From contig CANLJX010000004.1 of the NCBI GenBank assembly GCA_947491545.1, positions 1 through 54,555 on the forward strand: 54,555 nt of DNA, written 5' to 3'. Source of the DNA: Deltaproteobacteria bacterium (GTDB lineage Bacteria > Bdellovibrionota_C > UBA2361 > OMII01). This document shows positions 1 to 54,555 of this stretch, one piece after another; the first letter of the stretch is position 1; every line of letters starts with the position of its first letter. A program made the translations under genes and the position numbers. The notes beneath the pieces were generated by a model. It was not told where the DNA came from. It made no database searches and saw only the letters and a list, made by a program, of their open reading frames with translations.

Positions 1-27
1 CAAGTTGCCCTCGCCGCTCTCTTTGTG
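1..27. repeat. Repeat module A, right arm only (truncated by window start)
   Basis: GTTGCCCTCGCCGCTCTCTTTGTG matches the right arm of the other A copies (e.g. GTTGCCCTCGCTGAACTCTTTGTG ending near 35102). Confidence 0.75.
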
Positions 28-124
28 AAAACACTCCCATCACATTATGGGGTAGGCGATTTTCTCCGGCTTGGCGCCAGCTCGCTACTGCACTGGTTGC
101 CTTAAAATCCGATAACCACCAGGC

Positions 125-166
125 AACGGGAACGGCACCGGCTCCGGTACCGGTTCCGCTCCCGAA
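125..166 (+). repeat. Repeat module B, degenerate CGGNNC hexamer tract
   Basis: CGGGAA CGGCAC CGGCTC CGGTAC CGGTTC CGCTCC CGAA; similar to the reverse complement of 17048-17090. Confidence 0.65.
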
Positions 167-199
167 TCGCACCTGCCTTGAAGCTAGCCAGAACCGCCC

Positions 200-1903
200 T
201 TACTTCAACCCCTTCCCCGTCCCGCGATACACATTCCACTGGCCAATCTCTGCCAGCTTCTTGTCGCTCAACGTGGGGTCGATTCCGAGCAGCTCCTTCT
301 CGTTGCGATTGCGCACGACGAGCACATCTACGTCCGCATTCGGAATCTGCGGGTCCTCTAGGTTCACGATCGTCAGAGATGGGCTCTGGTGCAGCGGACC
401 GTAGAAGGTGGACGAGAACGGGAAGTACACGGGGAATCCGACCCGAATCTGAGCGTCTGGCTTCGAGAGCGATGCAACCAATTCAAGAACGCGGCGTGAA
501 GAGCGGTTGTTCGAGATATGGTTGTTCCACGCTACGGATGCGAGGGCATACGTCATGACCGTGCAGACTGCGAGTCGTCCGATCTCCTTTATTGGAGATG
601 TCTGCGCCCGGTTCACGTAGAGCGATGCTACGTACAAGAAAGCCACCGCAATCACGCACGCAGCGAGAGCGCCTGGGGTCCCGTACATTGTAACGCCGAT
701 AATCGCCCCGGTGAATGTTACTGCAGCCAAGAGGACCGTGAGGCCACGCGTGAGCTTGTACGAGAAGCGCAGCGCGCCTTCATCTGGCTCAACGAAGCGA
801 GCCCACAGCACAGCGCCCAAGAAAGCGAAGCCTGGAATGGAAGGCATGATGTAGGTGCCTGTGTACTGCCGCGCTCCGAGCAGCAGGAACGGGCAGCAAG
901 TTGCCCAGAGAACACCAAAGAGCAGGTCTGGATCAACAACGATCTTCTGTACTGAGCTTTTGCTGAAGACCTGCTTGTAGCGAGCAGCAAACCAGAACAG
1001 GAGCATTACAGACCACGGGACGAGTGCTGGAATCATCATCAACCACGCGGCACCGAAAGGTTGGCGATGGCCAGAGCCGTACACGTCGCCGTACTCCTTC
1101 TTAAAGAAGCGGCCGAAATTCTCCGAGATGAAAAAATACTCCAAGAATCCCGGAGTTTTTAGCTCAGCCAGAATGTACCAAGGCATGGCGACCACCAGGA
1201 AGAGCAGCGTGCCGGCAATCCACGGCAGTGCGGCAAACTGCTTAGGCCACTTTCCGGTGGTGTAGCGCAGAATCACCATCCAGGGCACGACGATGAGTCC
1301 CGGCAGCACGACTGCCAGAGGCCCCTTGACTAACATGCCGATGCCAGCACCAACGAATGCGACGTAGCCCCAAACGTTCGAAACTTGGAGCGAGCCCGGC
1401 CCTCTTCTTTTTTCAGCAAGAAGAAATCCGACGATCGACATGGTTGTGCCAAGCGTCAACGTCGTGTCTAGCAGCGCTGCTCCGGCGAGGAAGAAGGCTA
1501 TCGTCGAGGATGCGAAGATAATTGCTGCTGTGTAACCGGCCGTAATACCGAGCCGAACCCTGCCCGCAAAACCGAGCAGCACTCCAATTCCGATTCCGCT
1601 TAGCACACCCGGAAGGCGAGCTGCGAACGATGTGTATCCGAAGAGGAGGTAAGAGATCTGCATCAGCCAGAAGTGGAGCGGGGGCTTGCCGTTGTAGGGC
1701 ACCTCAACTCCCCGCAAGTTGATCCACGGCGTAATCCAATCGTTGCGGTCGAGCATTATCTTGGCGACCGAGCCGTAGCGACCCTCGGTTGAGTCCACCA
1801 GGTCAGGGAAAGGCAGGGTAAGGAGCCGCATCAAAACGATGGTTGCGAGAATGGCTATGGAGCCTTTCGCGAACTGCCGGGAAGAAAATTGTGGGACGTG
1901 CAC
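200..1903 (-). CDS. ArnT/PMT-family (GT-C fold) polyprenyl-phospho-sugar-dependent glycosyltransferase
   Basis: Motifs DSTEGRY, W.TP......Y.GKPPL.FW, FAARLP, KGP and PWY plus many TM helices, typical of ArnT-like GT83/GT39. Confidence 0.9.
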   Translation of the reverse strand: MHVPQFSSRQFAKGSIAILATIVLMRLLTLPFPDLVDSTEGRYGSVAKIMLDRNDWITPWINLRGVEVPYNGKPPLHFWLMQISYLLFGYTSFAARLPGVLSGIGIGVLLGFAGRVRLGITAGYTAAIIFASSTIAFFLAGAALLDTTLTLGTTMSIVGFLLAEKRRGPGSLQVSNVWGYVAFVGAGIGMLVKGPLAVVLPGLIVVPWMVILRYTTGKWPKQFAALPWIAGTLLFLVVAMPWYILAELKTPGFLEYFFISENFGRFFKKEYGDVYGSGHRQPFGAAWLMMIPALVPWSVMLLFWFAARYKQVFSKSSVQKIVVDPDLLFGVLWATCCPFLLLGARQYTGTYIMPSIPGFAFLGAVLWARFVEPDEGALRFSYKLTRGLTVLLAAVTFTGAIIGVTMYGTPGALAACVIAVAFLYVASLYVNRAQTSPIKEIGRLAVCTVMTYALASVAWNNHISNNRSSRRVLELVASLSKPDAQIRVGFPVYFPFSSTFYGPLHQSPSLTIVNLEDPQIPNADVDVLVVRNRNEKELLGIDPTLSDKKLAEIGQWNVYRGTGKGLK

Positions 1904-2210
1904 AGTATATCCTCAAGGAACTTCAAGGCGCCGAGGTTATCACCTGGAGAGGGGGCTGACGAGCCGTCTAGGGTATAAAAATGATGACCCTGTTGCTGGG
2001 TAACTTGAGTCCCTGCCAGGGAAAAAAGAGAGGAGCAGCTACCGGTCGATCAGGGGAGGTTTTGTGGCAACCGACCGGTAGTGCTCCACGCCTAAGGTGA
2101 TTGACGGCCCTCTCTCCACTCTATTCAGGACCTGCGGCGCTTTTTCCTCATCCTACTCCGTAAGTGCCAGTGCCGCTGAGGTATCTGGACCAATTTCCCG
2201 CGGGATCTTC

Positions 2211-3467
2211 ATGTTCTTTTCGGTATCGATGACGCGTCTTGTGGCGCGGATCTGTGCGCTCTTTGCGCTGCTGCATACCGGCGGCTGCTTCCGCGTTTCG
2301 CGTGATCACCTCTACGACGGGCCCCCGCCTCGGCCGGCAGCGATGGAGCGCTACTACGCGCCTGAACAGAGCTACACCGGCTACCGCGAGGAGATCGAGA
2401 AGGCAACGCCGAAGTTTACGATCAAGCACATCACCGTGGAGTCCTACGCAGGACCGATCGTAATCGACTACTTCCAGACCCCGAAGCAGAGCGATGCGCT
2501 TGTGCTCGTCTTCCCGGTGCTGGGCGGAAAGAACTTCATCGAGCGGCACATGGCAAAGTACTTCGCCGAGGCTGGATTCGATGCAGCGATTGTAAACCGC
2601 AGCAACGAGTTTAAGGATCCAGCGAAGTTCGATCAGCTTGAGGAGATCTTCAGGCTCAACGTGATTCGCGATCGTCTCGCGCTCGACTTTTTCCAGAACG
2701 AGTACGGCAAGGCTCGCTTCGGCACCTTCGGCATCAGCCGCGGCGCAATTAATGTGGCGCTGACTGCGGGGATCGACGATCGGCTCAAGTACAACGTGCT
2801 CGTGATGGGGGGCACTGACCTAGTCGACCTCTTCCGTGACTCAAACCAGCCGCGCATATCGAATTACATCCAGATGGTCTCTGAACAGAAAGGTTTTGTT
2901 CAGGAGCAGTTCTTTGAGGCGTTGCGCCGGCAGCTCCGTACCGACCCTAAAAACACAGCGCGTTACCTTGATGGGCGCGATACGCTCCTTATCCTCGGCA
3001 TCTTCGACCGCACCGTGCCATTCCGGTATGGGCTCAGGCTGCGCGAACAGATCGGACGGCCGGAGACGGTCTTCTTGCTCGCGGACCACTATGTTGGAGT
3101 GCTTTACTCGCAGACGGTGTCAGTCGTGCCGCCAAGCAAAGATGGTCCTGGGCTCTTCCCATTTCCGTACGTCGAAGAGGAGGCGCTCAATTTCTACGAC
3201 CGGCACTTCAACAACGAGACGCACTGGACGATCATCCCGTACCGGATACTGCAGACCCCGGTGAATCTCCTTGCCGAGGGCTTCGCCGAAGTCGGCTCGT
3301 TCTTCGAGTGGGCGTTCGACTCGGATGAAGATGAGCCTTCGGACGACGAGAGCGAAGAGAGTGAACAGTACTGGGTTGAGGCGCTTCAGATTGCGGCGGG
3401 GGCGAAGCCCGAAGATGCCGAGGGGTTGGCGTTGCAGGGGGGCACCGGAGTGGCTTCGGTGCGGTAG
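2211..3467 (+). CDS. Alpha/beta-hydrolase-fold putative lipoprotein
   Basis: G-I-S-R-G nucleophile elbow, FDRTVP (Asp) and ADHY (His); hydrophobic signal ending in TGGC; start moved from GTG 2097 to ATG 2211 (2229 also possible). Confidence 0.7.
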   Translation: MFFSVSMTRLVARICALFALLHTGGCFRVSRDHLYDGPPPRPAAMERYYAPEQSYTGYREEIEKATPKFTIKHITVESYAGPIVIDYFQTPKQSDALVLVFPVLGGKNFIERHMAKYFAEAGFDAAIVNRSNEFKDPAKFDQLEEIFRLNVIRDRLALDFFQNEYGKARFGTFGISRGAINVALTAGIDDRLKYNVLVMGGTDLVDLFRDSNQPRISNYIQMVSEQKGFVQEQFFEALRRQLRTDPKNTARYLDGRDTLLILGIFDRTVPFRYGLRLREQIGRPETVFLLADHYVGVLYSQTVSVVPPSKDGPGLFPFPYVEEEALNFYDRHFNNETHWTIIPYRILQTPVNLLAEGFAEVGSFFEWAFDSDEDEPSDDESEESEQYWVEALQIAAGAKPEDAEGLALQGGTGVASVR

Positions 3468-3483
3468 CTGAAGGGGGAGGTTT

Positions 3484-3868
3484 ACAAAGAGAGCAGCGAG
3501 AGCAGCGGGCAGGGGAAAGCCAGACTAATTCCCCCTCGCTGTTCTCGCTGCTCTCTTTGTGTTTATTCCCCTCCTCAAGCCTGCTCTTGGCGGCAGTGAT
3601 CTCTGATTTTTGTGCTGCGGAGCCGTAGCCGGAACCGTTCCCGCTGCCGCTCCCGGTTGGTGGGGCCCACGTCGCGATACTCCTTACCCGGGCACGGCAC
3701 CGGGAACGGTTCCGGTTTCGGCTCCTTCGCGCTTAGCGGGACTCTCTGCCGTGTACGGGTACGTGCACGTTCACGTCCCGAGCGGGATTTGTTTTACAAA
3801 GAGAGCAGCGAGAGCAGAGAGGGGAAATGAAGTTAACTCCCCCTCGCTGTTCTCGCTGCTCTCTTTGT
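3484..3868. repeat. Composite intergenic repeat island: A (3484-3560), divergent B pair (3613-3742), D (3751-3780), A (3796-3868)
   Basis: Two ACAAAGAGAGCAGCGAGAGCAG...CTGTTCTCGCTGCTCTCTTTGT hairpins bracket hexamer elements between convergent genes. Confidence 0.85.
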
Positions 3869-3878
3869 GTCTTCCCCC

Positions 3879-5141
3879 TTATTTTGTTTGCTGAAAATCC
3901 GCCAAGCCTTTGCCGAAATCGAAGTACGTATATGGCTGAGATGCGGCCCACTCGTCTCGGCTCTTGGCGTTGTTGAACCAGATGCGGAGGTGCGAGGGCT
4001 CGTAGAGCACGTTCTGGAAGTTCGATGGCATCGCGATGTACGGGATGACCTCGTCCATAATGTTCTGTGGGGTCAGCTTGCCACGGTGCTCGGTGAGGGA
4101 CTGGTGCATCTTGTCATCGTAGTGGCCGCCGTACACAAAGTTTGGTATCCCGGGAAAGTTGCGCGAGTCATCCTTGAGTGTCTCTCCGACCTTGTGCACC
4201 TCGAAGCGGAACGGGTCACGAATGTACAGCTCGGCGCTCTTGTCCTTTCCGTCGCTCATGAGGAACACGAATGAGTTTGTTGGTGGTGCGGAACTGATAA
4301 TTTTCCGGACATCTTTCAGGTTTTTGGAGTACGTGAGCACATCGCGCAACAGGAACGGCATCGGCTCGCCGTGCATCGTCTCTCCGTCCGGGTCTCCGTA
4401 GCCCATCTCGCCTAGCGTGATCTGCTCGGCGTTCATGCCGGAGACGGCTCCAAGGAATCCTACCCAGCCGACGTTGACCGACGGTACGCCTTTGTTAGGG
4501 ACGTTGACGGTTAGCAACGGGTACTCGTGCAGCTTGGAGATCTTGTGCAAGCCCCAGTCGAGGATTCGCACGGTGTACATGGAGCCGTCGGCGGTGGCCG
4601 GCCCAGACGCAGCGAAGTTGCTGCACGAGGTTCCGTAGGCGCCGTTCATCATGTTTTTGATCACTTCTTTGAGCTTCTTCTTTCCGCCCCACTCTGAGAT
4701 CTCTGGCAGTGCGTGAATGCCGTGCACCACTTTAAGAGGCAGTCGGGCGCCGTGCGCTAGGCCGTGCATCTCTTCGATGTACTCCTGAGGGATGTACGGG
4801 CGCTGCCGCTCGTAGGCTTCAAAGAGGAGCTCCTCGAAATGGTACTTGGAGAGGAGCTTGTCGTAGAGATAGAGAAGATTGTCGCGCACCTCTTCGCGCA
4901 AGAGGACTCCCTGCTGGTATCCGCGCTCGTAAGGAGTGCCCGAGACGTAGATCACGCGCACCTTGCCGTCGTCGGTCCAGCCGACTTTGGCTTTCGACAC
5001 GATCTCCTTCTCTTGCTCCACCGAGCTTATGACGTCGCTGCGAATCAGGAAGTGGTCGGGGTCGATCCGTAGGTAGGCGCAGGCGTTGAGCGAGAGCGAT
5101 GCGAGTGCGACGAGGGTAAACCGGAGCAGGGGGTGTTGCAT
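3879..5141 (-). CDS. C45-family Ntn-hydrolase (acid-ceramidase/NAAA/penicillin-acyltransferase-like) lipoprotein
   Basis: SGTPYERGYQQG, EEMHGLAHG, GTS-CSNFAA (Cys nucleophile), RILDW, GAVSGMN; lipobox LSLNAC after ATG 5141. Confidence 0.85.
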   Translation of the reverse strand: MQHPLLRFTLVALASLSLNACAYLRIDPDHFLIRSDVISSVEQEKEIVSKAKVGWTDDGKVRVIYVSGTPYERGYQQGVLLREEVRDNLLYLYDKLLSKYHFEELLFEAYERQRPYIPQEYIEEMHGLAHGARLPLKVVHGIHALPEISEWGGKKKLKEVIKNMMNGAYGTSCSNFAASGPATADGSMYTVRILDWGLHKISKLHEYPLLTVNVPNKGVPSVNVGWVGFLGAVSGMNAEQITLGEMGYGDPDGETMHGEPMPFLLRDVLTYSKNLKDVRKIISSAPPTNSFVFLMSDGKDKSAELYIRDPFRFEVHKVGETLKDDSRNFPGIPNFVYGGHYDDKMHQSLTEHRGKLTPQNIMDEVIPYIAMPSNFQNVLYEPSHLRIWFNNAKSRDEWAASQPYTYFDFGKGLADFQQTK

Positions 5142-5298
5142 AACGTTTGTGGCTTTCTTCCCAGTATAGCGAGCTTTTGTGTGGCTCCGAAGCACGGAAC
5201 TACTTAAGGGAACATTCGGCGGATTTGTCCTTTTTCTTGAGCACGAACTAGGCTGCTTGGGCGCCGCGAGAAGCTGTTATAACGGCGATTGGGGCGGG

Positions 5299-5682
5299 CT
5301 AGGTCAGGGAGATTTCATCTACCAGGGCGAGGATCTCGCGCGTCTCGACGATCCGCAGCTCATCGTCCCAGGGGACACGAACTCCGGCGTTTTTGGGGAT
5401 AAGGACGGTGCTGCCGTTTGGAATGCCGCTCACGTTGGTTTCCTCGGAGGTGTCTGAGTCCACGGCGCTGGCGACCTCGATCACCTCGGCTACGATGCTC
5501 TCCTGCAACGCCTCCTTGGCTCCTTCGGGCAGATAAAGACCGCTATCGGTTACGTTTAGGTCCTTCTGGATCCTGACTAGCACTCGCAGCCCTAACGGGT
5601 GGACTCTACGAATCCGGCGTTTTTCTGAGTGTCGATGGGATTCAAACAGCGGTTTGCTATCTTGGTGTTTCTTCGGAGTCAT
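5299..5682 (-). CDS. Co-chaperonin GroES/Cpn10-like protein, no adjacent groEL
   Basis: HPLGLRVLV...TDSGLYLPEGAKE...AEVIEV...REILALV follows the Cpn10 pattern; start moved to ATG 5682. Confidence 0.8.
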   Translation of the reverse strand: MTPKKHQDSKPLFESHRHSEKRRIRRVHPLGLRVLVRIQKDLNVTDSGLYLPEGAKEALQESIVAEVIEVASAVDSDTSEETNVSGIPNGSTVLIPKNAGVRVPWDDELRIVETREILALVDEISLT

Positions 5683-5953
5683 GTGCGAATTTCTGTGCTT
5701 CCAGGGGAGGTCTTTCCTGTGCGTCAGCAGCCTGCTCATCGTAGCTAGCCTGCTCCGAGCAGGCAACGAGGGGAGTGAGAGCCGATTAGCGTTGTTTCGG
5801 CAGCAACGCCGCTCTAGTGCTGTGCTGCAGCCCGTGGCGTGCTATATGCGGGGCGCACAGTTTCGCCGTATTTCTTTATACTTGGACCCTTTTTTCTGGC
5901 GAGAGAGTCTAAGTAGTACTGAGTGTGCGTAGCGAAGCACGAGGAGAAATAGA

Positions 5954-7243
5954 ATGTCCGAGATAGCTGAACTGAAACTCGCGGGGCAGACGATTGAGCT
6001 GCCGGTTGTTATTGGCACAGAGAACGAGAAGGGCGTCGACGTCTCGAACCTGCGCGCGAAGACGGGCTACATCACGCTCGACAACGGCTACATGAACACG
6101 GGCGCATGCACGAGCGCGATTACGTTCATCGACGGCGAGAAGGGGATCCTGCGTTACCGCGGCATTCCGATCGAGGTGCTCGCCGAGCGCTCTACCTTCC
6201 TTGAGGTCGCCTACCTTCTGATCGAGGGGAAGCTTCCGACTCAGGCAGAGCTCGACTACTTCACGAACCGAGTTCGTCGCCACACGATGATCCACGAGGA
6301 TATCAAGCGCTTCTACGACGGATTCCCGCGCGATGCTCACCCGATGGCGATCCTCGCCTCAGTAGTCTCGTCGCTCTCGACCTTCTACCAGCACGATGAC
6401 CAGCGCTCAGAAGACGAGCAGTTCTCGCTCAATGCGGTTCGCTTGCTCGCCAAGCTGCCGACTATCGCCGCGTACGCGTACAAGAAGTCGATCGGGCAGC
6501 CGCTCATGTACCCGCAGAACCACATGAGCTACTGCGAGAACTTCCTGCACATGATGTTCTCGACTCCAGCTGAGCACTACGAGGTTGACCCGGTGATGAC
6601 TGAGACGCTCAACCTGCTGCTGATCCTGCATGCCGACCACGAGCAGAACTGCTCGACGTCGACGGTGCGAATGGTGAGCAGCAGTAAGGCGAGCCTCTTC
6701 GCAGCGATCACTGCCGGCATCTGTGCCCTGTGGGGTCCGCGTCACGGCGGCGCTAACGAAGAGGTCATCGACATGCTCACCCAGATGCGCAACGAGGGCG
6801 GCGGGGTGAAGAAGTACATCGACATGGCGAAGGACAAGAACAGCAACTTCAAGCTGATGGGCTTTGGCCACCGTGTGTACAAGAACTTTGATCCACGCGC
6901 AAAGATTATCAAAGCGGCATGTGACAAGCTTCTCGCTCGGATGAAGATATCAGATCCGCTGCTCGACATTGCGAAGGAGCTCGAAGAGGCGGCGCTCAAG
7001 GACCCGTACTTCGTGGAGCGAAAACTCTACCCGAACGTCGACTTCTATAGCGGCATTATCTACAAGGCGATGGGCATACCGACTGTCGCGTTCACTGTGA
7101 TGTTCGCACTTGGACGTCTCCCAGGCTGGATTGCGCACTCGAAGGAGTACAGCAAGGAGCCGGGCAACAAGATCAACCGGCCGCGGCAGATCTACATTGG
7201 AGAGCCGCAGTCGGAGTATGTTTCGGTGGATAAGCGGAAGTAG
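5954..7243 (+). CDS. gltA: Citrate synthase (type II)
   Basis: ILHADHEQNCSTS, GPRHGGANE, MGFGHRVYK, YPNVDFYSG, RPRQIY; GGAG SD upstream. Confidence 0.97.
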   Translation: MSEIAELKLAGQTIELPVVIGTENEKGVDVSNLRAKTGYITLDNGYMNTGACTSAITFIDGEKGILRYRGIPIEVLAERSTFLEVAYLLIEGKLPTQAELDYFTNRVRRHTMIHEDIKRFYDGFPRDAHPMAILASVVSSLSTFYQHDDQRSEDEQFSLNAVRLLAKLPTIAAYAYKKSIGQPLMYPQNHMSYCENFLHMMFSTPAEHYEVDPVMTETLNLLLILHADHEQNCSTSTVRMVSSSKASLFAAITAGICALWGPRHGGANEEVIDMLTQMRNEGGGVKKYIDMAKDKNSNFKLMGFGHRVYKNFDPRAKIIKAACDKLLARMKISDPLLDIAKELEEAALKDPYFVERKLYPNVDFYSGIIYKAMGIPTVAFTVMFALGRLPGWIAHSKEYSKEPGNKINRPRQIYIGEPQSEYVSVDKRK

Positions 7244-7286
7244 AGAGCTGGCGTTCCTGGGGCTTGAACGGAGCCCAGGTAGGGCG

Positions 7287-7841
7287 CTAGCCCTTTGGCC
7301 ACGTTATTGAGCTGTCCTCATCAGCTGCGTTCCTGCAGCATTCCTCGAATTCCTGCGAGCATTTTTGAATCTTTGCCTGGTCTTTCTTCCATGAAAGCAG
7401 GTTGGCTAGGAGCTGAGCGATGAGGACCCCTTTTTCAGTGGCCTGCTTCATAAAGTACTGCATCGCCTTTGGATCTTTTGGATCTTTCTCGTTCCGGGCC
7501 TTCCAGAAGAAATCCTCCTGCTCCTTTTTGAGGCGCTCAATTCGCTCAAGGATCAGGGCCTCGTTGTCCGGCAGCTGCGTAAAATCATCCGTTCCCGCAA
7601 TGCAGTAGATGAAAGCAGACTCGCATTTAGAGAGATACGCTGGACAGCCATTTGCTGGGGGGTACCGAGGGGTTTGAGTCCCATTTGCCGGTTGAGGGTC
7701 TGCCGGCGACGAAGCTGATGCGTTACCGGGGGCCATCGCGCTCTGCGGCGCAGAGAAGGCAGCTGCTGGCATCAATAGCATCGCGATGGATAGCGAGCAG
7801 ATGAGCTTGGTTAAAAATCCCCAAGAGCCTTGATTTGTCAT
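7287..7841 (-). CDS. Hypothetical secreted, Cys-containing helical protein
   Basis: GGAGG SD before ATG 7841; signal-like N-terminus (…LLMPAAAFSA); Cys clusters at both ends of a predicted helical hairpin. Confidence 0.6.
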   Translation of the reverse strand: MTNQGSWGFLTKLICSLSIAMLLMPAAAFSAPQSAMAPGNASASSPADPQPANGTQTPRYPPANGCPAYLSKCESAFIYCIAGTDDFTQLPDNEALILERIERLKKEQEDFFWKARNEKDPKDPKAMQYFMKQATEKGVLIAQLLANLLSWKKDQAKIQKCSQEFEECCRNAADEDSSITWPKG

Positions 7842-8045
7842 AAGCGCCTCCCTGTAGTGAAGTAGGTAGTCGGGCTGTTTTTCAAGGGGCTTGAGCGTCA
7901 AGACCACCCTAAAGAACTTTGAGTTTAGGGAGCATGTTGTTTCAATTGGTTATAGCGCTGAAGCTGTTTTAGGCCCTGAATAGAGGAGAGGGAGAAGAGC
8001 CTTCTCCCAGATGCTTCGAGAGGAGGAGCCTAGGGCTGGCGAACG

Positions 8046-9323
8046 CTAAAAAAGCGCCCCCCGCTGAGCAATAAACACCGCGGCACCGGCCGCGTATCCA
8101 AGCAGGGCGAGGCCCGTTACGCGCTTCAGGTACCAGAAGAAGTCGATCTTCTCGATCCCCATGGCTGCTACTCCTGCGGCGGAGCCGATGATGAGGGCGC
8201 TGCCGCCTGTTCCTGAGCAGTAGGTGAGGAACTGCCAGAAGACGTGGTCTGTTGGGAACTGCTCTAGCGGGAACATCCCCTGCATCGCTGCCACGAGCGG
8301 CACGTTGTCGACAACGGCTGAGAGCAGTCCGATCAGGAGGCTCACAACGGCCAGGCTCTGTATTCGTGCTTGTAACCACGTCGATGCTGCGGTGAGGACT
8401 CCGGCTGCTTCAAGGGCTGATACCGCAAGCAGGATCCCGAGAAAGAAGAGGATGCTCGGAGCGTCGATCTTGCGTAGCGCGTGGTTTACCGAGAGGACAC
8501 CGTGATCTGCGTCGTCTTTCTCGCCGTGCACGAGCTCTGTCAGGAGCCACATCCCTCCTAGCCCGAGCAGCATCCCCATGAAGGGGGGCAGGTGCGTGAC
8601 TGTCTTAAAGATCGGAACTGCGATCAGCGCCCCGAAGCCAAGCGAGAGCACGAGGGTTCTCTCCCAGCCAGGGGCGATGCTGTGCTTCTCTTGCGGGGCT
8701 GCTGGTGGCAGCTCGCCCTTCGTGGTTAACGAGAGCAGTGCGAGAGGAGCTATAAGGCAGGCGAGGCTCGGAAGGATCAGGGTTGTTACCGTGGCGGCAG
8801 GGGTGATCTGCTTTCCGATCCAGAGCATGGTGGTGGTGACGTCACCGAGCGGCGACCATGCGCCTCCTGCGTTCGCTGCGATGACTGTCATGCCAGCGAA
8901 GATCAGCCGGTCGTCACGCGAGGGAATGAGCCTCCTCATGAGCGTTACCATGACTATGGTAGTGGTGAGGTTGTCGAGCAGGGCAGAGAGAAAGAAGGTG
9001 ACGAGGCTCGCTCCCCACAGGAGCTTCACCTTGTTGCGGCTGCGGAAGAGGACCCCGAGCGAGTCAAAGCCGTTGTGCGCGTCGATCAGCTCGACTATCA
9101 CCATTGCGCCGAGCAGGAAGAAGAGGATTCCGGCTATGTCTGCGAACTGCTGCTCAAGCGCGTGCAGGACCGGCTCGCGGTCGGGTGCGAGCATCACGCA
9201 CACCGTCCAGCACACAACTCCTGTCACCAGGGCGCTGGCGGATTTGTTGACCTTGATGGCGTGTTCTAGCGTTATCGCCAGGTAGCCGAGGGTGAATATC
9301 GCTACGAGTAGGGTGACCGTCAT
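8046..9323 (-). CDS. nhaD: Na+/H+ antiporter, NhaD family
   Basis: VNKS, LDNLTTTIV, AANAGGAWSPLGDVTTTMLWI, SAVVDNVPLV, GTGGS..IIGSAAGV. Confidence 0.92.
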   Translation of the reverse strand: MTVTLLVAIFTLGYLAITLEHAIKVNKSASALVTGVVCWTVCVMLAPDREPVLHALEQQFADIAGILFFLLGAMVIVELIDAHNGFDSLGVLFRSRNKVKLLWGASLVTFFLSALLDNLTTTIVMVTLMRRLIPSRDDRLIFAGMTVIAANAGGAWSPLGDVTTTMLWIGKQITPAATVTTLILPSLACLIAPLALLSLTTKGELPPAAPQEKHSIAPGWERTLVLSLGFGALIAVPIFKTVTHLPPFMGMLLGLGGMWLLTELVHGEKDDADHGVLSVNHALRKIDAPSILFFLGILLAVSALEAAGVLTAASTWLQARIQSLAVVSLLIGLLSAVVDNVPLVAAMQGMFPLEQFPTDHVFWQFLTYCSGTGGSALIIGSAAGVAAMGIEKIDFFWYLKRVTGLALLGYAAGAAVFIAQRGALF

Positions 9324-9353
9324 CGAGATCTCTCGGAGTCCCCTAGCGTAAAA

Positions 9354-10115
9354 CTACCACGGCAGAATGCTGAAGGTGCCTTGGCTCTCTACCTTGGCGA
9401 AGCCGTCGCGGTTAAGAGCTTCAGCAATGATGTTGGCCCATGTCGACACTATCTCGCGGTTCGGGCTTGTGACGGTTACTTTGTTGAGATCCAAGAGCCT
9501 TGTGGGTGGGAACTTCCTGTCTGCAGCCGTTGCGACCAGCTTCCCGGTCTTTCCGTCGTACACCCGAGCGGCGAACGCTACGTGTGGGTCGGAGATAGCA
9601 GAGAAGAGCATCGCGGAGCCGGGTACCGGCACTAGGAGCGCGCCGGTGTTCTCAATTGGCTGAGAGAATTCGTTCTCGGTGATGGCGAGATCGATTACGA
9701 GGCCATCCGGCATCGGCTTGTCTACAACTTTCATCGTCCCCTTCGGGTACTTCTCGACCTTGTTCTTGAGCTGCTCAAGGAAGTAGTCCGCCAGAAGCTG
9801 GGATTCCTTCATGAAGTCGGCCTCTGAGGTGATGTAGACACTCTTGCTGTCCTTCCAGCTCTCCGGTGGAAGCTTTGAGAGCGTCACTGAGCGGAAATAC
9901 ACATTGTGGTAGTGGCCGAGCGGGAAGTTCGGCTCAACCCAGGCGTGATCGAATGGGAGGGTCTTGTCTTTAACCGATACGTCCCGGTCCTCAAGGAAGA
10001 GGTTTGAGACTGGATTGGTGCGTTTTTCTACGGCGCAGCCGGTGAGGGTAAAAAGAGCTGCTACGACCTGCACTGCTGCTACGAACTTTGTAAAGGAGTG
10101 GCTGAGGTTGCGCAT
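9354..10115 (-). CDS. Lipoprotein, DUF3313-like
   Basis: Lipobox LTGC; DLAITE...AARVYDGKTGKLVA.AADR pattern; start moved to ATG 10115. Confidence 0.65.
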   Translation of the reverse strand: MRNLSHSFTKFVAAVQVVAALFTLTGCAVEKRTNPVSNLFLEDRDVSVKDKTLPFDHAWVEPNFPLGHYHNVYFRSVTLSKLPPESWKDSKSVYITSEADFMKESQLLADYFLEQLKNKVEKYPKGTMKVVDKPMPDGLVIDLAITENEFSQPIENTGALLVPVPGSAMLFSAISDPHVAFAARVYDGKTGKLVATAADRKFPPTRLLDLNKVTVTSPNREIVSTWANIIAEALNRDGFAKVESQGTFSILPW

Positions 10116-10332
10116 AGTTACTTTTTTTCTGATTGAGTTTTCCGGCGAGAGTCGGCTCGGGGGATGGTCACACCAAAGCTGGTGGTTTTCAAGGCTAGAA
10201 CTTTGGGGTGAAGGGCGGGGTTGGTGTCGGGGCCGGAGTTGTTGGGTTTTTCGCTGGCCGTGGAATTGAGTGGGTGATAACGAGCACAGAGATAAGGTAA
10301 GCCCTTGTTTTGAGCCCCAAATCACGCCTTCC

Positions 10333-10570
10333 CACGTGAACGGGCACGTGTCCGTTCACGAACCCGATAAAAGTGACCGAGGAATAATTAAACACAAAGA
10401 GAGCGGCGAGAGCAGAGAGGGGAAGGTGGAACGAGCTTAATCCCTCTCGCTGTTCTCGCTGACCTCTTTGTGAACATTCCTCGCATCGACTCTGAGCCAG
10501 CCATCGAGCCATCAGTCTTTCTATCCCTCTAACCTTCACACACGTGAACGTAAACGAGCACGTTCACGTC
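10333..10570. repeat. Composite repeat island: D (10333-10366), A (10394-10471), D (10541-10570)
   Basis: CACGTGAACGGGCACGTGTCCGTTCACG; ACAAAGAGAGCGGCGAG...CTCGCTGACCTCTTTGT; CACGTGAACGTAAACGAGCACGTTCACG. Confidence 0.8.
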
Positions 10571-10720
10571 GGCGTAACACCGACTCTACCCACTCGATTT
10601 CACCAAGAGACGGTTTTTTGGGGGTCGACCGTGGGGGGGATATTTGGCATACCATTCCAAGGAGTTATCCGGTGATGGGCGTGTTTTGCGCGGTCGCCGG
10701 TCTGTAGCCGTAAACCAAGC

Positions 10721-12859
10721 ATGTCATCACCTAACATCTCGCGACTAAGGATCTTTCAGCTGCTGTCTCTGCTCGTGGTGGCGGCTGCCTTCGTGTTTCT
10801 GCGAAACGAGTGCTTAAGTGCCGAGGTCGGTGGGGTTGGGTGCCTTGCTCAGGCTGCTGCACTCTTCGACCCAGTGGTGCAGTTCGGAACCTTTATTCTT
10901 AATCATCACCGAGACTACTACTTGTATGAGCTCGGTCTGGGTGCAGTCGGCGTCGTGCTGGTGGTGCTTACCCTTCTGTTCCGGCGCAGCTTAACTGTTT
11001 GGGCGCTGCTGTACCTCCTAGCTGTCACCATTACAGGCATGGGCGAGATGTTCGCTATCGAGAAGAAGCAGCTGCTTGTTCTCTACAGCGGGCTTGCAGC
11101 GGCAGCTGTGGCGTTCGTCTCGTTCTGGCTTATGTCGAGACGCTCTCCGGCGCTGCTGTCTGAGGGCTGGCTTGAGACGAGGCGCACGACGGCTCCGATT
11201 CGCCTGCTTGAGGTGGTGCTCGTTGTCGCGATCATGGCGGCTGGCATCGTGGCGCGTTTCCACGAGCTAAACCGCAATCCTTCCGGCTACGACGCTGAAG
11301 CGTGCCCGCATCGTTTGGTAGCAGCGTCGTGGCACGAGATCCTAAAGCAGGAGGTGGGCCAGGCTGTACAGCAATCTTCAGGCATGTCGTGGGTCGCCCT
11401 TCACAACCTCTTCACGCGCGTCGACCACTTCAATCTCTTCTACCTCGATGAGCGTTTGCTTGGGGTGGGGATAAGCCTCGTCTGTTGCCTTGCGATCTTC
11501 TTCTTCGTGCGAAACCTGCGCGGCTCCTTTGCGGCTGTGCTTGCGCTTTCGCTGTACGTGTTTGGCCCGCTCGACCTCGATTGGTCTCGACTCCCGGTCT
11601 TGCACCACGTTCCAGTGCTGCTCGGCATCCTGATGGCGTGGGCGGCACTCAATGCGCTCAGCACTCGAAGCTTCGGGAGCTTCCTGCTGCTCGCGCTGCT
11701 GATTCCTGTGTCGAAATTCGTTTACCCATCGGCGAAGCTGATCTGGTTCGGCCCACTCGCTGCTGTGTTGTGGGTTTTGCTCTTTGAGCGCAAGGAGTGG
11801 CGCGGGCATTTGCTTAAGCCCCTGGTGGTGTTCCTTGGACTAGCTGTGTTCGTGGCGGGGCGAACGGCTGTGTGGTGGCTCTTGTACGGGGAACTCCGGA
11901 TCATGCCGCCGTTTGAGAATCCGTACCCAGCCGACCAGGCGATCCCGGCGATTGAGCGGGCACAGCAGATGCTCTACCAAGGGCTGCTCTTCTTCTACGA
12001 GCTCTTCTACTCTCCGGCTGAGGTGACGCACTGGACCAACCACGCGACGGTGCTTCCAGTGCGCTCCATCTCGTCGTTCTGCGTTGTGTTCCTAGTTGCT
12101 GCCTTCGTGCGCCTGCTCTTCCTCTTCCGCCGGCCCGAGTCGATCGTCTTTATGGGGATGATCGCAGGGGGGCTCATCCCGGGAATGGCAACGGGGCTCG
12201 CGGATCGGCGCATAGCGGTCAGCATCGTGCTGTGCCTCGTGCTGGCTGTGCTTGAGTTTTCGTGGCTGATGGACACGGTTGTTGGACGCGCATCGAAGTG
12301 GATGTCAGGGCTCCTGAAGGGGGCAACGCTGATAGCTGTCACCGCGTGCCTCTTTGTGGTGCAGACGCAGTCGTTCTTCTCGCGACCGAGGGGGCGTCCG
12401 GCCCAGGCAGAGACTGGCGACACGGTGCGTGCCCTTCTTAAGCCGAACACGGTGGTGATCTACTTAGCCGAGGAGCGTCGCTGTGAGATGTTCTACAGCA
12501 TCTACGACATGATGAGGGATTCTGGCGGGACGATAGCGTATGCTAACGCCGACGACAGCTTAGTGCGGCTCGACGCACAGCTTCGCAATCCAACACCGAT
12601 AATTGACTCGTGGTTCTACACGCTCTCTGAGCTTGAGCCGCAGCGCGAGAAGATTCGCAGCACTATGAAGTGGGACCATTACATCTTTGTGTTCCAGCCG
12701 ACGCCGGAGCGCGAGGAGTGGATCGCCAAGCTTCGGGCGCTCTACCCGAATGGCAGAGAGCAGACGGTGGACTACCAGAAGGTGTGGGGGCAGAAGCTCT
12801 TCGTGTTTGAGGTGGACAATCCTCCGGCACAACAAGTGGCTGCGCCTGCTGCACCGTGA
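10721..12859 (+). CDS. Polytopic membrane protein, putative GT-C (PMT/ArnT-like) glycosyltransferase
   Basis: R...L...PSGYDAEA loop after TM, many TM helices, C-terminal soluble domain ending in LYPNG. Confidence 0.65.
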   Translation: MSSPNISRLRIFQLLSLLVVAAAFVFLRNECLSAEVGGVGCLAQAAALFDPVVQFGTFILNHHRDYYLYELGLGAVGVVLVVLTLLFRRSLTVWALLYLLAVTITGMGEMFAIEKKQLLVLYSGLAAAAVAFVSFWLMSRRSPALLSEGWLETRRTTAPIRLLEVVLVVAIMAAGIVARFHELNRNPSGYDAEACPHRLVAASWHEILKQEVGQAVQQSSGMSWVALHNLFTRVDHFNLFYLDERLLGVGISLVCCLAIFFFVRNLRGSFAAVLALSLYVFGPLDLDWSRLPVLHHVPVLLGILMAWAALNALSTRSFGSFLLLALLIPVSKFVYPSAKLIWFGPLAAVLWVLLFERKEWRGHLLKPLVVFLGLAVFVAGRTAVWWLLYGELRIMPPFENPYPADQAIPAIERAQQMLYQGLLFFYELFYSPAEVTHWTNHATVLPVRSISSFCVVFLVAAFVRLLFLFRRPESIVFMGMIAGGLIPGMATGLADRRIAVSIVLCLVLAVLEFSWLMDTVVGRASKWMSGLLKGATLIAVTACLFVVQTQSFFSRPRGRPAQAETGDTVRALLKPNTVVIYLAEERRCEMFYSIYDMMRDSGGTIAYANADDSLVRLDAQLRNPTPIIDSWFYTLSELEPQREKIRSTMKWDHYIFVFQPTPEREEWIAKLRALYPNGREQTVDYQKVWGQKLFVFEVDNPPAQQVAAPAAP

Positions 12860-12871
12860 GCGAAGTTCGCG

Positions 12872-15800
12872 CTACCGTCGAACGAGCGCGAGCAAGGCGA
12901 CTGGCTCGCCCATGTTGTCAGTGATCGTCTCAACCGGGGTCCCAGGGTACGTCTGAAGGATAATCGGCAGGTCGATGTCCTTACGTTTTATCTGCACGAT
13001 GAATCCTTTGCTCGTGCCTGGCGGGACCTGCAGCTCGTCTTGGAGGTCGTACACCTCTTTTATCCGGAAGCCGTGCACGTACGGGAGCATGACACCGAAC
13101 TGGGACATGTCTTTAAGGATCCAGAGACGTTCGCCTCGCGCCAGGAGCACGTATGTTGGCTCGGGTCCGATCGCGTGGATCTTGCGGGCAATTGCCACCA
13201 TCGGGTGCGAGAGGTAGCGGGTATTGCCGGCGTGAGTCTCGTGCGCCACGTACTTCTGGAAGTTCGGGAAAGTCGAGAGCGCTATCATCGCCACACCAGA
13301 GATCGGGAGCAGAGAGCGGAAGAGCCACCGACGTCCGGCGCTAAAGTTGTGCAGCCCCTCTATCGCCCGTGCAAGCAGCATGCAGGCTACTGGCGCGGTG
13401 GGGAGGAGGCGGGTGTACCAAGGCGGGCCCACAGCGAACGCTCCGCAGACCAAGAAGGTAATCAGGAGGAACGTGCCCAGCAGAACGTTGAAGGAGAGCC
13501 CCTCAATCAGCAGCACCACACAGCCGCACGCAAAGAGCACGGCCTCAATCGCATTGAAGCCGGGCCCAATAGTGCCCTGCGAGCTGCGGTCTCCTTCATT
13601 AAAGAGCCAGGCGAAGCTGCGGTAGAGGAGCTGCAAAGTGGGATGTTCTGCTGCTGCCCGAAGCCAGCCTCCTTCCCACGTGACGCCGCTAATCGACGCG
13701 CCGGCGCGCGGCATGAAACGCTGTGGGTACTCCTGCCACATGATAATGAGCGGGGCGATCATGAGCAGAAACGTAACGAGACCGGTGAAGAGCTGTCGGC
13801 TCTGGCGCAGCTGGGTCAGGGGATACCGGAGAAGGATCAGGGCGTACACGGCGCCAACGGCAGTGAAACCGACGCGCGCGACTGGCCACTGGTAGAACGA
13901 GAAGCCGGAAGCCAGCCCTGCCAACGTCCACAGCGAGACGCGCTTGTGCTTGAGCGCAAGCGCAAAGAGCGCCAAGGTCCACAGGGCGATGGTCGCTGAC
14001 GAGCCGTTTGACTGAAGCCGGCCGAAGTGGATGAAGGGGATATTGCCGGCTAGGGCGAGGGCAGCCCAGAATCCAACGCGTGAATTCCGATAGGTCTTTC
14101 CGAGCAAATACGCAGCGAAGAGACCGGAGATGTTAAAGATAGAGTTGCCGACGCGGTAGCCGAGCGGGGTGAACCCGCCAACCAGAAGCCCGATAATCTC
14201 GGGCAGCGTCCCGAAAGCGGGACCGGGCACATACCCCCAATCCCAACCTCCGTCGACTCGGCCGCGCAGGAGCTGGGCTGCGAAGAAAGAGTTTAGGGTG
14301 AAGTCAAAGTGGCAGTTGTAAGGCACCTCGAGCAGCTTGTAGAAGAAGGTAACGCCGCCAACCGCAAGCGGGAACCCGAACAGCAGCCACTCGCGCTTTA
14401 CGAACCGGAGCAGCTCTGCCCGGCACTGTATCGCCTCGACCGCGACGATTGCGAAGACGAGCACTAAGCCAGCGCAGAAGGCTGACTCCCGCACGCCAAA
14501 GTACGAGCGGTCTATCCCCATCTGGTACACGTACACGGCTAGGGCTGCGATAGAGAGGGTCGGCAGCATAAAGAGCCACGAGCAGGTTGGAATCGGCCCG
14601 CGCATCATCTGCGTAAAATTCTCTGGCTCGTCTTGGTTTGGCGATAGCCTGCGCCAGGCTTCAACCGAGAGCGCAACGAGGATGGCGCCTGCCATGTACC
14701 ATGGGAGCCACACGGAGCGAGGCTCGCCGGAGAGCAAGATCTGTTGCCCTCTCCACGCCATCCAAAGGCCGCCAGCACTGGTGAGAAGAGCGATTGGCAG
14801 CACAAGCGCTCGAAGTCGCGGCGTTCCACGCGCGACAGGCGCTGCTGCAGCGGGAGCGCTGGGGCCCGATGCGCCGAAGAGAAGGGCAACGATCGACCAG
14901 AGGAGAGCTGCGGCGCTGGCTGCGCCGATCCATACGCCGAAGGTTGCCCAGTCAAATGGGCGCTCCTGCTGCCCAAGGATCTGGTCTTGAATCTCTGGCC
15001 ACGACGACGTCGCGGGGTGCTCGTAGGAGAGGGCGATCAGCTTCCTTCCTGGCATAAAAGCTAGAGAGGTTGGCTGGACGTAGAACTGGAATGAGGCCAG
15101 CGTTTTATCGTCTGCGGAGAGTTCGGTAACTGTGCCCTCCATCGAAACTGCCACGATGCCGCCATCGGGTTTCGCGCTGGCGAGCTGTGTCGCTGGAGCG
15201 TGGAAAACTCGCACGGGCTTAAGGACCTCGCCGGCTAGCGTGCCTTCGACTACAGCGGCTTGTCCGAGGCGCCAGATGTAGACGGAATTCCCCGAGGCGC
15301 TCAGGGCATTCGGGATAAAGGGCTCTTCGCCTTTAGGCTGCTCGATCTGTACCGTCTTCCATGAGCCGTCTGCGGGGTTAAAGACGTTAAGGCTGCTGTT
15401 GGCATCGCTCGCGTCGGGGCGGTTGATGATGTAGCGGCCGTCGGACAACGCGGCAGCAGTCGAGAAGATCTTTTCTTCGCCAGGGTAGGGAAATCGAGTC
15501 GTCGTTGCGTCTTGGTTGAGGCGCAGAAATCCCGCGATGCCGTCGGCGAGAAGCAGAGATCCTGACGGCTCTCGAAAAACTGCAAGGAGGTAGGGGAACG
15601 ATTCCGGCAGCTTCCACGACTGTACTGCTGCGAGCCCGCTTTCTGAGTCCGCGAAGAGCAGGATCTCGTTCGTAGCGCGGTCCGCTACAAAGAATGAGCC
15701 ATCGGCGTTGAGTGTTATCGCTTGGGGCTTGGAGAGCCCCTTTAAGCGCAGCACCGAAGCACCTGAGGGGTCGAGCAGGTCGACTCTGCCGCGGGTGTTA

Positions 15801-15976
15801 GCCGACAAGGGTTTTACGAGGATCTCAGCAGTCTCGGCAGATGCGGCAGAGGCAGCGAGCCAGCAGAGCGAGGCAACTAGGCACGCGACCACAAAGCGCC
15901 GCGTACGGTACGTGACTCTTGCTGGAGCGATTCCTGATGCGTAGCTAGCCATACTTGCTGCCGACTTGAGGAGCAA
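12872..15976 (-). CDS. Large membrane protein: N-terminal NHL/beta-propeller-like domain fused to a GT-C (PMT-like) domain
   Basis: Signal peptide; KPQAITLNADGSFFVADR NHL-like repeat; YKLLEVPYNCHFD, LGYR, PFIHFGR, SFYQWPVAR TM core; start could be ATG 15952. Confidence 0.7.
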   Translation of the reverse strand: MLLKSAASMASYASGIAPARVTYRTRRFVVACLVASLCWLAASAASAETAEILVKPLSANTRGRVDLLDPSGASVLRLKGLSKPQAITLNADGSFFVADRATNEILLFADSESGLAAVQSWKLPESFPYLLAVFREPSGSLLLADGIAGFLRLNQDATTTRFPYPGEEKIFSTAAALSDGRYIINRPDASDANSSLNVFNPADGSWKTVQIEQPKGEEPFIPNALSASGNSVYIWRLGQAAVVEGTLAGEVLKPVRVFHAPATQLASAKPDGGIVAVSMEGTVTELSADDKTLASFQFYVQPTSLAFMPGRKLIALSYEHPATSSWPEIQDQILGQQERPFDWATFGVWIGAASAAALLWSIVALLFGASGPSAPAAAAPVARGTPRLRALVLPIALLTSAGGLWMAWRGQQILLSGEPRSVWLPWYMAGAILVALSVEAWRRLSPNQDEPENFTQMMRGPIPTCSWLFMLPTLSIAALAVYVYQMGIDRSYFGVRESAFCAGLVLVFAIVAVEAIQCRAELLRFVKREWLLFGFPLAVGGVTFFYKLLEVPYNCHFDFTLNSFFAAQLLRGRVDGGWDWGYVPGPAFGTLPEIIGLLVGGFTPLGYRVGNSIFNISGLFAAYLLGKTYRNSRVGFWAALALAGNIPFIHFGRLQSNGSSATIALWTLALFALALKHKRVSLWTLAGLASGFSFYQWPVARVGFTAVGAVYALILLRYPLTQLRQSRQLFTGLVTFLLMIAPLIIMWQEYPQRFMPRAGASISGVTWEGGWLRAAAEHPTLQLLYRSFAWLFNEGDRSSQGTIGPGFNAIEAVLFACGCVVLLIEGLSFNVLLGTFLLITFLVCGAFAVGPPWYTRLLPTAPVACMLLARAIEGLHNFSAGRRWLFRSLLPISGVAMIALSTFPNFQKYVAHETHAGNTRYLSHPMVAIARKIHAIGPEPTYVLLARGERLWILKDMSQFGVMLPYVHGFRIKEVYDLQDELQVPPGTSKGFIVQIKRKDIDLPIILQTYPGTPVETITDNMGEPVALLALVRR

Positions 15977-16720
15977 CTACCAGTGCATCCCGCGTTGCCC
16001 GAGGAAATTCTTGGCAGTATCGAGCTTCGGAGAGCTGCACTCGTAGAAGCGGTAGAAGCCCAGTCCCTTGCAGAGCCCGAACACCTTGCACTTCGCTTTT
16101 TCAAAGAAGACGTTTAGGACACCCTCGATGTCAGCGGCCGTATTGACGTGCTCGTAGCGCATCAGGACTTCGTACTGCAGGCCGTAGCGCTTCTTGAACT
16201 CTCGCCCTGTTACCTTTGTTCCGAGCTTCCACAGGGGCGTGCCCTCATTCGGTATTCCGACGCGCAGCGTGCCGCTTGGTTTGAGCAGCAGCGCGCACTG
16301 CGCCACAACCATCGGTAGGTCCATGATGTGCTCGAAGACGGCAACGTTGGTGATGCGATCGTACGGACCACAGTTCTTTGCTTCGCTAATATCGTCGAAA
16401 GCGTTGCGAATTCGCTCGCGCCCCGGTGCGGTTTCCCAAAGAGCGCGGAACGGCTCGACGATGTCGTATGGACCGCACACCGGTTCATACGGAAGCTGGT
16501 TGAGTGTGCCTGCTCCGACCTCAAGAGTTGATACCTCTACCCTGGGCTTAAGATCAGCAGCGACCTGCCGGTGCATCCACGACTCAAGCCGAGAGGAGAG
16601 CGAGGTTGTTTTGTACTGGCCGTTACGGTTCGCGAAGTAGTGCTTCTCGTAGATCGCTTTGTACTCGTCTGGCAGGTCGAGCCGAGTCTTCGGGAATGCT
16701 GACAGGATGTTCTCTTTCAT
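15977..16720 (-). CDS. Class I SAM-dependent methyltransferase
   Basis: TLEVGAGT motif I, YDRI...VFEHI.DLP, LLKPSG. Confidence 0.85.
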   Translation of the reverse strand: MKENILSAFPKTRLDLPDEYKAIYEKHYFANRNGQYKTTSLSSRLESWMHRQVAADLKPRVEVSTLEVGAGTLNQLPYEPVCGPYDIVEPFRALWETAPGRERIRNAFDDISEAKNCGPYDRITNVAVFEHIMDLPMVVAQCALLLKPSGTLRVGIPNEGTPLWKLGTKVTGREFKKRYGLQYEVLMRYEHVNTAADIEGVLNVFFEKAKCKVFGLCKGLGFYRFYECSSPKLDTAKNFLGQRGMHW

Positions 16721-17047
16721 AACGTGTGCGCCTCTATGCGTGAATCGGAGCCTACAACAGGCATGCAGTGCATGCAGCGTTTCGGCCCGAAAGCGGAGTC
16801 TTTCCGCGCTTATGTAAGATGAGTCGAGGTGTTAGCCAGGATGCGCCTTTGGCGGTTATCTGGGCGTAAAAGCGGGGGGAAAGCCGGTATGACGGCGAGG
16901 TTTTAGTGCTTCGGGGACAGGGTGGGTATTTCGGGGGATTTTGGGATGGTGTTTTCGATGGTTTCTTCGGGGATAGGGGTGAACGCTGTTTTGGGTTGGG
17001 CTTTGTGCGGGACTAGAAACGGAAACGGTTTGGTGCACCAGTGTGGG

Positions 17048-17090
17048 GTTCGGAGCGGGAGCCGGAGCCGGGACCGGAGCCGTTCCCGGG
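17048..17090 (-). repeat. Repeat module B, degenerate
   Basis: GTTCGGAGCGGGAGCCGGAGCCGGGACCGGAGCCGTTCCCGGG hexamer tract just past a stop codon. Confidence 0.65.
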
Positions 17091-17122
17091 GAGTATGGGG
17101 AGGAGAATTAAGGGCGCGAGGG

Positions 17123-18835
17123 TTAGGTCGGGCGCAGGATTACGAAGAGGACGTCGAGTTTGAAGTCTAGGTTGAGTGTGAGGGGTTCTGTTCGGACTTC
17201 CTTGGTGAAGCCGGGGAACTCTTGTGTTGCGATAGGGTCTCCGACTGAGGCGACGATGATCCCTGGCTGGCGAGGTTGAGCAGCTGTTGGCATGGCATCC
17301 TTCGCCTGCAGTCGCTGCCAGTTCGGCAGGAAGTACTGTGCGCACGGCAGGAAGCTTTCAACTCGCGGGTTGTTGAGGCGATCCATCAGCCATCCGGTCG
17401 CGTAGGGGGTTAAGCCGGACTGTTGAACGAGGCTGATCACCTTCTCTGCCACTACCTCACGGCCCATGGCCGGCCGACCGGGGGTGAAGAGCGGCTGCGT
17501 TTTGTAGGTCTCGCGAACCGAGTAGCCAACTCCGACTGCGAGCAGAATTAGCACGGTGCGTGCTACGATTGCGCGTGGCTTTGTGCGGCTTGTAAGCCAG
17601 AGGACCAAGCGCCCCATCATGAGGACGAGCGCCGGGATGATGATGAGAGCGCGGTACAGGGCTAACGGCAGCTCCGGCGATATCTTTCCGCGCATGTTGA
17701 TCGACGCCCAGATGACTGGAAGGCACCACGCGACGAGCAGAACTGGGAGCGGACCGGCACGCAGCGTTAGGGCGAACACCATCGCGATAATCGTTGGGAT
17801 AACGAACTCCTTCGGCGTAAAGATCGTTTTCGATATTGAGAATGTCATGTCCAGCGCTTGCTGAAAGTTGAAGATCATCTCGGAGAAGGTAATGAGGCGC
17901 GGCTTGATGGTGTTGGTCGTAACGAACTTGAGCGCAAGGATGATCACCACGCAGTTGATGAGCACCGCTACGAGAAGGGTGCAGAGAGATCGTTCGCCGC
18001 GCGCCCAGGCCCGGACAGCCCACAGCGCCAGGAGCATGACCAGCAGCGCCACCAGCGCCATGCCGGAAGTGAAGGAGGCTGCTAGCAGCGCCACGGCCCA
18101 CGCGGCGACGACTCCGCCGACGCTGGTTGGGCGGGCTGCAAAGAGCATCACGGCTCCGATCGCCCAAAGCCCGAAGCTCAATGAAGAGACCGCCATCTCA
18201 AACGAGCGGCTAATTGTGCAGAAGGTTGGGTAGGCGAACATTGCGGTCGCCATCAGGCCAGATACTGCCGAAGAGAAGCGGTGCTTAGAGTGGTACCGTC
18301 GGCTGCCTGCGAAGAAGAAGAGCGCGCCAAAGAGGATGGGGAAGGAGAAGCCGATACGGTATGCGACGGGAGTCGGGCCGAGGAAGAAGGTAGGAATTAG
18401 GTTAATCAGGAGCGAGCGCCCCGGATACGAAACCCAGAACACCCCGGTGTACCCGAGGTCGGGCTTCTGGAGCTCCTCAAGGGCGTACTGAAGCTCGGAG
18501 AGGGACTCTGTGTTGAGCATGCCGTACGAGCCAAGCTGGAAGAAGCAAAGCGGTACCGCTGCGGCGAGAGGCAGGAGCCCCCAAAACCCCCCGCGCCGCG
18601 CGTCTTCGGCCACGGCAATCAGGTACTCGCGGCAGAGGTACACGAAACAAAAGATGCTAAGAGCGATCCAGAGGTAACAGGCGACGATTGCAGCAATCCC
18701 GCCAACGGTGAACGCCAGCACCTCAAGCAGCGCTACAGCGATCAGCAGAAGGACTGATTCTTTTAGTCGCGCGAGGCCAGGGGCGCCCTCTCCTTGCTCG
18801 AAAGGCAGAAGGGGGCGAGCCAAAAGTTTTTTCAT
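17123..18835 (-). CDS. Polytopic membrane protein, putative divergent GT-C glycosyltransferase
   Basis: LNTE loop, YP...L..P..FLG.TPVAYR, ISRSFE, many TM helices, soluble C-terminal domain. Confidence 0.55.
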   Translation of the reverse strand: MKKLLARPLLPFEQGEGAPGLARLKESVLLLIAVALLEVLAFTVGGIAAIVACYLWIALSIFCFVYLCREYLIAVAEDARRGGFWGLLPLAAAVPLCFFQLGSYGMLNTESLSELQYALEELQKPDLGYTGVFWVSYPGRSLLINLIPTFFLGPTPVAYRIGFSFPILFGALFFFAGSRRYHSKHRFSSAVSGLMATAMFAYPTFCTISRSFEMAVSSLSFGLWAIGAVMLFAARPTSVGGVVAAWAVALLAASFTSGMALVALLVMLLALWAVRAWARGERSLCTLLVAVLINCVVIILALKFVTTNTIKPRLITFSEMIFNFQQALDMTFSISKTIFTPKEFVIPTIIAMVFALTLRAGPLPVLLVAWCLPVIWASINMRGKISPELPLALYRALIIIPALVLMMGRLVLWLTSRTKPRAIVARTVLILLAVGVGYSVRETYKTQPLFTPGRPAMGREVVAEKVISLVQQSGLTPYATGWLMDRLNNPRVESFLPCAQYFLPNWQRLQAKDAMPTAAQPRQPGIIVASVGDPIATQEFPGFTKEVRTEPLTLNLDFKLDVLFVILRPT

Positions 18836-18880
18836 GAGAAGCGCTCCACTCTAGGGCTTTGCGCGCCCGCGCTAAGCCGT

Positions 18881-20173
18881 CTACAGGTTCGGGAAGTCGG
18901 TGTAGTCTTGGAAGTACGCGCTCATCGAGTCATACGAGATGATTGCCACTCCGAGCCACAAAATAATGTACGGAAGCCACTTGAACTTCTCTGGAAGGTA
19001 GCGCGACACGAAGTCGAGCGGGACGCATGCGCCAAGAATTGCGATAAAGAGGTCAGCGGGAATGCCGAGCAGCATACGGTTGCGCGTAATCCCGGTGGTG
19101 ACGAGCAGCGGCAGCCAGGCCATGATCGACCACAACGGCAGCATGAGGTAACGCTGCTTCGAGCGCGCGTTGAAGAGGCAGCTCAAGACCCCAAGCGCCA
19201 TGCACACAAGGATCACGTGGTGCATCGGATGCAGGAAGCCCTTGCGCTCCCGCACGAAGTAGCGGTGGTTATAGAAGCGTGTTCCGCGTGAGTAGAACTC
19301 GGAAAGCTCGCCCAGTCGCTGAGGAATCATCTCGCCCATCACGCCGCTAAGCCGGTGCTGGGGCTGTATCGACTCTGCCTCAAACCCTTCGCCAACGGTC
19401 TTGTCGGTGATCAGGAACTGCTCGCCACGTGCCGAGATAAACACGAGCGCCTCTTCGATTTTGCCGCCTTTGGTGAGCGCCAGCCCGAGCCCAATCAGCA
19501 GCGCGGCGGTGGCCGCAGCCGGCAGCAGGTTGGGCTTCCTGAACTCTTTCCGGAAAAGGAAGCGGTATGCGATCGGAATCAGCCCGACGACACACAGGTA
19601 GCGCACGGTGGAGTAGAAAAACGGCACCATGAACAAGCAGATTGCCAGCGGGATCCACGAACGGCGGCGACCTTCAAACGCTACCGAAAAGCCGAACAGT
19701 ACAATCGCCAGCTCGAGCGCGAGCGTGGGCCCGATGTATCCGCCGGTTCGGCCAAACGTCATCGTGTACTGGCTCGCACCGAGCAGGACGCCAGAGACAA
19801 ATGCCAGGTCTGGACGGAAGAACCTCCGGACGATCTCGGCCATGAGCACTGGAGCGAGGGCTGTCAGCAGCACGCACGGGAAGCGGTAGCCGAAGAAGCT
19901 CGTGCCGAAGATTGCGTGGCTCGCCTTGATCAGAAGGAACCAGAACGGCGCATTGACCGACTGGTTGCTGTCGTTTGGCCGCATGCTTAGGGTTTCGTGG
20001 ATGATGAAGCTCCACTCGCGCTCGAAGTTCGGGAGGTAGAAGTTTACCCACTCCTCGAACAGCTCAAGCTTGGCTGGGAGGGAGTTGAGCGAGATGCAGT
20101 AGACGCAGAAGAAGAGCAGGTAGAGAGCGATGTTCTCGATTGCGCGACGGTGCCTGGTGAAGAAGTTGGGCAT
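18881..20173 (-). CDS. GT-C (GT39/PMT-like) glycosyltransferase
   Basis: FEE loop, NAPFWFLLIK...IFGTSFFGYRFP, FGRTG, FFYSTVRY; start ATG 20173 preferred over TTG 20197. Confidence 0.7.
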   Translation of the reverse strand: MPNFFTRHRRAIENIALYLLFFCVYCISLNSLPAKLELFEEWVNFYLPNFEREWSFIIHETLSMRPNDSNQSVNAPFWFLLIKASHAIFGTSFFGYRFPCVLLTALAPVLMAEIVRRFFRPDLAFVSGVLLGASQYTMTFGRTGGYIGPTLALELAIVLFGFSVAFEGRRRSWIPLAICLFMVPFFYSTVRYLCVVGLIPIAYRFLFRKEFRKPNLLPAAATAALLIGLGLALTKGGKIEEALVFISARGEQFLITDKTVGEGFEAESIQPQHRLSGVMGEMIPQRLGELSEFYSRGTRFYNHRYFVRERKGFLHPMHHVILVCMALGVLSCLFNARSKQRYLMLPLWSIMAWLPLLVTTGITRNRMLLGIPADLFIAILGACVPLDFVSRYLPEKFKWLPYIILWLGVAIISYDSMSAYFQDYTDFPNL

Positions 20174-20438
20174 GAGCTGAGTTCCCTTCGGGAGCAAAAG
20201 ACGAGGGAAAAACCCCCGCCTATCAAACGCTGGTTTGAAAACCGGCGAGGGCGGACAGTAAAACTAAAACACGAACGATTGCAGGCTGCAATCCGATAAG
20301 ACTTTAGATGTGGCTAGTGCCTTGTTCGAGGCTGCCACGTCGTTAGGTGAAGAAACTTTCTAAACGAGGCACTAGTTTTTCATAGTCGAGCAAGCTGCTC
20401 TGTTTTTTGGGGGAGGGGATGCTGTTGCTTGTTCGGGA

Positions 20439-20503
20439 GTTCCGCTGAGCGCTGCGGAGCCGCAGCCGGAACCGGAGCCGTTACCGGGGCCGATCCCGGT
20501 TAG
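20439..20503 (-). repeat. Repeat module B, full 65-nt copy
   Basis: Reverse complement matches 33026-33090 with 3 mismatches; abuts the stop codon at 20504. Confidence 0.9.
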
Positions 20504-22210
20504 CTAGTCGAAGCAGAAGTCGTCGAAGGTGACCTTGCGCCGTTCGTAGTCGGCGGATTCCATCTCCAGCATCATCGGGAAGTTGGAATTGACCGTAAAG
20601 AATTCGATGCGGATAGGGTAGCGCCCGGGCGCAGGGAAGGAGACTTCGCGCTCAGACGAAACTCGCCACTCGTGCCCGATCCACTTATTGACGAGGAGGA
20701 TCCCATCGACCGAGAAGCGCACGTTACCTTGGCCGAGGACGAAGAACCTGTAGCGGCCCTCCTTTGGTATGGAGACGAACCCTTCGTAGACACCTCCCAG
20801 CCCCTCTTTGCTCCCCGGTGCTATCTGAGCAAGGGTGGGAGGGCTGAACTCATGGAAGGGGATATCTGCTTGCGGGGCTCCTGCCTGCACGGTGAGGGCT
20901 GAGTCAGTGAAGTAGGTTCTCTTGGCCCCTTTGGTTGCGCATGCGATCTCGGTGCGGGGCGCAGAGGCGCTCGGCGTAAAGTTCAAGGCGAGCGGAGCCC
21001 CGTTCACCAGCACCACCCAGACGTTACTTAGGTAGGTCGTGGCGAGCAGCAGCGCAACAATAACGAGCGAAGGCACCTTGCTGCGCACCAAGAGCATTGT
21101 GCCCATGAGCAGCAGCGAGCACACGCCAGAGCCTACGAGGTCCCAGTCGATGTAGGGACCGTAGTCAAACTCCCACAGGAAGAGGTAGCCGATGTCTGCG
21201 GCCAGGTAGCCTAGGCACCAAACCGCGAAAGTGGTCGGCTTGAGCCACATCGTGAAGACGCGCACCAGGCCGAGCGGAGCGATAAAGCCGCCAAATATGA
21301 GCAAGGAGCGAACGATTGGCTGCCAGTGCTCTCTGCCGAACATCTGGTCGAGGGGGACGAACATTTGGCGGTTTCCGCCGCCGGTGACGTTGCCGAGGTG
21401 TCCGCCGCTGATCATGTTGAAGTCAAAGATGAAGATGTAAGCCACAACGACAGCGATGAATCCGAAGAATGCGAGAGCTCCAACGGTCGCGCGACTCAGG
21501 CGCTGTAGCACCGTTCCGGCTGGCAGGAGGCAGCCGAAGGCGAGCGCGGGGAATAGAAATGAGGCTCTGCCGTGGAGCAGTGCGGCGAGCGCGAGTGCAA
21601 CCGAGCACTTCACAACGTTTGCCATCGTCGGGCGCTGAAGGAAGGATATTGAGAGCAGCACCCAGAGCTGCTCAGCCGGGAGCGAGAGGGGCGGGTTCTC
21701 GATGTAGCCGTAAAAGAGGAACGCTACGCCCGCCGTCAGGAATGCCAGCCGGTGCAGGAGGCGGCGGTTGGGAGAGAGATCAGGGTACAGCGCGAGGGAG
21801 ATCTTGGCAACGAAGAGCAGGTAGAAGAATCCCGCGACGCGGCTCGTAAGCGCCACGGCATCTTTGGCTCCGATGTTGAAGGGCTCGTGCAGGAAGCGGA
21901 AGAACCAGTAGTGGCTCCAGGTCGCAAGTGGCTCGCTCATGTGGTAGCGGGCCCGCACTCCGTCCAGAACCTGGCCGGAGTCTCCGAGCGAGTCTTGGAA
22001 GGTAAAGAGGAAGAACGGCAGAGAATGGGTAAGCGCGAAGATAATTGGCCTGTCGGTGAAGCGTGCCCAGCGAGACGAGAGACTTAGGAGGCAGAGAATA
22101 ACGAGGGGCAGACAGGCGAACGCAAAGCCAGGCGCATCCGGCCTAGCCAGTTCTAGTCCGCGCGCGACTACGGCTTGCGGCTGCTGAGGGATCCAGTCGA
22201 ACAGAAACAT
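20504..22210 (-). CDS. Polytopic membrane protein with C-terminal PA14 domain (GT-C-like)
   Basis: TM N-terminal part (FYGYIENPP); C-terminal YEGFVSIPKEGRYRFFV...FSVDG.LL...GRYPIRIEFF is PA14-like. Confidence 0.7.
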   Translation of the reverse strand: MFLFDWIPQQPQAVVARGLELARPDAPGFAFACLPLVILCLLSLSSRWARFTDRPIIFALTHSLPFFLFTFQDSLGDSGQVLDGVRARYHMSEPLATWSHYWFFRFLHEPFNIGAKDAVALTSRVAGFFYLLFVAKISLALYPDLSPNRRLLHRLAFLTAGVAFLFYGYIENPPLSLPAEQLWVLLSISFLQRPTMANVVKCSVALALAALLHGRASFLFPALAFGCLLPAGTVLQRLSRATVGALAFFGFIAVVVAYIFIFDFNMISGGHLGNVTGGGNRQMFVPLDQMFGREHWQPIVRSLLIFGGFIAPLGLVRVFTMWLKPTTFAVWCLGYLAADIGYLFLWEFDYGPYIDWDLVGSGVCSLLLMGTMLLVRSKVPSLVIVALLLATTYLSNVWVVLVNGAPLALNFTPSASAPRTEIACATKGAKRTYFTDSALTVQAGAPQADIPFHEFSPPTLAQIAPGSKEGLGGVYEGFVSIPKEGRYRFFVLGQGNVRFSVDGILLVNKWIGHEWRVSSEREVSFPAPGRYPIRIEFFTVNSNFPMMLEMESADYERRKVTFDDFCFD

Positions 22211-22257
22211 GAAGAAACCTTACACCAGACGCGCATGTGTGGCAGTTCTAAAAATGA

Positions 22258-24270
22258 CTATTGCGGGAACATCACATCAGCCAGTTTCGAAACGAAGTAC
22301 GTTGCAGCGGGTGGGTTAAGGTGCCCGTCGTCGTATACGAGGAGCCCCTTGGGAGAATCGTCCATGCGGGTAAGGCAGCTCTTGCCCGAGTCGTCTTCAC
22401 AAAAATAGCTCTGAGGTGAAATGTAGGTGTATCCTATGGAGCGCACAAGCTCGGCCATGCGAGCATCCAGATTCCGTATGGTCGTGTTTAGGTTGGTTGC
22501 TGGAATTGGCAAGTACCTCGGCGGCATGGTTCCTGTTTGTTTGATGTGGGACTGCAGCACAGTAGCCAGTGCAGGTTCCCAGCGCATTAGAGGGCCGATG
22601 ACGATTATTTTTGTGCCTGGCACGGTCGACCGGAGGGTGTCCAGTTGATTGCGAAGTGCTGCAAGAACGGCATCTGGAGTTTTTGGAGAAACATAGGTGG
22701 CGCTCACCCACGCAGCTGCGAGGATCAGTATGTCAGGTTTGGCTGTCCGCACATGCGAAAGAATATCATTGTTTATGAGTGCGCAGTTCTTCCTGACGTT
22801 TGACACGGCATCGGCAAGCGGCGGGCAGCCCGACTGAGTCATCTCAGCAAAGCCGAAGGCGAATTTGCTCTTGAGGTCTCGAAAGCCTGGATAAAGGGCG
22901 GCCGCGTAGGAATCGCCCCAGAGAAATACGAGAGGTCGGGATTGTTCGATGCAAGATTCTGGATGAGCGCTAGCTTCCCAGTCCTGAATGTAGCAGCTAC
23001 CTGTTCGTAGCTCTTTAAGCCAGCTCTGGACAGAAGTTGGTTGGGTGAGGAAAGGGGCGGCCTGCTCTAGCTTGGAGCCCCTCACGAAGCCGCGCTGTTG
23101 CTCCGTGAGGAATCCGAGCCCACCGAGGCCGAACACCGCGGCTGCCAGAGCAGCGGAGGTGGCCCAGCTCCGACGCCGGTGTCGAAGCGGCTTCTCAACG
23201 AAGGCGTACGTGCCCCAAGCGAGAAGAACGCTCGCCCCAACGATTGCTGCTCCCACGCCCGGAAAGACGAAGCCTTGCAGCTTGATGAAGGCGAGCGAGA
23301 AGATCGGCCAGTGCCAGAGGTAGAGTGGGTAGCTGATAAGTCCCACTCCTACCATTAGTCGCCGGCTCAGGATGAGCGAGTTGAGCCCCGAGTTCGGGCT
23401 GCACAGCAGCAGGATAGCGGTGGCTCCCGCTGGAAGGAGAGCGTAGGCACCGGGAAAGGGGGTCGAGCGGCTGAAGGTGATGAAAGTTGCTACGAGCGCT
23501 GCCACGCTCAGGGTTGAGAGAAGGTCAGCGAGCGGTCCCTGTAAGCTAAAACCCCTGCGCACGATGTTCCCCACCACTGCGCCTAGCAGCAGCTCCCAGA
23601 ACCGGCTGAGGGGGTTGTAGAAAGCGGCGGTTGGTTCGCCGGCAGTTAGCCAGACGCTGAACGCGAAGCTCGCCAGCCCCAGGGGAGCAGCGATCCAGGA
23701 AAACGGCAGCCGCAATCTCCACCAGGCGGCGAGGATGAGGGGCCAGACGAGGTAGAACTGCTCCTCGATGCTGAGCGACCAGAGGTGCAGGAGTGGCTTG
23801 CGCTCCACTGCGATGTCGAAGTATCCGCCCTCGTTCCAGAGCGAGAAATTCGAGAAGAAGAATGCGCCTGCTAGCGTGTGCTTCCCGAGACGGGCAAACT
23901 CATCCCAGAAAAGGAGGGCCCAGCCGGCGACCAGCGTAGCCGCCAGCACTAGGGCGAGTGCCGGGAAGATGCGCATGATGCGGCGCCGGTAGAAGTCGAG
24001 GTAGCTGAACTGGCCCTCGGAGAGCCCATCCCAGATAATTCGGCTGATGAGAAAGCCCGATATGACGAAGAAGATGTCAACTCCGACGAAGCCCCCCGGC
24101 AGCCAGTTCGGGAACACGTGGAAGAGGACCACGCTCGCTACAGCGATGGCACGAAGACCGTCGACGTCCCGTCGGTACTTAAGGCTACTCGCGTTGTGGT
24201 CGCGAGGCTGCGACTCCTGCCCCTGAAGGGGCGCGGTTGTGGCAGCATTTTTGGAAGAGAGGGAGGTCAT
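22258..24270 (-). CDS. O-acyltransferase, AT3-SGNH (OafA/OatA-type)
   Basis: YRRDVDGLRAIAV, GGFVGVDIFFVISGFLI, LHLWSLSIEEQFY, ISYPLYLWHWP; SGNH motifs GDSYA and DDGH. Confidence 0.93.
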   Translation of the reverse strand: MTSLSSKNAATTAPLQGQESQPRDHNASSLKYRRDVDGLRAIAVASVVLFHVFPNWLPGGFVGVDIFFVISGFLISRIIWDGLSEGQFSYLDFYRRRIMRIFPALALVLAATLVAGWALLFWDEFARLGKHTLAGAFFFSNFSLWNEGGYFDIAVERKPLLHLWSLSIEEQFYLVWPLILAAWWRLRLPFSWIAAPLGLASFAFSVWLTAGEPTAAFYNPLSRFWELLLGAVVGNIVRRGFSLQGPLADLLSTLSVAALVATFITFSRSTPFPGAYALLPAGATAILLLCSPNSGLNSLILSRRLMVGVGLISYPLYLWHWPIFSLAFIKLQGFVFPGVGAAIVGASVLLAWGTYAFVEKPLRHRRRSWATSAALAAAVFGLGGLGFLTEQQRGFVRGSKLEQAAPFLTQPTSVQSWLKELRTGSCYIQDWEASAHPESCIEQSRPLVFLWGDSYAAALYPGFRDLKSKFAFGFAEMTQSGCPPLADAVSNVRKNCALINNDILSHVRTAKPDILILAAAWVSATYVSPKTPDAVLAALRNQLDTLRSTVPGTKIIVIGPLMRWEPALATVLQSHIKQTGTMPPRYLPIPATNLNTTIRNLDARMAELVRSIGYTYISPQSYFCEDDSGKSCLTRMDDSPKGLLVYDDGHLNPPAATYFVSKLADVMFPQ

Positions 24271-24533
24271 GGTGCGCGCTCGGTACACTGAAGTCTCTTT
24301 GGTGCTGTCCTGCCGAGGTTCGGCTGGGACCTGCAGCGAGTTGCACCGACGCTTTAGCGGCGCCAGAAGGAAGCTACTCCGGACGTTCGCTTAAGTTCAG
24401 TATGGAGGTGCCACTTTGTCAATGCCCGTTGGGATCTTGGGGGCTCCAGACCGGCATTTTCCGGGCTGATGCGGGGCTGCATTTCTGATTATACTTCGAC
24501 GGTGCAAAGCGCACGCTAAGCTTTACAGGAGCT

Positions 24534-26501
24534 GTGATGAACGGTCTTAAGAGTCTTTGGTTTAGGCTGGCGGTTTGGGTAGCCGTGGTGTGCCTCGTTG
24601 TTGGCGTTGCTTGGCTTGAGGGCAACCCGCGCTCAGCTCTCGGCGGCTACTTCTGGGCACTGCTCGGCGCCGGGTTAGTGGTGTGTTTGCCGGCCTCAGT
24701 TCGTTGCGGTGATCCCTCACGATTTGAGTGGCGGCTTGGCATGGGGCTCTCTCTTGCAGGGGTTCTCGCCTTAGCCGTGAGCATCATTAGCTACGTCGTC
24801 GGCACCCCGCGTGCTCAGATGGGGACGTATCCCCTTCTGCCGATGTGGCTAGCTGCAGCAGCTCTCGTGATTCTCGCTGCATTCTGTTTCGATCGCATCA
24901 AAGGAAATTCAATTCCACTGCCGCCTCGCAACGAGGTGCTCTTCTGTCTCGGTTTGTTCGTCGTGGCGATCGTTTTGCGCACCGTAGGCGTGCCGACACT
25001 TGTTGCGGACGAAGCCCTGCACGCCGTGAAGGTGCTCTTTATCCCAGTCACCAAGGATCCGCCAATCCTTGGCGCCTTGATGGAGGACGGCTATCCGCAC
25101 GTGCTTCTCCACGCATTTGCGGTTCTGCACGCGAAGACTGCAGCGGTCTTTAGCATCATCGATCTGCTCAAGTGGTTCTCGTACATCTGCTCCGCGCTCT
25201 CGATTGTGCTCTGGTATGCAGTTGTCAGGATGTACTCTGGACGGCTCGTTGCGGCATCAGCGTCTCTGCTCCTTGTCTGCTTTGGCTGGCATTGGGTGAA
25301 CTCGCGCTTCGGATACGCCTACCCCCCGGACCTTGCGGTTATCGCTCTCGCTGTTCTGGCCCTAGTGCTCGCCCTCCGAACGGGCAGCGTAATGGCGGCA
25401 GCGGTTGCGGGAGTTTCACTGGCTGCGGGATTCCTGCTCCAGAAATCGGGCCTCCTGCTCGTGCCTTTCCTCGGGTACATCGGCCTAGAGGCGCTCCTTT
25501 CTGCTCCCAAGGAGAAGAGGCGCCCGGTGCTCGTGGCGGGGGCCGTGCTTCTTGCAGCCTTCTGCGTTGCGTACGAGCCGGTGCTGATAGAGCACGCAAC
25601 GGGAACCTACTCGATGCCTCTCCAAGAACGCGCGATGCGCGAGCGAGCCGAGGTGCTCCCGAGGCTAGGCTACACGCAGACGAGTGCGCTGGGTTTCATG
25701 ATTTACGATGCGTTCAAGCAGTTCCAGGTGGCGATGCACGACTTCCCCCGGCATGCGTTCCGCCCGAATTCACCACTGCTCGATCCGATCTTCTCTGGGC
25801 TCTTTACCATCGGATTCGTCTACTGCCTTGTGAATATCCGCCGCTCGTCGGCAGCCCGTCTCTGCCTGCTGGGGCTCTTTGTATTTATCCTTCCGATGGC
25901 GTTTAGCTTCCCAGTGAACGACGACCAGCGCGGGTTGGCGCGCCGCATGCTCGGCACATCCTTCTTCCTGTCGTGGATCGCCGCCCTCGGAGCCGTTGCG
26001 CTCGTTGCGCGCCTCTGCCAGAAGCGCACCGCCACTATCGCGGTTGTAGGGCTGTGTGTGGCATCGGCGCTTATCAACGTTTGGCACTACATGACTGTCT
26101 ATTCTCAAGCGGCTGGTTTCGATTGGTACTCCTCAGGGATTAGGGGAGTGCAGTCTGCGGCGATGGTGGAGCTAGCTCTCGCCGCTGAAGCCGACGGGGT
26201 GCCAACCATCGTGCTTGAGGCCCCAGAGGCCTCGCTGCTTAGTCTGCCGGACAACGTTGTGCGGAAGTCAGCAGGCTTCGTAAAGGTGAACTCTGCAGGG
26301 GAAATTCGCAGCGCTCTAGCCTCGAAGCCAGGAGTGATGCAGCTCGTGATTATCCCGTGGGACACGGCGGCGATGCCTCGTGACTCGCAAGCTGTTGTGC
26401 AGGAGCTTTCAGACGTGATTCCGCCGTACCTGTGGCTCGCCGGACGTGGAGACCAGGACGGAATGCCGATGCTGCGTTACGCATTCGTTAGGGCGCGGTA
26501 G
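24534..26501 (+). CDS. GT-C (PMT/ArnT-like) glycosyltransferase
   Basis: LR...VPTLVADEA acidic loop, GYP, WHWVNSRFG, many TM helices, ARR motif. Confidence 0.7.
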   Translation: MMNGLKSLWFRLAVWVAVVCLVVGVAWLEGNPRSALGGYFWALLGAGLVVCLPASVRCGDPSRFEWRLGMGLSLAGVLALAVSIISYVVGTPRAQMGTYPLLPMWLAAAALVILAAFCFDRIKGNSIPLPPRNEVLFCLGLFVVAIVLRTVGVPTLVADEALHAVKVLFIPVTKDPPILGALMEDGYPHVLLHAFAVLHAKTAAVFSIIDLLKWFSYICSALSIVLWYAVVRMYSGRLVAASASLLLVCFGWHWVNSRFGYAYPPDLAVIALAVLALVLALRTGSVMAAAVAGVSLAAGFLLQKSGLLLVPFLGYIGLEALLSAPKEKRRPVLVAGAVLLAAFCVAYEPVLIEHATGTYSMPLQERAMRERAEVLPRLGYTQTSALGFMIYDAFKQFQVAMHDFPRHAFRPNSPLLDPIFSGLFTIGFVYCLVNIRRSSAARLCLLGLFVFILPMAFSFPVNDDQRGLARRMLGTSFFLSWIAALGAVALVARLCQKRTATIAVVGLCVASALINVWHYMTVYSQAAGFDWYSSGIRGVQSAAMVELALAAEADGVPTIVLEAPEASLLSLPDNVVRKSAGFVKVNSAGEIRSALASKPGVMQLVIIPWDTAAMPRDSQAVVQELSDVIPPYLWLAGRGDQDGMPMLRYAFVRAR

Positions 26502-26502
26502 C

Positions 26503-27507
26503 CTACTGGTGTGAAGCCGTGCTGACGAGAGGGTCATCTTCCTCTCGCACCGGGTCAACGACGAACACCGGCAGGTTGGCGCGGAAGAGGTTGCGCAGGA
26601 AGTACTCTCCGTAGATGCCGAGCAGGAAGCATTGCACGCCTCCGAAGAAAACAATCAGCGCCACCGTGCTCGCCCAGCCTTCCTTGGTGAGGCCCAGGAA
26701 GTAAGACGTCACTGCGAAGACGAAGAGCAGCGTGCCTAGCACCAGGGCGAGTGCCCCGACGTAGAACGCGAGGCGGATCGGAAACTCGGAGTACTTGATC
26801 AAGCTATTGAGGGCTAGTGACGCCATCTTTCTGAAGGTAAAGCGTGACTGTCTTCCCTGAATCACGTCCTGCCTGTACGAGACCACTGGGGCGTCGGGGC
26901 TAAGCCAGCTAGCGAAGGCGCGCGTTGAGCCGCAGGTGTTCAGGTACGAACGCACCTGACGCAGCAGCGCGCCGTCCCATAGCTTGTAGTCCGCCATTCC
27001 GTCGAGCATGCGGAGGTGCCCGAGGCGGCGCATGAGCGAGTAGTAGCAGCGACTGGAGAGCCCCTTCATCTTTGAGAGCCGCTGGTCTGGAAGCCGGCTG
27101 GTGTGAACTATCTTCGCTCCAGCGAGCCAGTGTGGGATGAGGTCTTCAATCAGCTCCACTGGGTGCTCACCGTCAGCATCAAGCGTGATGACAACGCTGG
27201 CACCCTTTGATACTGCGAGCCGCATGCCTGCGAGCAGGGCAGCCTGGTGCCCAAAGTTTCTTAGGAGCGAAGCGTACGAGATCGTGACATCTCCTTGAGA
27301 GAGAGACTTCGAAGCCTCCTTTAGGCGAGCTTCAGTTTGGTCACGGGAACCGTCGTTTACTACCAAGACAGTCCAGCGAATTGATGGGAACTTAGAATCG
27401 GTGAGCCCCTGCAGGTAGCGCTGTACTCGCGCCAGGTAAAGCTGTATCCCCTCAGCCTCATTGAAGGCCGGCATCACCAGGAACACGTGGTTTTCAGGGG
27501 AACGCAT
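26503..27507 (-). CDS. GT2 polyprenyl-phosphate glycosyltransferase, GtrB/ArnC-like
   Basis: MPAFNEA, VNDGSRD, RNFGHQAALLAG, LDADGEHP, two C-terminal TMs, LGIYGEY. Confidence 0.9.
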   Translation of the reverse strand: MRSPENHVFLVMPAFNEAEGIQLYLARVQRYLQGLTDSKFPSIRWTVLVVNDGSRDQTEARLKEASKSLSQGDVTISYASLLRNFGHQAALLAGMRLAVSKGASVVITLDADGEHPVELIEDLIPHWLAGAKIVHTSRLPDQRLSKMKGLSSRCYYSLMRRLGHLRMLDGMADYKLWDGALLRQVRSYLNTCGSTRAFASWLSPDAPVVSYRQDVIQGRQSRFTFRKMASLALNSLIKYSEFPIRLAFYVGALALVLGTLLFVFAVTSYFLGLTKEGWASTVALIVFFGGVQCFLLGIYGEYFLRNLFRANLPVFVVDPVREEDDPLVSTASHQ

Positions 27508-27629
27508 ACGGGAAGATTCCAGCTCGGTCCGATAAGGGCAGCATCGCCACTTAGATGGACCCTACAAAGTAAGTAAGAGTGCTTCGAGACTTGAGGAGAT
27601 TCAAGAAGGAGAGGGGAAAACGCCGTTTG

Positions 27630-28925
27630 CTATCGGCTGAAGAGCTCGTCAACGGCTGGCGACATCACCCGAGAGAAGGGGGCGAGTCCGGCATCGGCAG
27701 CACTTCCCATCAGATTGGACACCTCTCGCAGGAGCTCAGAGCGTGCGTTTTTGTACAGCTCCTCCCAGCGCCGCATCGGAGCACGGAGTAAAACGGCTGC
27801 CTCCGAGAGCAATCTTATAAGCTGCTGAGCGATCTTATCGGGCGAGTGCTCCGAAGCGACGTAGCTTCGCGCTGGGGCAGTCGCCGCGGAGATATCGATC
27901 TCACAAGCGCCAGCGAGGATCGACCGAAGTTGTGAGGCCTCTGAAATGCCAGGAGTTACCTTGCACGCAACGCCCTCCGGCAGGTCCTCACCCTGAGCCA
28001 TGTCGCTTATCACGGTGAGCCGACCTGAAGCGAGGGAGAGCTGCAGGTGTGGCGCCAGGTGTCCGAAGCAGCTCGTTCGCAGGTGCACTGCCACGTGTGC
28101 TGATGCCAGGAGCTTCGACCACTCGGTCGGCGAGCTGCCTGTCGCGAGCGTGACCCCCTCGCCAGCTTCGAACTCTCTCAGCAGCATCTCTGCTGCTCGC
28201 AGGTCGCCGCCCTCAACTACCCAGGTGAGGTGCCACGGGTGAGAGAGCCCTCGCAGAGCTGCGAGCAGCTTATGGGCTCGGCTTTCAAGCCCTGTGCCGC
28301 AGAGCGCAACAACTCGGAGCGTTGAGCGCGACGGAAGGGGAGCTTGCTCGCCTAGCTCAATCGGCACCTTGAGGCACTCTGAAGCGTGCGCGCCGAGCTC
28401 GCCCTCAATGCGGTTGCTCAGCATCGTCTGGCTCTCTGTGAGCGCCCACTGTGAAGTAAAGAGGTTTAGCGGTGAAAGGGACAGCTCGCGGTACGCGCGT
28501 GGCCAGAGCTGGTGCGGCGCAACAGAGCGATCTGCAAACGGGAGCGAGCTATCGTAGAACTGCTTGATAGAGTGCTCCCACGGGCTTGTGTGCGTTGCTT
28601 CCGGCCCGAGATCGAGGAAGAAGAGGTCGTGGAACCATGTCACGCCCGGGACGATGCCGATGCTTGACCGGACGAATCGTGAGCGACGGCCATCCTCGAG
28701 CTGGTAGAAGAAGAGGTCGAACGGCTCATCGCGGTGACGTTGGTAGGCTTTCAGGTAGTGGTGGTGTGGAACGCCGTGAACCTGAGAAGCGAAGGAGTCG
28801 GAGAAAGCCTCAATCGCAAGCCGCTGGTTGAGCCTCGGCAGCAGCAGCCTGGAGCAGTGCGATGAGAGCGAGTCACTTCCCGTAAGGTCGCTGAAGAATG
28901 CGATGCGCAGCCGACGCTCGCTCAT
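27630..28925 (-). CDS. GT-B/GT4-like protein, atypical donor-site motif
   Basis: LRIAFFS, FYQLED, GVTWFHD, SLASG...ISD; 1-nt overlap with the upstream GT4 gene. Confidence 0.65.
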   Translation of the reverse strand: MSERRLRIAFFSDLTGSDSLSSHCSRLLLPRLNQRLAIEAFSDSFASQVHGVPHHHYLKAYQRHRDEPFDLFFYQLEDGRRSRFVRSSIGIVPGVTWFHDLFFLDLGPEATHTSPWEHSIKQFYDSSLPFADRSVAPHQLWPRAYRELSLSPLNLFTSQWALTESQTMLSNRIEGELGAHASECLKVPIELGEQAPLPSRSTLRVVALCGTGLESRAHKLLAALRGLSHPWHLTWVVEGGDLRAAEMLLREFEAGEGVTLATGSSPTEWSKLLASAHVAVHLRTSCFGHLAPHLQLSLASGRLTVISDMAQGEDLPEGVACKVTPGISEASQLRSILAGACEIDISAATAPARSYVASEHSPDKIAQQLIRLLSEAAVLLRAPMRRWEELYKNARSELLREVSNLMGSAADAGLAPFSRVMSPAVDELFSR

Positions 28926-30019
28926 TACGCCCCCACGGCTTTGGCTGAGGAGTTCGTTGCAAGTGGCGACAGCAGGCCGTCAATCACTGCATCCCAGCCA
29001 GCCGAGAGCATCCCTGACCCTTCGATCATGCTCCGGCCGGCACTTCCGAGCCGCTGCCCGAGCGCTGGCTCTGAGAGAAGCAGGTTGCAGGCATGGGCGA
29101 TAGCCGCTGGTGATGGCTCAACAACGAATCCGTTCTCTCCGTCGCGAACGAACTCAAGGGTGCCACCGCTGTCAGCGGCTGTGATCACAGGGCGGCTGCT
29201 TGCCATCGCCTCAAGTGTCACGTAGCCGTAGTCCTCGTTGAAGGGCGCGTAGAACACGGCGAGCGACTTCGCATACAGCCCCAACAAATCCTCGTCGCTC
29301 ACGCGCCCAAGGAACGAGACTCGGGACTCAAGGCCGTGCTGCCTGATGACGTTAGAGAAGTACTCCATCGCGCCTGGCTCGTCGGGCACGCCAACCACCT
29401 TGAGCGAGAGGGAAGGGGTGTGCGCCAGTGCGTTGATCATCAGGTCGAGGCGCTTGATGCGGCAGATGCGGCCCACTGAAAGGATGTACGGTTCTGCTGC
29501 CGCGCTGAAGTATCGGTCGCCGAGGGGCAGGGGCGGATAGAGAACCGTCGATGAGAGGCCGTTAAAGGCTTTGAGCCGCTCTGCCACGTTCTTTGAGATG
29601 CATGAGCGGAACGCACACTCGCCGAGTGCTACGTTGTCGCCGTCAGTCAGCATGCGCCGCATGCTCTCATCGCGCGGGTCGTCGCCGATGTCCGAGAACT
29701 GTGTGCCGTGCAGGTCGTAGATCGAGCGGAGCTGATGCACGAGCCAGACGCTCTTGCGCGGATGGCGGGCGTAGTAGCTTGGAAACTTCGTTGCGATAAC
29801 GAGATCGATCCTCTGGCCCGCGAAGCTCTCCAGGTCGAGACTCCTCCACATGGCAGCCTGAACGAGCAGGTTCTGCTTCGGGAGCGGGTTGAAGGGCAGC
29901 TCGATCTGGTCCACCTCGTGGCCGCGCTCGCGCAGCTTCTTCACGAGGCTCGCGACGAGCACCTCCTGCCCTCCGTGCGTGAAGGGCACCTTGACTCCGA
30001 GCACTAGGATGCGCGCCAT
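28925..30019 (-). CDS. Glycosyltransferase family 4
   Basis: GGQE, IATKFPSY, WLVHQ, GRICRIKR, EDYGYVTLEAM (E-X7-E). Confidence 0.92.
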   Translation of the reverse strand: MARILVLGVKVPFTHGGQEVLVASLVKKLRERGHEVDQIELPFNPLPKQNLLVQAAMWRSLDLESFAGQRIDLVIATKFPSYYARHPRKSVWLVHQLRSIYDLHGTQFSDIGDDPRDESMRRMLTDGDNVALGECAFRSCISKNVAERLKAFNGLSSTVLYPPLPLGDRYFSAAAEPYILSVGRICRIKRLDLMINALAHTPSLSLKVVGVPDEPGAMEYFSNVIRQHGLESRVSFLGRVSDEDLLGLYAKSLAVFYAPFNEDYGYVTLEAMASSRPVITAADSGGTLEFVRDGENGFVVEPSPAAIAHACNLLLSEPALGQRLGSAGRSMIEGSGMLSAGWDAVIDGLLSPLATNSSAKAVGA

Positions 30020-30021
30020 GG

Positions 30022-31368
30022 CTAGGGCACCTCAAGCACAAGGCAGTAGTCCTGGGAGCCGTACAGCAGGGCGTTGAGCTGCTTGATGTTCTCGTTGATG
30101 CGAGAGATGGCATCCTTCACGGCTGGCAGGTGGCTTGAGTCAACAGGGATCTCTTTGAGGAGCTGGTTCGGTGATACTGGCGAGAGCGGCAGCACCTCCT
30201 TGATTGCGAGGCCAGCGAGGGTCGCCATGTACCCAAGCGTGTCGGGGTGCATCGGCCAGACGTGGGTCGGGTCACGGAAGTAGTTTGATGAGAGAGCGAG
30301 CACTGACTGCGGATTAATCGTCTCAAACGCAACTGTTGAGCCGGGCAGCAGCTTCGCCTTCGCTAGTGCAAATAGCTCATGCAGCTGCTGGCGGGTGAGA
30401 TGCTCAACAACTTGAATAGCAACGAGCCCGCCGAGTGAGCGGTCAGGCAGGGAGCGCAAATGCGCGATCCCGTCGCCGAACTGCGTGTTGCAGCCGGCCG
30501 CATTTGCGACGTTGACCATCGCCGGATCGAGATCGACACCGTACGATTCAATTTTATCGCTCTTGAGGAGCCGCTGTAGCTCTCCGCGGCCTGAGCCAAT
30601 CTCAAGCACCTTCCCCTTCGCTGTGGCGAACATCGGTGGATAGACCTTGAGCCGACGCTCGATCTCAGCCTCGCTGCCACGGAAGCGATTTTCGAGGAGC
30701 AGGTACGAGATGTCTGCTGGGGCAGCACTACCGGGAGCTTCTGCAGCGCTAGGCGGAGTGGTGTTGCAAATCGTCGCCTGGTTGTTGAGCATCCCCTCTA
30801 GCCCACGAATCATCTGGTCGAGGGTCTTTACACGTCCCTCAAAGGCGACGCTCAGGTCCCGGAGCTGCTTCTCAACGCCAAAGATGGCCAGCGACTTCTC
30901 GTCGTCTACGCGGGCGAGGCGAGAGAGGGCCTGGTTGTCGCGAGCATCGACGTAGCGCGCCATGTCGTTTAAGAAGCGCACGAGGTTTATGTGAAAGTCT
31001 TCCTCCGCTTGGAGGTAATCGCGCAACACAGCATCGCGCGTGAAGACGGTGAGGAAACGCTTGAACTTGACCAGCAGCCGCCCGAGCAAGCCCCGGCGAT
31101 GCGTGGTTATTGAGGCCTCAGAGATATTTCCGCGAAAGGAGAAGGAGCGGTTGAGCAGCTTAAGCTCCTCTGATCGCTGCATGTCGCCGTAGCTTATCCC
31201 GTTCTCATCAGCGAATCGGACAGCGGCTTTGGAGAGACCAGCTCGGGAGTCGAGGCTTGAGTCGATGTCGCTCTTAATTCGCTCGCGGATCTCAGCCATC
31301 AGGGCGGGGATGTCCGGGCGTTCCTGTGGGCCAGCCTGTTTTGCAAGCTCTCGTACTGACTCTGACAT
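30022..31368 (-). CDS. Coiled-coil plus class I SAM methyltransferase (glycan chain-capping type, WbbD-like)
   Basis: ENRFRGS, VLEIGSGRGE, GVDLD, QVVEHL, ETINP, DPTHV.P, LLYGSQDY; GGAGG SD before ATG 31368. Confidence 0.85.
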   Translation of the reverse strand: MSESVRELAKQAGPQERPDIPALMAEIRERIKSDIDSSLDSRAGLSKAAVRFADENGISYGDMQRSEELKLLNRSFSFRGNISEASITTHRRGLLGRLLVKFKRFLTVFTRDAVLRDYLQAEEDFHINLVRFLNDMARYVDARDNQALSRLARVDDEKSLAIFGVEKQLRDLSVAFEGRVKTLDQMIRGLEGMLNNQATICNTTPPSAAEAPGSAAPADISYLLLENRFRGSEAEIERRLKVYPPMFATAKGKVLEIGSGRGELQRLLKSDKIESYGVDLDPAMVNVANAAGCNTQFGDGIAHLRSLPDRSLGGLVAIQVVEHLTRQQLHELFALAKAKLLPGSTVAFETINPQSVLALSSNYFRDPTHVWPMHPDTLGYMATLAGLAIKEVLPLSPVSPNQLLKEIPVDSSHLPAVKDAISRINENIKQLNALLYGSQDYCLVLEVP

Positions 31369-31469
31369 GTGCAACACTTCCTCCCGGCGGGCGATTCCCC
31401 GCAAACGGCTATCCTGTAGAGTTAGGCGCGAGCCGTCAAGTGCCCGAAAGGGGAAAAAGCGCAGCTACT

Positions 31470-32789
31470 TCAGTGAGTTGAGCCGAGAATTGAGGCTGCG
31501 ACGTGCTGAGCACGCTCGCGCAGCTCCCTAACAGCGGTAATCTCCCACAGCACCTCCTTCTGAAGTGGCCCCACCACAGCGAAATTGGGTCGGTGCGGAA
31601 CCCCTTCGGTGTCGAGACCAAGCGCTAGCTGGCCTGGTCGGATCAGCTGCTGAGCAACGAGGCTCGCCACCAGGGGATGGTCGATCCGACGAATGTCGCC
31701 CTCTGGCCCAGCACACATGAAGCCTGCGTCGAAGCGGAGCCGCTCGGCTTCTCCGCCACAGCCCCGCAGCGTGACAACAGCTTCACGGGCTGATACCTCG
31801 GACACCTTGCCGGCCCGGATCGTCAACCGCCCTGCTGCTTGCAGCTCGCGGATGGCCTGCAGGTGCTCGTGCGGGATGCGGTGCCGATGAATCTCCCAGA
31901 AGGGGCGCAGGTGCCGGAGAAAAGCCCGTTGCTCAGTCAGAGAGAGGTTGGTCCACATCTGCTGGATCTTTGGCCGCATGGCGTCGAACACGGGCTGCGA
32001 CGAGCCGCACGCGCGCGATGCTTTGCGAATCGTCTTGAGCAGCGCAAAGGCCGTGCCAGGGTTCTCCCAGGACGGGGGAAGCGAGGCGCTGGGAAAAGAT
32101 GCTGGGTCTTCGTGCGAGAGAGGGAAGCGCCCGTTACGAGAGACAACCGAGTAGTGACCCTTAAAGCCGCGCCCCTCGCTCTCCATGATCACGTCGACTG
32201 CAGTGAGCGAGCTCCCGAGGATAAAAAGCTTGCGCAGCTGATCGAGGTCTCGGTAGCTCTGCGGGTTAAAAGGCTCTCGTAGGGCGCCTTTGGTTCCTAC
32301 ATCGCCAACACCACGACGTAAAATGTTCCCGATCGCGAGCACAACGCTGGCAGCCTCTAGTTGCTCCCCGCTCGCAAGCAGCAGGGCAAAGGATGAGCCA
32401 TCCGGTCGCTGTGTTACCTCAACCACCTCGTCCGTCTTGAGAGTCAAGCGCTGAGGCTCTCGCTGCACCGCTTCAGAGACCAGCTCCTGCAGGTAGAGCC
32501 CGTACTGCTGCCGGGAGATGAAGCTCTCGCCTGAAACAGTTGGCTCCCCCTTTTGTAGCCAATGAAGGAAGCCTTCCGGCTCCTGCGGAAAAGCCCCCAT
32601 CGCCTTAGCGCGCACGTTGAGCTTGAAGCGGTGGCTCGGGACTGTGTAGGCAAGACCGGGACCAAACGTCCCGCGCGGGTCGAAAAGCACCACGCGCAGA
32701 TCGTCTGGGGCATTTGGCTGACGAAGGATATTAAGAGCCGTCAGCGAGCCGCTAAAGCCGGCTCCTATGATGGCGATTGTGTGCGGCAT
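31470..32789 (-). CDS. FAD/NAD(P)-binding protein (NAD_binding_9/YdhS-like)
   Basis: IAIIGAGFSG, GPGLAY, LNVRA..M.AFP, GSSLTAVD, WEIHRHRIP, LWEITAVRELR. Confidence 0.88.
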   Translation of the reverse strand: MPHTIAIIGAGFSGSLTALNILRQPNAPDDLRVVLFDPRGTFGPGLAYTVPSHRFKLNVRAKAMGAFPQEPEGFLHWLQKGEPTVSGESFISRQQYGLYLQELVSEAVQREPQRLTLKTDEVVEVTQRPDGSSFALLLASGEQLEAASVVLAIGNILRRGVGDVGTKGALREPFNPQSYRDLDQLRKLFILGSSLTAVDVIMESEGRGFKGHYSVVSRNGRFPLSHEDPASFPSASLPPSWENPGTAFALLKTIRKASRACGSSQPVFDAMRPKIQQMWTNLSLTEQRAFLRHLRPFWEIHRHRIPHEHLQAIRELQAAGRLTIRAGKVSEVSAREAVVTLRGCGGEAERLRFDAGFMCAGPEGDIRRIDHPLVASLVAQQLIRPGQLALGLDTEGVPHRPNFAVVGPLQKEVLWEITAVRELRERAQHVAASILGSTH

Positions 32790-32814
32790 GGCGAGACCTT
32801 AGCACCCTGAAGGT

Positions 32815-33700
32815 GGGTGAAAAAGGGGATAGAGGTGCTCTGCAGAAAACACGTGGAGTCTCAAAGCAGATTGTAAAGGGGCATAGCATTCCTCATCCTA
32901 ATCCTTCTCTTTCTCGTGCAGCTGCACCGACTCCTGATCATAATCGAGTCGGTAGGAGTAGTTGTTATGCCGGTCAATCCTGCCCGGTGCCGTGCCCGGG
33001 TAAGGTGTGCGCAGCATGTGCCGCACTAACCGGGAGCGGCCACGGTAACGGGTCCGGTTCCGGCTGCGGCTCCGCAGCGCTCAGCGGAACGTGCACATTC
33101 ACGTTGGGGGCTGGTATGGGCAGAAGGGGGAGTTTCACAAAGAGAGCGGCGAGGACCGAGAGAGGGGGATTTATTCCCCACCCCCTCTCTGTTCTCGCTG
33201 CTCTCTTTGTTCAAATGATTGGTTGCATATGCTCCCGTTCCCGTTCCCGTTCCCGTTCCCGTTCCCGTTCCCGTTCCCGAGCGCGAGGATGGATGTGTGT
33301 GGGGGAGCAGAAGGGGGAGTTTTACAAAGAGAGCGGCGAGGCCGGAGAGAGGGGGGATTTATTTCCCACCCGTCGCTGTTCTCTTTTTTCAAATAACTGG
33401 TCGGATATGTTCCCGTTCCCGGGCAAGAAGTGTTGCGGCGAGTGTTCCACCAACCGGGAGCGGCCACGGCACCGGTTCCGGCTGCGGCTCCGCAGCGCTT
33501 AGCGGAACTACTTGTGTACGTAAACGTGAACGCACCCGAAATAGGGGTCATTTGGACTGCGCAGACGAGGACGAGGAATCCAGTGCAAGTGCAGGAGAAG
33601 GAGGACGAGCAGGGGAAGGATTGGGAAGAGAGCGGCGGGCTATTTAGCCTCGGTCGGGAGGACACGTGTTCTACTTGGCATGTCCGTTACCCTTTTCGCT
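32815..33700. repeat. Large composite repeat island: C(-), B pair, D, A, (CCCGTT)7, A, B pair, D, C(+)
   Basis: C 32815-32950 (-) and 33564-33700 (+); B 32983-33090 and 33411-33508; A 33137-33210 and 33324-33389; SSR 33234-33279. Confidence 0.85.
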
Positions 33701-33711
33701 GGGTCACGGCA

Positions 33712-34326
33712 TCACAGCTCAGCGTGGTAGCACCCACTCCTCGTCGCTCGTTCAGTTGCCTCACCGTAATTCGAAAAGAAGGTCTCGCCTTCGCCAAAGA
33801 CACGCATGGATCGCAGGGGAGGGGAGTAGCAGTGCACGGTCACGAGATCCTCGCCGCTGCTAGAGTAGTTCGCCACGAGGTGGATGTCGTTGTCTGAGCT
33901 GACGGTGACCTCCCCCGAAGAGACTGCATGGCTGCCTGAGGGGATCAGGGGGCCCATCCCAGAAGCCGTAAATCCTATCTCGATAGCCTCCCCACGCATC
34001 ACGTATACTCCGCAGGTCGAGCCGGCGTGGTTGTGGATCGGGGTGCGCTGTCCTGGTCGCCAGCAGAGCAGGAGCACGTCGACGAAGCTGTTTGAGAAAA
34101 TCCGGTTGCGGCAGTAGGATTCGGCATCGAATCGCTCGAAGGTGGCGAGCTCGCTGGTGCATTTAGAGAGGGAGGCGAGTAGCTCTCGAACTTCTCTCTC
34201 AGAGAGGGGGCTGGCCAGCTCGTGCAGCGTTCGTAATGACCCGAGAAGTCTTCGGGGGGTGTCCGCACGCTCGTCCGAGCAAAGGTGCTGGGTAATCTGC
34301 TGTGAGAGGGCTGCTGAGTTCCGCAT
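33712..34326 (-). CDS. Cysteine dioxygenase-family (3-His cupin) thiol dioxygenase
   Basis: YCRN, LLCWRPGQRTPIHNH, IHLVAN, TVHCYSPPL; start ATG 34326 avoids overlap with the divergent Rrf2 gene. Confidence 0.88.
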   Translation of the reverse strand: MRNSAALSQQITQHLCSDERADTPRRLLGSLRTLHELASPLSEREVRELLASLSKCTSELATFERFDAESYCRNRIFSNSFVDVLLLCWRPGQRTPIHNHAGSTCGVYVMRGEAIEIGFTASGMGPLIPSGSHAVSSGEVTVSSDNDIHLVANYSSSGEDLVTVHCYSPPLRSMRVFGEGETFFSNYGEATERATRSGCYHAEL

Positions 34327-34342
34327 ACCGAGTCGTAGGAGA

Positions 34343-34372
34343 TGTTTACTTAGTTTATCGGGTTTGTAAACA
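34343..34372. promoter_or_regulatory. Putative Rrf2 operator in the 46-bp divergent spacer
   Basis: AT-rich inverted repeat TGTTTAC-N16-GTAAACA ending immediately before the Rrf2 ATG. Confidence 0.5.
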
Positions 34373-34813
34373 ATGAAACTTACCAACAAGTCTGAGTATG
34401 CGCTCTTGGCCCTAACAGAGTTGGCTCGCAACTACGGCAAGGGGCTGGTTTCTGGGGATGATCTCGCCGAGCGCCAGGGGGTGCCGAAGCGCTTCCTCCA
34501 GCAGATCCTCTTCGGACTCAAGCGTGCTGGGTACGTTCGATCAGTGAAAGGGCAGGATGGGGGATACGAGCTCTCCAAGGACCCCTCCGCAGTTACGGTT
34601 GCAGAGATCGTTCGATTCTTCGAGGGGCCTCTGGCTCCCACGACCTCGGTGAGCAAAAACTTCTATGAGCCGAGCCCAATCGAGCGCGAGAAGGGGCTGA
34701 TGGGACTCTTTGCGCGTATTCGCAACGAGGTGGCCAGTATTCTTGAGGCGACTACGTTGGCGGAGGTTAGCGGCGTTCGCCGCAGCTCTGGCAGTCGATC
34801 TAAGCGACGGTAG
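34373..34813 (+). CDS. Rrf2-family transcriptional regulator (Cys-free, CymR-like)
   Basis: KSEYALLAL, FLQQIL..LKRAG.VRSVKG..GGYEL, EGPLAP. Confidence 0.93.
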   Translation: MKLTNKSEYALLALTELARNYGKGLVSGDDLAERQGVPKRFLQQILFGLKRAGYVRSVKGQDGGYELSKDPSAVTVAEIVRFFEGPLAPTTSVSKNFYEPSPIEREKGLMGLFARIRNEVASILEATTLAEVSGVRRSSGSRSKRR

Positions 34814-34829
34814 CGAGAAAGTCGCGAAA

Positions 34830-35107
34830 GGAAGGGGCTCCTTTGTTTACGCGATTTGCGCGAAGACATTTATTTACAACGAGAGCGGCGAGGGGAAGCC
34901 CCTTGTTTCTACCCATCTCTCGTTGTCCTCGCTGAACTCTTTGTGCAATTCCTTCTGTTGCTATCTGGCGAAAGAAGGGGGCTGGTACCTGTATGTGCGC
35001 GATTTGTGTGAGGACATTAATTAACAAAGAGAGCGGCGAGAGCGGTGAGGGGAAGCCCCTTGTTCCTGCCCATCTCCGGTTGCCCTCGCTGAACTCTTTG
35101 TGCAATT
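34830..35107. repeat. Tandem pair of module A hairpins (34876-34944, 35024-35101) with shared flanks and loops
   Basis: Both units share GCGATTTG..GA.GACATT.ATT.ACAA, loop GAGGGGAAGCCCCTTGTT and CTCGCTGAACTCTTTGTGCAATT; between convergent genes. Confidence 0.85.
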
Positions 35108-35117
35108 ACTAATGTCG

Positions 35118-35768
35118 CTAGCTGTCCAAGAAATTCCCCTTCCGCAGAAATAAAGCCGAGAGCCTTGCAGCTTCACTGCTGAAAGGAAACAGCGCATGCA
35201 GCATGAAGCGCTTCGCACGGCCCTCTGCGCTGCCAAGCGTCGCCTCACGGACCGTAACAACACCATCGTTGTCCTCGCCAAAGAGCGGCATAAAGCCGAG
35301 GCGCGAGCCGCCCGAACCTACGACGCAGCCTATGGAAATCTGTTTCGGCTGCTCGGGCAACTGGAGTTCTGCGAGCTGCGCTAGCACCGGACCGAAGAGT
35401 GCGCGGAACGGTCGTGCACGGTTGAGAAAAGCAGCGATTGAAGCGCCCCCGTGAGGTGAGCCGAGGGTAACGAGCCGATGCAGCGGCGCAGGCGAGTCTC
35501 CACGGGCGTCGAGAGCTCTCACCACGATTCCGCCGAGCGAGTGCCCAACGAAAGACACGGGCTCTCCGCGAGCTTTTTCGCCGACAAAGAGAGCGAGCTG
35601 CTCGACGATCTGCTCAAGCGTTAGGCGCCGTGAACGGTAGTCGAACGTATGCACACTAGCCTCAGGCAAGAGACGCCGAAGCCGCGGAGCGAGCAGAAAC
35701 ATGTCATGCCGCGAGCGGGCGAGGCCGTGCACCAAGATGGTGTGAGGCGCGACGGAATGGCGCTCCAT
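35118..35768 (-). CDS. Alpha/beta hydrolase (lipase/esterase-like)
   Basis: VHGL, VGHSLGG, TLGSPH.G, NDGVV, catalytic His in MLH. Confidence 0.88.
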   Translation of the reverse strand: MERHSVAPHTILVHGLARSRHDMFLLAPRLRRLLPEASVHTFDYRSRRLTLEQIVEQLALFVGEKARGEPVSFVGHSLGGIVVRALDARGDSPAPLHRLVTLGSPHGGASIAAFLNRARPFRALFGPVLAQLAELQLPEQPKQISIGCVVGSGGSRLGFMPLFGEDNDGVVTVREATLGSAEGRAKRFMLHALFPFSSEAARLSALFLRKGNFLDS

Positions 35769-36623
35769 CTACCCCCGGCTCCTCACCTCGTTACGGCATG
35801 CTCCGAGCCCCGATACAGAGTACTCGATAACGTCCCCGGCCCGGAGAAATCGGGGTGGTTTCATCCCGGCGCCAACGCCAGCCGGGGTTCCCGTGCTGAT
35901 GACGTCACCAGGCAGCAACGTCATAAAGTGCGAGATGTACGACACGAGGAAGGGAACCTTGAAGATCATGTCGGCAGTGCTGCCGTCTTGAACCCTTTCG
36001 CCGTTAAGGGAGAGCTTTAGAGAAAACCCGCTTGAGTCCGGAACTTCATCGGTCGTTGCGAGGAAGGGGCCAAACGGGGCAAAAGTGTCACAGCTCTTTC
36101 CCTTGATAAACTGCCCGCCGCGCTCCTTCTGGAATGCTCGTTCGCTGACGTCGTTCATGATGCAGAACCCAGCCAGATGCAAGAGCGCGCTTTCTTCGCT
36201 GATGCACGATGCCCGCTGGCCTACTACGAGCGCAAGCTCAACCTCCCAATCAGCTTTCGCTGCACCGATCGGCAGCACTATCGGATCAAATGCTCCACAC
36301 ATAGCGGTCGTCGCTTTTGCGAAGATCATCGGCTCTGGCGGCAGAGGTGAGGCAGTTTCAGCGGCGTGGTCGCTGTAGTTAAGCCCCACGCAGATAATCT
36401 TGCTCGGCCGAGCTACCGGAGGCGCTACGCGCGCATCGGCTGTCACTCTCGGTGCGCTAGCAACATTCTGTGCAAGCCACGCTCTAAGGCGCGCGACGCC
36501 AGCAGAGCCGAAAAACTCCTCGTCAAAGTCGCGAAAGGCATCGGAAACATCGACCCGCTCGTTAGCTCCTAACAACACAGCGGGTCTCTCGTCACCAATC
36601 TCCCCGAATCGGCACAGTTTCAT
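35769..36623 (-). CDS. Fumarylacetoacetate hydrolase family protein
   Basis: KIICVGLNYSDH, DWEVEL, NDVSER, KGKSCDTFAP, PGDVISTGTP. Confidence 0.93.
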   Translation of the reverse strand: MKLCRFGEIGDERPAVLLGANERVDVSDAFRDFDEEFFGSAGVARLRAWLAQNVASAPRVTADARVAPPVARPSKIICVGLNYSDHAAETASPLPPEPMIFAKATTAMCGAFDPIVLPIGAAKADWEVELALVVGQRASCISEESALLHLAGFCIMNDVSERAFQKERGGQFIKGKSCDTFAPFGPFLATTDEVPDSSGFSLKLSLNGERVQDGSTADMIFKVPFLVSYISHFMTLLPGDVISTGTPAGVGAGMKPPRFLRAGDVIEYSVSGLGACRNEVRSRG

Positions 36624-36679
36624 GGGCAGAGTTCCTGATGAAGCAGAGCAGCGTGCTCGTGCAGCCGCCGCTCGGCTCC

Positions 36680-37237
36680 TTAGGCAGCGACGAGGCTGGA
36701 GAGATCAACTGGCTGGTACGTTGAGGGCTTGCGAACCTTCCCGCGAGTGTCTTTCCCGACAGCGAAGAAAACGCCGTCGACTTTGAGCACTTCAACTTTC
36801 ACCACCTCGGCAGGCCAGCTTACTTCAAGCTCGCAGTGCCACTCGTGGCTCTCAAGTTCGCGCTCTGCGCCACTCCACTTTTCGAGGCGCACAAACTTTT
36901 CGAGGTTGTTGTCGCACACGAGGTCAAATCCCGCTTCGAGCGGGATGCCGAAGGCGCAAGCATTCCAGTACATCGTGTAAGCGACATCGGCGAGGCCGTC
37001 GACCATCTCAACCGGGTCGGGCTCTGCCTTCGCCTCGTAGCTTAAGCTGTCAGGCGCGGTAATTGGGGTTCCGTTCACCACTGGTGTGACACCGAGCCCG
37101 TGAATGACGTACTCAAGAACCTCCGAAAGCAGAAGCTGGGCGCCGAGCGCACGAATTTTAGGGTCTCCGGTCTCAAGCTTTGAGCGGGTCTTTTGCCCTG
37201 CTAGGGTCATAAAGGCTTCGATCTTTGATGCGTCCAT
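36680..37237 (-). CDS. MazG-like / PRA-PH-family all-alpha NTP pyrophosphohydrolase
   Basis: SEVLEY, EMVDGLADVAY, GIP...FDLV...NLEK, GKVRKP..YQPVDL. Confidence 0.7.
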   Translation of the reverse strand: MDASKIEAFMTLAGQKTRSKLETGDPKIRALGAQLLLSEVLEYVIHGLGVTPVVNGTPITAPDSLSYEAKAEPDPVEMVDGLADVAYTMYWNACAFGIPLEAGFDLVCDNNLEKFVRLEKWSGAERELESHEWHCELEVSWPAEVVKVEVLKVDGVFFAVGKDTRGKVRKPSTYQPVDLSSLVAA

Positions 37238-37471
37238 AAACTCCTCTCTAACAGCATCGGTTATACCGTTGCTGGGTTATGGGGTCTATGGCGATCCGTT
37301 GGACGGAGGGCGTTTCGCCGCTAACAGGGCGCAGTGGCAATGACTACGTGCAGTCAGGGAGGCGATAGAGCAAGCCAAAGCAATGAGGAGAGAATGGAGG
37401 GGTGGACATCGAAGGTTTTGGAACCTTTCAGTATAATGCCGCCCCCGGAGAAGAGTTCTCCTATTAACGGA

Positions 37472-38047
37472 TTACTTGAAACGAATAGGAATTCCGAAGA
37501 AGTTCCCACCGTAGCGGTTTGTCTGGAACATGGGCCCGTTGAAACCGTTTCGACCAGCCTGGAAGCCGGCAAACGAGACGGTTCCATTTTTCCCGATGTA
37601 CGGCGCGGTCATGTTGGTCCGGTAGGACCCACGATGGGGGACGAAGGCATTCTGCCCTGGCGTCAACCCGCCGTATTGCTGAAACCACCCAACTTGGTTG
37701 GGGAGGTTTCCGCCACCCAAACGCTGCCCCCCTTGGCTGTAGGATCCCCTAGACCAGTCGGTCGCAGGGCCCGCATTGCTGTTGGGGCGATAAACACCTC
37801 CGGAGCGTGGCACCGGGGGTTCGGAAACATCTGCTCGCGCAGGCTCCCCTTTCTTGATCAGAGCGTCTCTCCTTTTCTGGAGGGACTCGATCTGAGCCAT
37901 CAGCTTCTTCTTGGTATCCGGGTCGGCTTTCGCCGCCTGGACGCCAAGTTGATAGATGCGGTACCCGATCTCATCCACCGTTTCCTGCGCACGCAGGGTG
38001 GTGGAGGACAAAATCATCGCCAGCACAATAAAAACGATCTTCTTCAT
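37472..38047 (-). CDS. Hypothetical secreted Gly/Asn/Gln-rich protein
   Basis: AAAGGGGA SD; MKKIVFIVLAMILSSTTLRA signal peptide; low-complexity C-terminal half. Confidence 0.7.
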   Translation of the reverse strand: MKKIVFIVLAMILSSTTLRAQETVDEIGYRIYQLGVQAAKADPDTKKKLMAQIESLQKRRDALIKKGEPARADVSEPPVPRSGGVYRPNSNAGPATDWSRGSYSQGGQRLGGGNLPNQVGWFQQYGGLTPGQNAFVPHRGSYRTNMTAPYIGKNGTVSFAGFQAGRNGFNGPMFQTNRYGGNFFGIPIRFK

Positions 38048-38343
38048 TTGATCCCCTTTCTAGGGTCTAGAGAGAACGTCCGGTCTTACTGCAACCACTG
38101 CAGCTCCAGGACGCCATCGCCGACACAGCAGCGTGTCTAGCCAAGGCGGCCAAGAGCTACCAAAAAACCATCGACTTCGATGTCTCTACCCGTATGGAGA
38201 TTTCAAATGAACCGGAGAGTATATGATAACTTCAGTCCAATCCGTCGCGTATGGTGCGCGAATCAAAACCTCAAAGCAAGCCGCACCAGCAGCTCCTAGC
38301 TGTAACCTGTCTGGATTAGACCGGAATAGAACTGCGGAAAAGC

Positions 38344-40596
38344 CTAGCTAACGTTGCGCGCGGCTGAGGCACGGAAATAATCGACTTCGGAGCCGTAACG
38401 AGCGTGGAGACGCCTCAAGCAACCCGGAATACTAGTCAGGAGCCGCACCAATTTGAGGGTGCCCTCTGCCCGTGCCACAGAGAGCTCATGGCTGAGCTCG
38501 TTCAGCAATCGAATGGAGACCTCCGGGCGCTCGTTGACGGCCCTGGCCACCTGCTCCGATAGGTGATTCTTTCGCACTGGGCCAAGGATGGTGTTGCGGG
38601 CACTAATGACGTCCCGGAGATCCGCGAAGTGTCCGAGTTGGGTCCTGAGACTCTCGATTTTCGCTTCGGTGCTTGAAGCGTCAGCAATCTCGGCGTTGAA
38701 TGCCTCAGTGATTAAATTAACGTATCCCCGAGCTAAGGCGTCAGCTGAGCGGAGGTACTGAGTGCGAACGAGCGAATCTTCGGGAGCGGTTGTCGCAAGA
38801 GCGAGAAAGCGATCGAGCTCCGCAACGAAGAGCTGCACGTCTCCATCGTTGAAAGACTTTGAGAGCAACTCGATGGAGGAACTAGACTCAGACTCCGAGG
38901 CCTCAGTCGCAGCCTTATGAATGTAATCATAGAAATCTCGGAGCGCCTTTTCGATATCGTTGTCACCGAACGTTAGCGGGAACTGTTTTGCTTTTTCGAG
39001 GATAGCAGCGGTGGAATCTCCGTTAAGCTCCAACGCTTGGAAGCCGCGGGAGAGAGATGGGGCTACGTCAGTTGCCAAAGTGCCCATCAGGTCGGCTAGG
39101 GGACGAAACTCAAGGTGTGGCTGAAGCGCTTGCGCACCACTCCCAAGATTCTCAGAGTCCCTAATCATGCGGCTACAGTCGCCGATGACTGTTGGCGGCC
39201 GCTCCTTGAGAAGAACCGTCAATCGAGTTCCAAAAGTGTGGAAGATGACGAATAGGCCGCGAGCGACGGTTGCCTTAAGCTCCGGCCCTGCATCAGCCCA
39301 CAACTCTCGCCGCCCTGCCAGCGAGCGTTGCGACCACGAAGCTGCTGCCTTGACCATTTGTATCCAAGTCGGGGTGACGAGTTGCGCGTTGTACTCTGGG
39401 CGCTGCGCAAGCTCGGCCTGCGTCGCTTGGCATCCGAGAGAGACTGCAAACGTCATCGCCCCTTCGCGAGTTCCGTGGTAGTGCAGCCGAGAGAGCAGCG
39501 ATACGACGGAAGCAATGCCTTCCGGAAAACGCTCTGTGTGGGCCGGATCGAGGGACGCCAGCTCGTGTGCGGATACTGGAAGAGCGTCAACGAGGCTCTC
39601 CAGTAGTTCGTCGGTGGGGCTGTCGTCGGGCGTGGTCCAGGCCTTCTCTTTTTTTAGGAACTCGGCGGCGCAGCGAGATTCTAGGACCCGAATCGGAAGT
39701 TCGAGGGCTAGATTCGGTGCGATTGCCGCGTACCCGCCTCCTGTCCTTGCGCCCCTAAGCAGGGCCGCGAGCCCCGGCTTCTGTCCTGGCGGCGAAGACT
39801 TGTTGGTACGAGGGAGGGGGGACAGATGGGATGGAGGGCTCCTATCGAGGCGTCCGTGTTGGAGAAGCGACAAGACATCATCCTGTAGAGCAGTGCATGC
39901 TTCGGCAGCATCAAAGTCAGCGCGGCTAAGAGCAGCGTCCGAGCCTTCCTGCAACTTGGCCGCCAAGCCCTCAAGGGCTGGCGTGCCTAGATCGCAAAGC
40001 TGCGAATGCGTGAAGGTGTCTGGTGACAGCCAGTGAATCGCACGGAGTTCGCACAGGGCGTTGATCGTCCGATTCGTTACAGACGAGGCATCCTTCGGAT
40101 TAGTTGAGGCGCCGGTTGAGCTTAAGCGCCGCACTTCTTTCTCCGCCGTATCTCTCCGGCTTGCGAGCTTCGCTCGTGCGGCGAACACTAACTCGGTAGT
40201 CACCGCACGCACCTCGACCTCTTTCGCATCGTCGATGCCGCGGATGATGCCAACAAGCTGCGACAGCCTGTCTGTTGAACCCTGAGGCAGGGCGCCCAGG
40301 CGAGCGAACGTCGCCAGGTCAGAGATGACGGATTCCAGCATGACCGCTTGTAGCGTTTCCTTGCCGCTGCGCGAATTTCCGTACGAGCGGGGCAGTTCGA
40401 TGAATCTCTCTTTTGCGGCTAGCTCATTTGCCTCGGGAGTGACGGCGAATGAGGAGAGAAGCTCGGCGGAACGCGTGGGGAGGAGAATCCGTAGCCGGTC
40501 GGCAGCATGACCAGGTACCAATGGAAGCGATGCCTTCGAGAGGGACGCCCCTCCACCTGCCTCTTTCTCTGGGCCCGAAGGGTCATGATGAGTCAT
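38344..40596 (-). CDS. Hypothetical protein, 750 aa, predicted mostly helical
   Basis: Long uninterrupted ORF filling the gap between co-oriented genes; no motif recognised. Confidence 0.65.
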   Translation of the reverse strand: MTHHDPSGPEKEAGGGASLSKASLPLVPGHAADRLRILLPTRSAELLSSFAVTPEANELAAKERFIELPRSYGNSRSGKETLQAVMLESVISDLATFARLGALPQGSTDRLSQLVGIIRGIDDAKEVEVRAVTTELVFAARAKLASRRDTAEKEVRRLSSTGASTNPKDASSVTNRTINALCELRAIHWLSPDTFTHSQLCDLGTPALEGLAAKLQEGSDAALSRADFDAAEACTALQDDVLSLLQHGRLDRSPPSHLSPLPRTNKSSPPGQKPGLAALLRGARTGGGYAAIAPNLALELPIRVLESRCAAEFLKKEKAWTTPDDSPTDELLESLVDALPVSAHELASLDPAHTERFPEGIASVVSLLSRLHYHGTREGAMTFAVSLGCQATQAELAQRPEYNAQLVTPTWIQMVKAAASWSQRSLAGRRELWADAGPELKATVARGLFVIFHTFGTRLTVLLKERPPTVIGDCSRMIRDSENLGSGAQALQPHLEFRPLADLMGTLATDVAPSLSRGFQALELNGDSTAAILEKAKQFPLTFGDNDIEKALRDFYDYIHKAATEASESESSSSIELLSKSFNDGDVQLFVAELDRFLALATTAPEDSLVRTQYLRSADALARGYVNLITEAFNAEIADASSTEAKIESLRTQLGHFADLRDVISARNTILGPVRKNHLSEQVARAVNERPEVSIRLLNELSHELSVARAEGTLKLVRLLTSIPGCLRRLHARYGSEVDYFRASAARNVS

Positions 40597-40698
40597 TCCG
40601 CGTAACTACGTTGCTCCGACAAAGAAGTCAAAATCAGATTTCCCAGCAGCAGCCGCTCGAGACGGAATCTGTCGGAATCGGTAACGCTTTGCCTGGCG

Positions 40699-41223
40699 CT
40701 AGGGTTGGGATATCGCCGTGCGGTAGGTGGCCCCGAGGCGCTGGTAGCCAAGAGCCGATTCGAGCAAGCTCTCCTCCTCCTGTGCTGTGAGGGAGCGAAC
40801 GACCTTGGCAGGTGTCCCTATCACGAGGCTGCCCGGCGGGATGATCGCGCCTTTGGGCACCAGCGCATGTGCGCCAATAATGCAGCGCTCCCCAATCTGC
40901 GCGTTGTCGAGGATCGTAGCTCCCATGCCGATTAACGAATTGTCGCCGATAGAGCAGCCGTGCACGATTGCGCGGTGGCCGACCGTTACGTTCTTGCCAA
41001 TTACCGCATCCGACATGCCGTGGCTTGTATGCACGAGCACGTGCTCTTGAAGGTTCGTCCCTTCGCCGACCTGTATCTTTTGGATATCGCCGCGCAGCAC
41101 TGCGTTGAAAAACACCGAGCAGCGCGCGCCGATCTCAACTTGACCGATCACCCAGGCATCTGGCGCCACGAAGCAGCTGGACTCTATGAGTGGCGTTGCG
41201 CTGCCAAACGGAATGACCGGCAT
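40699..41223 (-). CDS. Gamma carbonic anhydrase family protein (YrdA/PaaY-like)
   Basis: AVLRGD, TNLQE..LVH, TVGH.AIVHGC, IGMGA, GTPAK. Confidence 0.92.
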   Translation of the reverse strand: MPVIPFGSATPLIESSCFVAPDAWVIGQVEIGARCSVFFNAVLRGDIQKIQVGEGTNLQEHVLVHTSHGMSDAVIGKNVTVGHRAIVHGCSIGDNSLIGMGATILDNAQIGERCIIGAHALVPKGAIIPPGSLVIGTPAKVVRSLTAQEEESLLESALGYQRLGATYRTAISQP

Positions 41224-41241
41224 AGGGTTCTACGACCCGGC

Positions 41242-42258
41242 TTAGGCGCAGACGTCGCGGATAGCCTGCATGACCCTCTCCTTGCTCGGGAGGAGCACTA
41301 CTTCGAGCGCCTTGGAGTACGGCATCGGAGCCTCAAGTGACGAAACGACGCCAACTGGCGCATCGAGCTCGTCAAATATAGAGCTGTTGATCACGTGCGC
41401 CAGGTAGGCACCGTAGCTAGCAACCTCGTGCTGCTCCTGAATGACGACACAGCGGTGCGTCTTGGCAACGGAGGTGAGAAGCGTTTCACGATCGAGTGGA
41501 CGCAGCGTCAGAAGGTCTATTACTTCGCACGAAATGCCTTCCTGAGCCATCGCCTCAGCAACTTCGAGGGTGAGGAAGAGGTTCTTCGACCAAGTAACAA
41601 GGGTAACATCCGTTCCCTCGCGCTTAATGTCCGCCTTTCCGATCGGAACAAGGTATTCGCCTTCTGGAACTGGGCCGCGCTTTCCGTAGGTAAGTTCTGA
41701 CTCAAAGAATACCACCGGATTATCGTTGCGGATGGCGCTCTTCAAGAGGCCCTTCATGTCGTACGGAGTTGCCGGAGCGAGAACGATCAGACCTGGCGTG
41801 TACGCGTAGAACTGCTCAAACGAGTTTGCGTGCTGAGCGCCGAGCTGAAACGCTGCGCCGCCGGCTCCGCGGAACACGATTGGGCAGGAGATCTGGCCTG
41901 CCGACATGAGCCGAGACTTCGCCGCAGTGTTGAGGATCTGGTCGATCGCGCACAGCGAGAAGTTGAACGTCATGAACTCAACGATCGGCCGCAAGCCCGC
42001 CATTGCAGCGCCGATGCCGATCCCCGCAAAGCCGTTCTCAGCGATCGGAGCGTCAATAACACGCTTCGGGCCGAACTGCTCCTGCATGCCACGCGAGCAC
42101 TTGTAGGCGCCGTTGTAGCCGCCGACCTCCTCGCCGACGAGGAAGACGCGGTCGTCACGCAGCATCTCTTCCGTCATCGCCTCCTGGAGGGCGTCACGGA
42201 TCTGTATCTCTCGAACTGCGGACTGGTTCTGTGTGTCGGTAAGCATAGCGTTAGACAT
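41242..42258 (-). CDS. pdhB: Pyruvate dehydrogenase E1 beta subunit
   Basis: GEEVG.YNGAYK, DAPIAENGFAG, EFMTFNFS, CPIVFRG, LGAQH; start 42258 overlaps the pdhA stop (42246 alternative). Confidence 0.93.
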   Translation of the reverse strand: MSNAMLTDTQNQSAVREIQIRDALQEAMTEEMLRDDRVFLVGEEVGGYNGAYKCSRGMQEQFGPKRVIDAPIAENGFAGIGIGAAMAGLRPIVEFMTFNFSLCAIDQILNTAAKSRLMSAGQISCPIVFRGAGGAAFQLGAQHANSFEQFYAYTPGLIVLAPATPYDMKGLLKSAIRNDNPVVFFESELTYGKRGPVPEGEYLVPIGKADIKREGTDVTLVTWSKNLFLTLEVAEAMAQEGISCEVIDLLTLRPLDRETLLTSVAKTHRCVVIQEQHEVASYGAYLAHVINSSIFDELDAPVGVVSSLEAPMPYSKALEVVLLPSKERVMQAIRDVCA

Positions 42259-43198
42259 ATGTGTAATCCAAAGCAGTTTCCGGAGCAGGGAACGGGGACT
42301 CTTCAGCGAACCGTACGGCGTCCTGAACCTCGTCCTCGATCTCCTGCTCAATCTGTTCGCGGATCCCCTTCATTCCGAGCGCGTCCATCTTCTCTCCCAG
42401 AACCTTGATTGGATCGCGCGACTTCCACTGATCAACATCCTGCTGGGTGCGGTACTTAGCCGGGTCGGCCATCGAGTGACCGCGGTAGCGGTAGGTCTTG
42501 GCCTCGATCAGAGTCGGAAGCTTCTGCTCACGAGCGCGCTTCGCCGCAGCATGGATGCATGAGCGAACTGCGAACACATCGTGGCCGTCTACGGTGTCGC
42601 GCGCCATCGGGTACGCCAGCGCACGGATCGAGAGGTCGTCGGTTGCTGCCGTCTTCTCGAGCGGAGTGCCCATCGCGAAGTAGTTGTTCTCGATGACATA
42701 GATAACCGGGATCTCCCAGAGGGCAGCGAGTGCAAGCCCTTCGTGGAACGAGCCGATGTTGATAGCGCCGTCTCCCAAGAAGCAGATCGCGATGTTGTCA
42801 GTTCCTTTGTACTTCTCGGCGAACGCAAGCCCAGCAGCCACCGGGACCTGCGCTCCGACGATGCCCCAGCCACCCATGAAACGGCGCGGGATGTCGTAGA
42901 AGTGCATCGAACCGCCGCGGCCCTTGGCGCACCCGGTCTCTTTGCCGAGCAACTCCGCCATGCCAGCGCGAGTGTCTCCGCCGCGCGCCAGGTAGTGGCC
43001 GTGGCAGCGGTACGCGGTCATGACGTAGTCTTCGTCGTTGAGCACCGATATAGCCCCCACCGCAACGGCCTCCTGGCCGATGTAGAGGTGAAGGAAGCCT
43101 CCGATCTTCTTCTCGGTGTAGAGGCGAGCTGCCTCTTCCTCGAAGCGCCGGATGCGCAACATCTTGCTATACAGGTCGGTGAGAAGTTCCTGCTCCAT
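42251..43198 (-). CDS. pdhA: Pyruvate dehydrogenase E1 alpha subunit
   Basis: GFLHLYIGQEA, YRCH, GRGGSMH, GDGA...NN TPP motif, YRYRGHSMADP. Confidence 0.96.
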   Translation of the reverse strand: MEQELLTDLYSKMLRIRRFEEEAARLYTEKKIGGFLHLYIGQEAVAVGAISVLNDEDYVMTAYRCHGHYLARGGDTRAGMAELLGKETGCAKGRGGSMHFYDIPRRFMGGWGIVGAQVPVAAGLAFAEKYKGTDNIAICFLGDGAINIGSFHEGLALAALWEIPVIYVIENNYFAMGTPLEKTAATDDLSIRALAYPMARDTVDGHDVFAVRSCIHAAAKRAREQKLPTLIEAKTYRYRGHSMADPAKYRTQQDVDQWKSRDPIKVLGEKMDALGMKGIREQIEQEIEDEVQDAVRFAEESPFPAPETALDYTYV

Positions 43199-43345
43199 CG
43201 CTACGTAACCTCATCAACAGCGGCCAGGCACCCTAGTGAACACCGCGCAAAGAGCTGCAGGATCGTGGGCGAGGCCGGTAGGTACTTGCCCGGGACAACA
43301 GCAAAAGGGGGCAATCCCCGCTGCCCTGGTCCGTGGCATCGCGGG

Positions 43346-43374
43346 GTTATACCAGCGACCCTCTGGGCTGTCCA
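43346..43374 (-). promoter_or_regulatory. Putative sigma70 promoter for pdhAB
   Basis: Minus strand TGGACA-17nt-TATAAC with TG extension. Confidence 0.55.
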
Positions 43375-43487
43375 CCCGCACCGGGGCACCAAAGAGGGAC
43401 TCTTCGAGGCTCAAAGCAAAGCCATAAGGCAGGCGGATTTAATTGTCGCTATAGCGGGTTAGGCGATCAAGTCGTATCATCGACGGC

Positions 43488-44114
43488 ATGCCCAGCTTCC
43501 GCCGACTACTATCTGTTGATCCGAGCCTAACCTGCTCCGGCTGGGCGCTCTTCTCGGTGCCGGAGGGAATTATCAAGGCGGTTGGGAAGATCCGAGCCGA
43601 GAAGCCACCGACTCCGTTAGCCCTGCGGCTCGAGAAGCTGCAAGCCAGCATCAAGAGGGTCATAGATGCCCTCCAGCTCGGACCGGGTGACGTCCTGGTT
43701 TGTGAGGCTCCGACTACTATGAAGGATCCCCACAACGCAATTAAGGTCGAGCAGGTTCGGGGGCTCTTTGAGTCGCTCAGCCGTGAGCGTGGAGTAACAG
43801 TGCCCGGCCGCGTCAACCCGCGCAGCGTCCAGTATGAGGTGATGGGGCTGCGCGGCAAGCAGCTCGCGCGACCGGAGGTTAAGGCAGCCGCGGTACGCAC
43901 AGTCGAGTTTCTGTACGCCGACCAGCTTTCGCAGCTTGGCTTGTCGGGGTTGGGCAAGCATCAGGATATTGTAGACGCCGTGCTAATCGGGCGCCTTGCA
44001 CTGCTGCAGATCGAGGCAGCCCGCGCATCGCAAGCGCCGCTTGAGACGCTCTTCGGCGGTCAGGAGAAACAGGATCGGCGTTCGTGGAGAGTGAAGCCAT
44101 GCACCATCTCGTGA
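43488..44114 (+). CDS. RuvC-like (RNase H fold) Holliday junction resolvase, divergent
   Basis: LLSVDPSL..SGWA, RL..L, LVCE, VEQVRG, QDIVDAVLIG: D/E/D/D catalytic set. Confidence 0.75.
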   Translation: MPSFRRLLSVDPSLTCSGWALFSVPEGIIKAVGKIRAEKPPTPLALRLEKLQASIKRVIDALQLGPGDVLVCEAPTTMKDPHNAIKVEQVRGLFESLSRERGVTVPGRVNPRSVQYEVMGLRGKQLARPEVKAAAVRTVEFLYADQLSQLGLSGLGKHQDIVDAVLIGRLALLQIEAARASQAPLETLFGGQEKQDRRSWRVKPCTIS

Positions 44115-45289
44115 AAAAATCTAGGCTGCTGCTTACTGCGGCCATTCTAAGTGCCGGGATGATCCTCTCTGCGGGAGCAGAGGATGAGAGCGCGCCTACT
44201 GGCGAAGAGAGCGAGAGCTCCGAGTCGAGCGCAGCAGCTCCGAAGCAAGCCATTCCAACGCCCTTCCCCGGAACGGTGCTCACCGATCCGCGCGGCAAGC
44301 CAGACCTCACCGTCTGCAGCCAGAACCTCAAGCTGCTCGGCAGCTACGAGGAGATGAAGAAGAAAAACATAAAGTACACTCAGAAGGCGCACGCAGACAA
44401 AATCAGCGCTCTCTCTACGCGCTTCCTGAAGGCGAAGTGCGACGTAATCGCGCTGCAAGAGGTGATGGGCACAAGCGCCTCTGAGGAGGAGGCAGCCTTA
44501 CAGCCGATCATCGAGCAGCTCAGAGTCCGCGGCAACCGCGAATTCGAAGCGAAAGTCGGCCTCCCCGGAGATGGCGGAATGGCTCTCGGGTTCCTCGTGG
44601 CAAAAGATAGGTCAGCGGTGATTAACGTCCTTTCGTACTCGCGAGTCGAGCTGCCGAAGCTGGTCACGAAGGGCCGACCCCGTTTCTTCTCCCGGACCCC
44701 CTTCGAGGTTCAGCTCTCGGTGCGCTCAAGGCACGATGACACAGCCAAGATCGTGTCGCTCGTAAATTTTCACCTCAAATCGAAGCGCGGCGGCGAGGGA
44801 GACCCCACCGGACTTGAGTGGGAAACCTTCCGCATGGAGATGGCGGAAGGTTTTCGGCGCATCATCGAGGTGCGGCACCAGAAAGCCTTTGCATCGAACG
44901 AGCAGATCCTGATGGTTCTCGGAGACCGAAACAGCAACTTCGACGTTGCGAGCGCAAAGATTCTAGACGGCTCTCTCACTATTGAGAACTTCCGCACTGA
45001 TGGCGGCTGTCGGGTCAGCAAGCGAGGCTTCCCTGTGTGCACACCTGGCAAGCAGATGCCGCAACGGCTCTTCAGCATCCTCACTTCGAATCAAGAGGTG
45101 GCTACCTACCAAGGGACCTTCTCGTACAAGGGCGAGTATTCCTGGATCGATGACATGCTGATGCCTGCGGAAAGCCTTCAGTACGCTTGGCTGACGCCGA
45201 CAAGCGAGGGGCGTTATGACGCGGGGCTCATTAGTGAGCCGGCTGACGCTTCGGATCATGCCCTGCTCTGGGCGCGGCTCAATTGGTAG
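44111..45289 (+). CDS. Secreted endonuclease/exonuclease/phosphatase (EEP) family protein
   Basis: SQNL, DVIALQEV, NFHLKSK, LGDRN, IDDML, SDHALL; GTGA overlap with the RuvC-like stop; signal peptide. Confidence 0.85.
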   Translation: MKKSRLLLTAAILSAGMILSAGAEDESAPTGEESESSESSAAAPKQAIPTPFPGTVLTDPRGKPDLTVCSQNLKLLGSYEEMKKKNIKYTQKAHADKISALSTRFLKAKCDVIALQEVMGTSASEEEAALQPIIEQLRVRGNREFEAKVGLPGDGGMALGFLVAKDRSAVINVLSYSRVELPKLVTKGRPRFFSRTPFEVQLSVRSRHDDTAKIVSLVNFHLKSKRGGEGDPTGLEWETFRMEMAEGFRRIIEVRHQKAFASNEQILMVLGDRNSNFDVASAKILDGSLTIENFRTDGGCRVSKRGFPVCTPGKQMPQRLFSILTSNQEVATYQGTFSYKGEYSWIDDMLMPAESLQYAWLTPTSEGRYDAGLISEPADASDHALLWARLNW

Positions 45290-45307
45290 GGAGCTGCTAC
45301 AGCGGGC

Positions 45308-46207
45308 TCAGCCCGACACCTGCGCCCACACGGCCTCGAAGCTCTGGTCGAGGCTCTTGAGCAAACAGTGGTCTCGCAGGCTCGGCAGGTAAAAAGCCTC
45401 CCGAATCTGCGCTTTAATTTCGTCATCGCTCATCCCCTCAGCCCGCGCGCGCTTTAATTCGCTGATAAGGTCATTCGTGTTCTGCACGATCGCCTCAAGG
45501 TGCTTTCGCACCAGTTCACCGGTGATGCATCCCCCGTACGAAAAACCGACCCCTGAGAGCTCAAGATCCTTAAGCCGTCCGATCGACTCTAGCGATGCTG
45601 GAATGGAGGCATTCGCTCCCGGCGCAGCGAGACGCCGTCCGTTGTAGTAGCCGAGCGTTTCGTCGCTTATCAGGAATTGGTGGGGGAGAACCAGGTAGCT
45701 CATTGAGTGGCTGCGGTGCCCTGGGGAGGCTACGCAACGCACGGCAATATCATCATCGATGGTGATTGTCTCGCCATCGACGATGCACTTCTCGAACTGA
45801 AGTGCCTTGCGAAATTCAGCGGGTGAGGGGAGTGCTCCAACCTCCATTCCGAGAGCCTTACTTATCTCTGCGTCCCTAGAGATAGTCGATGACACGAACT
45901 CGTCGCTCGCCAGCTCTGCAACCATTCCGGAGCTGCCAAAAATCTTTATTTTAGGAAGCTTCTTGCGGAGGGACGGCAGCACGCCGACGCGGTCCGGATC
46001 GAGGTGAGTGATCAGCACGCGTGTGACACGTTGGAGCGACAGCCCGAGCCGAACGAGCCTCTCCTCAAGACCCTCAAGGTGAGCGGAGGCGCCTGGGTCA
46101 GTGAGAGTAATCTCTCCGTTTTCAGCAACGATAGCGTAACGGGAAGTCGCGCCAAGGGACACGTGGTGGAGGCGTGGGTAGACCTCCATCGATGCACGAA
46201 TAAACAT
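45308..46207 (-). CDS. Metallo-beta-lactamase-fold protein, atypical metal motif
   Basis: LTDPG, THLDPDRVG (HxHxDH variant), SPGH, ISDE. Confidence 0.75.
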   Translation of the reverse strand: MFIRASMEVYPRLHHVSLGATSRYAIVAENGEITLTDPGASAHLEGLEERLVRLGLSLQRVTRVLITHLDPDRVGVLPSLRKKLPKIKIFGSSGMVAELASDEFVSSTISRDAEISKALGMEVGALPSPAEFRKALQFEKCIVDGETITIDDDIAVRCVASPGHRSHSMSYLVLPHQFLISDETLGYYNGRRLAAPGANASIPASLESIGRLKDLELSGVGFSYGGCITGELVRKHLEAIVQNTNDLISELKRARAEGMSDDEIKAQIREAFYLPSLRDHCLLKSLDQSFEAVWAQVSG

Positions 46208-46223
46208 AGGGGCGTCCTGTAAG

Positions 46224-46280
46224 AAAAAAGCCCCGCTCTGGCATGCACCCTACCTGGGTGTAGCATGGCAGAACGGACCT
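46224..46280 (-). terminator. Intrinsic terminator-like hairpin just upstream of the MBL gene
   Basis: Minus strand AGGTCCGTTCTG...CAGAGCGGGGC followed by T6. Confidence 0.55.
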
Positions 46281-46341
46281 CTAAAGACTCTCACAGTTGG
46301 TCGACTTACAAAAGTGCGACCCGAATATGTTTGAAAGGCAC

Positions 46342-46392
46342 AAAAAAAGGCAGGGAGCCTGTTCCTCGGCGAAGCCGAAAAAGGTCCCTGCC
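46342..46392 (-). terminator. Rho-independent terminator of recA
   Basis: Minus strand GGCAGGGACCT...TCGGCTTCGCCGA...AGGCTCCCTGCC followed by T7, ~25 nt after the recA stop. Confidence 0.75.
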
Positions 46393-46416
46393 CCTCGCTG
46401 TTTAGGCTTGAAGAAG

Positions 46417-47556
46417 CTAGCTGTTGGCAGCCACCTTCTTGCGCGATCGGGTGCTCTTCTCAGTCGCAGCGCTCTCGTTCTCTGAGTCGGAGTTGTTTGC
46501 GGCCGTACCCTCAGAGGTCGCGGTCTCACCTGAGCCGACACCACAAGAATCCATTATGAGGGTGCGAATCTGCGCCGCCATCTCCGGGTTCTCACGCAGG
46601 AACTGCTTCGCACCCTCACGGCCCTGGCCGATTCGCTCGCCGCGGAAGCTGAACCAGGCGCCGGCCTTATCGACGACTCCTTTGTCTGAGCCGATGTCAA
46701 CAAGCTCTCCGAGGGAGCTTACGCCCTCGTTGAAGATAATGTCGAACTCGGCTTCGCGGAATGGAGCAGCAACCTTGTTCTTGACGACTTTAACGCGCAC
46801 ACGGTTTCCGGTGACGCTGTCGGCTTCCTTGATAGAGCCGATACGCCGCACGTCCAAACGCACAGAGGCGTAGAACTTAAGGGCGTTTCCGCCGGTGGTG
46901 GTCTCGGGGCTGCCGAACATGACACCGATCTTCATGCGGATCTGGTTGATGAAGAGGATAGTGGTGTTGGACTTGGCTGAAGCTGCTGTCAGCTTGCGCA
47001 GAGCCTTAGACATTAGGCGAGCCTGAAGACCTGGCTGTTGGTCCTCCATCTCGCCATCGATCTCAGCGCGAGGAACAAGCGCTGCCACTGAGTCAATGAC
47101 GACGAGGTCCACTGATGAGGATGAAACGATCGCTTCGCATATGTCGAGCGCCTGCTCACCACAGTCTGGCTGGCTCACGAGAAGCTTCGAGGTATCTACG
47201 CCGAGACGCTTGGCATAGTTGACGTCGAGAGCATGCTCCGCATCAATGAAGACAACGGTGCCGCCGGCGCGTTGAACCTGCGCCGCGGTACTGAGAGCAA
47301 GGGTGGTTTTTCCAGAGGACTCAGGACCGTATACTTCGCAGATCCGTCCCTTGGGGATTCCGCCAATGCCGAGAGCGATATCTAATCCAACGCTTCCGGT
47401 TGAGTGTGCTTCCACTTTCTCGGACATTGATGTGCCGAGGTTCATGATTGCGCCCTTGCCGTACTTCTTTTCTAGCTGGGAGATGGCTGATGAGAGAGCC
47501 TTGCTCTTCTCGCCCGTGTTTTCTGTGTTCTCTGTGTCACGCTCGTACAGTTCCAT
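46417..47556 (-). CDS. recA: Recombinase A
   Basis: [57 protein letters not shown]; AAGGAG SD. Confidence 0.98.
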
Positions 47557-47714
47557 GTTTCTCTCCTTAGGTTCTTCCTTTTGTTAAACTGTTTTTCCTA
47601 TCGCTTTTCGAGATCTCTGCTGATTTCGTTTCTTCGCCCCCGCACTGCTGGCGGCTGCTCGCCGTTCAGACGAGTGTTTCTACTCGATCCGGGCTAGCGT
47701 GTTAACGACAATCG

Positions 47715-48383
47715 TCAATTGAGCTGTCGAATTACTCCGATCAACCGCCCCTGAATCGTCACCTTGTCCACAGTCAGCGGCTGCATGGTCGGATTAGCTG
47801 GGATCAGCATAACCTGACCACTCTTCAATCGGCGATAGCGCTTCAGAGTTGCGCTTCCGTCGTCGAGTAGGGCCACAACTATCTGCCCATCTTCGGCTCC
47901 GTCCTGCTTCTTGATGACCACTACATCGCGGTCACAGATGTGCTCGTCGATCATCGAGTTTCCGCTCACTTCGAGGCAGTAGACCTCGCCTCGACCGTCG
48001 ATCATGCTTGGCGGGATCTCGATAGTTGTTGATTGCTCTACCGCTTCAATCGGGCGGCCTGCGGCGATAACGCCCACGAGCGGCACCGCAGTCGGACCCA
48101 ATTCGGGGGTGGCTCGGTCTAGCAGCTCCAGCATTCCGTCCGCTCCGCGGCGGATGAATCCCTTCTGTTCGAGCCGCTCCAGGTGGAAGTGGGCAGTTGA
48201 CGCCGATTTGACGCCGATGAAGTCCGAGATCGCCTTCAGGGACGGGGCATAACCCTTCTCGGCGAGGAAGTTTCTAAGAAACTCAAGGGTTTGGCGTTGA
48301 ACAGGCGCCAGAGTGCTGGACTGAAATCCGGCTGCTTCCGGCGCTAGAGCGTCAGTTTGTTTGCGGTTTTTTGTCTTCATCAT
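47715..48383 (-). CDS. lexA: SOS repressor LexA
   Basis: GYAPS wHTH, LERLEQKGFI, IAAG cleavage site, GNSM (Ser) and ATLKR (Lys); start 48383 has an AGGGA SD (48404 alternative). Confidence 0.95.
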   Translation of the reverse strand: MMKTKNRKQTDALAPEAAGFQSSTLAPVQRQTLEFLRNFLAEKGYAPSLKAISDFIGVKSASTAHFHLERLEQKGFIRRGADGMLELLDRATPELGPTAVPLVGVIAAGRPIEAVEQSTTIEIPPSMIDGRGEVYCLEVSGNSMIDEHICDRDVVVIKKQDGAEDGQIVVALLDDGSATLKRYRRLKSGQVMLIPANPTMQPLTVDKVTIQGRLIGVIRQLN

Positions 48384-48414
48384 CAATCCCTGTTGAGATG
48401 CCATCTAGGGGCGT

Positions 48415-48443
48415 ACCATATGCAAAAAAAATAGAATCGGCAA
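48415..48443 (-). promoter_or_regulatory. Putative sigma70 promoter of lexA
   Basis: Minus strand TTGCCG-17nt-TATGGT with AT-rich upstream sequence. Confidence 0.55.
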
Positions 48444-48613
48444 GGAATTATTTTAGTTGTCGGGTTTGTGGGTACTCCGGGTGGGTGTCGGTAATCTGGC
48501 GCCGTTGGTCCGGAGCGGCAACGAATGCCGGCAAGTTCTGTCGCAGAAATCACACATAATCTGGGGGTTTAGCAGACTCGCGTCGGCGCCGATAAGAAGT
48601 ATATGCGAGGCGA

Positions 48614-49084
48614 ATGAACGCCTCGGCTGCTCAGGTGCTGCATACTTCGATGACTAGCATACCGACACATCGCGTGATGACGACGGCGCTCCGAAAGGAG
48701 GTTCGCCTGCTCGTCGTTGACGATCATGAGGAGCACTTCGAGCAGCTTCGCGAGATCGCCGAGATGTATCACCCGGAGTTCCGCGTTGAGTGTAAGCTGG
48801 CTTCGACTGCGGTCGAGGCGGTCGGTCTCGCCTGCTCGTGGAAGGCTTCGGTAGTTCTCCTGGATCTTCACGTGATCTCTAGCGCCTTGGATCTGGTGAA
48901 GCAGCTTGCAACACAAGGCACAGCAGTAGTCGCGACGAGCGACACTCGCCTTCCGGAGCTCGCTGAGACAGCTTCTGAGTACGGCGCAGTTGGCTACCTC
49001 TCAAAGAGCGACAACCCGGATGACATCGAGGCTCTGCTCACATTCATCGCAGGAGTCTCGGTCGAAGGGAGCCCGCACCAGTAA
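48614..49084 (+). CDS. Single-domain response regulator (receiver)
   Basis: LLVVDD, VVLLDL, ATS, GAVGYLSK; true start may be downstream. Confidence 0.82.
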   Translation: MNASAAQVLHTSMTSIPTHRVMTTALRKEVRLLVVDDHEEHFEQLREIAEMYHPEFRVECKLASTAVEAVGLACSWKASVVLLDLHVISSALDLVKQLATQGTAVVATSDTRLPELAETASEYGAVGYLSKSDNPDDIEALLTFIAGVSVEGSPHQ

Positions 49085-49201
49085 GTTTCCGCGAGCTAGT
49101 CGCGCCCTCGCATCCCCATTCTCTACCTTGCGAAGCCCCAACCCACGCAGTAAGTACTCGTTGTCGCGTGGTTGTTATCTGCCTCTCTTGTTCGGCGTCG
49201 T

Positions 49202-50605
49202 ATGGTTCGCCTCTCAGCGCGAGCGGTTTACTCGCTCTCCCTGCCGTCTCAGCGCCTTCTTCGAGGAGTTCTGTTTCTTTTCATTGTAACAGCGCTCGTT
49301 CTCGGGGTGTCGGCAGCGCAGGCGCAGTCTCGCAAGGGCGGTAAGCCGCGTGCCAAGGGATCGCCACTGCGCTCCCTGAGTGCGCCTAAAGTGCTTCGCA
49401 AGCTCGATCTCAAAGACTTCGGCTCCCAGGTCGTGAAGTTCGGGCGGCTCGGTAGTGCCGGAGCGCTCTCGGCACTCTTTGTTCAGGTAAACTACGATAG
49501 AGAGATTACGTGCTTAACAGCGGTCTCTCTCGATACGAGTGAAGTGCTGTGGCAGCTCGGCACACCAGATGCGTCGAATTACAAAGCCACTTCAGAGATT
49601 CCGGTTCAGGTTTTCGACTGGAACGAGGATGGCTTCGACGACGTAATCTTCGCCCAGAGCGGCAGCGTTGCAGTTGTGAACGGAGCCGACGCGAGCAGGC
49701 TCGCATCGGTGCAGGCGGAGACTCCCTACAGCATCTTCGTGTACGAGACTGAGCAGTTCGGTGGTTCAGCTGGATTGGTGCTCCATGGGCGCACGTCGAC
49801 GACCCTGCTTGGGCCCAACCTATCGGTTGTGTGGACTAGGCCGAATGAGTTCTCGCATTTTCCGATGGCGATGGACGTCGACGATGACGATGAGCCTGAG
49901 CTGCTCGCGGGGTACCTGCTGTTCCGCTCCAACGGCGAGTTAATCTGGGACCGACGAGACCTCGGCGCGCATAACGACGCCTCCGATTTCGGCGATGTCG
50001 ATTGTGATGGGGAGCGCGATGTCGCAATTGCGACGAGTGGCAAGAGCGCGCTGCTCAAGCGCGACGGGTCGATTCTTTGGCGTGGAGTCGAGAATCACTC
50101 GCAGCACATCACGATGGGTTCATTCCTTCCGGGGCGCTGCGAACGGCAGATTGCAACAATCGATCGAGACCCGGGAGAGAGCGGAATTTTGAGGCTCTAC
50201 GGCCACCGCGGAAAGCTGCTGTGGGAGAGTAGGGGTCATGGTCCTAAGGCGATGATGACACGGATTGACGACTGGATACCGCAGTCAGAGGAGAGCCTAA
50301 TCTTGGTGTTTCGTAGCTTCACGCAGCCGCCGATGCTCTACGACGGCAAGGGCGCAGTTGTTGGCAAGCTGCCGTTTCCGCCAGCCGTTGTCCGAGGCTC
50401 CAAAGGGGCTGCCTACGGAAAGCACTACGCCCAGCACTTCGACACAGATGGTGACGGCAGGGAGGAGATCTTGCTCTACAACGAGCGGGCTCTCTGGGTG
50501 TATGGCAACTCAGCAGCAGTCGTCGGGGCAAGCAACAAGAAGCCATCCCAAGCCCTTCCTAATCCGCGTATCTTCAATGCCACGTTCTACATGGGGATGC
50601 AGTAG
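49202..50605 (+). CDS. Secreted FG-GAP/beta-propeller Ca-binding protein (PL11 rhamnogalacturonan-lyase-like)
   Basis: Repeated DxDxDG..E/D loops (DWNEDGFDD, DVDDDDEPE, DVDCDGERD, DTDGDGREE); EVLWQLG, NPRIFNATFY; start uncertain. Confidence 0.65.
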   Translation: MVRLSARAVYSLSLPSQRLLRGVLFLFIVTALVLGVSAAQAQSRKGGKPRAKGSPLRSLSAPKVLRKLDLKDFGSQVVKFGRLGSAGALSALFVQVNYDREITCLTAVSLDTSEVLWQLGTPDASNYKATSEIPVQVFDWNEDGFDDVIFAQSGSVAVVNGADASRLASVQAETPYSIFVYETEQFGGSAGLVLHGRTSTTLLGPNLSVVWTRPNEFSHFPMAMDVDDDDEPELLAGYLLFRSNGELIWDRRDLGAHNDASDFGDVDCDGERDVAIATSGKSALLKRDGSILWRGVENHSQHITMGSFLPGRCERQIATIDRDPGESGILRLYGHRGKLLWESRGHGPKAMMTRIDDWIPQSEESLILVFRSFTQPPMLYDGKGAVVGKLPFPPAVVRGSKGAAYGKHYAQHFDTDGDGREEILLYNERALWVYGNSAAVVGASNKKPSQALPNPRIFNATFYMGMQ

Positions 50606-50712
50606 CCCGGGGGCGGCTTAAGCGAGACTGGTGCAAACCCGAGGGTTCAAAGGTAAGCATAGCCTGGCGACAGATCGTGCCGGTTGCCCACAATATTCGT
50701 GTCGAGATGCCC

Positions 50713-50860
50713 GAATGAGGACTAGGAGCCCGGTGCAAGTGCAGGAGGATGAGAAGGGGAAAGATAAGGAAAAGCTCGGAGGAAAGAGCACCCTGCTACG
50801 AAATCCTCAGGGACAAGACATGTTTTCTACAGAGCGCTACAAACCCCTTTTTCGATTCAC
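50713..50860 (+). repeat. Repeat module C
   Basis: GAGGACTAGGAGCCCGGTGCAAGTGCAGGAG...GACATGTTTTCTAC...CCCCTTTTTC parallels 33564-33700 and the reverse complement of 32815-32950. Confidence 0.7.
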
Positions 50861-50969
50861 CATGCCGGGGTATCGTGTTGGTCCATAACAGAGTTAGCCT
50901 GGAGCGCCGGGGCCCATGTCTTTTCTGGGTTGCCCGCCGCAGGTCTTAAGTCCACCGAGGGGTCGTCGT

Positions 50970-51887
50970 ATGTTCAAGAAGTCCGTGCTTGAGAAGGCTG
51001 CGTCTTGTATCGCATTCATGTCGGTGGCGGTTTTGGTTAGCGGCACTGACGCGTGCCAGACGGACTACTCAATCGGCGGACAGTCACAAGGTCCTGTGGG
51101 GACGGGAACCCCGACGTCTGAACCGACCAGCACGCCAACCTCAGAGACCACCGGGACTCCTTCCGACACCGAAGAGCCCACGCCGCAGACAACCGGAACT
51201 CCGGCGTCGACGTCAACAGCGACAGCCACTCCTGACCAGAACATTGAGGGGCTTAGTGCAAAGAAGAGCGGGCTGCTCGACGAACTATCCCAGGCAGCGG
51301 AAAAAGACGAAGAGGGTGGGGGCACTGCTGCTGGCGGCTCAGCGGCGGGGGGAGCATCCGGCAACTGGCTCGGACAGGGATTCAAGGACCAGGAGGTAGC
51401 GGCCGGTTTCGCCGATGGCGATGGCGATGGATTCTCTGACGAGCTCGAGCTTACGCTCGCAAGCGACGCACAGAGCGCGCAGTCAGTTCCTGATGGTGGC
51501 ACCTCGACCGACGTCAATCTGCGGGTGCGGGCGGCTGATGCCGACTTGGACGGCGTCCTAGACGCCAATGAGCTGACCGAGGGCACCAATGCCCAGTCAA
51601 ACGACTCCGACGGAGATGGACGCATCGACGGAGCTGAAGTGCTCTCAGGCGGCAACCCACGTGATCCGAAGGACACCTACCCGGATGGGGATGGTGATGG
51701 GCTAAGCGATACTTACGAGGCGGAGGTAGGAACAGACCCTGCCAAGATGGATAGTGACAGCGACGGCCTGCGGGATGACCTAGAGTTCGTGTTTGGTTCT
51801 AACCCAAAGGTGGCTGATTCAGACAATGACGGGATCTCCGACGGGCGAGAGTACACTCTCGGCTCTGATCCGATGGCAGCAGAGTAG
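50970..51887 (+). CDS. Putative surface lipoprotein with Pro/Thr linker and thrombospondin type-3-like (DxDxDG..D..E) Ca-binding repeats
   Basis: Signal ending in TDAC; TPTSEPTSTPT linker; six D-x-D-x-D-G-x-x-D-x-x-E repeats. Confidence 0.8.
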   Translation: MFKKSVLEKAASCIAFMSVAVLVSGTDACQTDYSIGGQSQGPVGTGTPTSEPTSTPTSETTGTPSDTEEPTPQTTGTPASTSTATATPDQNIEGLSAKKSGLLDELSQAAEKDEEGGGTAAGGSAAGGASGNWLGQGFKDQEVAAGFADGDGDGFSDELELTLASDAQSAQSVPDGGTSTDVNLRVRAADADLDGVLDANELTEGTNAQSNDSDGDGRIDGAEVLSGGNPRDPKDTYPDGDGDGLSDTYEAEVGTDPAKMDSDSDGLRDDLEFVFGSNPKVADSDNDGISDGREYTLGSDPMAAE

Positions 51888-52025
51888 GGAAGCTCGATTC
51901 GGGCCAGAAGGCTCGATTCTATCGCCGTTCCGTTGCAAGATATGCACACTGTGGGTGCCATGGTCCCTCGGCAGCGACGTTTGCTGTGCGAGTGCATCAG
52001 GGCCCGTCAACCGTGTGGTGAAGCT

Positions 52026-53318
52026 ATGAACAGTGACCGTTCTCACGAGCTCTTTGCGCGTGCCAAGACATTCTTTCCTGGGGGCGTTAACTCTCCGGTG
52101 CGAGCCTTCCGCTCGGTGGGTGGAGAGCCCTTCATCGTCAAGCACGGCAAGGGACCGTTCCTGTTCGACGTCGATGGCAACAGGTACGTCGACTACATCA
52201 ATAGCTGGGGGCCGCTTGTACTCGGGCACGCCCACCCTGCAGTGGTGGCGGCGCTGCACGAGCAGGCGCAACTTGGCACGAGCTACGGCGCGTGTCACGA
52301 GCGTGAGGCCGAGCTGGCTCAGGTCGTGCGCGAACTCTTCCCCTCGCTTGAGCTGATGCGCTTCGTAAACTCAGGGACTGAGGCGGGGATGGCGGTGATT
52401 CGCCTCGCACGTGGCTTCACGGGTCGTCGCAAAATCGTGAAGTTTGAAGGGTGCTACCATGGTCATGCGGATGTGCTGTTGGCCAAGGCGGGCTCCGGAG
52501 TGTTGACGCTCGGATTGCCCGATTGCGCCGGCGTGCCGCCCTCAGCGGTGGAAGACACGCTGGTGGCCGAATTTAACAACGCAGAGTCAGTCGAGAGGCT
52601 CTTTGACGCGTGTGGGGAAGAGATAGCGGCCGTCATCGTTGAGCCAGTTGTCGGAAACTGTGGGCTGCTCGTGCCGGAGCCAGCGTTCCTCAAGGCTCTT
52701 CGCTCTATTACTGAGAAGCACGGTGCGCTCCTTATCTTCGACGAGGTGATGACAGGCTTCCGAGTGCACCTAGGAGGCGCGCAAGCCTTGTACGGAGTGC
52801 GCCCTGACCTCACGATGCTCGGAAAGGTGATTGGAGGAGGGCTGCCGGTCGGTGCCTTCGGCGGTCGCCGCGATATTATGGAGCGTCTTGCGCCCCTAGG
52901 CCCGGTGTACCAAGCAGGGACGCTCTCAGGAAATCCGCTAGCGATGGTTGCTGGGCTCTCAACGCTCAGCGAGTGGCGCAAGCCGGGCGTATTTGAGCGG
53001 GCGGTTGGCGTAACAGAGCGCCTGGTCGAAGGATTGCGCGCCGGCGCCGCAAATCACGGGCTCCCGCTCGTTGCCCAGTCAGTGGGTACTATGTTTGGCT
53101 TTTTCTTCTCAGAGAAGCCGGTGCGCTCGTACAGGGATACTCTCAGCGCTGACAAGGACGCGTTCAACCGCTTCTTCCACGCCATGCTTGAGGCGGGAGT
53201 CTACTTTGCTCCATCAGCTTTCGAGGCTGGATTTGTCTCGGTTGCGCACGATGGCGAGGCGATTGACTTCACCCTTGCCGTGCTCGATCAGGGATTTCGG
53301 GCGGCGAAGCAGCGATAG
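52026..53318 (+). CDS. hemL: Glutamate-1-semialdehyde 2,1-aminomutase
   Basis: PGGVNSPVRAF, SWGP, NSGTEA, GCYHGH, FDEVMTGFR, GKVIGGGLP, YQAGTLSGNP, PSAFEAGF. Confidence 0.97.
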   Translation: MNSDRSHELFARAKTFFPGGVNSPVRAFRSVGGEPFIVKHGKGPFLFDVDGNRYVDYINSWGPLVLGHAHPAVVAALHEQAQLGTSYGACHEREAELAQVVRELFPSLELMRFVNSGTEAGMAVIRLARGFTGRRKIVKFEGCYHGHADVLLAKAGSGVLTLGLPDCAGVPPSAVEDTLVAEFNNAESVERLFDACGEEIAAVIVEPVVGNCGLLVPEPAFLKALRSITEKHGALLIFDEVMTGFRVHLGGAQALYGVRPDLTMLGKVIGGGLPVGAFGGRRDIMERLAPLGPVYQAGTLSGNPLAMVAGLSTLSEWRKPGVFERAVGVTERLVEGLRAGAANHGLPLVAQSVGTMFGFFFSEKPVRSYRDTLSADKDAFNRFFHAMLEAGVYFAPSAFEAGFVSVAHDGEAIDFTLAVLDQGFRAAKQR

Positions 53319-53356
53319 GATGCGCGCCGATCAAAGCGATTGAGGGATGGAGGTCG

Positions 53357-54067
53357 CTACGCTGCTTCGGGCAGGGTCACCAGCGACGGAAAGAATCGCC
53401 ACACCTGATTGATTGCATCCGGCGGGAAGAGCTGTGCCGCGCATGTCACACCGATCGCAAACGAGCCCACGAGGATCGGTATGCAGAGCAGCGAGAGCAT
53501 AATCGCGGTGGAGAGTGGTGAGTTGCCGATGGCCCGGATTGCGTACATGAACACCAAAAATATCAGCGCCGCAGCGAAGTACACGAGCCAGGGAAACATC
53601 TCTAGCAACCAATCGTTCTGAGCGGGCTGGCCGTGAGCGAGAAACGACAGTACCGTCAGTTCTCCTTCGAGAGCGAAGTTAGCTATGTAGTAGGCGATCA
53701 TGAGAGGGATGGTAGCTACCAGGGCGTACACATTAGCCGCCACAACCTTTATGAGCGGCGCACTTATCCCCATGATTCGAAGCAGTATAGTGGTGCAAAG
53801 AGTAAACACCACGAAGCTCACCGCGAAGCATACCGTGATGGCCCAGGCAGCTTCCTTGTTAGCTGGAGCTACCCCTGAGCGGTACATGTAGAGCAGGGTT
53901 GGTAGCACAAGCACCGCAAACAGCCCCAGGAGGGACGAGATGATATACGGGGGAACAGGGCGCTCGATAAGGAGGTGGTCCATCGTCCCCTGGCGGTCTA
54001 GAACCGAGGACATGAGCAGGTCGAGTAGCCCCATCCGCCGCTCGTACTTTTTCATTTTTTGGACCAT
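53357..54067 (-). CDS. Membrane protein, Yip1-like topology
   Basis: About five TM segments in a Yip1-like arrangement; start uncertain. Confidence 0.55.
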   Translation of the reverse strand: MVQKMKKYERRMGLLDLLMSSVLDRQGTMDHLLIERPVPPYIISSLLGLFAVLVLPTLLYMYRSGVAPANKEAAWAITVCFAVSFVVFTLCTTILLRIMGISAPLIKVVAANVYALVATIPLMIAYYIANFALEGELTVLSFLAHGQPAQNDWLLEMFPWLVYFAAALIFLVFMYAIRAIGNSPLSTAIMLSLLCIPILVGSFAIGVTCAAQLFPPDAINQVWRFFPSLVTLPEAA

Positions 54068-54281
54068 GCTTGGGTAGTGTGCAGCACAACTTCTTGGGTT
54101 GGCGAGCCCAAATCTTATTGGTAAGGCGGTAGCTTATAAATCATGCGGGCAAAATACGGTTTCTATGCGGGGCGCCTCATCTGCATTGCCTTTTCTCTAC
54201 ACTTGGTGTTGAATCGACGGCGCCCGTAGGTCACTGAGTCTACCACTGAAATAATTCCTCATGTTGTGAGGGGTTACTTGA

Positions 54282-54358
54282 GCGGGAGTAGCTCAGTTGG
54301 CTAGAGCATCAGCCTTCCAAGCTGAGGGTCGCGGGTTCGAGTCTCGTCTCCCGCTCCA
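54282..54358 (+). tRNA. tRNA-Gly (anticodon TCC)
   Basis: GCGGGAG acceptor stem pairs with CTCCCGC, then T-CCA; D arm GCTC..GAGC; anticodon loop CTTCCAA; T loop GTTCGAG. Confidence 0.97.
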
Positions 54359-54360
54359 TT

Positions 54361-54555
54361 TTTCTTCCTTTGCGAACTTGGCTTCGCCAAGATTCGCAAG
54401 ACGGGTTAGGGTTTCTTCCTTTGCGAACTTGGCTTCGCCAAGATTCGCAAGACGGGTTAGGGCAACCCCTAACAACCCCAGTGCCAAATTCTTCCTTTGC
54501 CAACTTGGCTTCGCCAAGATTTGCAAGACGGGCTAGGGTTTCTTCCTTTGCGAAC
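54361..54555. repeat. Tandem array of 51-bp hairpin units downstream of tRNA-Gly (truncated by window end)
   Basis: TTTCTTCCTTTGCGAACTTGGCTTCGCCAAGATTCGCAAGACGGGTTAGGG at 54361-54411 and 54412-54462 (identical), 54489-54538 (variant), 54539-end (partial). Confidence 0.92.

Follow-up and report, generated by a model that had tools for sequence, protein, structure and literature searches.

The four families of intergenic repeats, A to D, found in a 54,555-nucleotide stretch of deltaproteobacterial DNA (the whole stretch analysed, here called the window) are best explained, with a probability of roughly two in three, as inverted-repeat arms and further remnants of small gene cassettes that resemble the intervening sequences (IVS) of 23S rRNA in their build. 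Such a cassette would consist of a short ORF placed between two complementary arms, each made of tandem 6- to 10-nt sub-repeats. A sequence-only reading of the same DNA had described four unrelated modules; A, C, and D are in fact all arms of long hairpins.

Modules in the window

The features are listed below by position, with the strand where one applies; G007 denotes the genome of the sister species.

1–35, plus: A hairpin 3′ arm, truncated by the contig end (repeat-search family D2, copy 4–35)
124–172, plus: B array, (CCGGNN)n, just 3′ of the stop of the minus-strand gene 200–1903 (nhmmer, 39.0 bits)
3484–3561, plus: A hairpin between convergent genes, island 2 (nhmmer, 69.2 bits)
3610–3742: inverted B pair, 3610–3660 (minus) and 3685–3742 (plus) (nhmmer)
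3747–3779, plus: D array, (ACGTNN)n (nhmmer)
3796–3869, plus: A hairpin (nhmmer, 73.4 bits)
10259–10604, plus: complete frame of four-helix-bundle (IVP) type, its ORF replaced by an A hairpin
10259–10277 and 10586–10604: outer inverted repeats of this frame
10333–10364 and 10540–10573: inner D arms of this frame (nhmmer)
10394–10472: A hairpin inside this frame (nhmmer)
17038–17093, minus: B array downstream of gene 17123–18835 (nhmmer)
20360–20503, minus: B array (20439–20503), then a four-helix-bundle ORF-start remnant (nhmmer and alignment)
32826–32948, plus: left terminus and pyrimidine-rich arm of a C element (model positions 2–131, 96.7 bits)
about 32983–33010, inverted: short B arm (by eye only)
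33025–33090, plus: B array nested in the C element (nhmmer)
about 33078–33105, plus: D array nested in the C element (repeat search, 71% identity)
33137–33211 and 33324–33390, plus: two A hairpins, 187-nt tandem unit (nhmmer)
33233–33280, plus: (TCCCGT)8 array between these two A hairpins
33450–33539, plus: B array (33450–33508), then D array (33511–33539) (nhmmer)
33551–33690, plus: purine-rich arm and degenerate right terminus of the C element (model positions 162–301, full-length C model)
34877–34945 and 35024–35102, plus: two A hairpins, 148–157-nt tandem unit, between convergent genes (nhmmer)
50682–50846, plus: half C element comprising centre, purine-rich arm, and right terminus (full-length C model, 89.7 bits)

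The intergenic repeats of the earlier reading are thus real, with a copy on, or only a few bases away from, each position it gave; its B copy at 32983 is visible as a short inverted partial arm but has no nhmmer match at E ≤ 0.01, and its D copy at 33088 was recovered by the repeat search but falls outside the nhmmer matches. Its statement that the window lacks a transposase holds for the genome-wide scans, which yielded neither PF01797 nor PF13366 on this contig; the Pfam search covered 20 of the approximately 41 ORFs.

Occurrence and anatomy

The genome under study (G000) is a fragmented bin of 3.03 Mb in 206 contigs, 84% complete and 84% coding. Far from being rare outside the window, the modules form 107 (A), 106 (B), 135 (C), and 10 (D) deduplicated nhmmer loci across it, of which 97, 97, 129, and 10, respectively, are intergenic, defined as <20% overlap with gene calls made, like those behind the neighbor counts, by our own crude caller. 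No Rfam family reached its gathering score in the comparison that the sequence-only reading had proposed. It is scarcely credible that the modules are chance low-complexity matches, products of mis-assembly in a metagenome bin, or unrecognized coding repeats. The array period is a multiple of three and stop codons are absent, so that long spurious ORFs run across the arrays (e.g., 32777–33502), and many copies lie at the contig ends of the fragmented bin. Yet the A to D models found no match in 922,900 bases of unrelated control DNA (80 bacterial loci), the same islands occur at high identity on contigs from the DNA runs of three other studies, orthologous copies are present in the sister species, and both orientations and inverted pairs occur, which is unexpected for coding repeats.

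A is a hairpin of about 80 nt formed by a pair of inverted-repeat arms, with a self-identity within the arms of 0.56 at lag 9, and C belongs to a palindromic element of roughly 280–320 bp with CTGTAG in its termini. At lag 6 the self-identity reaches 0.64 in B, 0.56 in C, and 0.65 in D, over a background of 0.26. It is conceivable, though quite unlikely, that such structures are selected host elements, namely bidirectional terminators, RNA-processing sites, or mRNA stabilizers, whose copy number would reflect function and not mobility. Hairpin folding is very stable (30 copies averaged −43.6 kcal/mol, with z about −8); a run of at least four A or T lies just outside 35 of 75 C termini, versus 12% of background windows; and of 104 placed C copies only 7 lie between divergent genes, a depletion given that such regions make up 27% of intergenic bases, and 31 lie between convergent genes, an enrichment relative to 17%. 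Covariation, however, is absent from the A stem, where each arm seems to undergo transitions independently of the other (pairs at position 18: AT 26, GT 21, AC 11, and GC 11), and the orientation of modules relative to neighboring genes, by the crude gene calls in G000, has no bias, which counts against a strand-specific RNA role. A function of this kind would also leave the link of the modules to cassette genes, set out below, unexplained.

The GxxExxY cassette and the A arms

By its sequence relations, A appears to represent the inverted-repeat arms of a cassette about 450 bp long whose gene specifies a GxxExxY protein (PD-(D/E)XK fold). G000 has a single intact copy (contig C68, 8462–8905), where a 147-aa ORF scores 148.8 bits on TIGR04256 (cut-off 35); residues 4–15 are encoded by the A 5′ arm, and the 3′ arm encodes the last residues and the stop codon. 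GxxExxY genes bracketed by A-type arms also occur in G007, G002 (two loci), G010, G003, and G039, and an internally deleted intermediate of roughly 210 nt is found in G015. Along the G000 cassette only the arm regions recur genome-wide: two 20-nt bins of the 5′ arm average 33 and 62 overlapping matches, and a search with the ORF interior across the genome gave no recurring match. ORF remnants are likewise undetectable in A loops. GxxExxY matches are lacking in G011 and G004, whose A matches number 21 and 8, respectively, and this indicates that the gene is unnecessary for the hairpins to persist.

The architecture extends beyond A itself. Inverted repeats scoring at least 13 and above all 30 shuffles, with a 5′ arm ending no more than 35 nt from the gene, flank 21 of 35 GxxExxY loci, including 9 of the 21 loci from outside the genus, and fail to appear by this measure at the other 14. 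Their arms vary in sequence by subfamily and are built of about three sub-repeats of 8–10 nt. Across 16 GxxExxY proteins E39, D79, E89, and K91 are invariant, and in G008 a 611-bp GxxExxY unit occurs in three copies, about 99% identical by eye, in different contexts, which points to mobility. The GxxExxY nuclease may itself be the enzyme that moves A-type elements.

Four-helix-bundle cassettes, the D and C arms, and B

D and C, in turn, look like two arm types of cassettes for the four-helix-bundle 23S-rRNA-IVS protein (S23p/IVP family), judging from the genes that they bracket. PF05635 genes are bracketed by (ACGTNN)n arms in G008, G042, and G039, and the G036 copy keeps the 3′ D-type arm alone; in three species the D-type cassette is, by eye, about 93% or more identical, with unalignable flanks. 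For C the link rests on a single locus, in G046, where a PF05635 gene that matches the Pfam model in part (positions 2–79) lies between C-type arms. Neither G000 (84% complete) nor G007 yielded a PF05635 match, so that some 130 C loci lack a resident partner gene. The suggestion of the earlier reading to ask which proteins the modules flank has thus been answered, with GxxExxY for A and, in congeners, the four-helix-bundle (IVP) protein for D and C.

The window itself holds several traces of these cassettes. The outer-repeat pattern of the frame at 10259–10604 has two matches in the window against 0.01 expected, and its 3′ tail is invariant with that of the IVP cassettes of G008, G036, and G039. 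At about 20372–20392 a leader and the first eight or so codons of a four-helix-bundle ORF survive as 21 consecutive columns identical to the IVP 5′ ends of G008, G036, and G042, bar one G036 base, after which the remnant is broken by an unrelated small repeat of family E. Some 600 bp of B, D, and A interrupt the C element at 32826–33690 between its model positions 131 and 162, and the C arm at 33551–33690 aligns with sequence downstream of the G046 four-helix-bundle gene. B shares the hexamer-array style of the other modules and sits outside D or replaces it; no gene-bearing copy with B arms was found, nor any B-like array in the cassette loci taken from other species.

An unlikely reading reverses the order of events: the hairpins would be the original state, acting as integron attC-like recombination or landing sites, with the small genes as cargo of their loops. 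Loops do accept insertions, as in the nesting at 10259–10604 and 32826–33690 and in the second-type element inserted in an A loop on contig C56 but absent from G007. In D- and C-type cassettes, moreover, the four-helix-bundle ORF lies wholly within the loop, two unrelated protein families share one architecture with an outer tail common to the cassettes of both, and bare copies far outnumber gene-bearing ones (107 A loci to one intact A-type gene in G000). The A-type ORF, however, begins upstream of the 5′ arm and terminates inside the 3′ arm, so that the arms are coding sequence and more than a mere frame. Deletion intermediates are known as well, among them the G015 copy and many partial Pfam matches, and across species each arm subfamily accompanies its own gene copies.

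Distribution and change between genomes

A has matches in 11 of the 31 relatives searched and C in 9 of 35 genus genomes, being abundant only in G000, G007, and G046, a distribution that bears out the lineage-specific character claimed at the outset for the system, which is also modular and mosaic as claimed. The sister species has orthologues of most copies (79 G000 modules fall within aligned blocks), and the differences are mainly changes in the number of 6-nt units, tandem duplications, and deletions. Array indels of 30, 36, and 54 nt separate G000 from G007, and contigs of other metagenomes show a 36-nt skip and a TCATCT insertion; the (TCCCGT)8 array of the window is 36 nt shorter in contigs of two of them. 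In G007 about 105 nt of the inverted B pair at 3610–3742 are missing, from inside the left array through the right one; the D array at 3747–3779 has seven units instead of four; the B array at 17038–17093 is one unit shorter and has diverged more than its flanks; and the flanks of 34877–35102 enclose different modules.

The suggestion that the modules are mobilized in trans is not borne out by this pattern of fixed sites and slippage-like change. In the comparison of orthologous loci that had been advised, the congener G001 has short, module-free intergenic regions (two sites compared), G007 lacks the contig C56 loop element, and the majority of copies are shared with the sister species. Between G000 and G007, compared as a pair, no clean new A, B, or C insertion with a target duplication was identified; candidate insertions have short direct repeats at their junctions, which fit deletion equally well.

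These data also bear on the idea of selected host elements. Between G000 and G007 the A arms (0.91) are better conserved than A loops (0.80), flanks (0.87), and third codon positions (0.72), as selection would have it. B, on the other hand, evolves faster than other intergenic DNA (0.775 versus 0.83), island content is replaced wholesale between the sister species, presence across the genus is patchy, and at the two sites compared G001 carries the same genes without the modules.

Combined with the observed arm-to-gene relations, nesting, copy numbers, distribution, and types of difference between genomes, the reading of the modules as cassette remnants suggests a history. Cassettes would have multiplied in the common ancestor of the G000 species and its sister, and internal deletion would have removed the ORF from most of them, leaving bare hairpins. 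The loops of older hairpins may then have served as preferred landing sites for new copies, and slippage of 6-nt units, tandem duplication, and deletion may later have reshaped the islands; spread, ORF loss, nesting, and reshaping would together yield the mosaics. When transcribed, the 30- to 100-bp stems could be cut by RNase III or stop transcripts, by analogy with rRNA IVS.

Comparison with known systems

That a RAYT-type (HUH Y1) transposase has spread the modules as a REP/REPIN system is very improbable. The genome does have six PF01797 matches, including four paralogues of about 330 aa with HxH and YxxNP-like motifs, two representatives of which weakly match NF047646 (35.7 and 43.4 bits, cut-off 80); A and C are, broadly speaking, hairpin doublets, and CTGTAG is present in the C termini. 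But none of the six Y1/RAYT-like loci has an A to D module within 3 kb, and none of five RAYT-like family members adjoins one; nor is any other protein family enriched beside the modules. The paralogues on contigs C21, C50, C12, and C44 instead have separate hairpin motifs of GTAG/CTAC type in their flanks, most clearly upstream of C21 and C50, and the C50 repeat unit occurs at only five places on two contigs. The earlier judgment that the modules depart from the GTAG/CGTC form of REP sequences is thereby upheld. As described for enterobacteria and pseudomonads (PMC3116915, PMC3733652), REP, BIME, and REPIN–RAYT systems resemble the present one in their intergenic palindromes, often at gene 3′ ends, in mosaics of varying order and orientation, in mostly vertical inheritance and, for A, in a single-copy candidate partner gene per hundred or so hairpins; they differ in that GTAG and CGTC tags are missing from A, B, and D, the modules lie apart from RAYT-like genes, the arms are far longer and periodic, and the partner proteins have other folds.

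MITEs are likewise short, ORF-less elements that share inverted repeats with a longer gene-bearing element, with deletion intermediates, high copy number, intergenic location, and lineage-specific expansion. Here, by contrast, the parent gene is no known transposase, the inverted repeats are long (30–100 nt), composed of tandem sub-repeats, and in part protein-coding, target-site duplications were not identified, and gene-bearing copies carry a second, outer pair of inverted repeats. The STRR heptamer arrays of heterocystous cyanobacteria are also several short-period tandem families confined to the intergenic DNA of one lineage. By description they are set apart by a period of 7 nt, as compared to 6 or 9 here, and the present arrays form hairpins as inverted pairs and are tied to cassette genes.

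Among published systems the 23S rRNA intervening sequence comes closest, as portrayed in the account of Coxiella burnetii, which also cites Leptospira and Salmonella as bearing S23p-encoding IVS (PMC4990558). In Coxiella the terminal stem of the IVS spans 28 bp, an S23p ORF occupies the loop, the number of tandem heptamers varies, and RNase III cleaves the element; such elements are regarded there as selfish, with an unknown way of moving (PMC4990558). This match in architecture makes the term “undescribed system,” used in the sequence-only reading, too strong. Both kinds of element measure about 430–600 bp, with complementary ends that pair over at least about 28 bp, a small PF05635-family ORF in the loop, short tandem repeats beside the ORF start that vary in number among strains, and an RNA stem that is kept while the ORF decays (PMC4990558). 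Relative to that account, the copies examined here sit between protein genes and not in rRNA helices, reach about 100 per family, mostly without any ORF, nest in one another to form mosaic islands, and house in the same architecture a second, unrelated protein, GxxExxY.

Extent and placement of the modules

The system of four dispersed intergenic repeat modules, A, B, C and D, is real and bigger than the sequence-only reading had described. Each stretch named in that reading was inspected and a repeat search was run, and all four modules were found to recur between genes in the window. Profile models made from the window copies were then run on the whole genome bin (G000, GCA_947491545.1; 3.03 Mb in 206 contigs, estimated 84% complete, the window being one entire contig, C4) and showed that the modules are common well beyond it, with the following deduplicated loci, both strands merged: A 107, B 106, C 135 and D 10. 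B lies on 50 contigs, C on 64 and D on 6, and the same models gave no match in control DNA comprising 922,900 bases from 80 unrelated bacterial loci. Because A, B and C each have 18–25 copies at contig ends, the true totals for these three are higher. By our own crude gene caller, which assigns 84% of G000 to coding sequence and on which the intergenic counts are based, 97 of 107 A, 97 of 106 B, 129 of 135 C and 10 of 10 D loci are intergenic. They make up 211 islands, 89 with at least two modules.

Few C copies lie between divergent genes (7 of the 104 placed), and on the same crude gene calls the modules of G000 have no orientation bias relative to neighboring genes. Of 104 A copies, 65 are oriented in agreement with local GC skew (p = 0.014), a count that includes non-independent tandem copies, so we draw no conclusion from it on replication; B and C show no replication-orientation bias by local GC skew.

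Anatomy of the modules

Module A is an imperfect hairpin of ~80 nt that starts with ACAAAGAG and consists of a purine-rich, 29-nt 5′ arm (ACAAAGAGAGCGGCGAG...GAGGGG), a variable loop of ~10–35 nt and a pyrimidine-rich 3′ arm. The 229 A arm matches in G000 include 73 hairpin pairs, and 30 copies fold with a mean of −43.6 kcal/mol (z ~ −8); covariation was looked for in the A stem and none was found. B is a (CCGGNN)n array of variable unit number that frequently occurs in inverted pairs (n = 19), D is a (ACGTNN)n array, and C is part of a palindromic element of ~280–320 bp with conserved ~34-nt termini. G000 holds 75 C termini and 19 complete copies (238–415 nt, terminal repeat ~34 nt), a model of full C gives 265 strand-wise matches with the two strands unmerged, and the six copies folded reach about −85 to −128 kcal/mol. 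A short internal period is common to all four modules: self-identity is 0.64 for B, 0.56 for C and 0.65 for D at lag 6, and 0.56 for the A arms at lag 9, against a baseline of 0.26 in module-free intergenic DNA.

Gene-bearing relatives of A

The arms of A also occur around a gene. On contig C68 of G000, positions 8462–8905 encode a 147-aa protein of the GxxExxY family (TIGR04256, 148.8 bits); the A 5′ arm encodes its residues 4–15, and the A 3′ arm encodes its last residues and stop codon. In other species, what had looked like weak A matches proved to be A arms around a gene, and A-type arms bracket GxxExxY genes in the sister species G007 and in the relatives G002, G010, G003 and G039, with a shortened intermediate of the same cassette in G015. 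Elsewhere in the genus, GxxExxY genes have arms that differ in sequence yet are built alike, of about three sub-repeats of 8–10 nt. In a sample of the phylum, 21 of 35 GxxExxY loci, including 9 of 21 outside the genus, have a flanking inverted repeat by the definition used, and the other 14 do not. In G008, three copies of a 611-bp GxxExxY unit, ~99% identical as read by eye, lie in differing contexts, the unit being flanked by AACGT on either side.

Four residues, E39, D79, E89 and K91, are invariant in 16 GxxExxY proteins, a pattern that would fit an active nuclease site of the PD-(D/E)XK superfamily. A search of PDB sequences returned no match for the protein at E ≤ 0.01. Pfam places the family (PDDEXK_3) in the PD-(D/E)XK superfamily and, in the accessible part of the source, lists its function as unknown (PMC3424549).

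Most GxxExxY cassettes of the genus, whatever their arm type, carry a TAAGCAACT...CCGAT motif ~40–60 nt upstream of the 5′ arm (loci L157–L172). It lies outside the inverted repeat, is not evident in the cassettes of G001, and may be a promoter or a portion of the mobile unit. A second GxxExxY gene of G000 (C10:39848–40192, minus strand) contains two in-frame TAG codons and has another arm type (TTAATTAACGCGGAGGCG...), short derivatives of which occur at 4–7 places; one of these sits in an A-hairpin loop on contig C56 and is absent from G007.

D and C arms of four-helix-bundle cassettes

A second protein family would account for D and possibly C. PF05635, the four-helix-bundle family of the protein (IVP) encoded in 23S rRNA intervening sequences (IVS), has no match in G000 or G007; several congeners have multiple copies of it, and many of the matches are partial. 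In G008, G042 and G039 the gene lies between D arrays and also has an outer pair of inverted repeats; the copy in G036 retains only the 3′ D arm. Read by eye, identity of the D-type cassette among three species is ~93% or higher, and the flanks do not align. For C the link would run through a single locus, in G046, where a PF05635 gene lies between C-type arms: the right C arm aligns well with the downstream flank of that gene, and the left arm aligns poorly with the upstream flank in MAFFT, the match there having been read by eye. No cassette locus that we fetched has a gene between B arms, and in G000 the open reading frames (ORFs) that separate widely spaced B or C pairs are ordinary genes. 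One source (PMC10053308, accessible part) reports a similarity of PF05635 to Avd, a protein of diversity-generating retroelements. On contig C23 of G001 (locus L215, ~1880–2010), a long pyrimidine array of CCCTTA/CCCTTC-like units and then a D-like array lie downstream of a four-helix-bundle gene; this looks like another arm style.

The protein families that the sequence-only reading had suggested might be flanked by modules divide. GxxExxY is found at A arms and, in congeners, the four-helix-bundle family at D and apparently C arms, whereas DUF559 and GIY-YIG drop out: DUF559 has no match in G000, and the two GIY-YIG matches are a 665-aa open frame, presumably UvrC, and a small gene with no A–D modules nearby.

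Probable cassette remnants in the window

Islands of the window retain parts of these cassettes. The clearest is island 3 (10259–10604), a complete cassette frame with a conserved 3′ tail in which an A hairpin occupies the gene's place:

10259–10277 and 10586–10604, outer inverted repeats (2 pattern matches against 0.01 expected)
10333–10364 and 10540–10573, D arms

In island 5 (20360–20503), a B array precedes what survives of a cassette, its leader and first ~8 codons. In island 6 (32826–33690), ~600 bp reading B, D, A, (TCCCGT)8, A, B, D interrupt a C element between positions 131 and 162 of the model.

The longest reading of the ORF at 9354–10325 (minus strand) begins within the frame of island 3, which makes a true start further downstream probable. 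A further small repeat family, E (~110–150 nt, with internal inverted repeats), occupies window positions 20290–20420 and C2:66184–66341 and occurs at 13–17 places in G000, with at least three clean presence/absence differences between G000 and G007. At 54362–54555, directly downstream of tRNA-Gly(TCC), direct repeats of ~50–67 nt, 51 and 76 nt apart, run to the contig end; their unit occurs at 8 places on 5 contigs.

Comparison with relatives

With one A copy as query, matches were found in 11 of 31 relatives (67 in G007, 22 in G008 and 21 in G011), and a small number came from two further families of the order. C matches occur in 9 of 35 genus genomes and are abundant only in G000, G007 and G046. 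For the comparison with G007, 757 kb were taken and 653 kb aligned, window segments being ~87–94% identical; islands 5 and 8 (50682–50846), where G007 reads N, were left out. Seventy-nine G000 modules fall inside the aligned blocks and hence at orthologous sites in G007. Identity between the two genomes is 0.91 in A arms, 0.80 in A loops, 0.85 in C and 0.775 in B, compared with 0.72 at third codon positions and 0.83 in other intergenic DNA.

The changes between G000 and G007 are chiefly steps in unit number that are multiples of six (30, 36 and 54 nt), gain or loss of tandem A copies, and deletions. Island 2 (3484–3869) differs by a deletion of ~105 nt that starts inside the left B array and takes in the right one, and island 7 (34877–35102) has wholly other content in G007 between the same flanks. 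Contigs with the same islands as the window were found in the metagenomes of three other studies, where the variants are a (TCCCGT)n array 36 nt shorter, a 6-nt TCATCT insertion and a rearranged A tandem. Junctions of presence/absence differences, compared pairwise and without an outgroup, carry 7–9-nt direct repeats compatible with duplication or with slippage deletion; no clean, polarized new insertion of A–D was found, and present-day mobility in this species is at best conjectural. In congener G001, islands 6 and 7 correspond to short stretches free of modules.

Window positions 7429–8024 (~595 bp, including ORF 7287–7907, minus strand) have no counterpart at the syntenic G007 position. 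Inverted composite repeats bracket a cysteine-dioxygenase/Rrf2 gene pair in G007 and not in G000, since the G007 island downstream of the pair copies part of the upstream island in inverted form (window 32997–33633 compared with G007 C103:12–277 and C69:8151–8371).

Repeat-transposase and other readings

Repeats of this kind could instead have been spread by a REP-associated Y1 transposase (RAYT), and G000 does encode candidates, with six PF01797 (Y1 transposase) matches:

C21:24803–25777, C50:9103–10077, C12:38195–39301 and C44:864–1838, four paralogues of ~330 aa
C6:49574–50557, a further locus
C47, a fragment

Two representative Y1 proteins match the REP-associated transposase model, weakly and under the cut-off. 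Several copies per genome would be unusual, since RAYTs are described in abstracts of the RAYT literature as typically single-copy. We reject this reading for A–D, as none of them lies within 3 kb of any of the six loci and the four paralogues have their own small GTAG/CTAC-type hairpin motifs in their flanks, clearest at C21 and C50. Tandem hairpin units of ~24 nt lie upstream of these two genes and a related inverted motif downstream of all four; the C50 unit occurs at just 5 places on 2 contigs. The accessible part of one source defines a REP as a 20–40-nt palindrome with a GTAG or CGTC tag at one end (PMC3733652). A, B and D have no such tag and only the C termini contain CTGTAG, in agreement with the earlier remark that the modules depart from the REP form.

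An all-against-all BLAST of our own gene calls found no protein family enriched beside the modules (best, 3 of 6 adjacent, p = 0.04 uncorrected). A full-length insertion sequence with A-type ends was also sought in G000 and rejected: long solo-arm pairs yielded only a RecQ gene, between two A arrays, and the GxxExxY cassette. At gathering threshold, Rfam recognizes only the tRNA-Gly at 54282 in the window and none of the modules, and a permissive search of the islands gave only eukaryotic miRNA-precursor models far under threshold (e.g., 45.3 vs. 80 bits).

Interpretation and significance

The best reading of the modules is that they descend from IVS-like cassettes of two protein families, as a lineage-specific population of relics without an ORF. 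Within the literature covered, which excludes most subscription journals, no GxxExxY or IVP cassettes are described as dispersed intergenic hairpin families. A more ambitious and rather doubtful proposal would unite the GxxExxY and four-helix-bundle cassettes as one undescribed class of small mobile elements targeting hairpin tips, in which the GxxExxY PD-(D/E)XK nuclease would recognize the arm sub-repeats and drive copying, rRNA IVSs would be members that landed in rRNA helices, and intergenic hairpin families would be non-autonomous offspring. Judging from the behavior published for rRNA IVSs, which RNase III excises from the transcript (accessible parts of PMC4990558 and PMC11270868), the modules may also act at the RNA level. 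One metatranscriptome contains a few assembled contigs 90–99% alike over parts of modules or genes, most of which continue into unlike sequence; assembled contigs cannot show RNA ends or expression levels.

The origin of 23S rRNA IVSs and the roles of IVP and of the widespread GxxExxY protein are called unknown in the accessible parts of the sources (PMC4990558, PMC11270868, PMC3424549). G000 and its relatives offer the IVS architecture outside rRNA in hundreds of copies and with two unrelated cargo proteins, a deletion series from gene-bearing cassette to bare hairpin, and near-identical copies across sites and species. Mobility and nuclease action on sub-repeat arms thereby become testable, as do homing to hairpin loops and the use of relics as RNA-processing or termination sites. 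For annotation, the module families fragment assemblies and generate long spurious ORFs.

Comparison with known systems

Two known systems come close. Like MITEs, A and C are short ORF-less elements between terminal inverted repeats, and three modules have inverted repeats in common with a longer gene-bearing element (GxxExxY for A, four-helix-bundle for D and putatively C, none for B). Unlike those of MITEs, the parent ORFs are TIGR04256 and PF05635, with no recognized transposase. To IVSs the likeness extends to a long stem from complementary termini (A and C folded, D arms read from sequence), to an S23p/PF05635 ORF in the loop, in congeners rather than in G000 (D in G008, G042, G036 and G039; C in G046), and to tandem-repeat number, which varies here by 30, 36 and 54 nt relative to G007 and by 36 and 6 nt in metagenomes; short tandem repeats beside the ORF, their number varying between strains, are a published IVS feature (PMC4990558, accessible part). 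The modules differ from IVSs in location, all window copies lying between protein-coding genes and not in a 23S rRNA helix.
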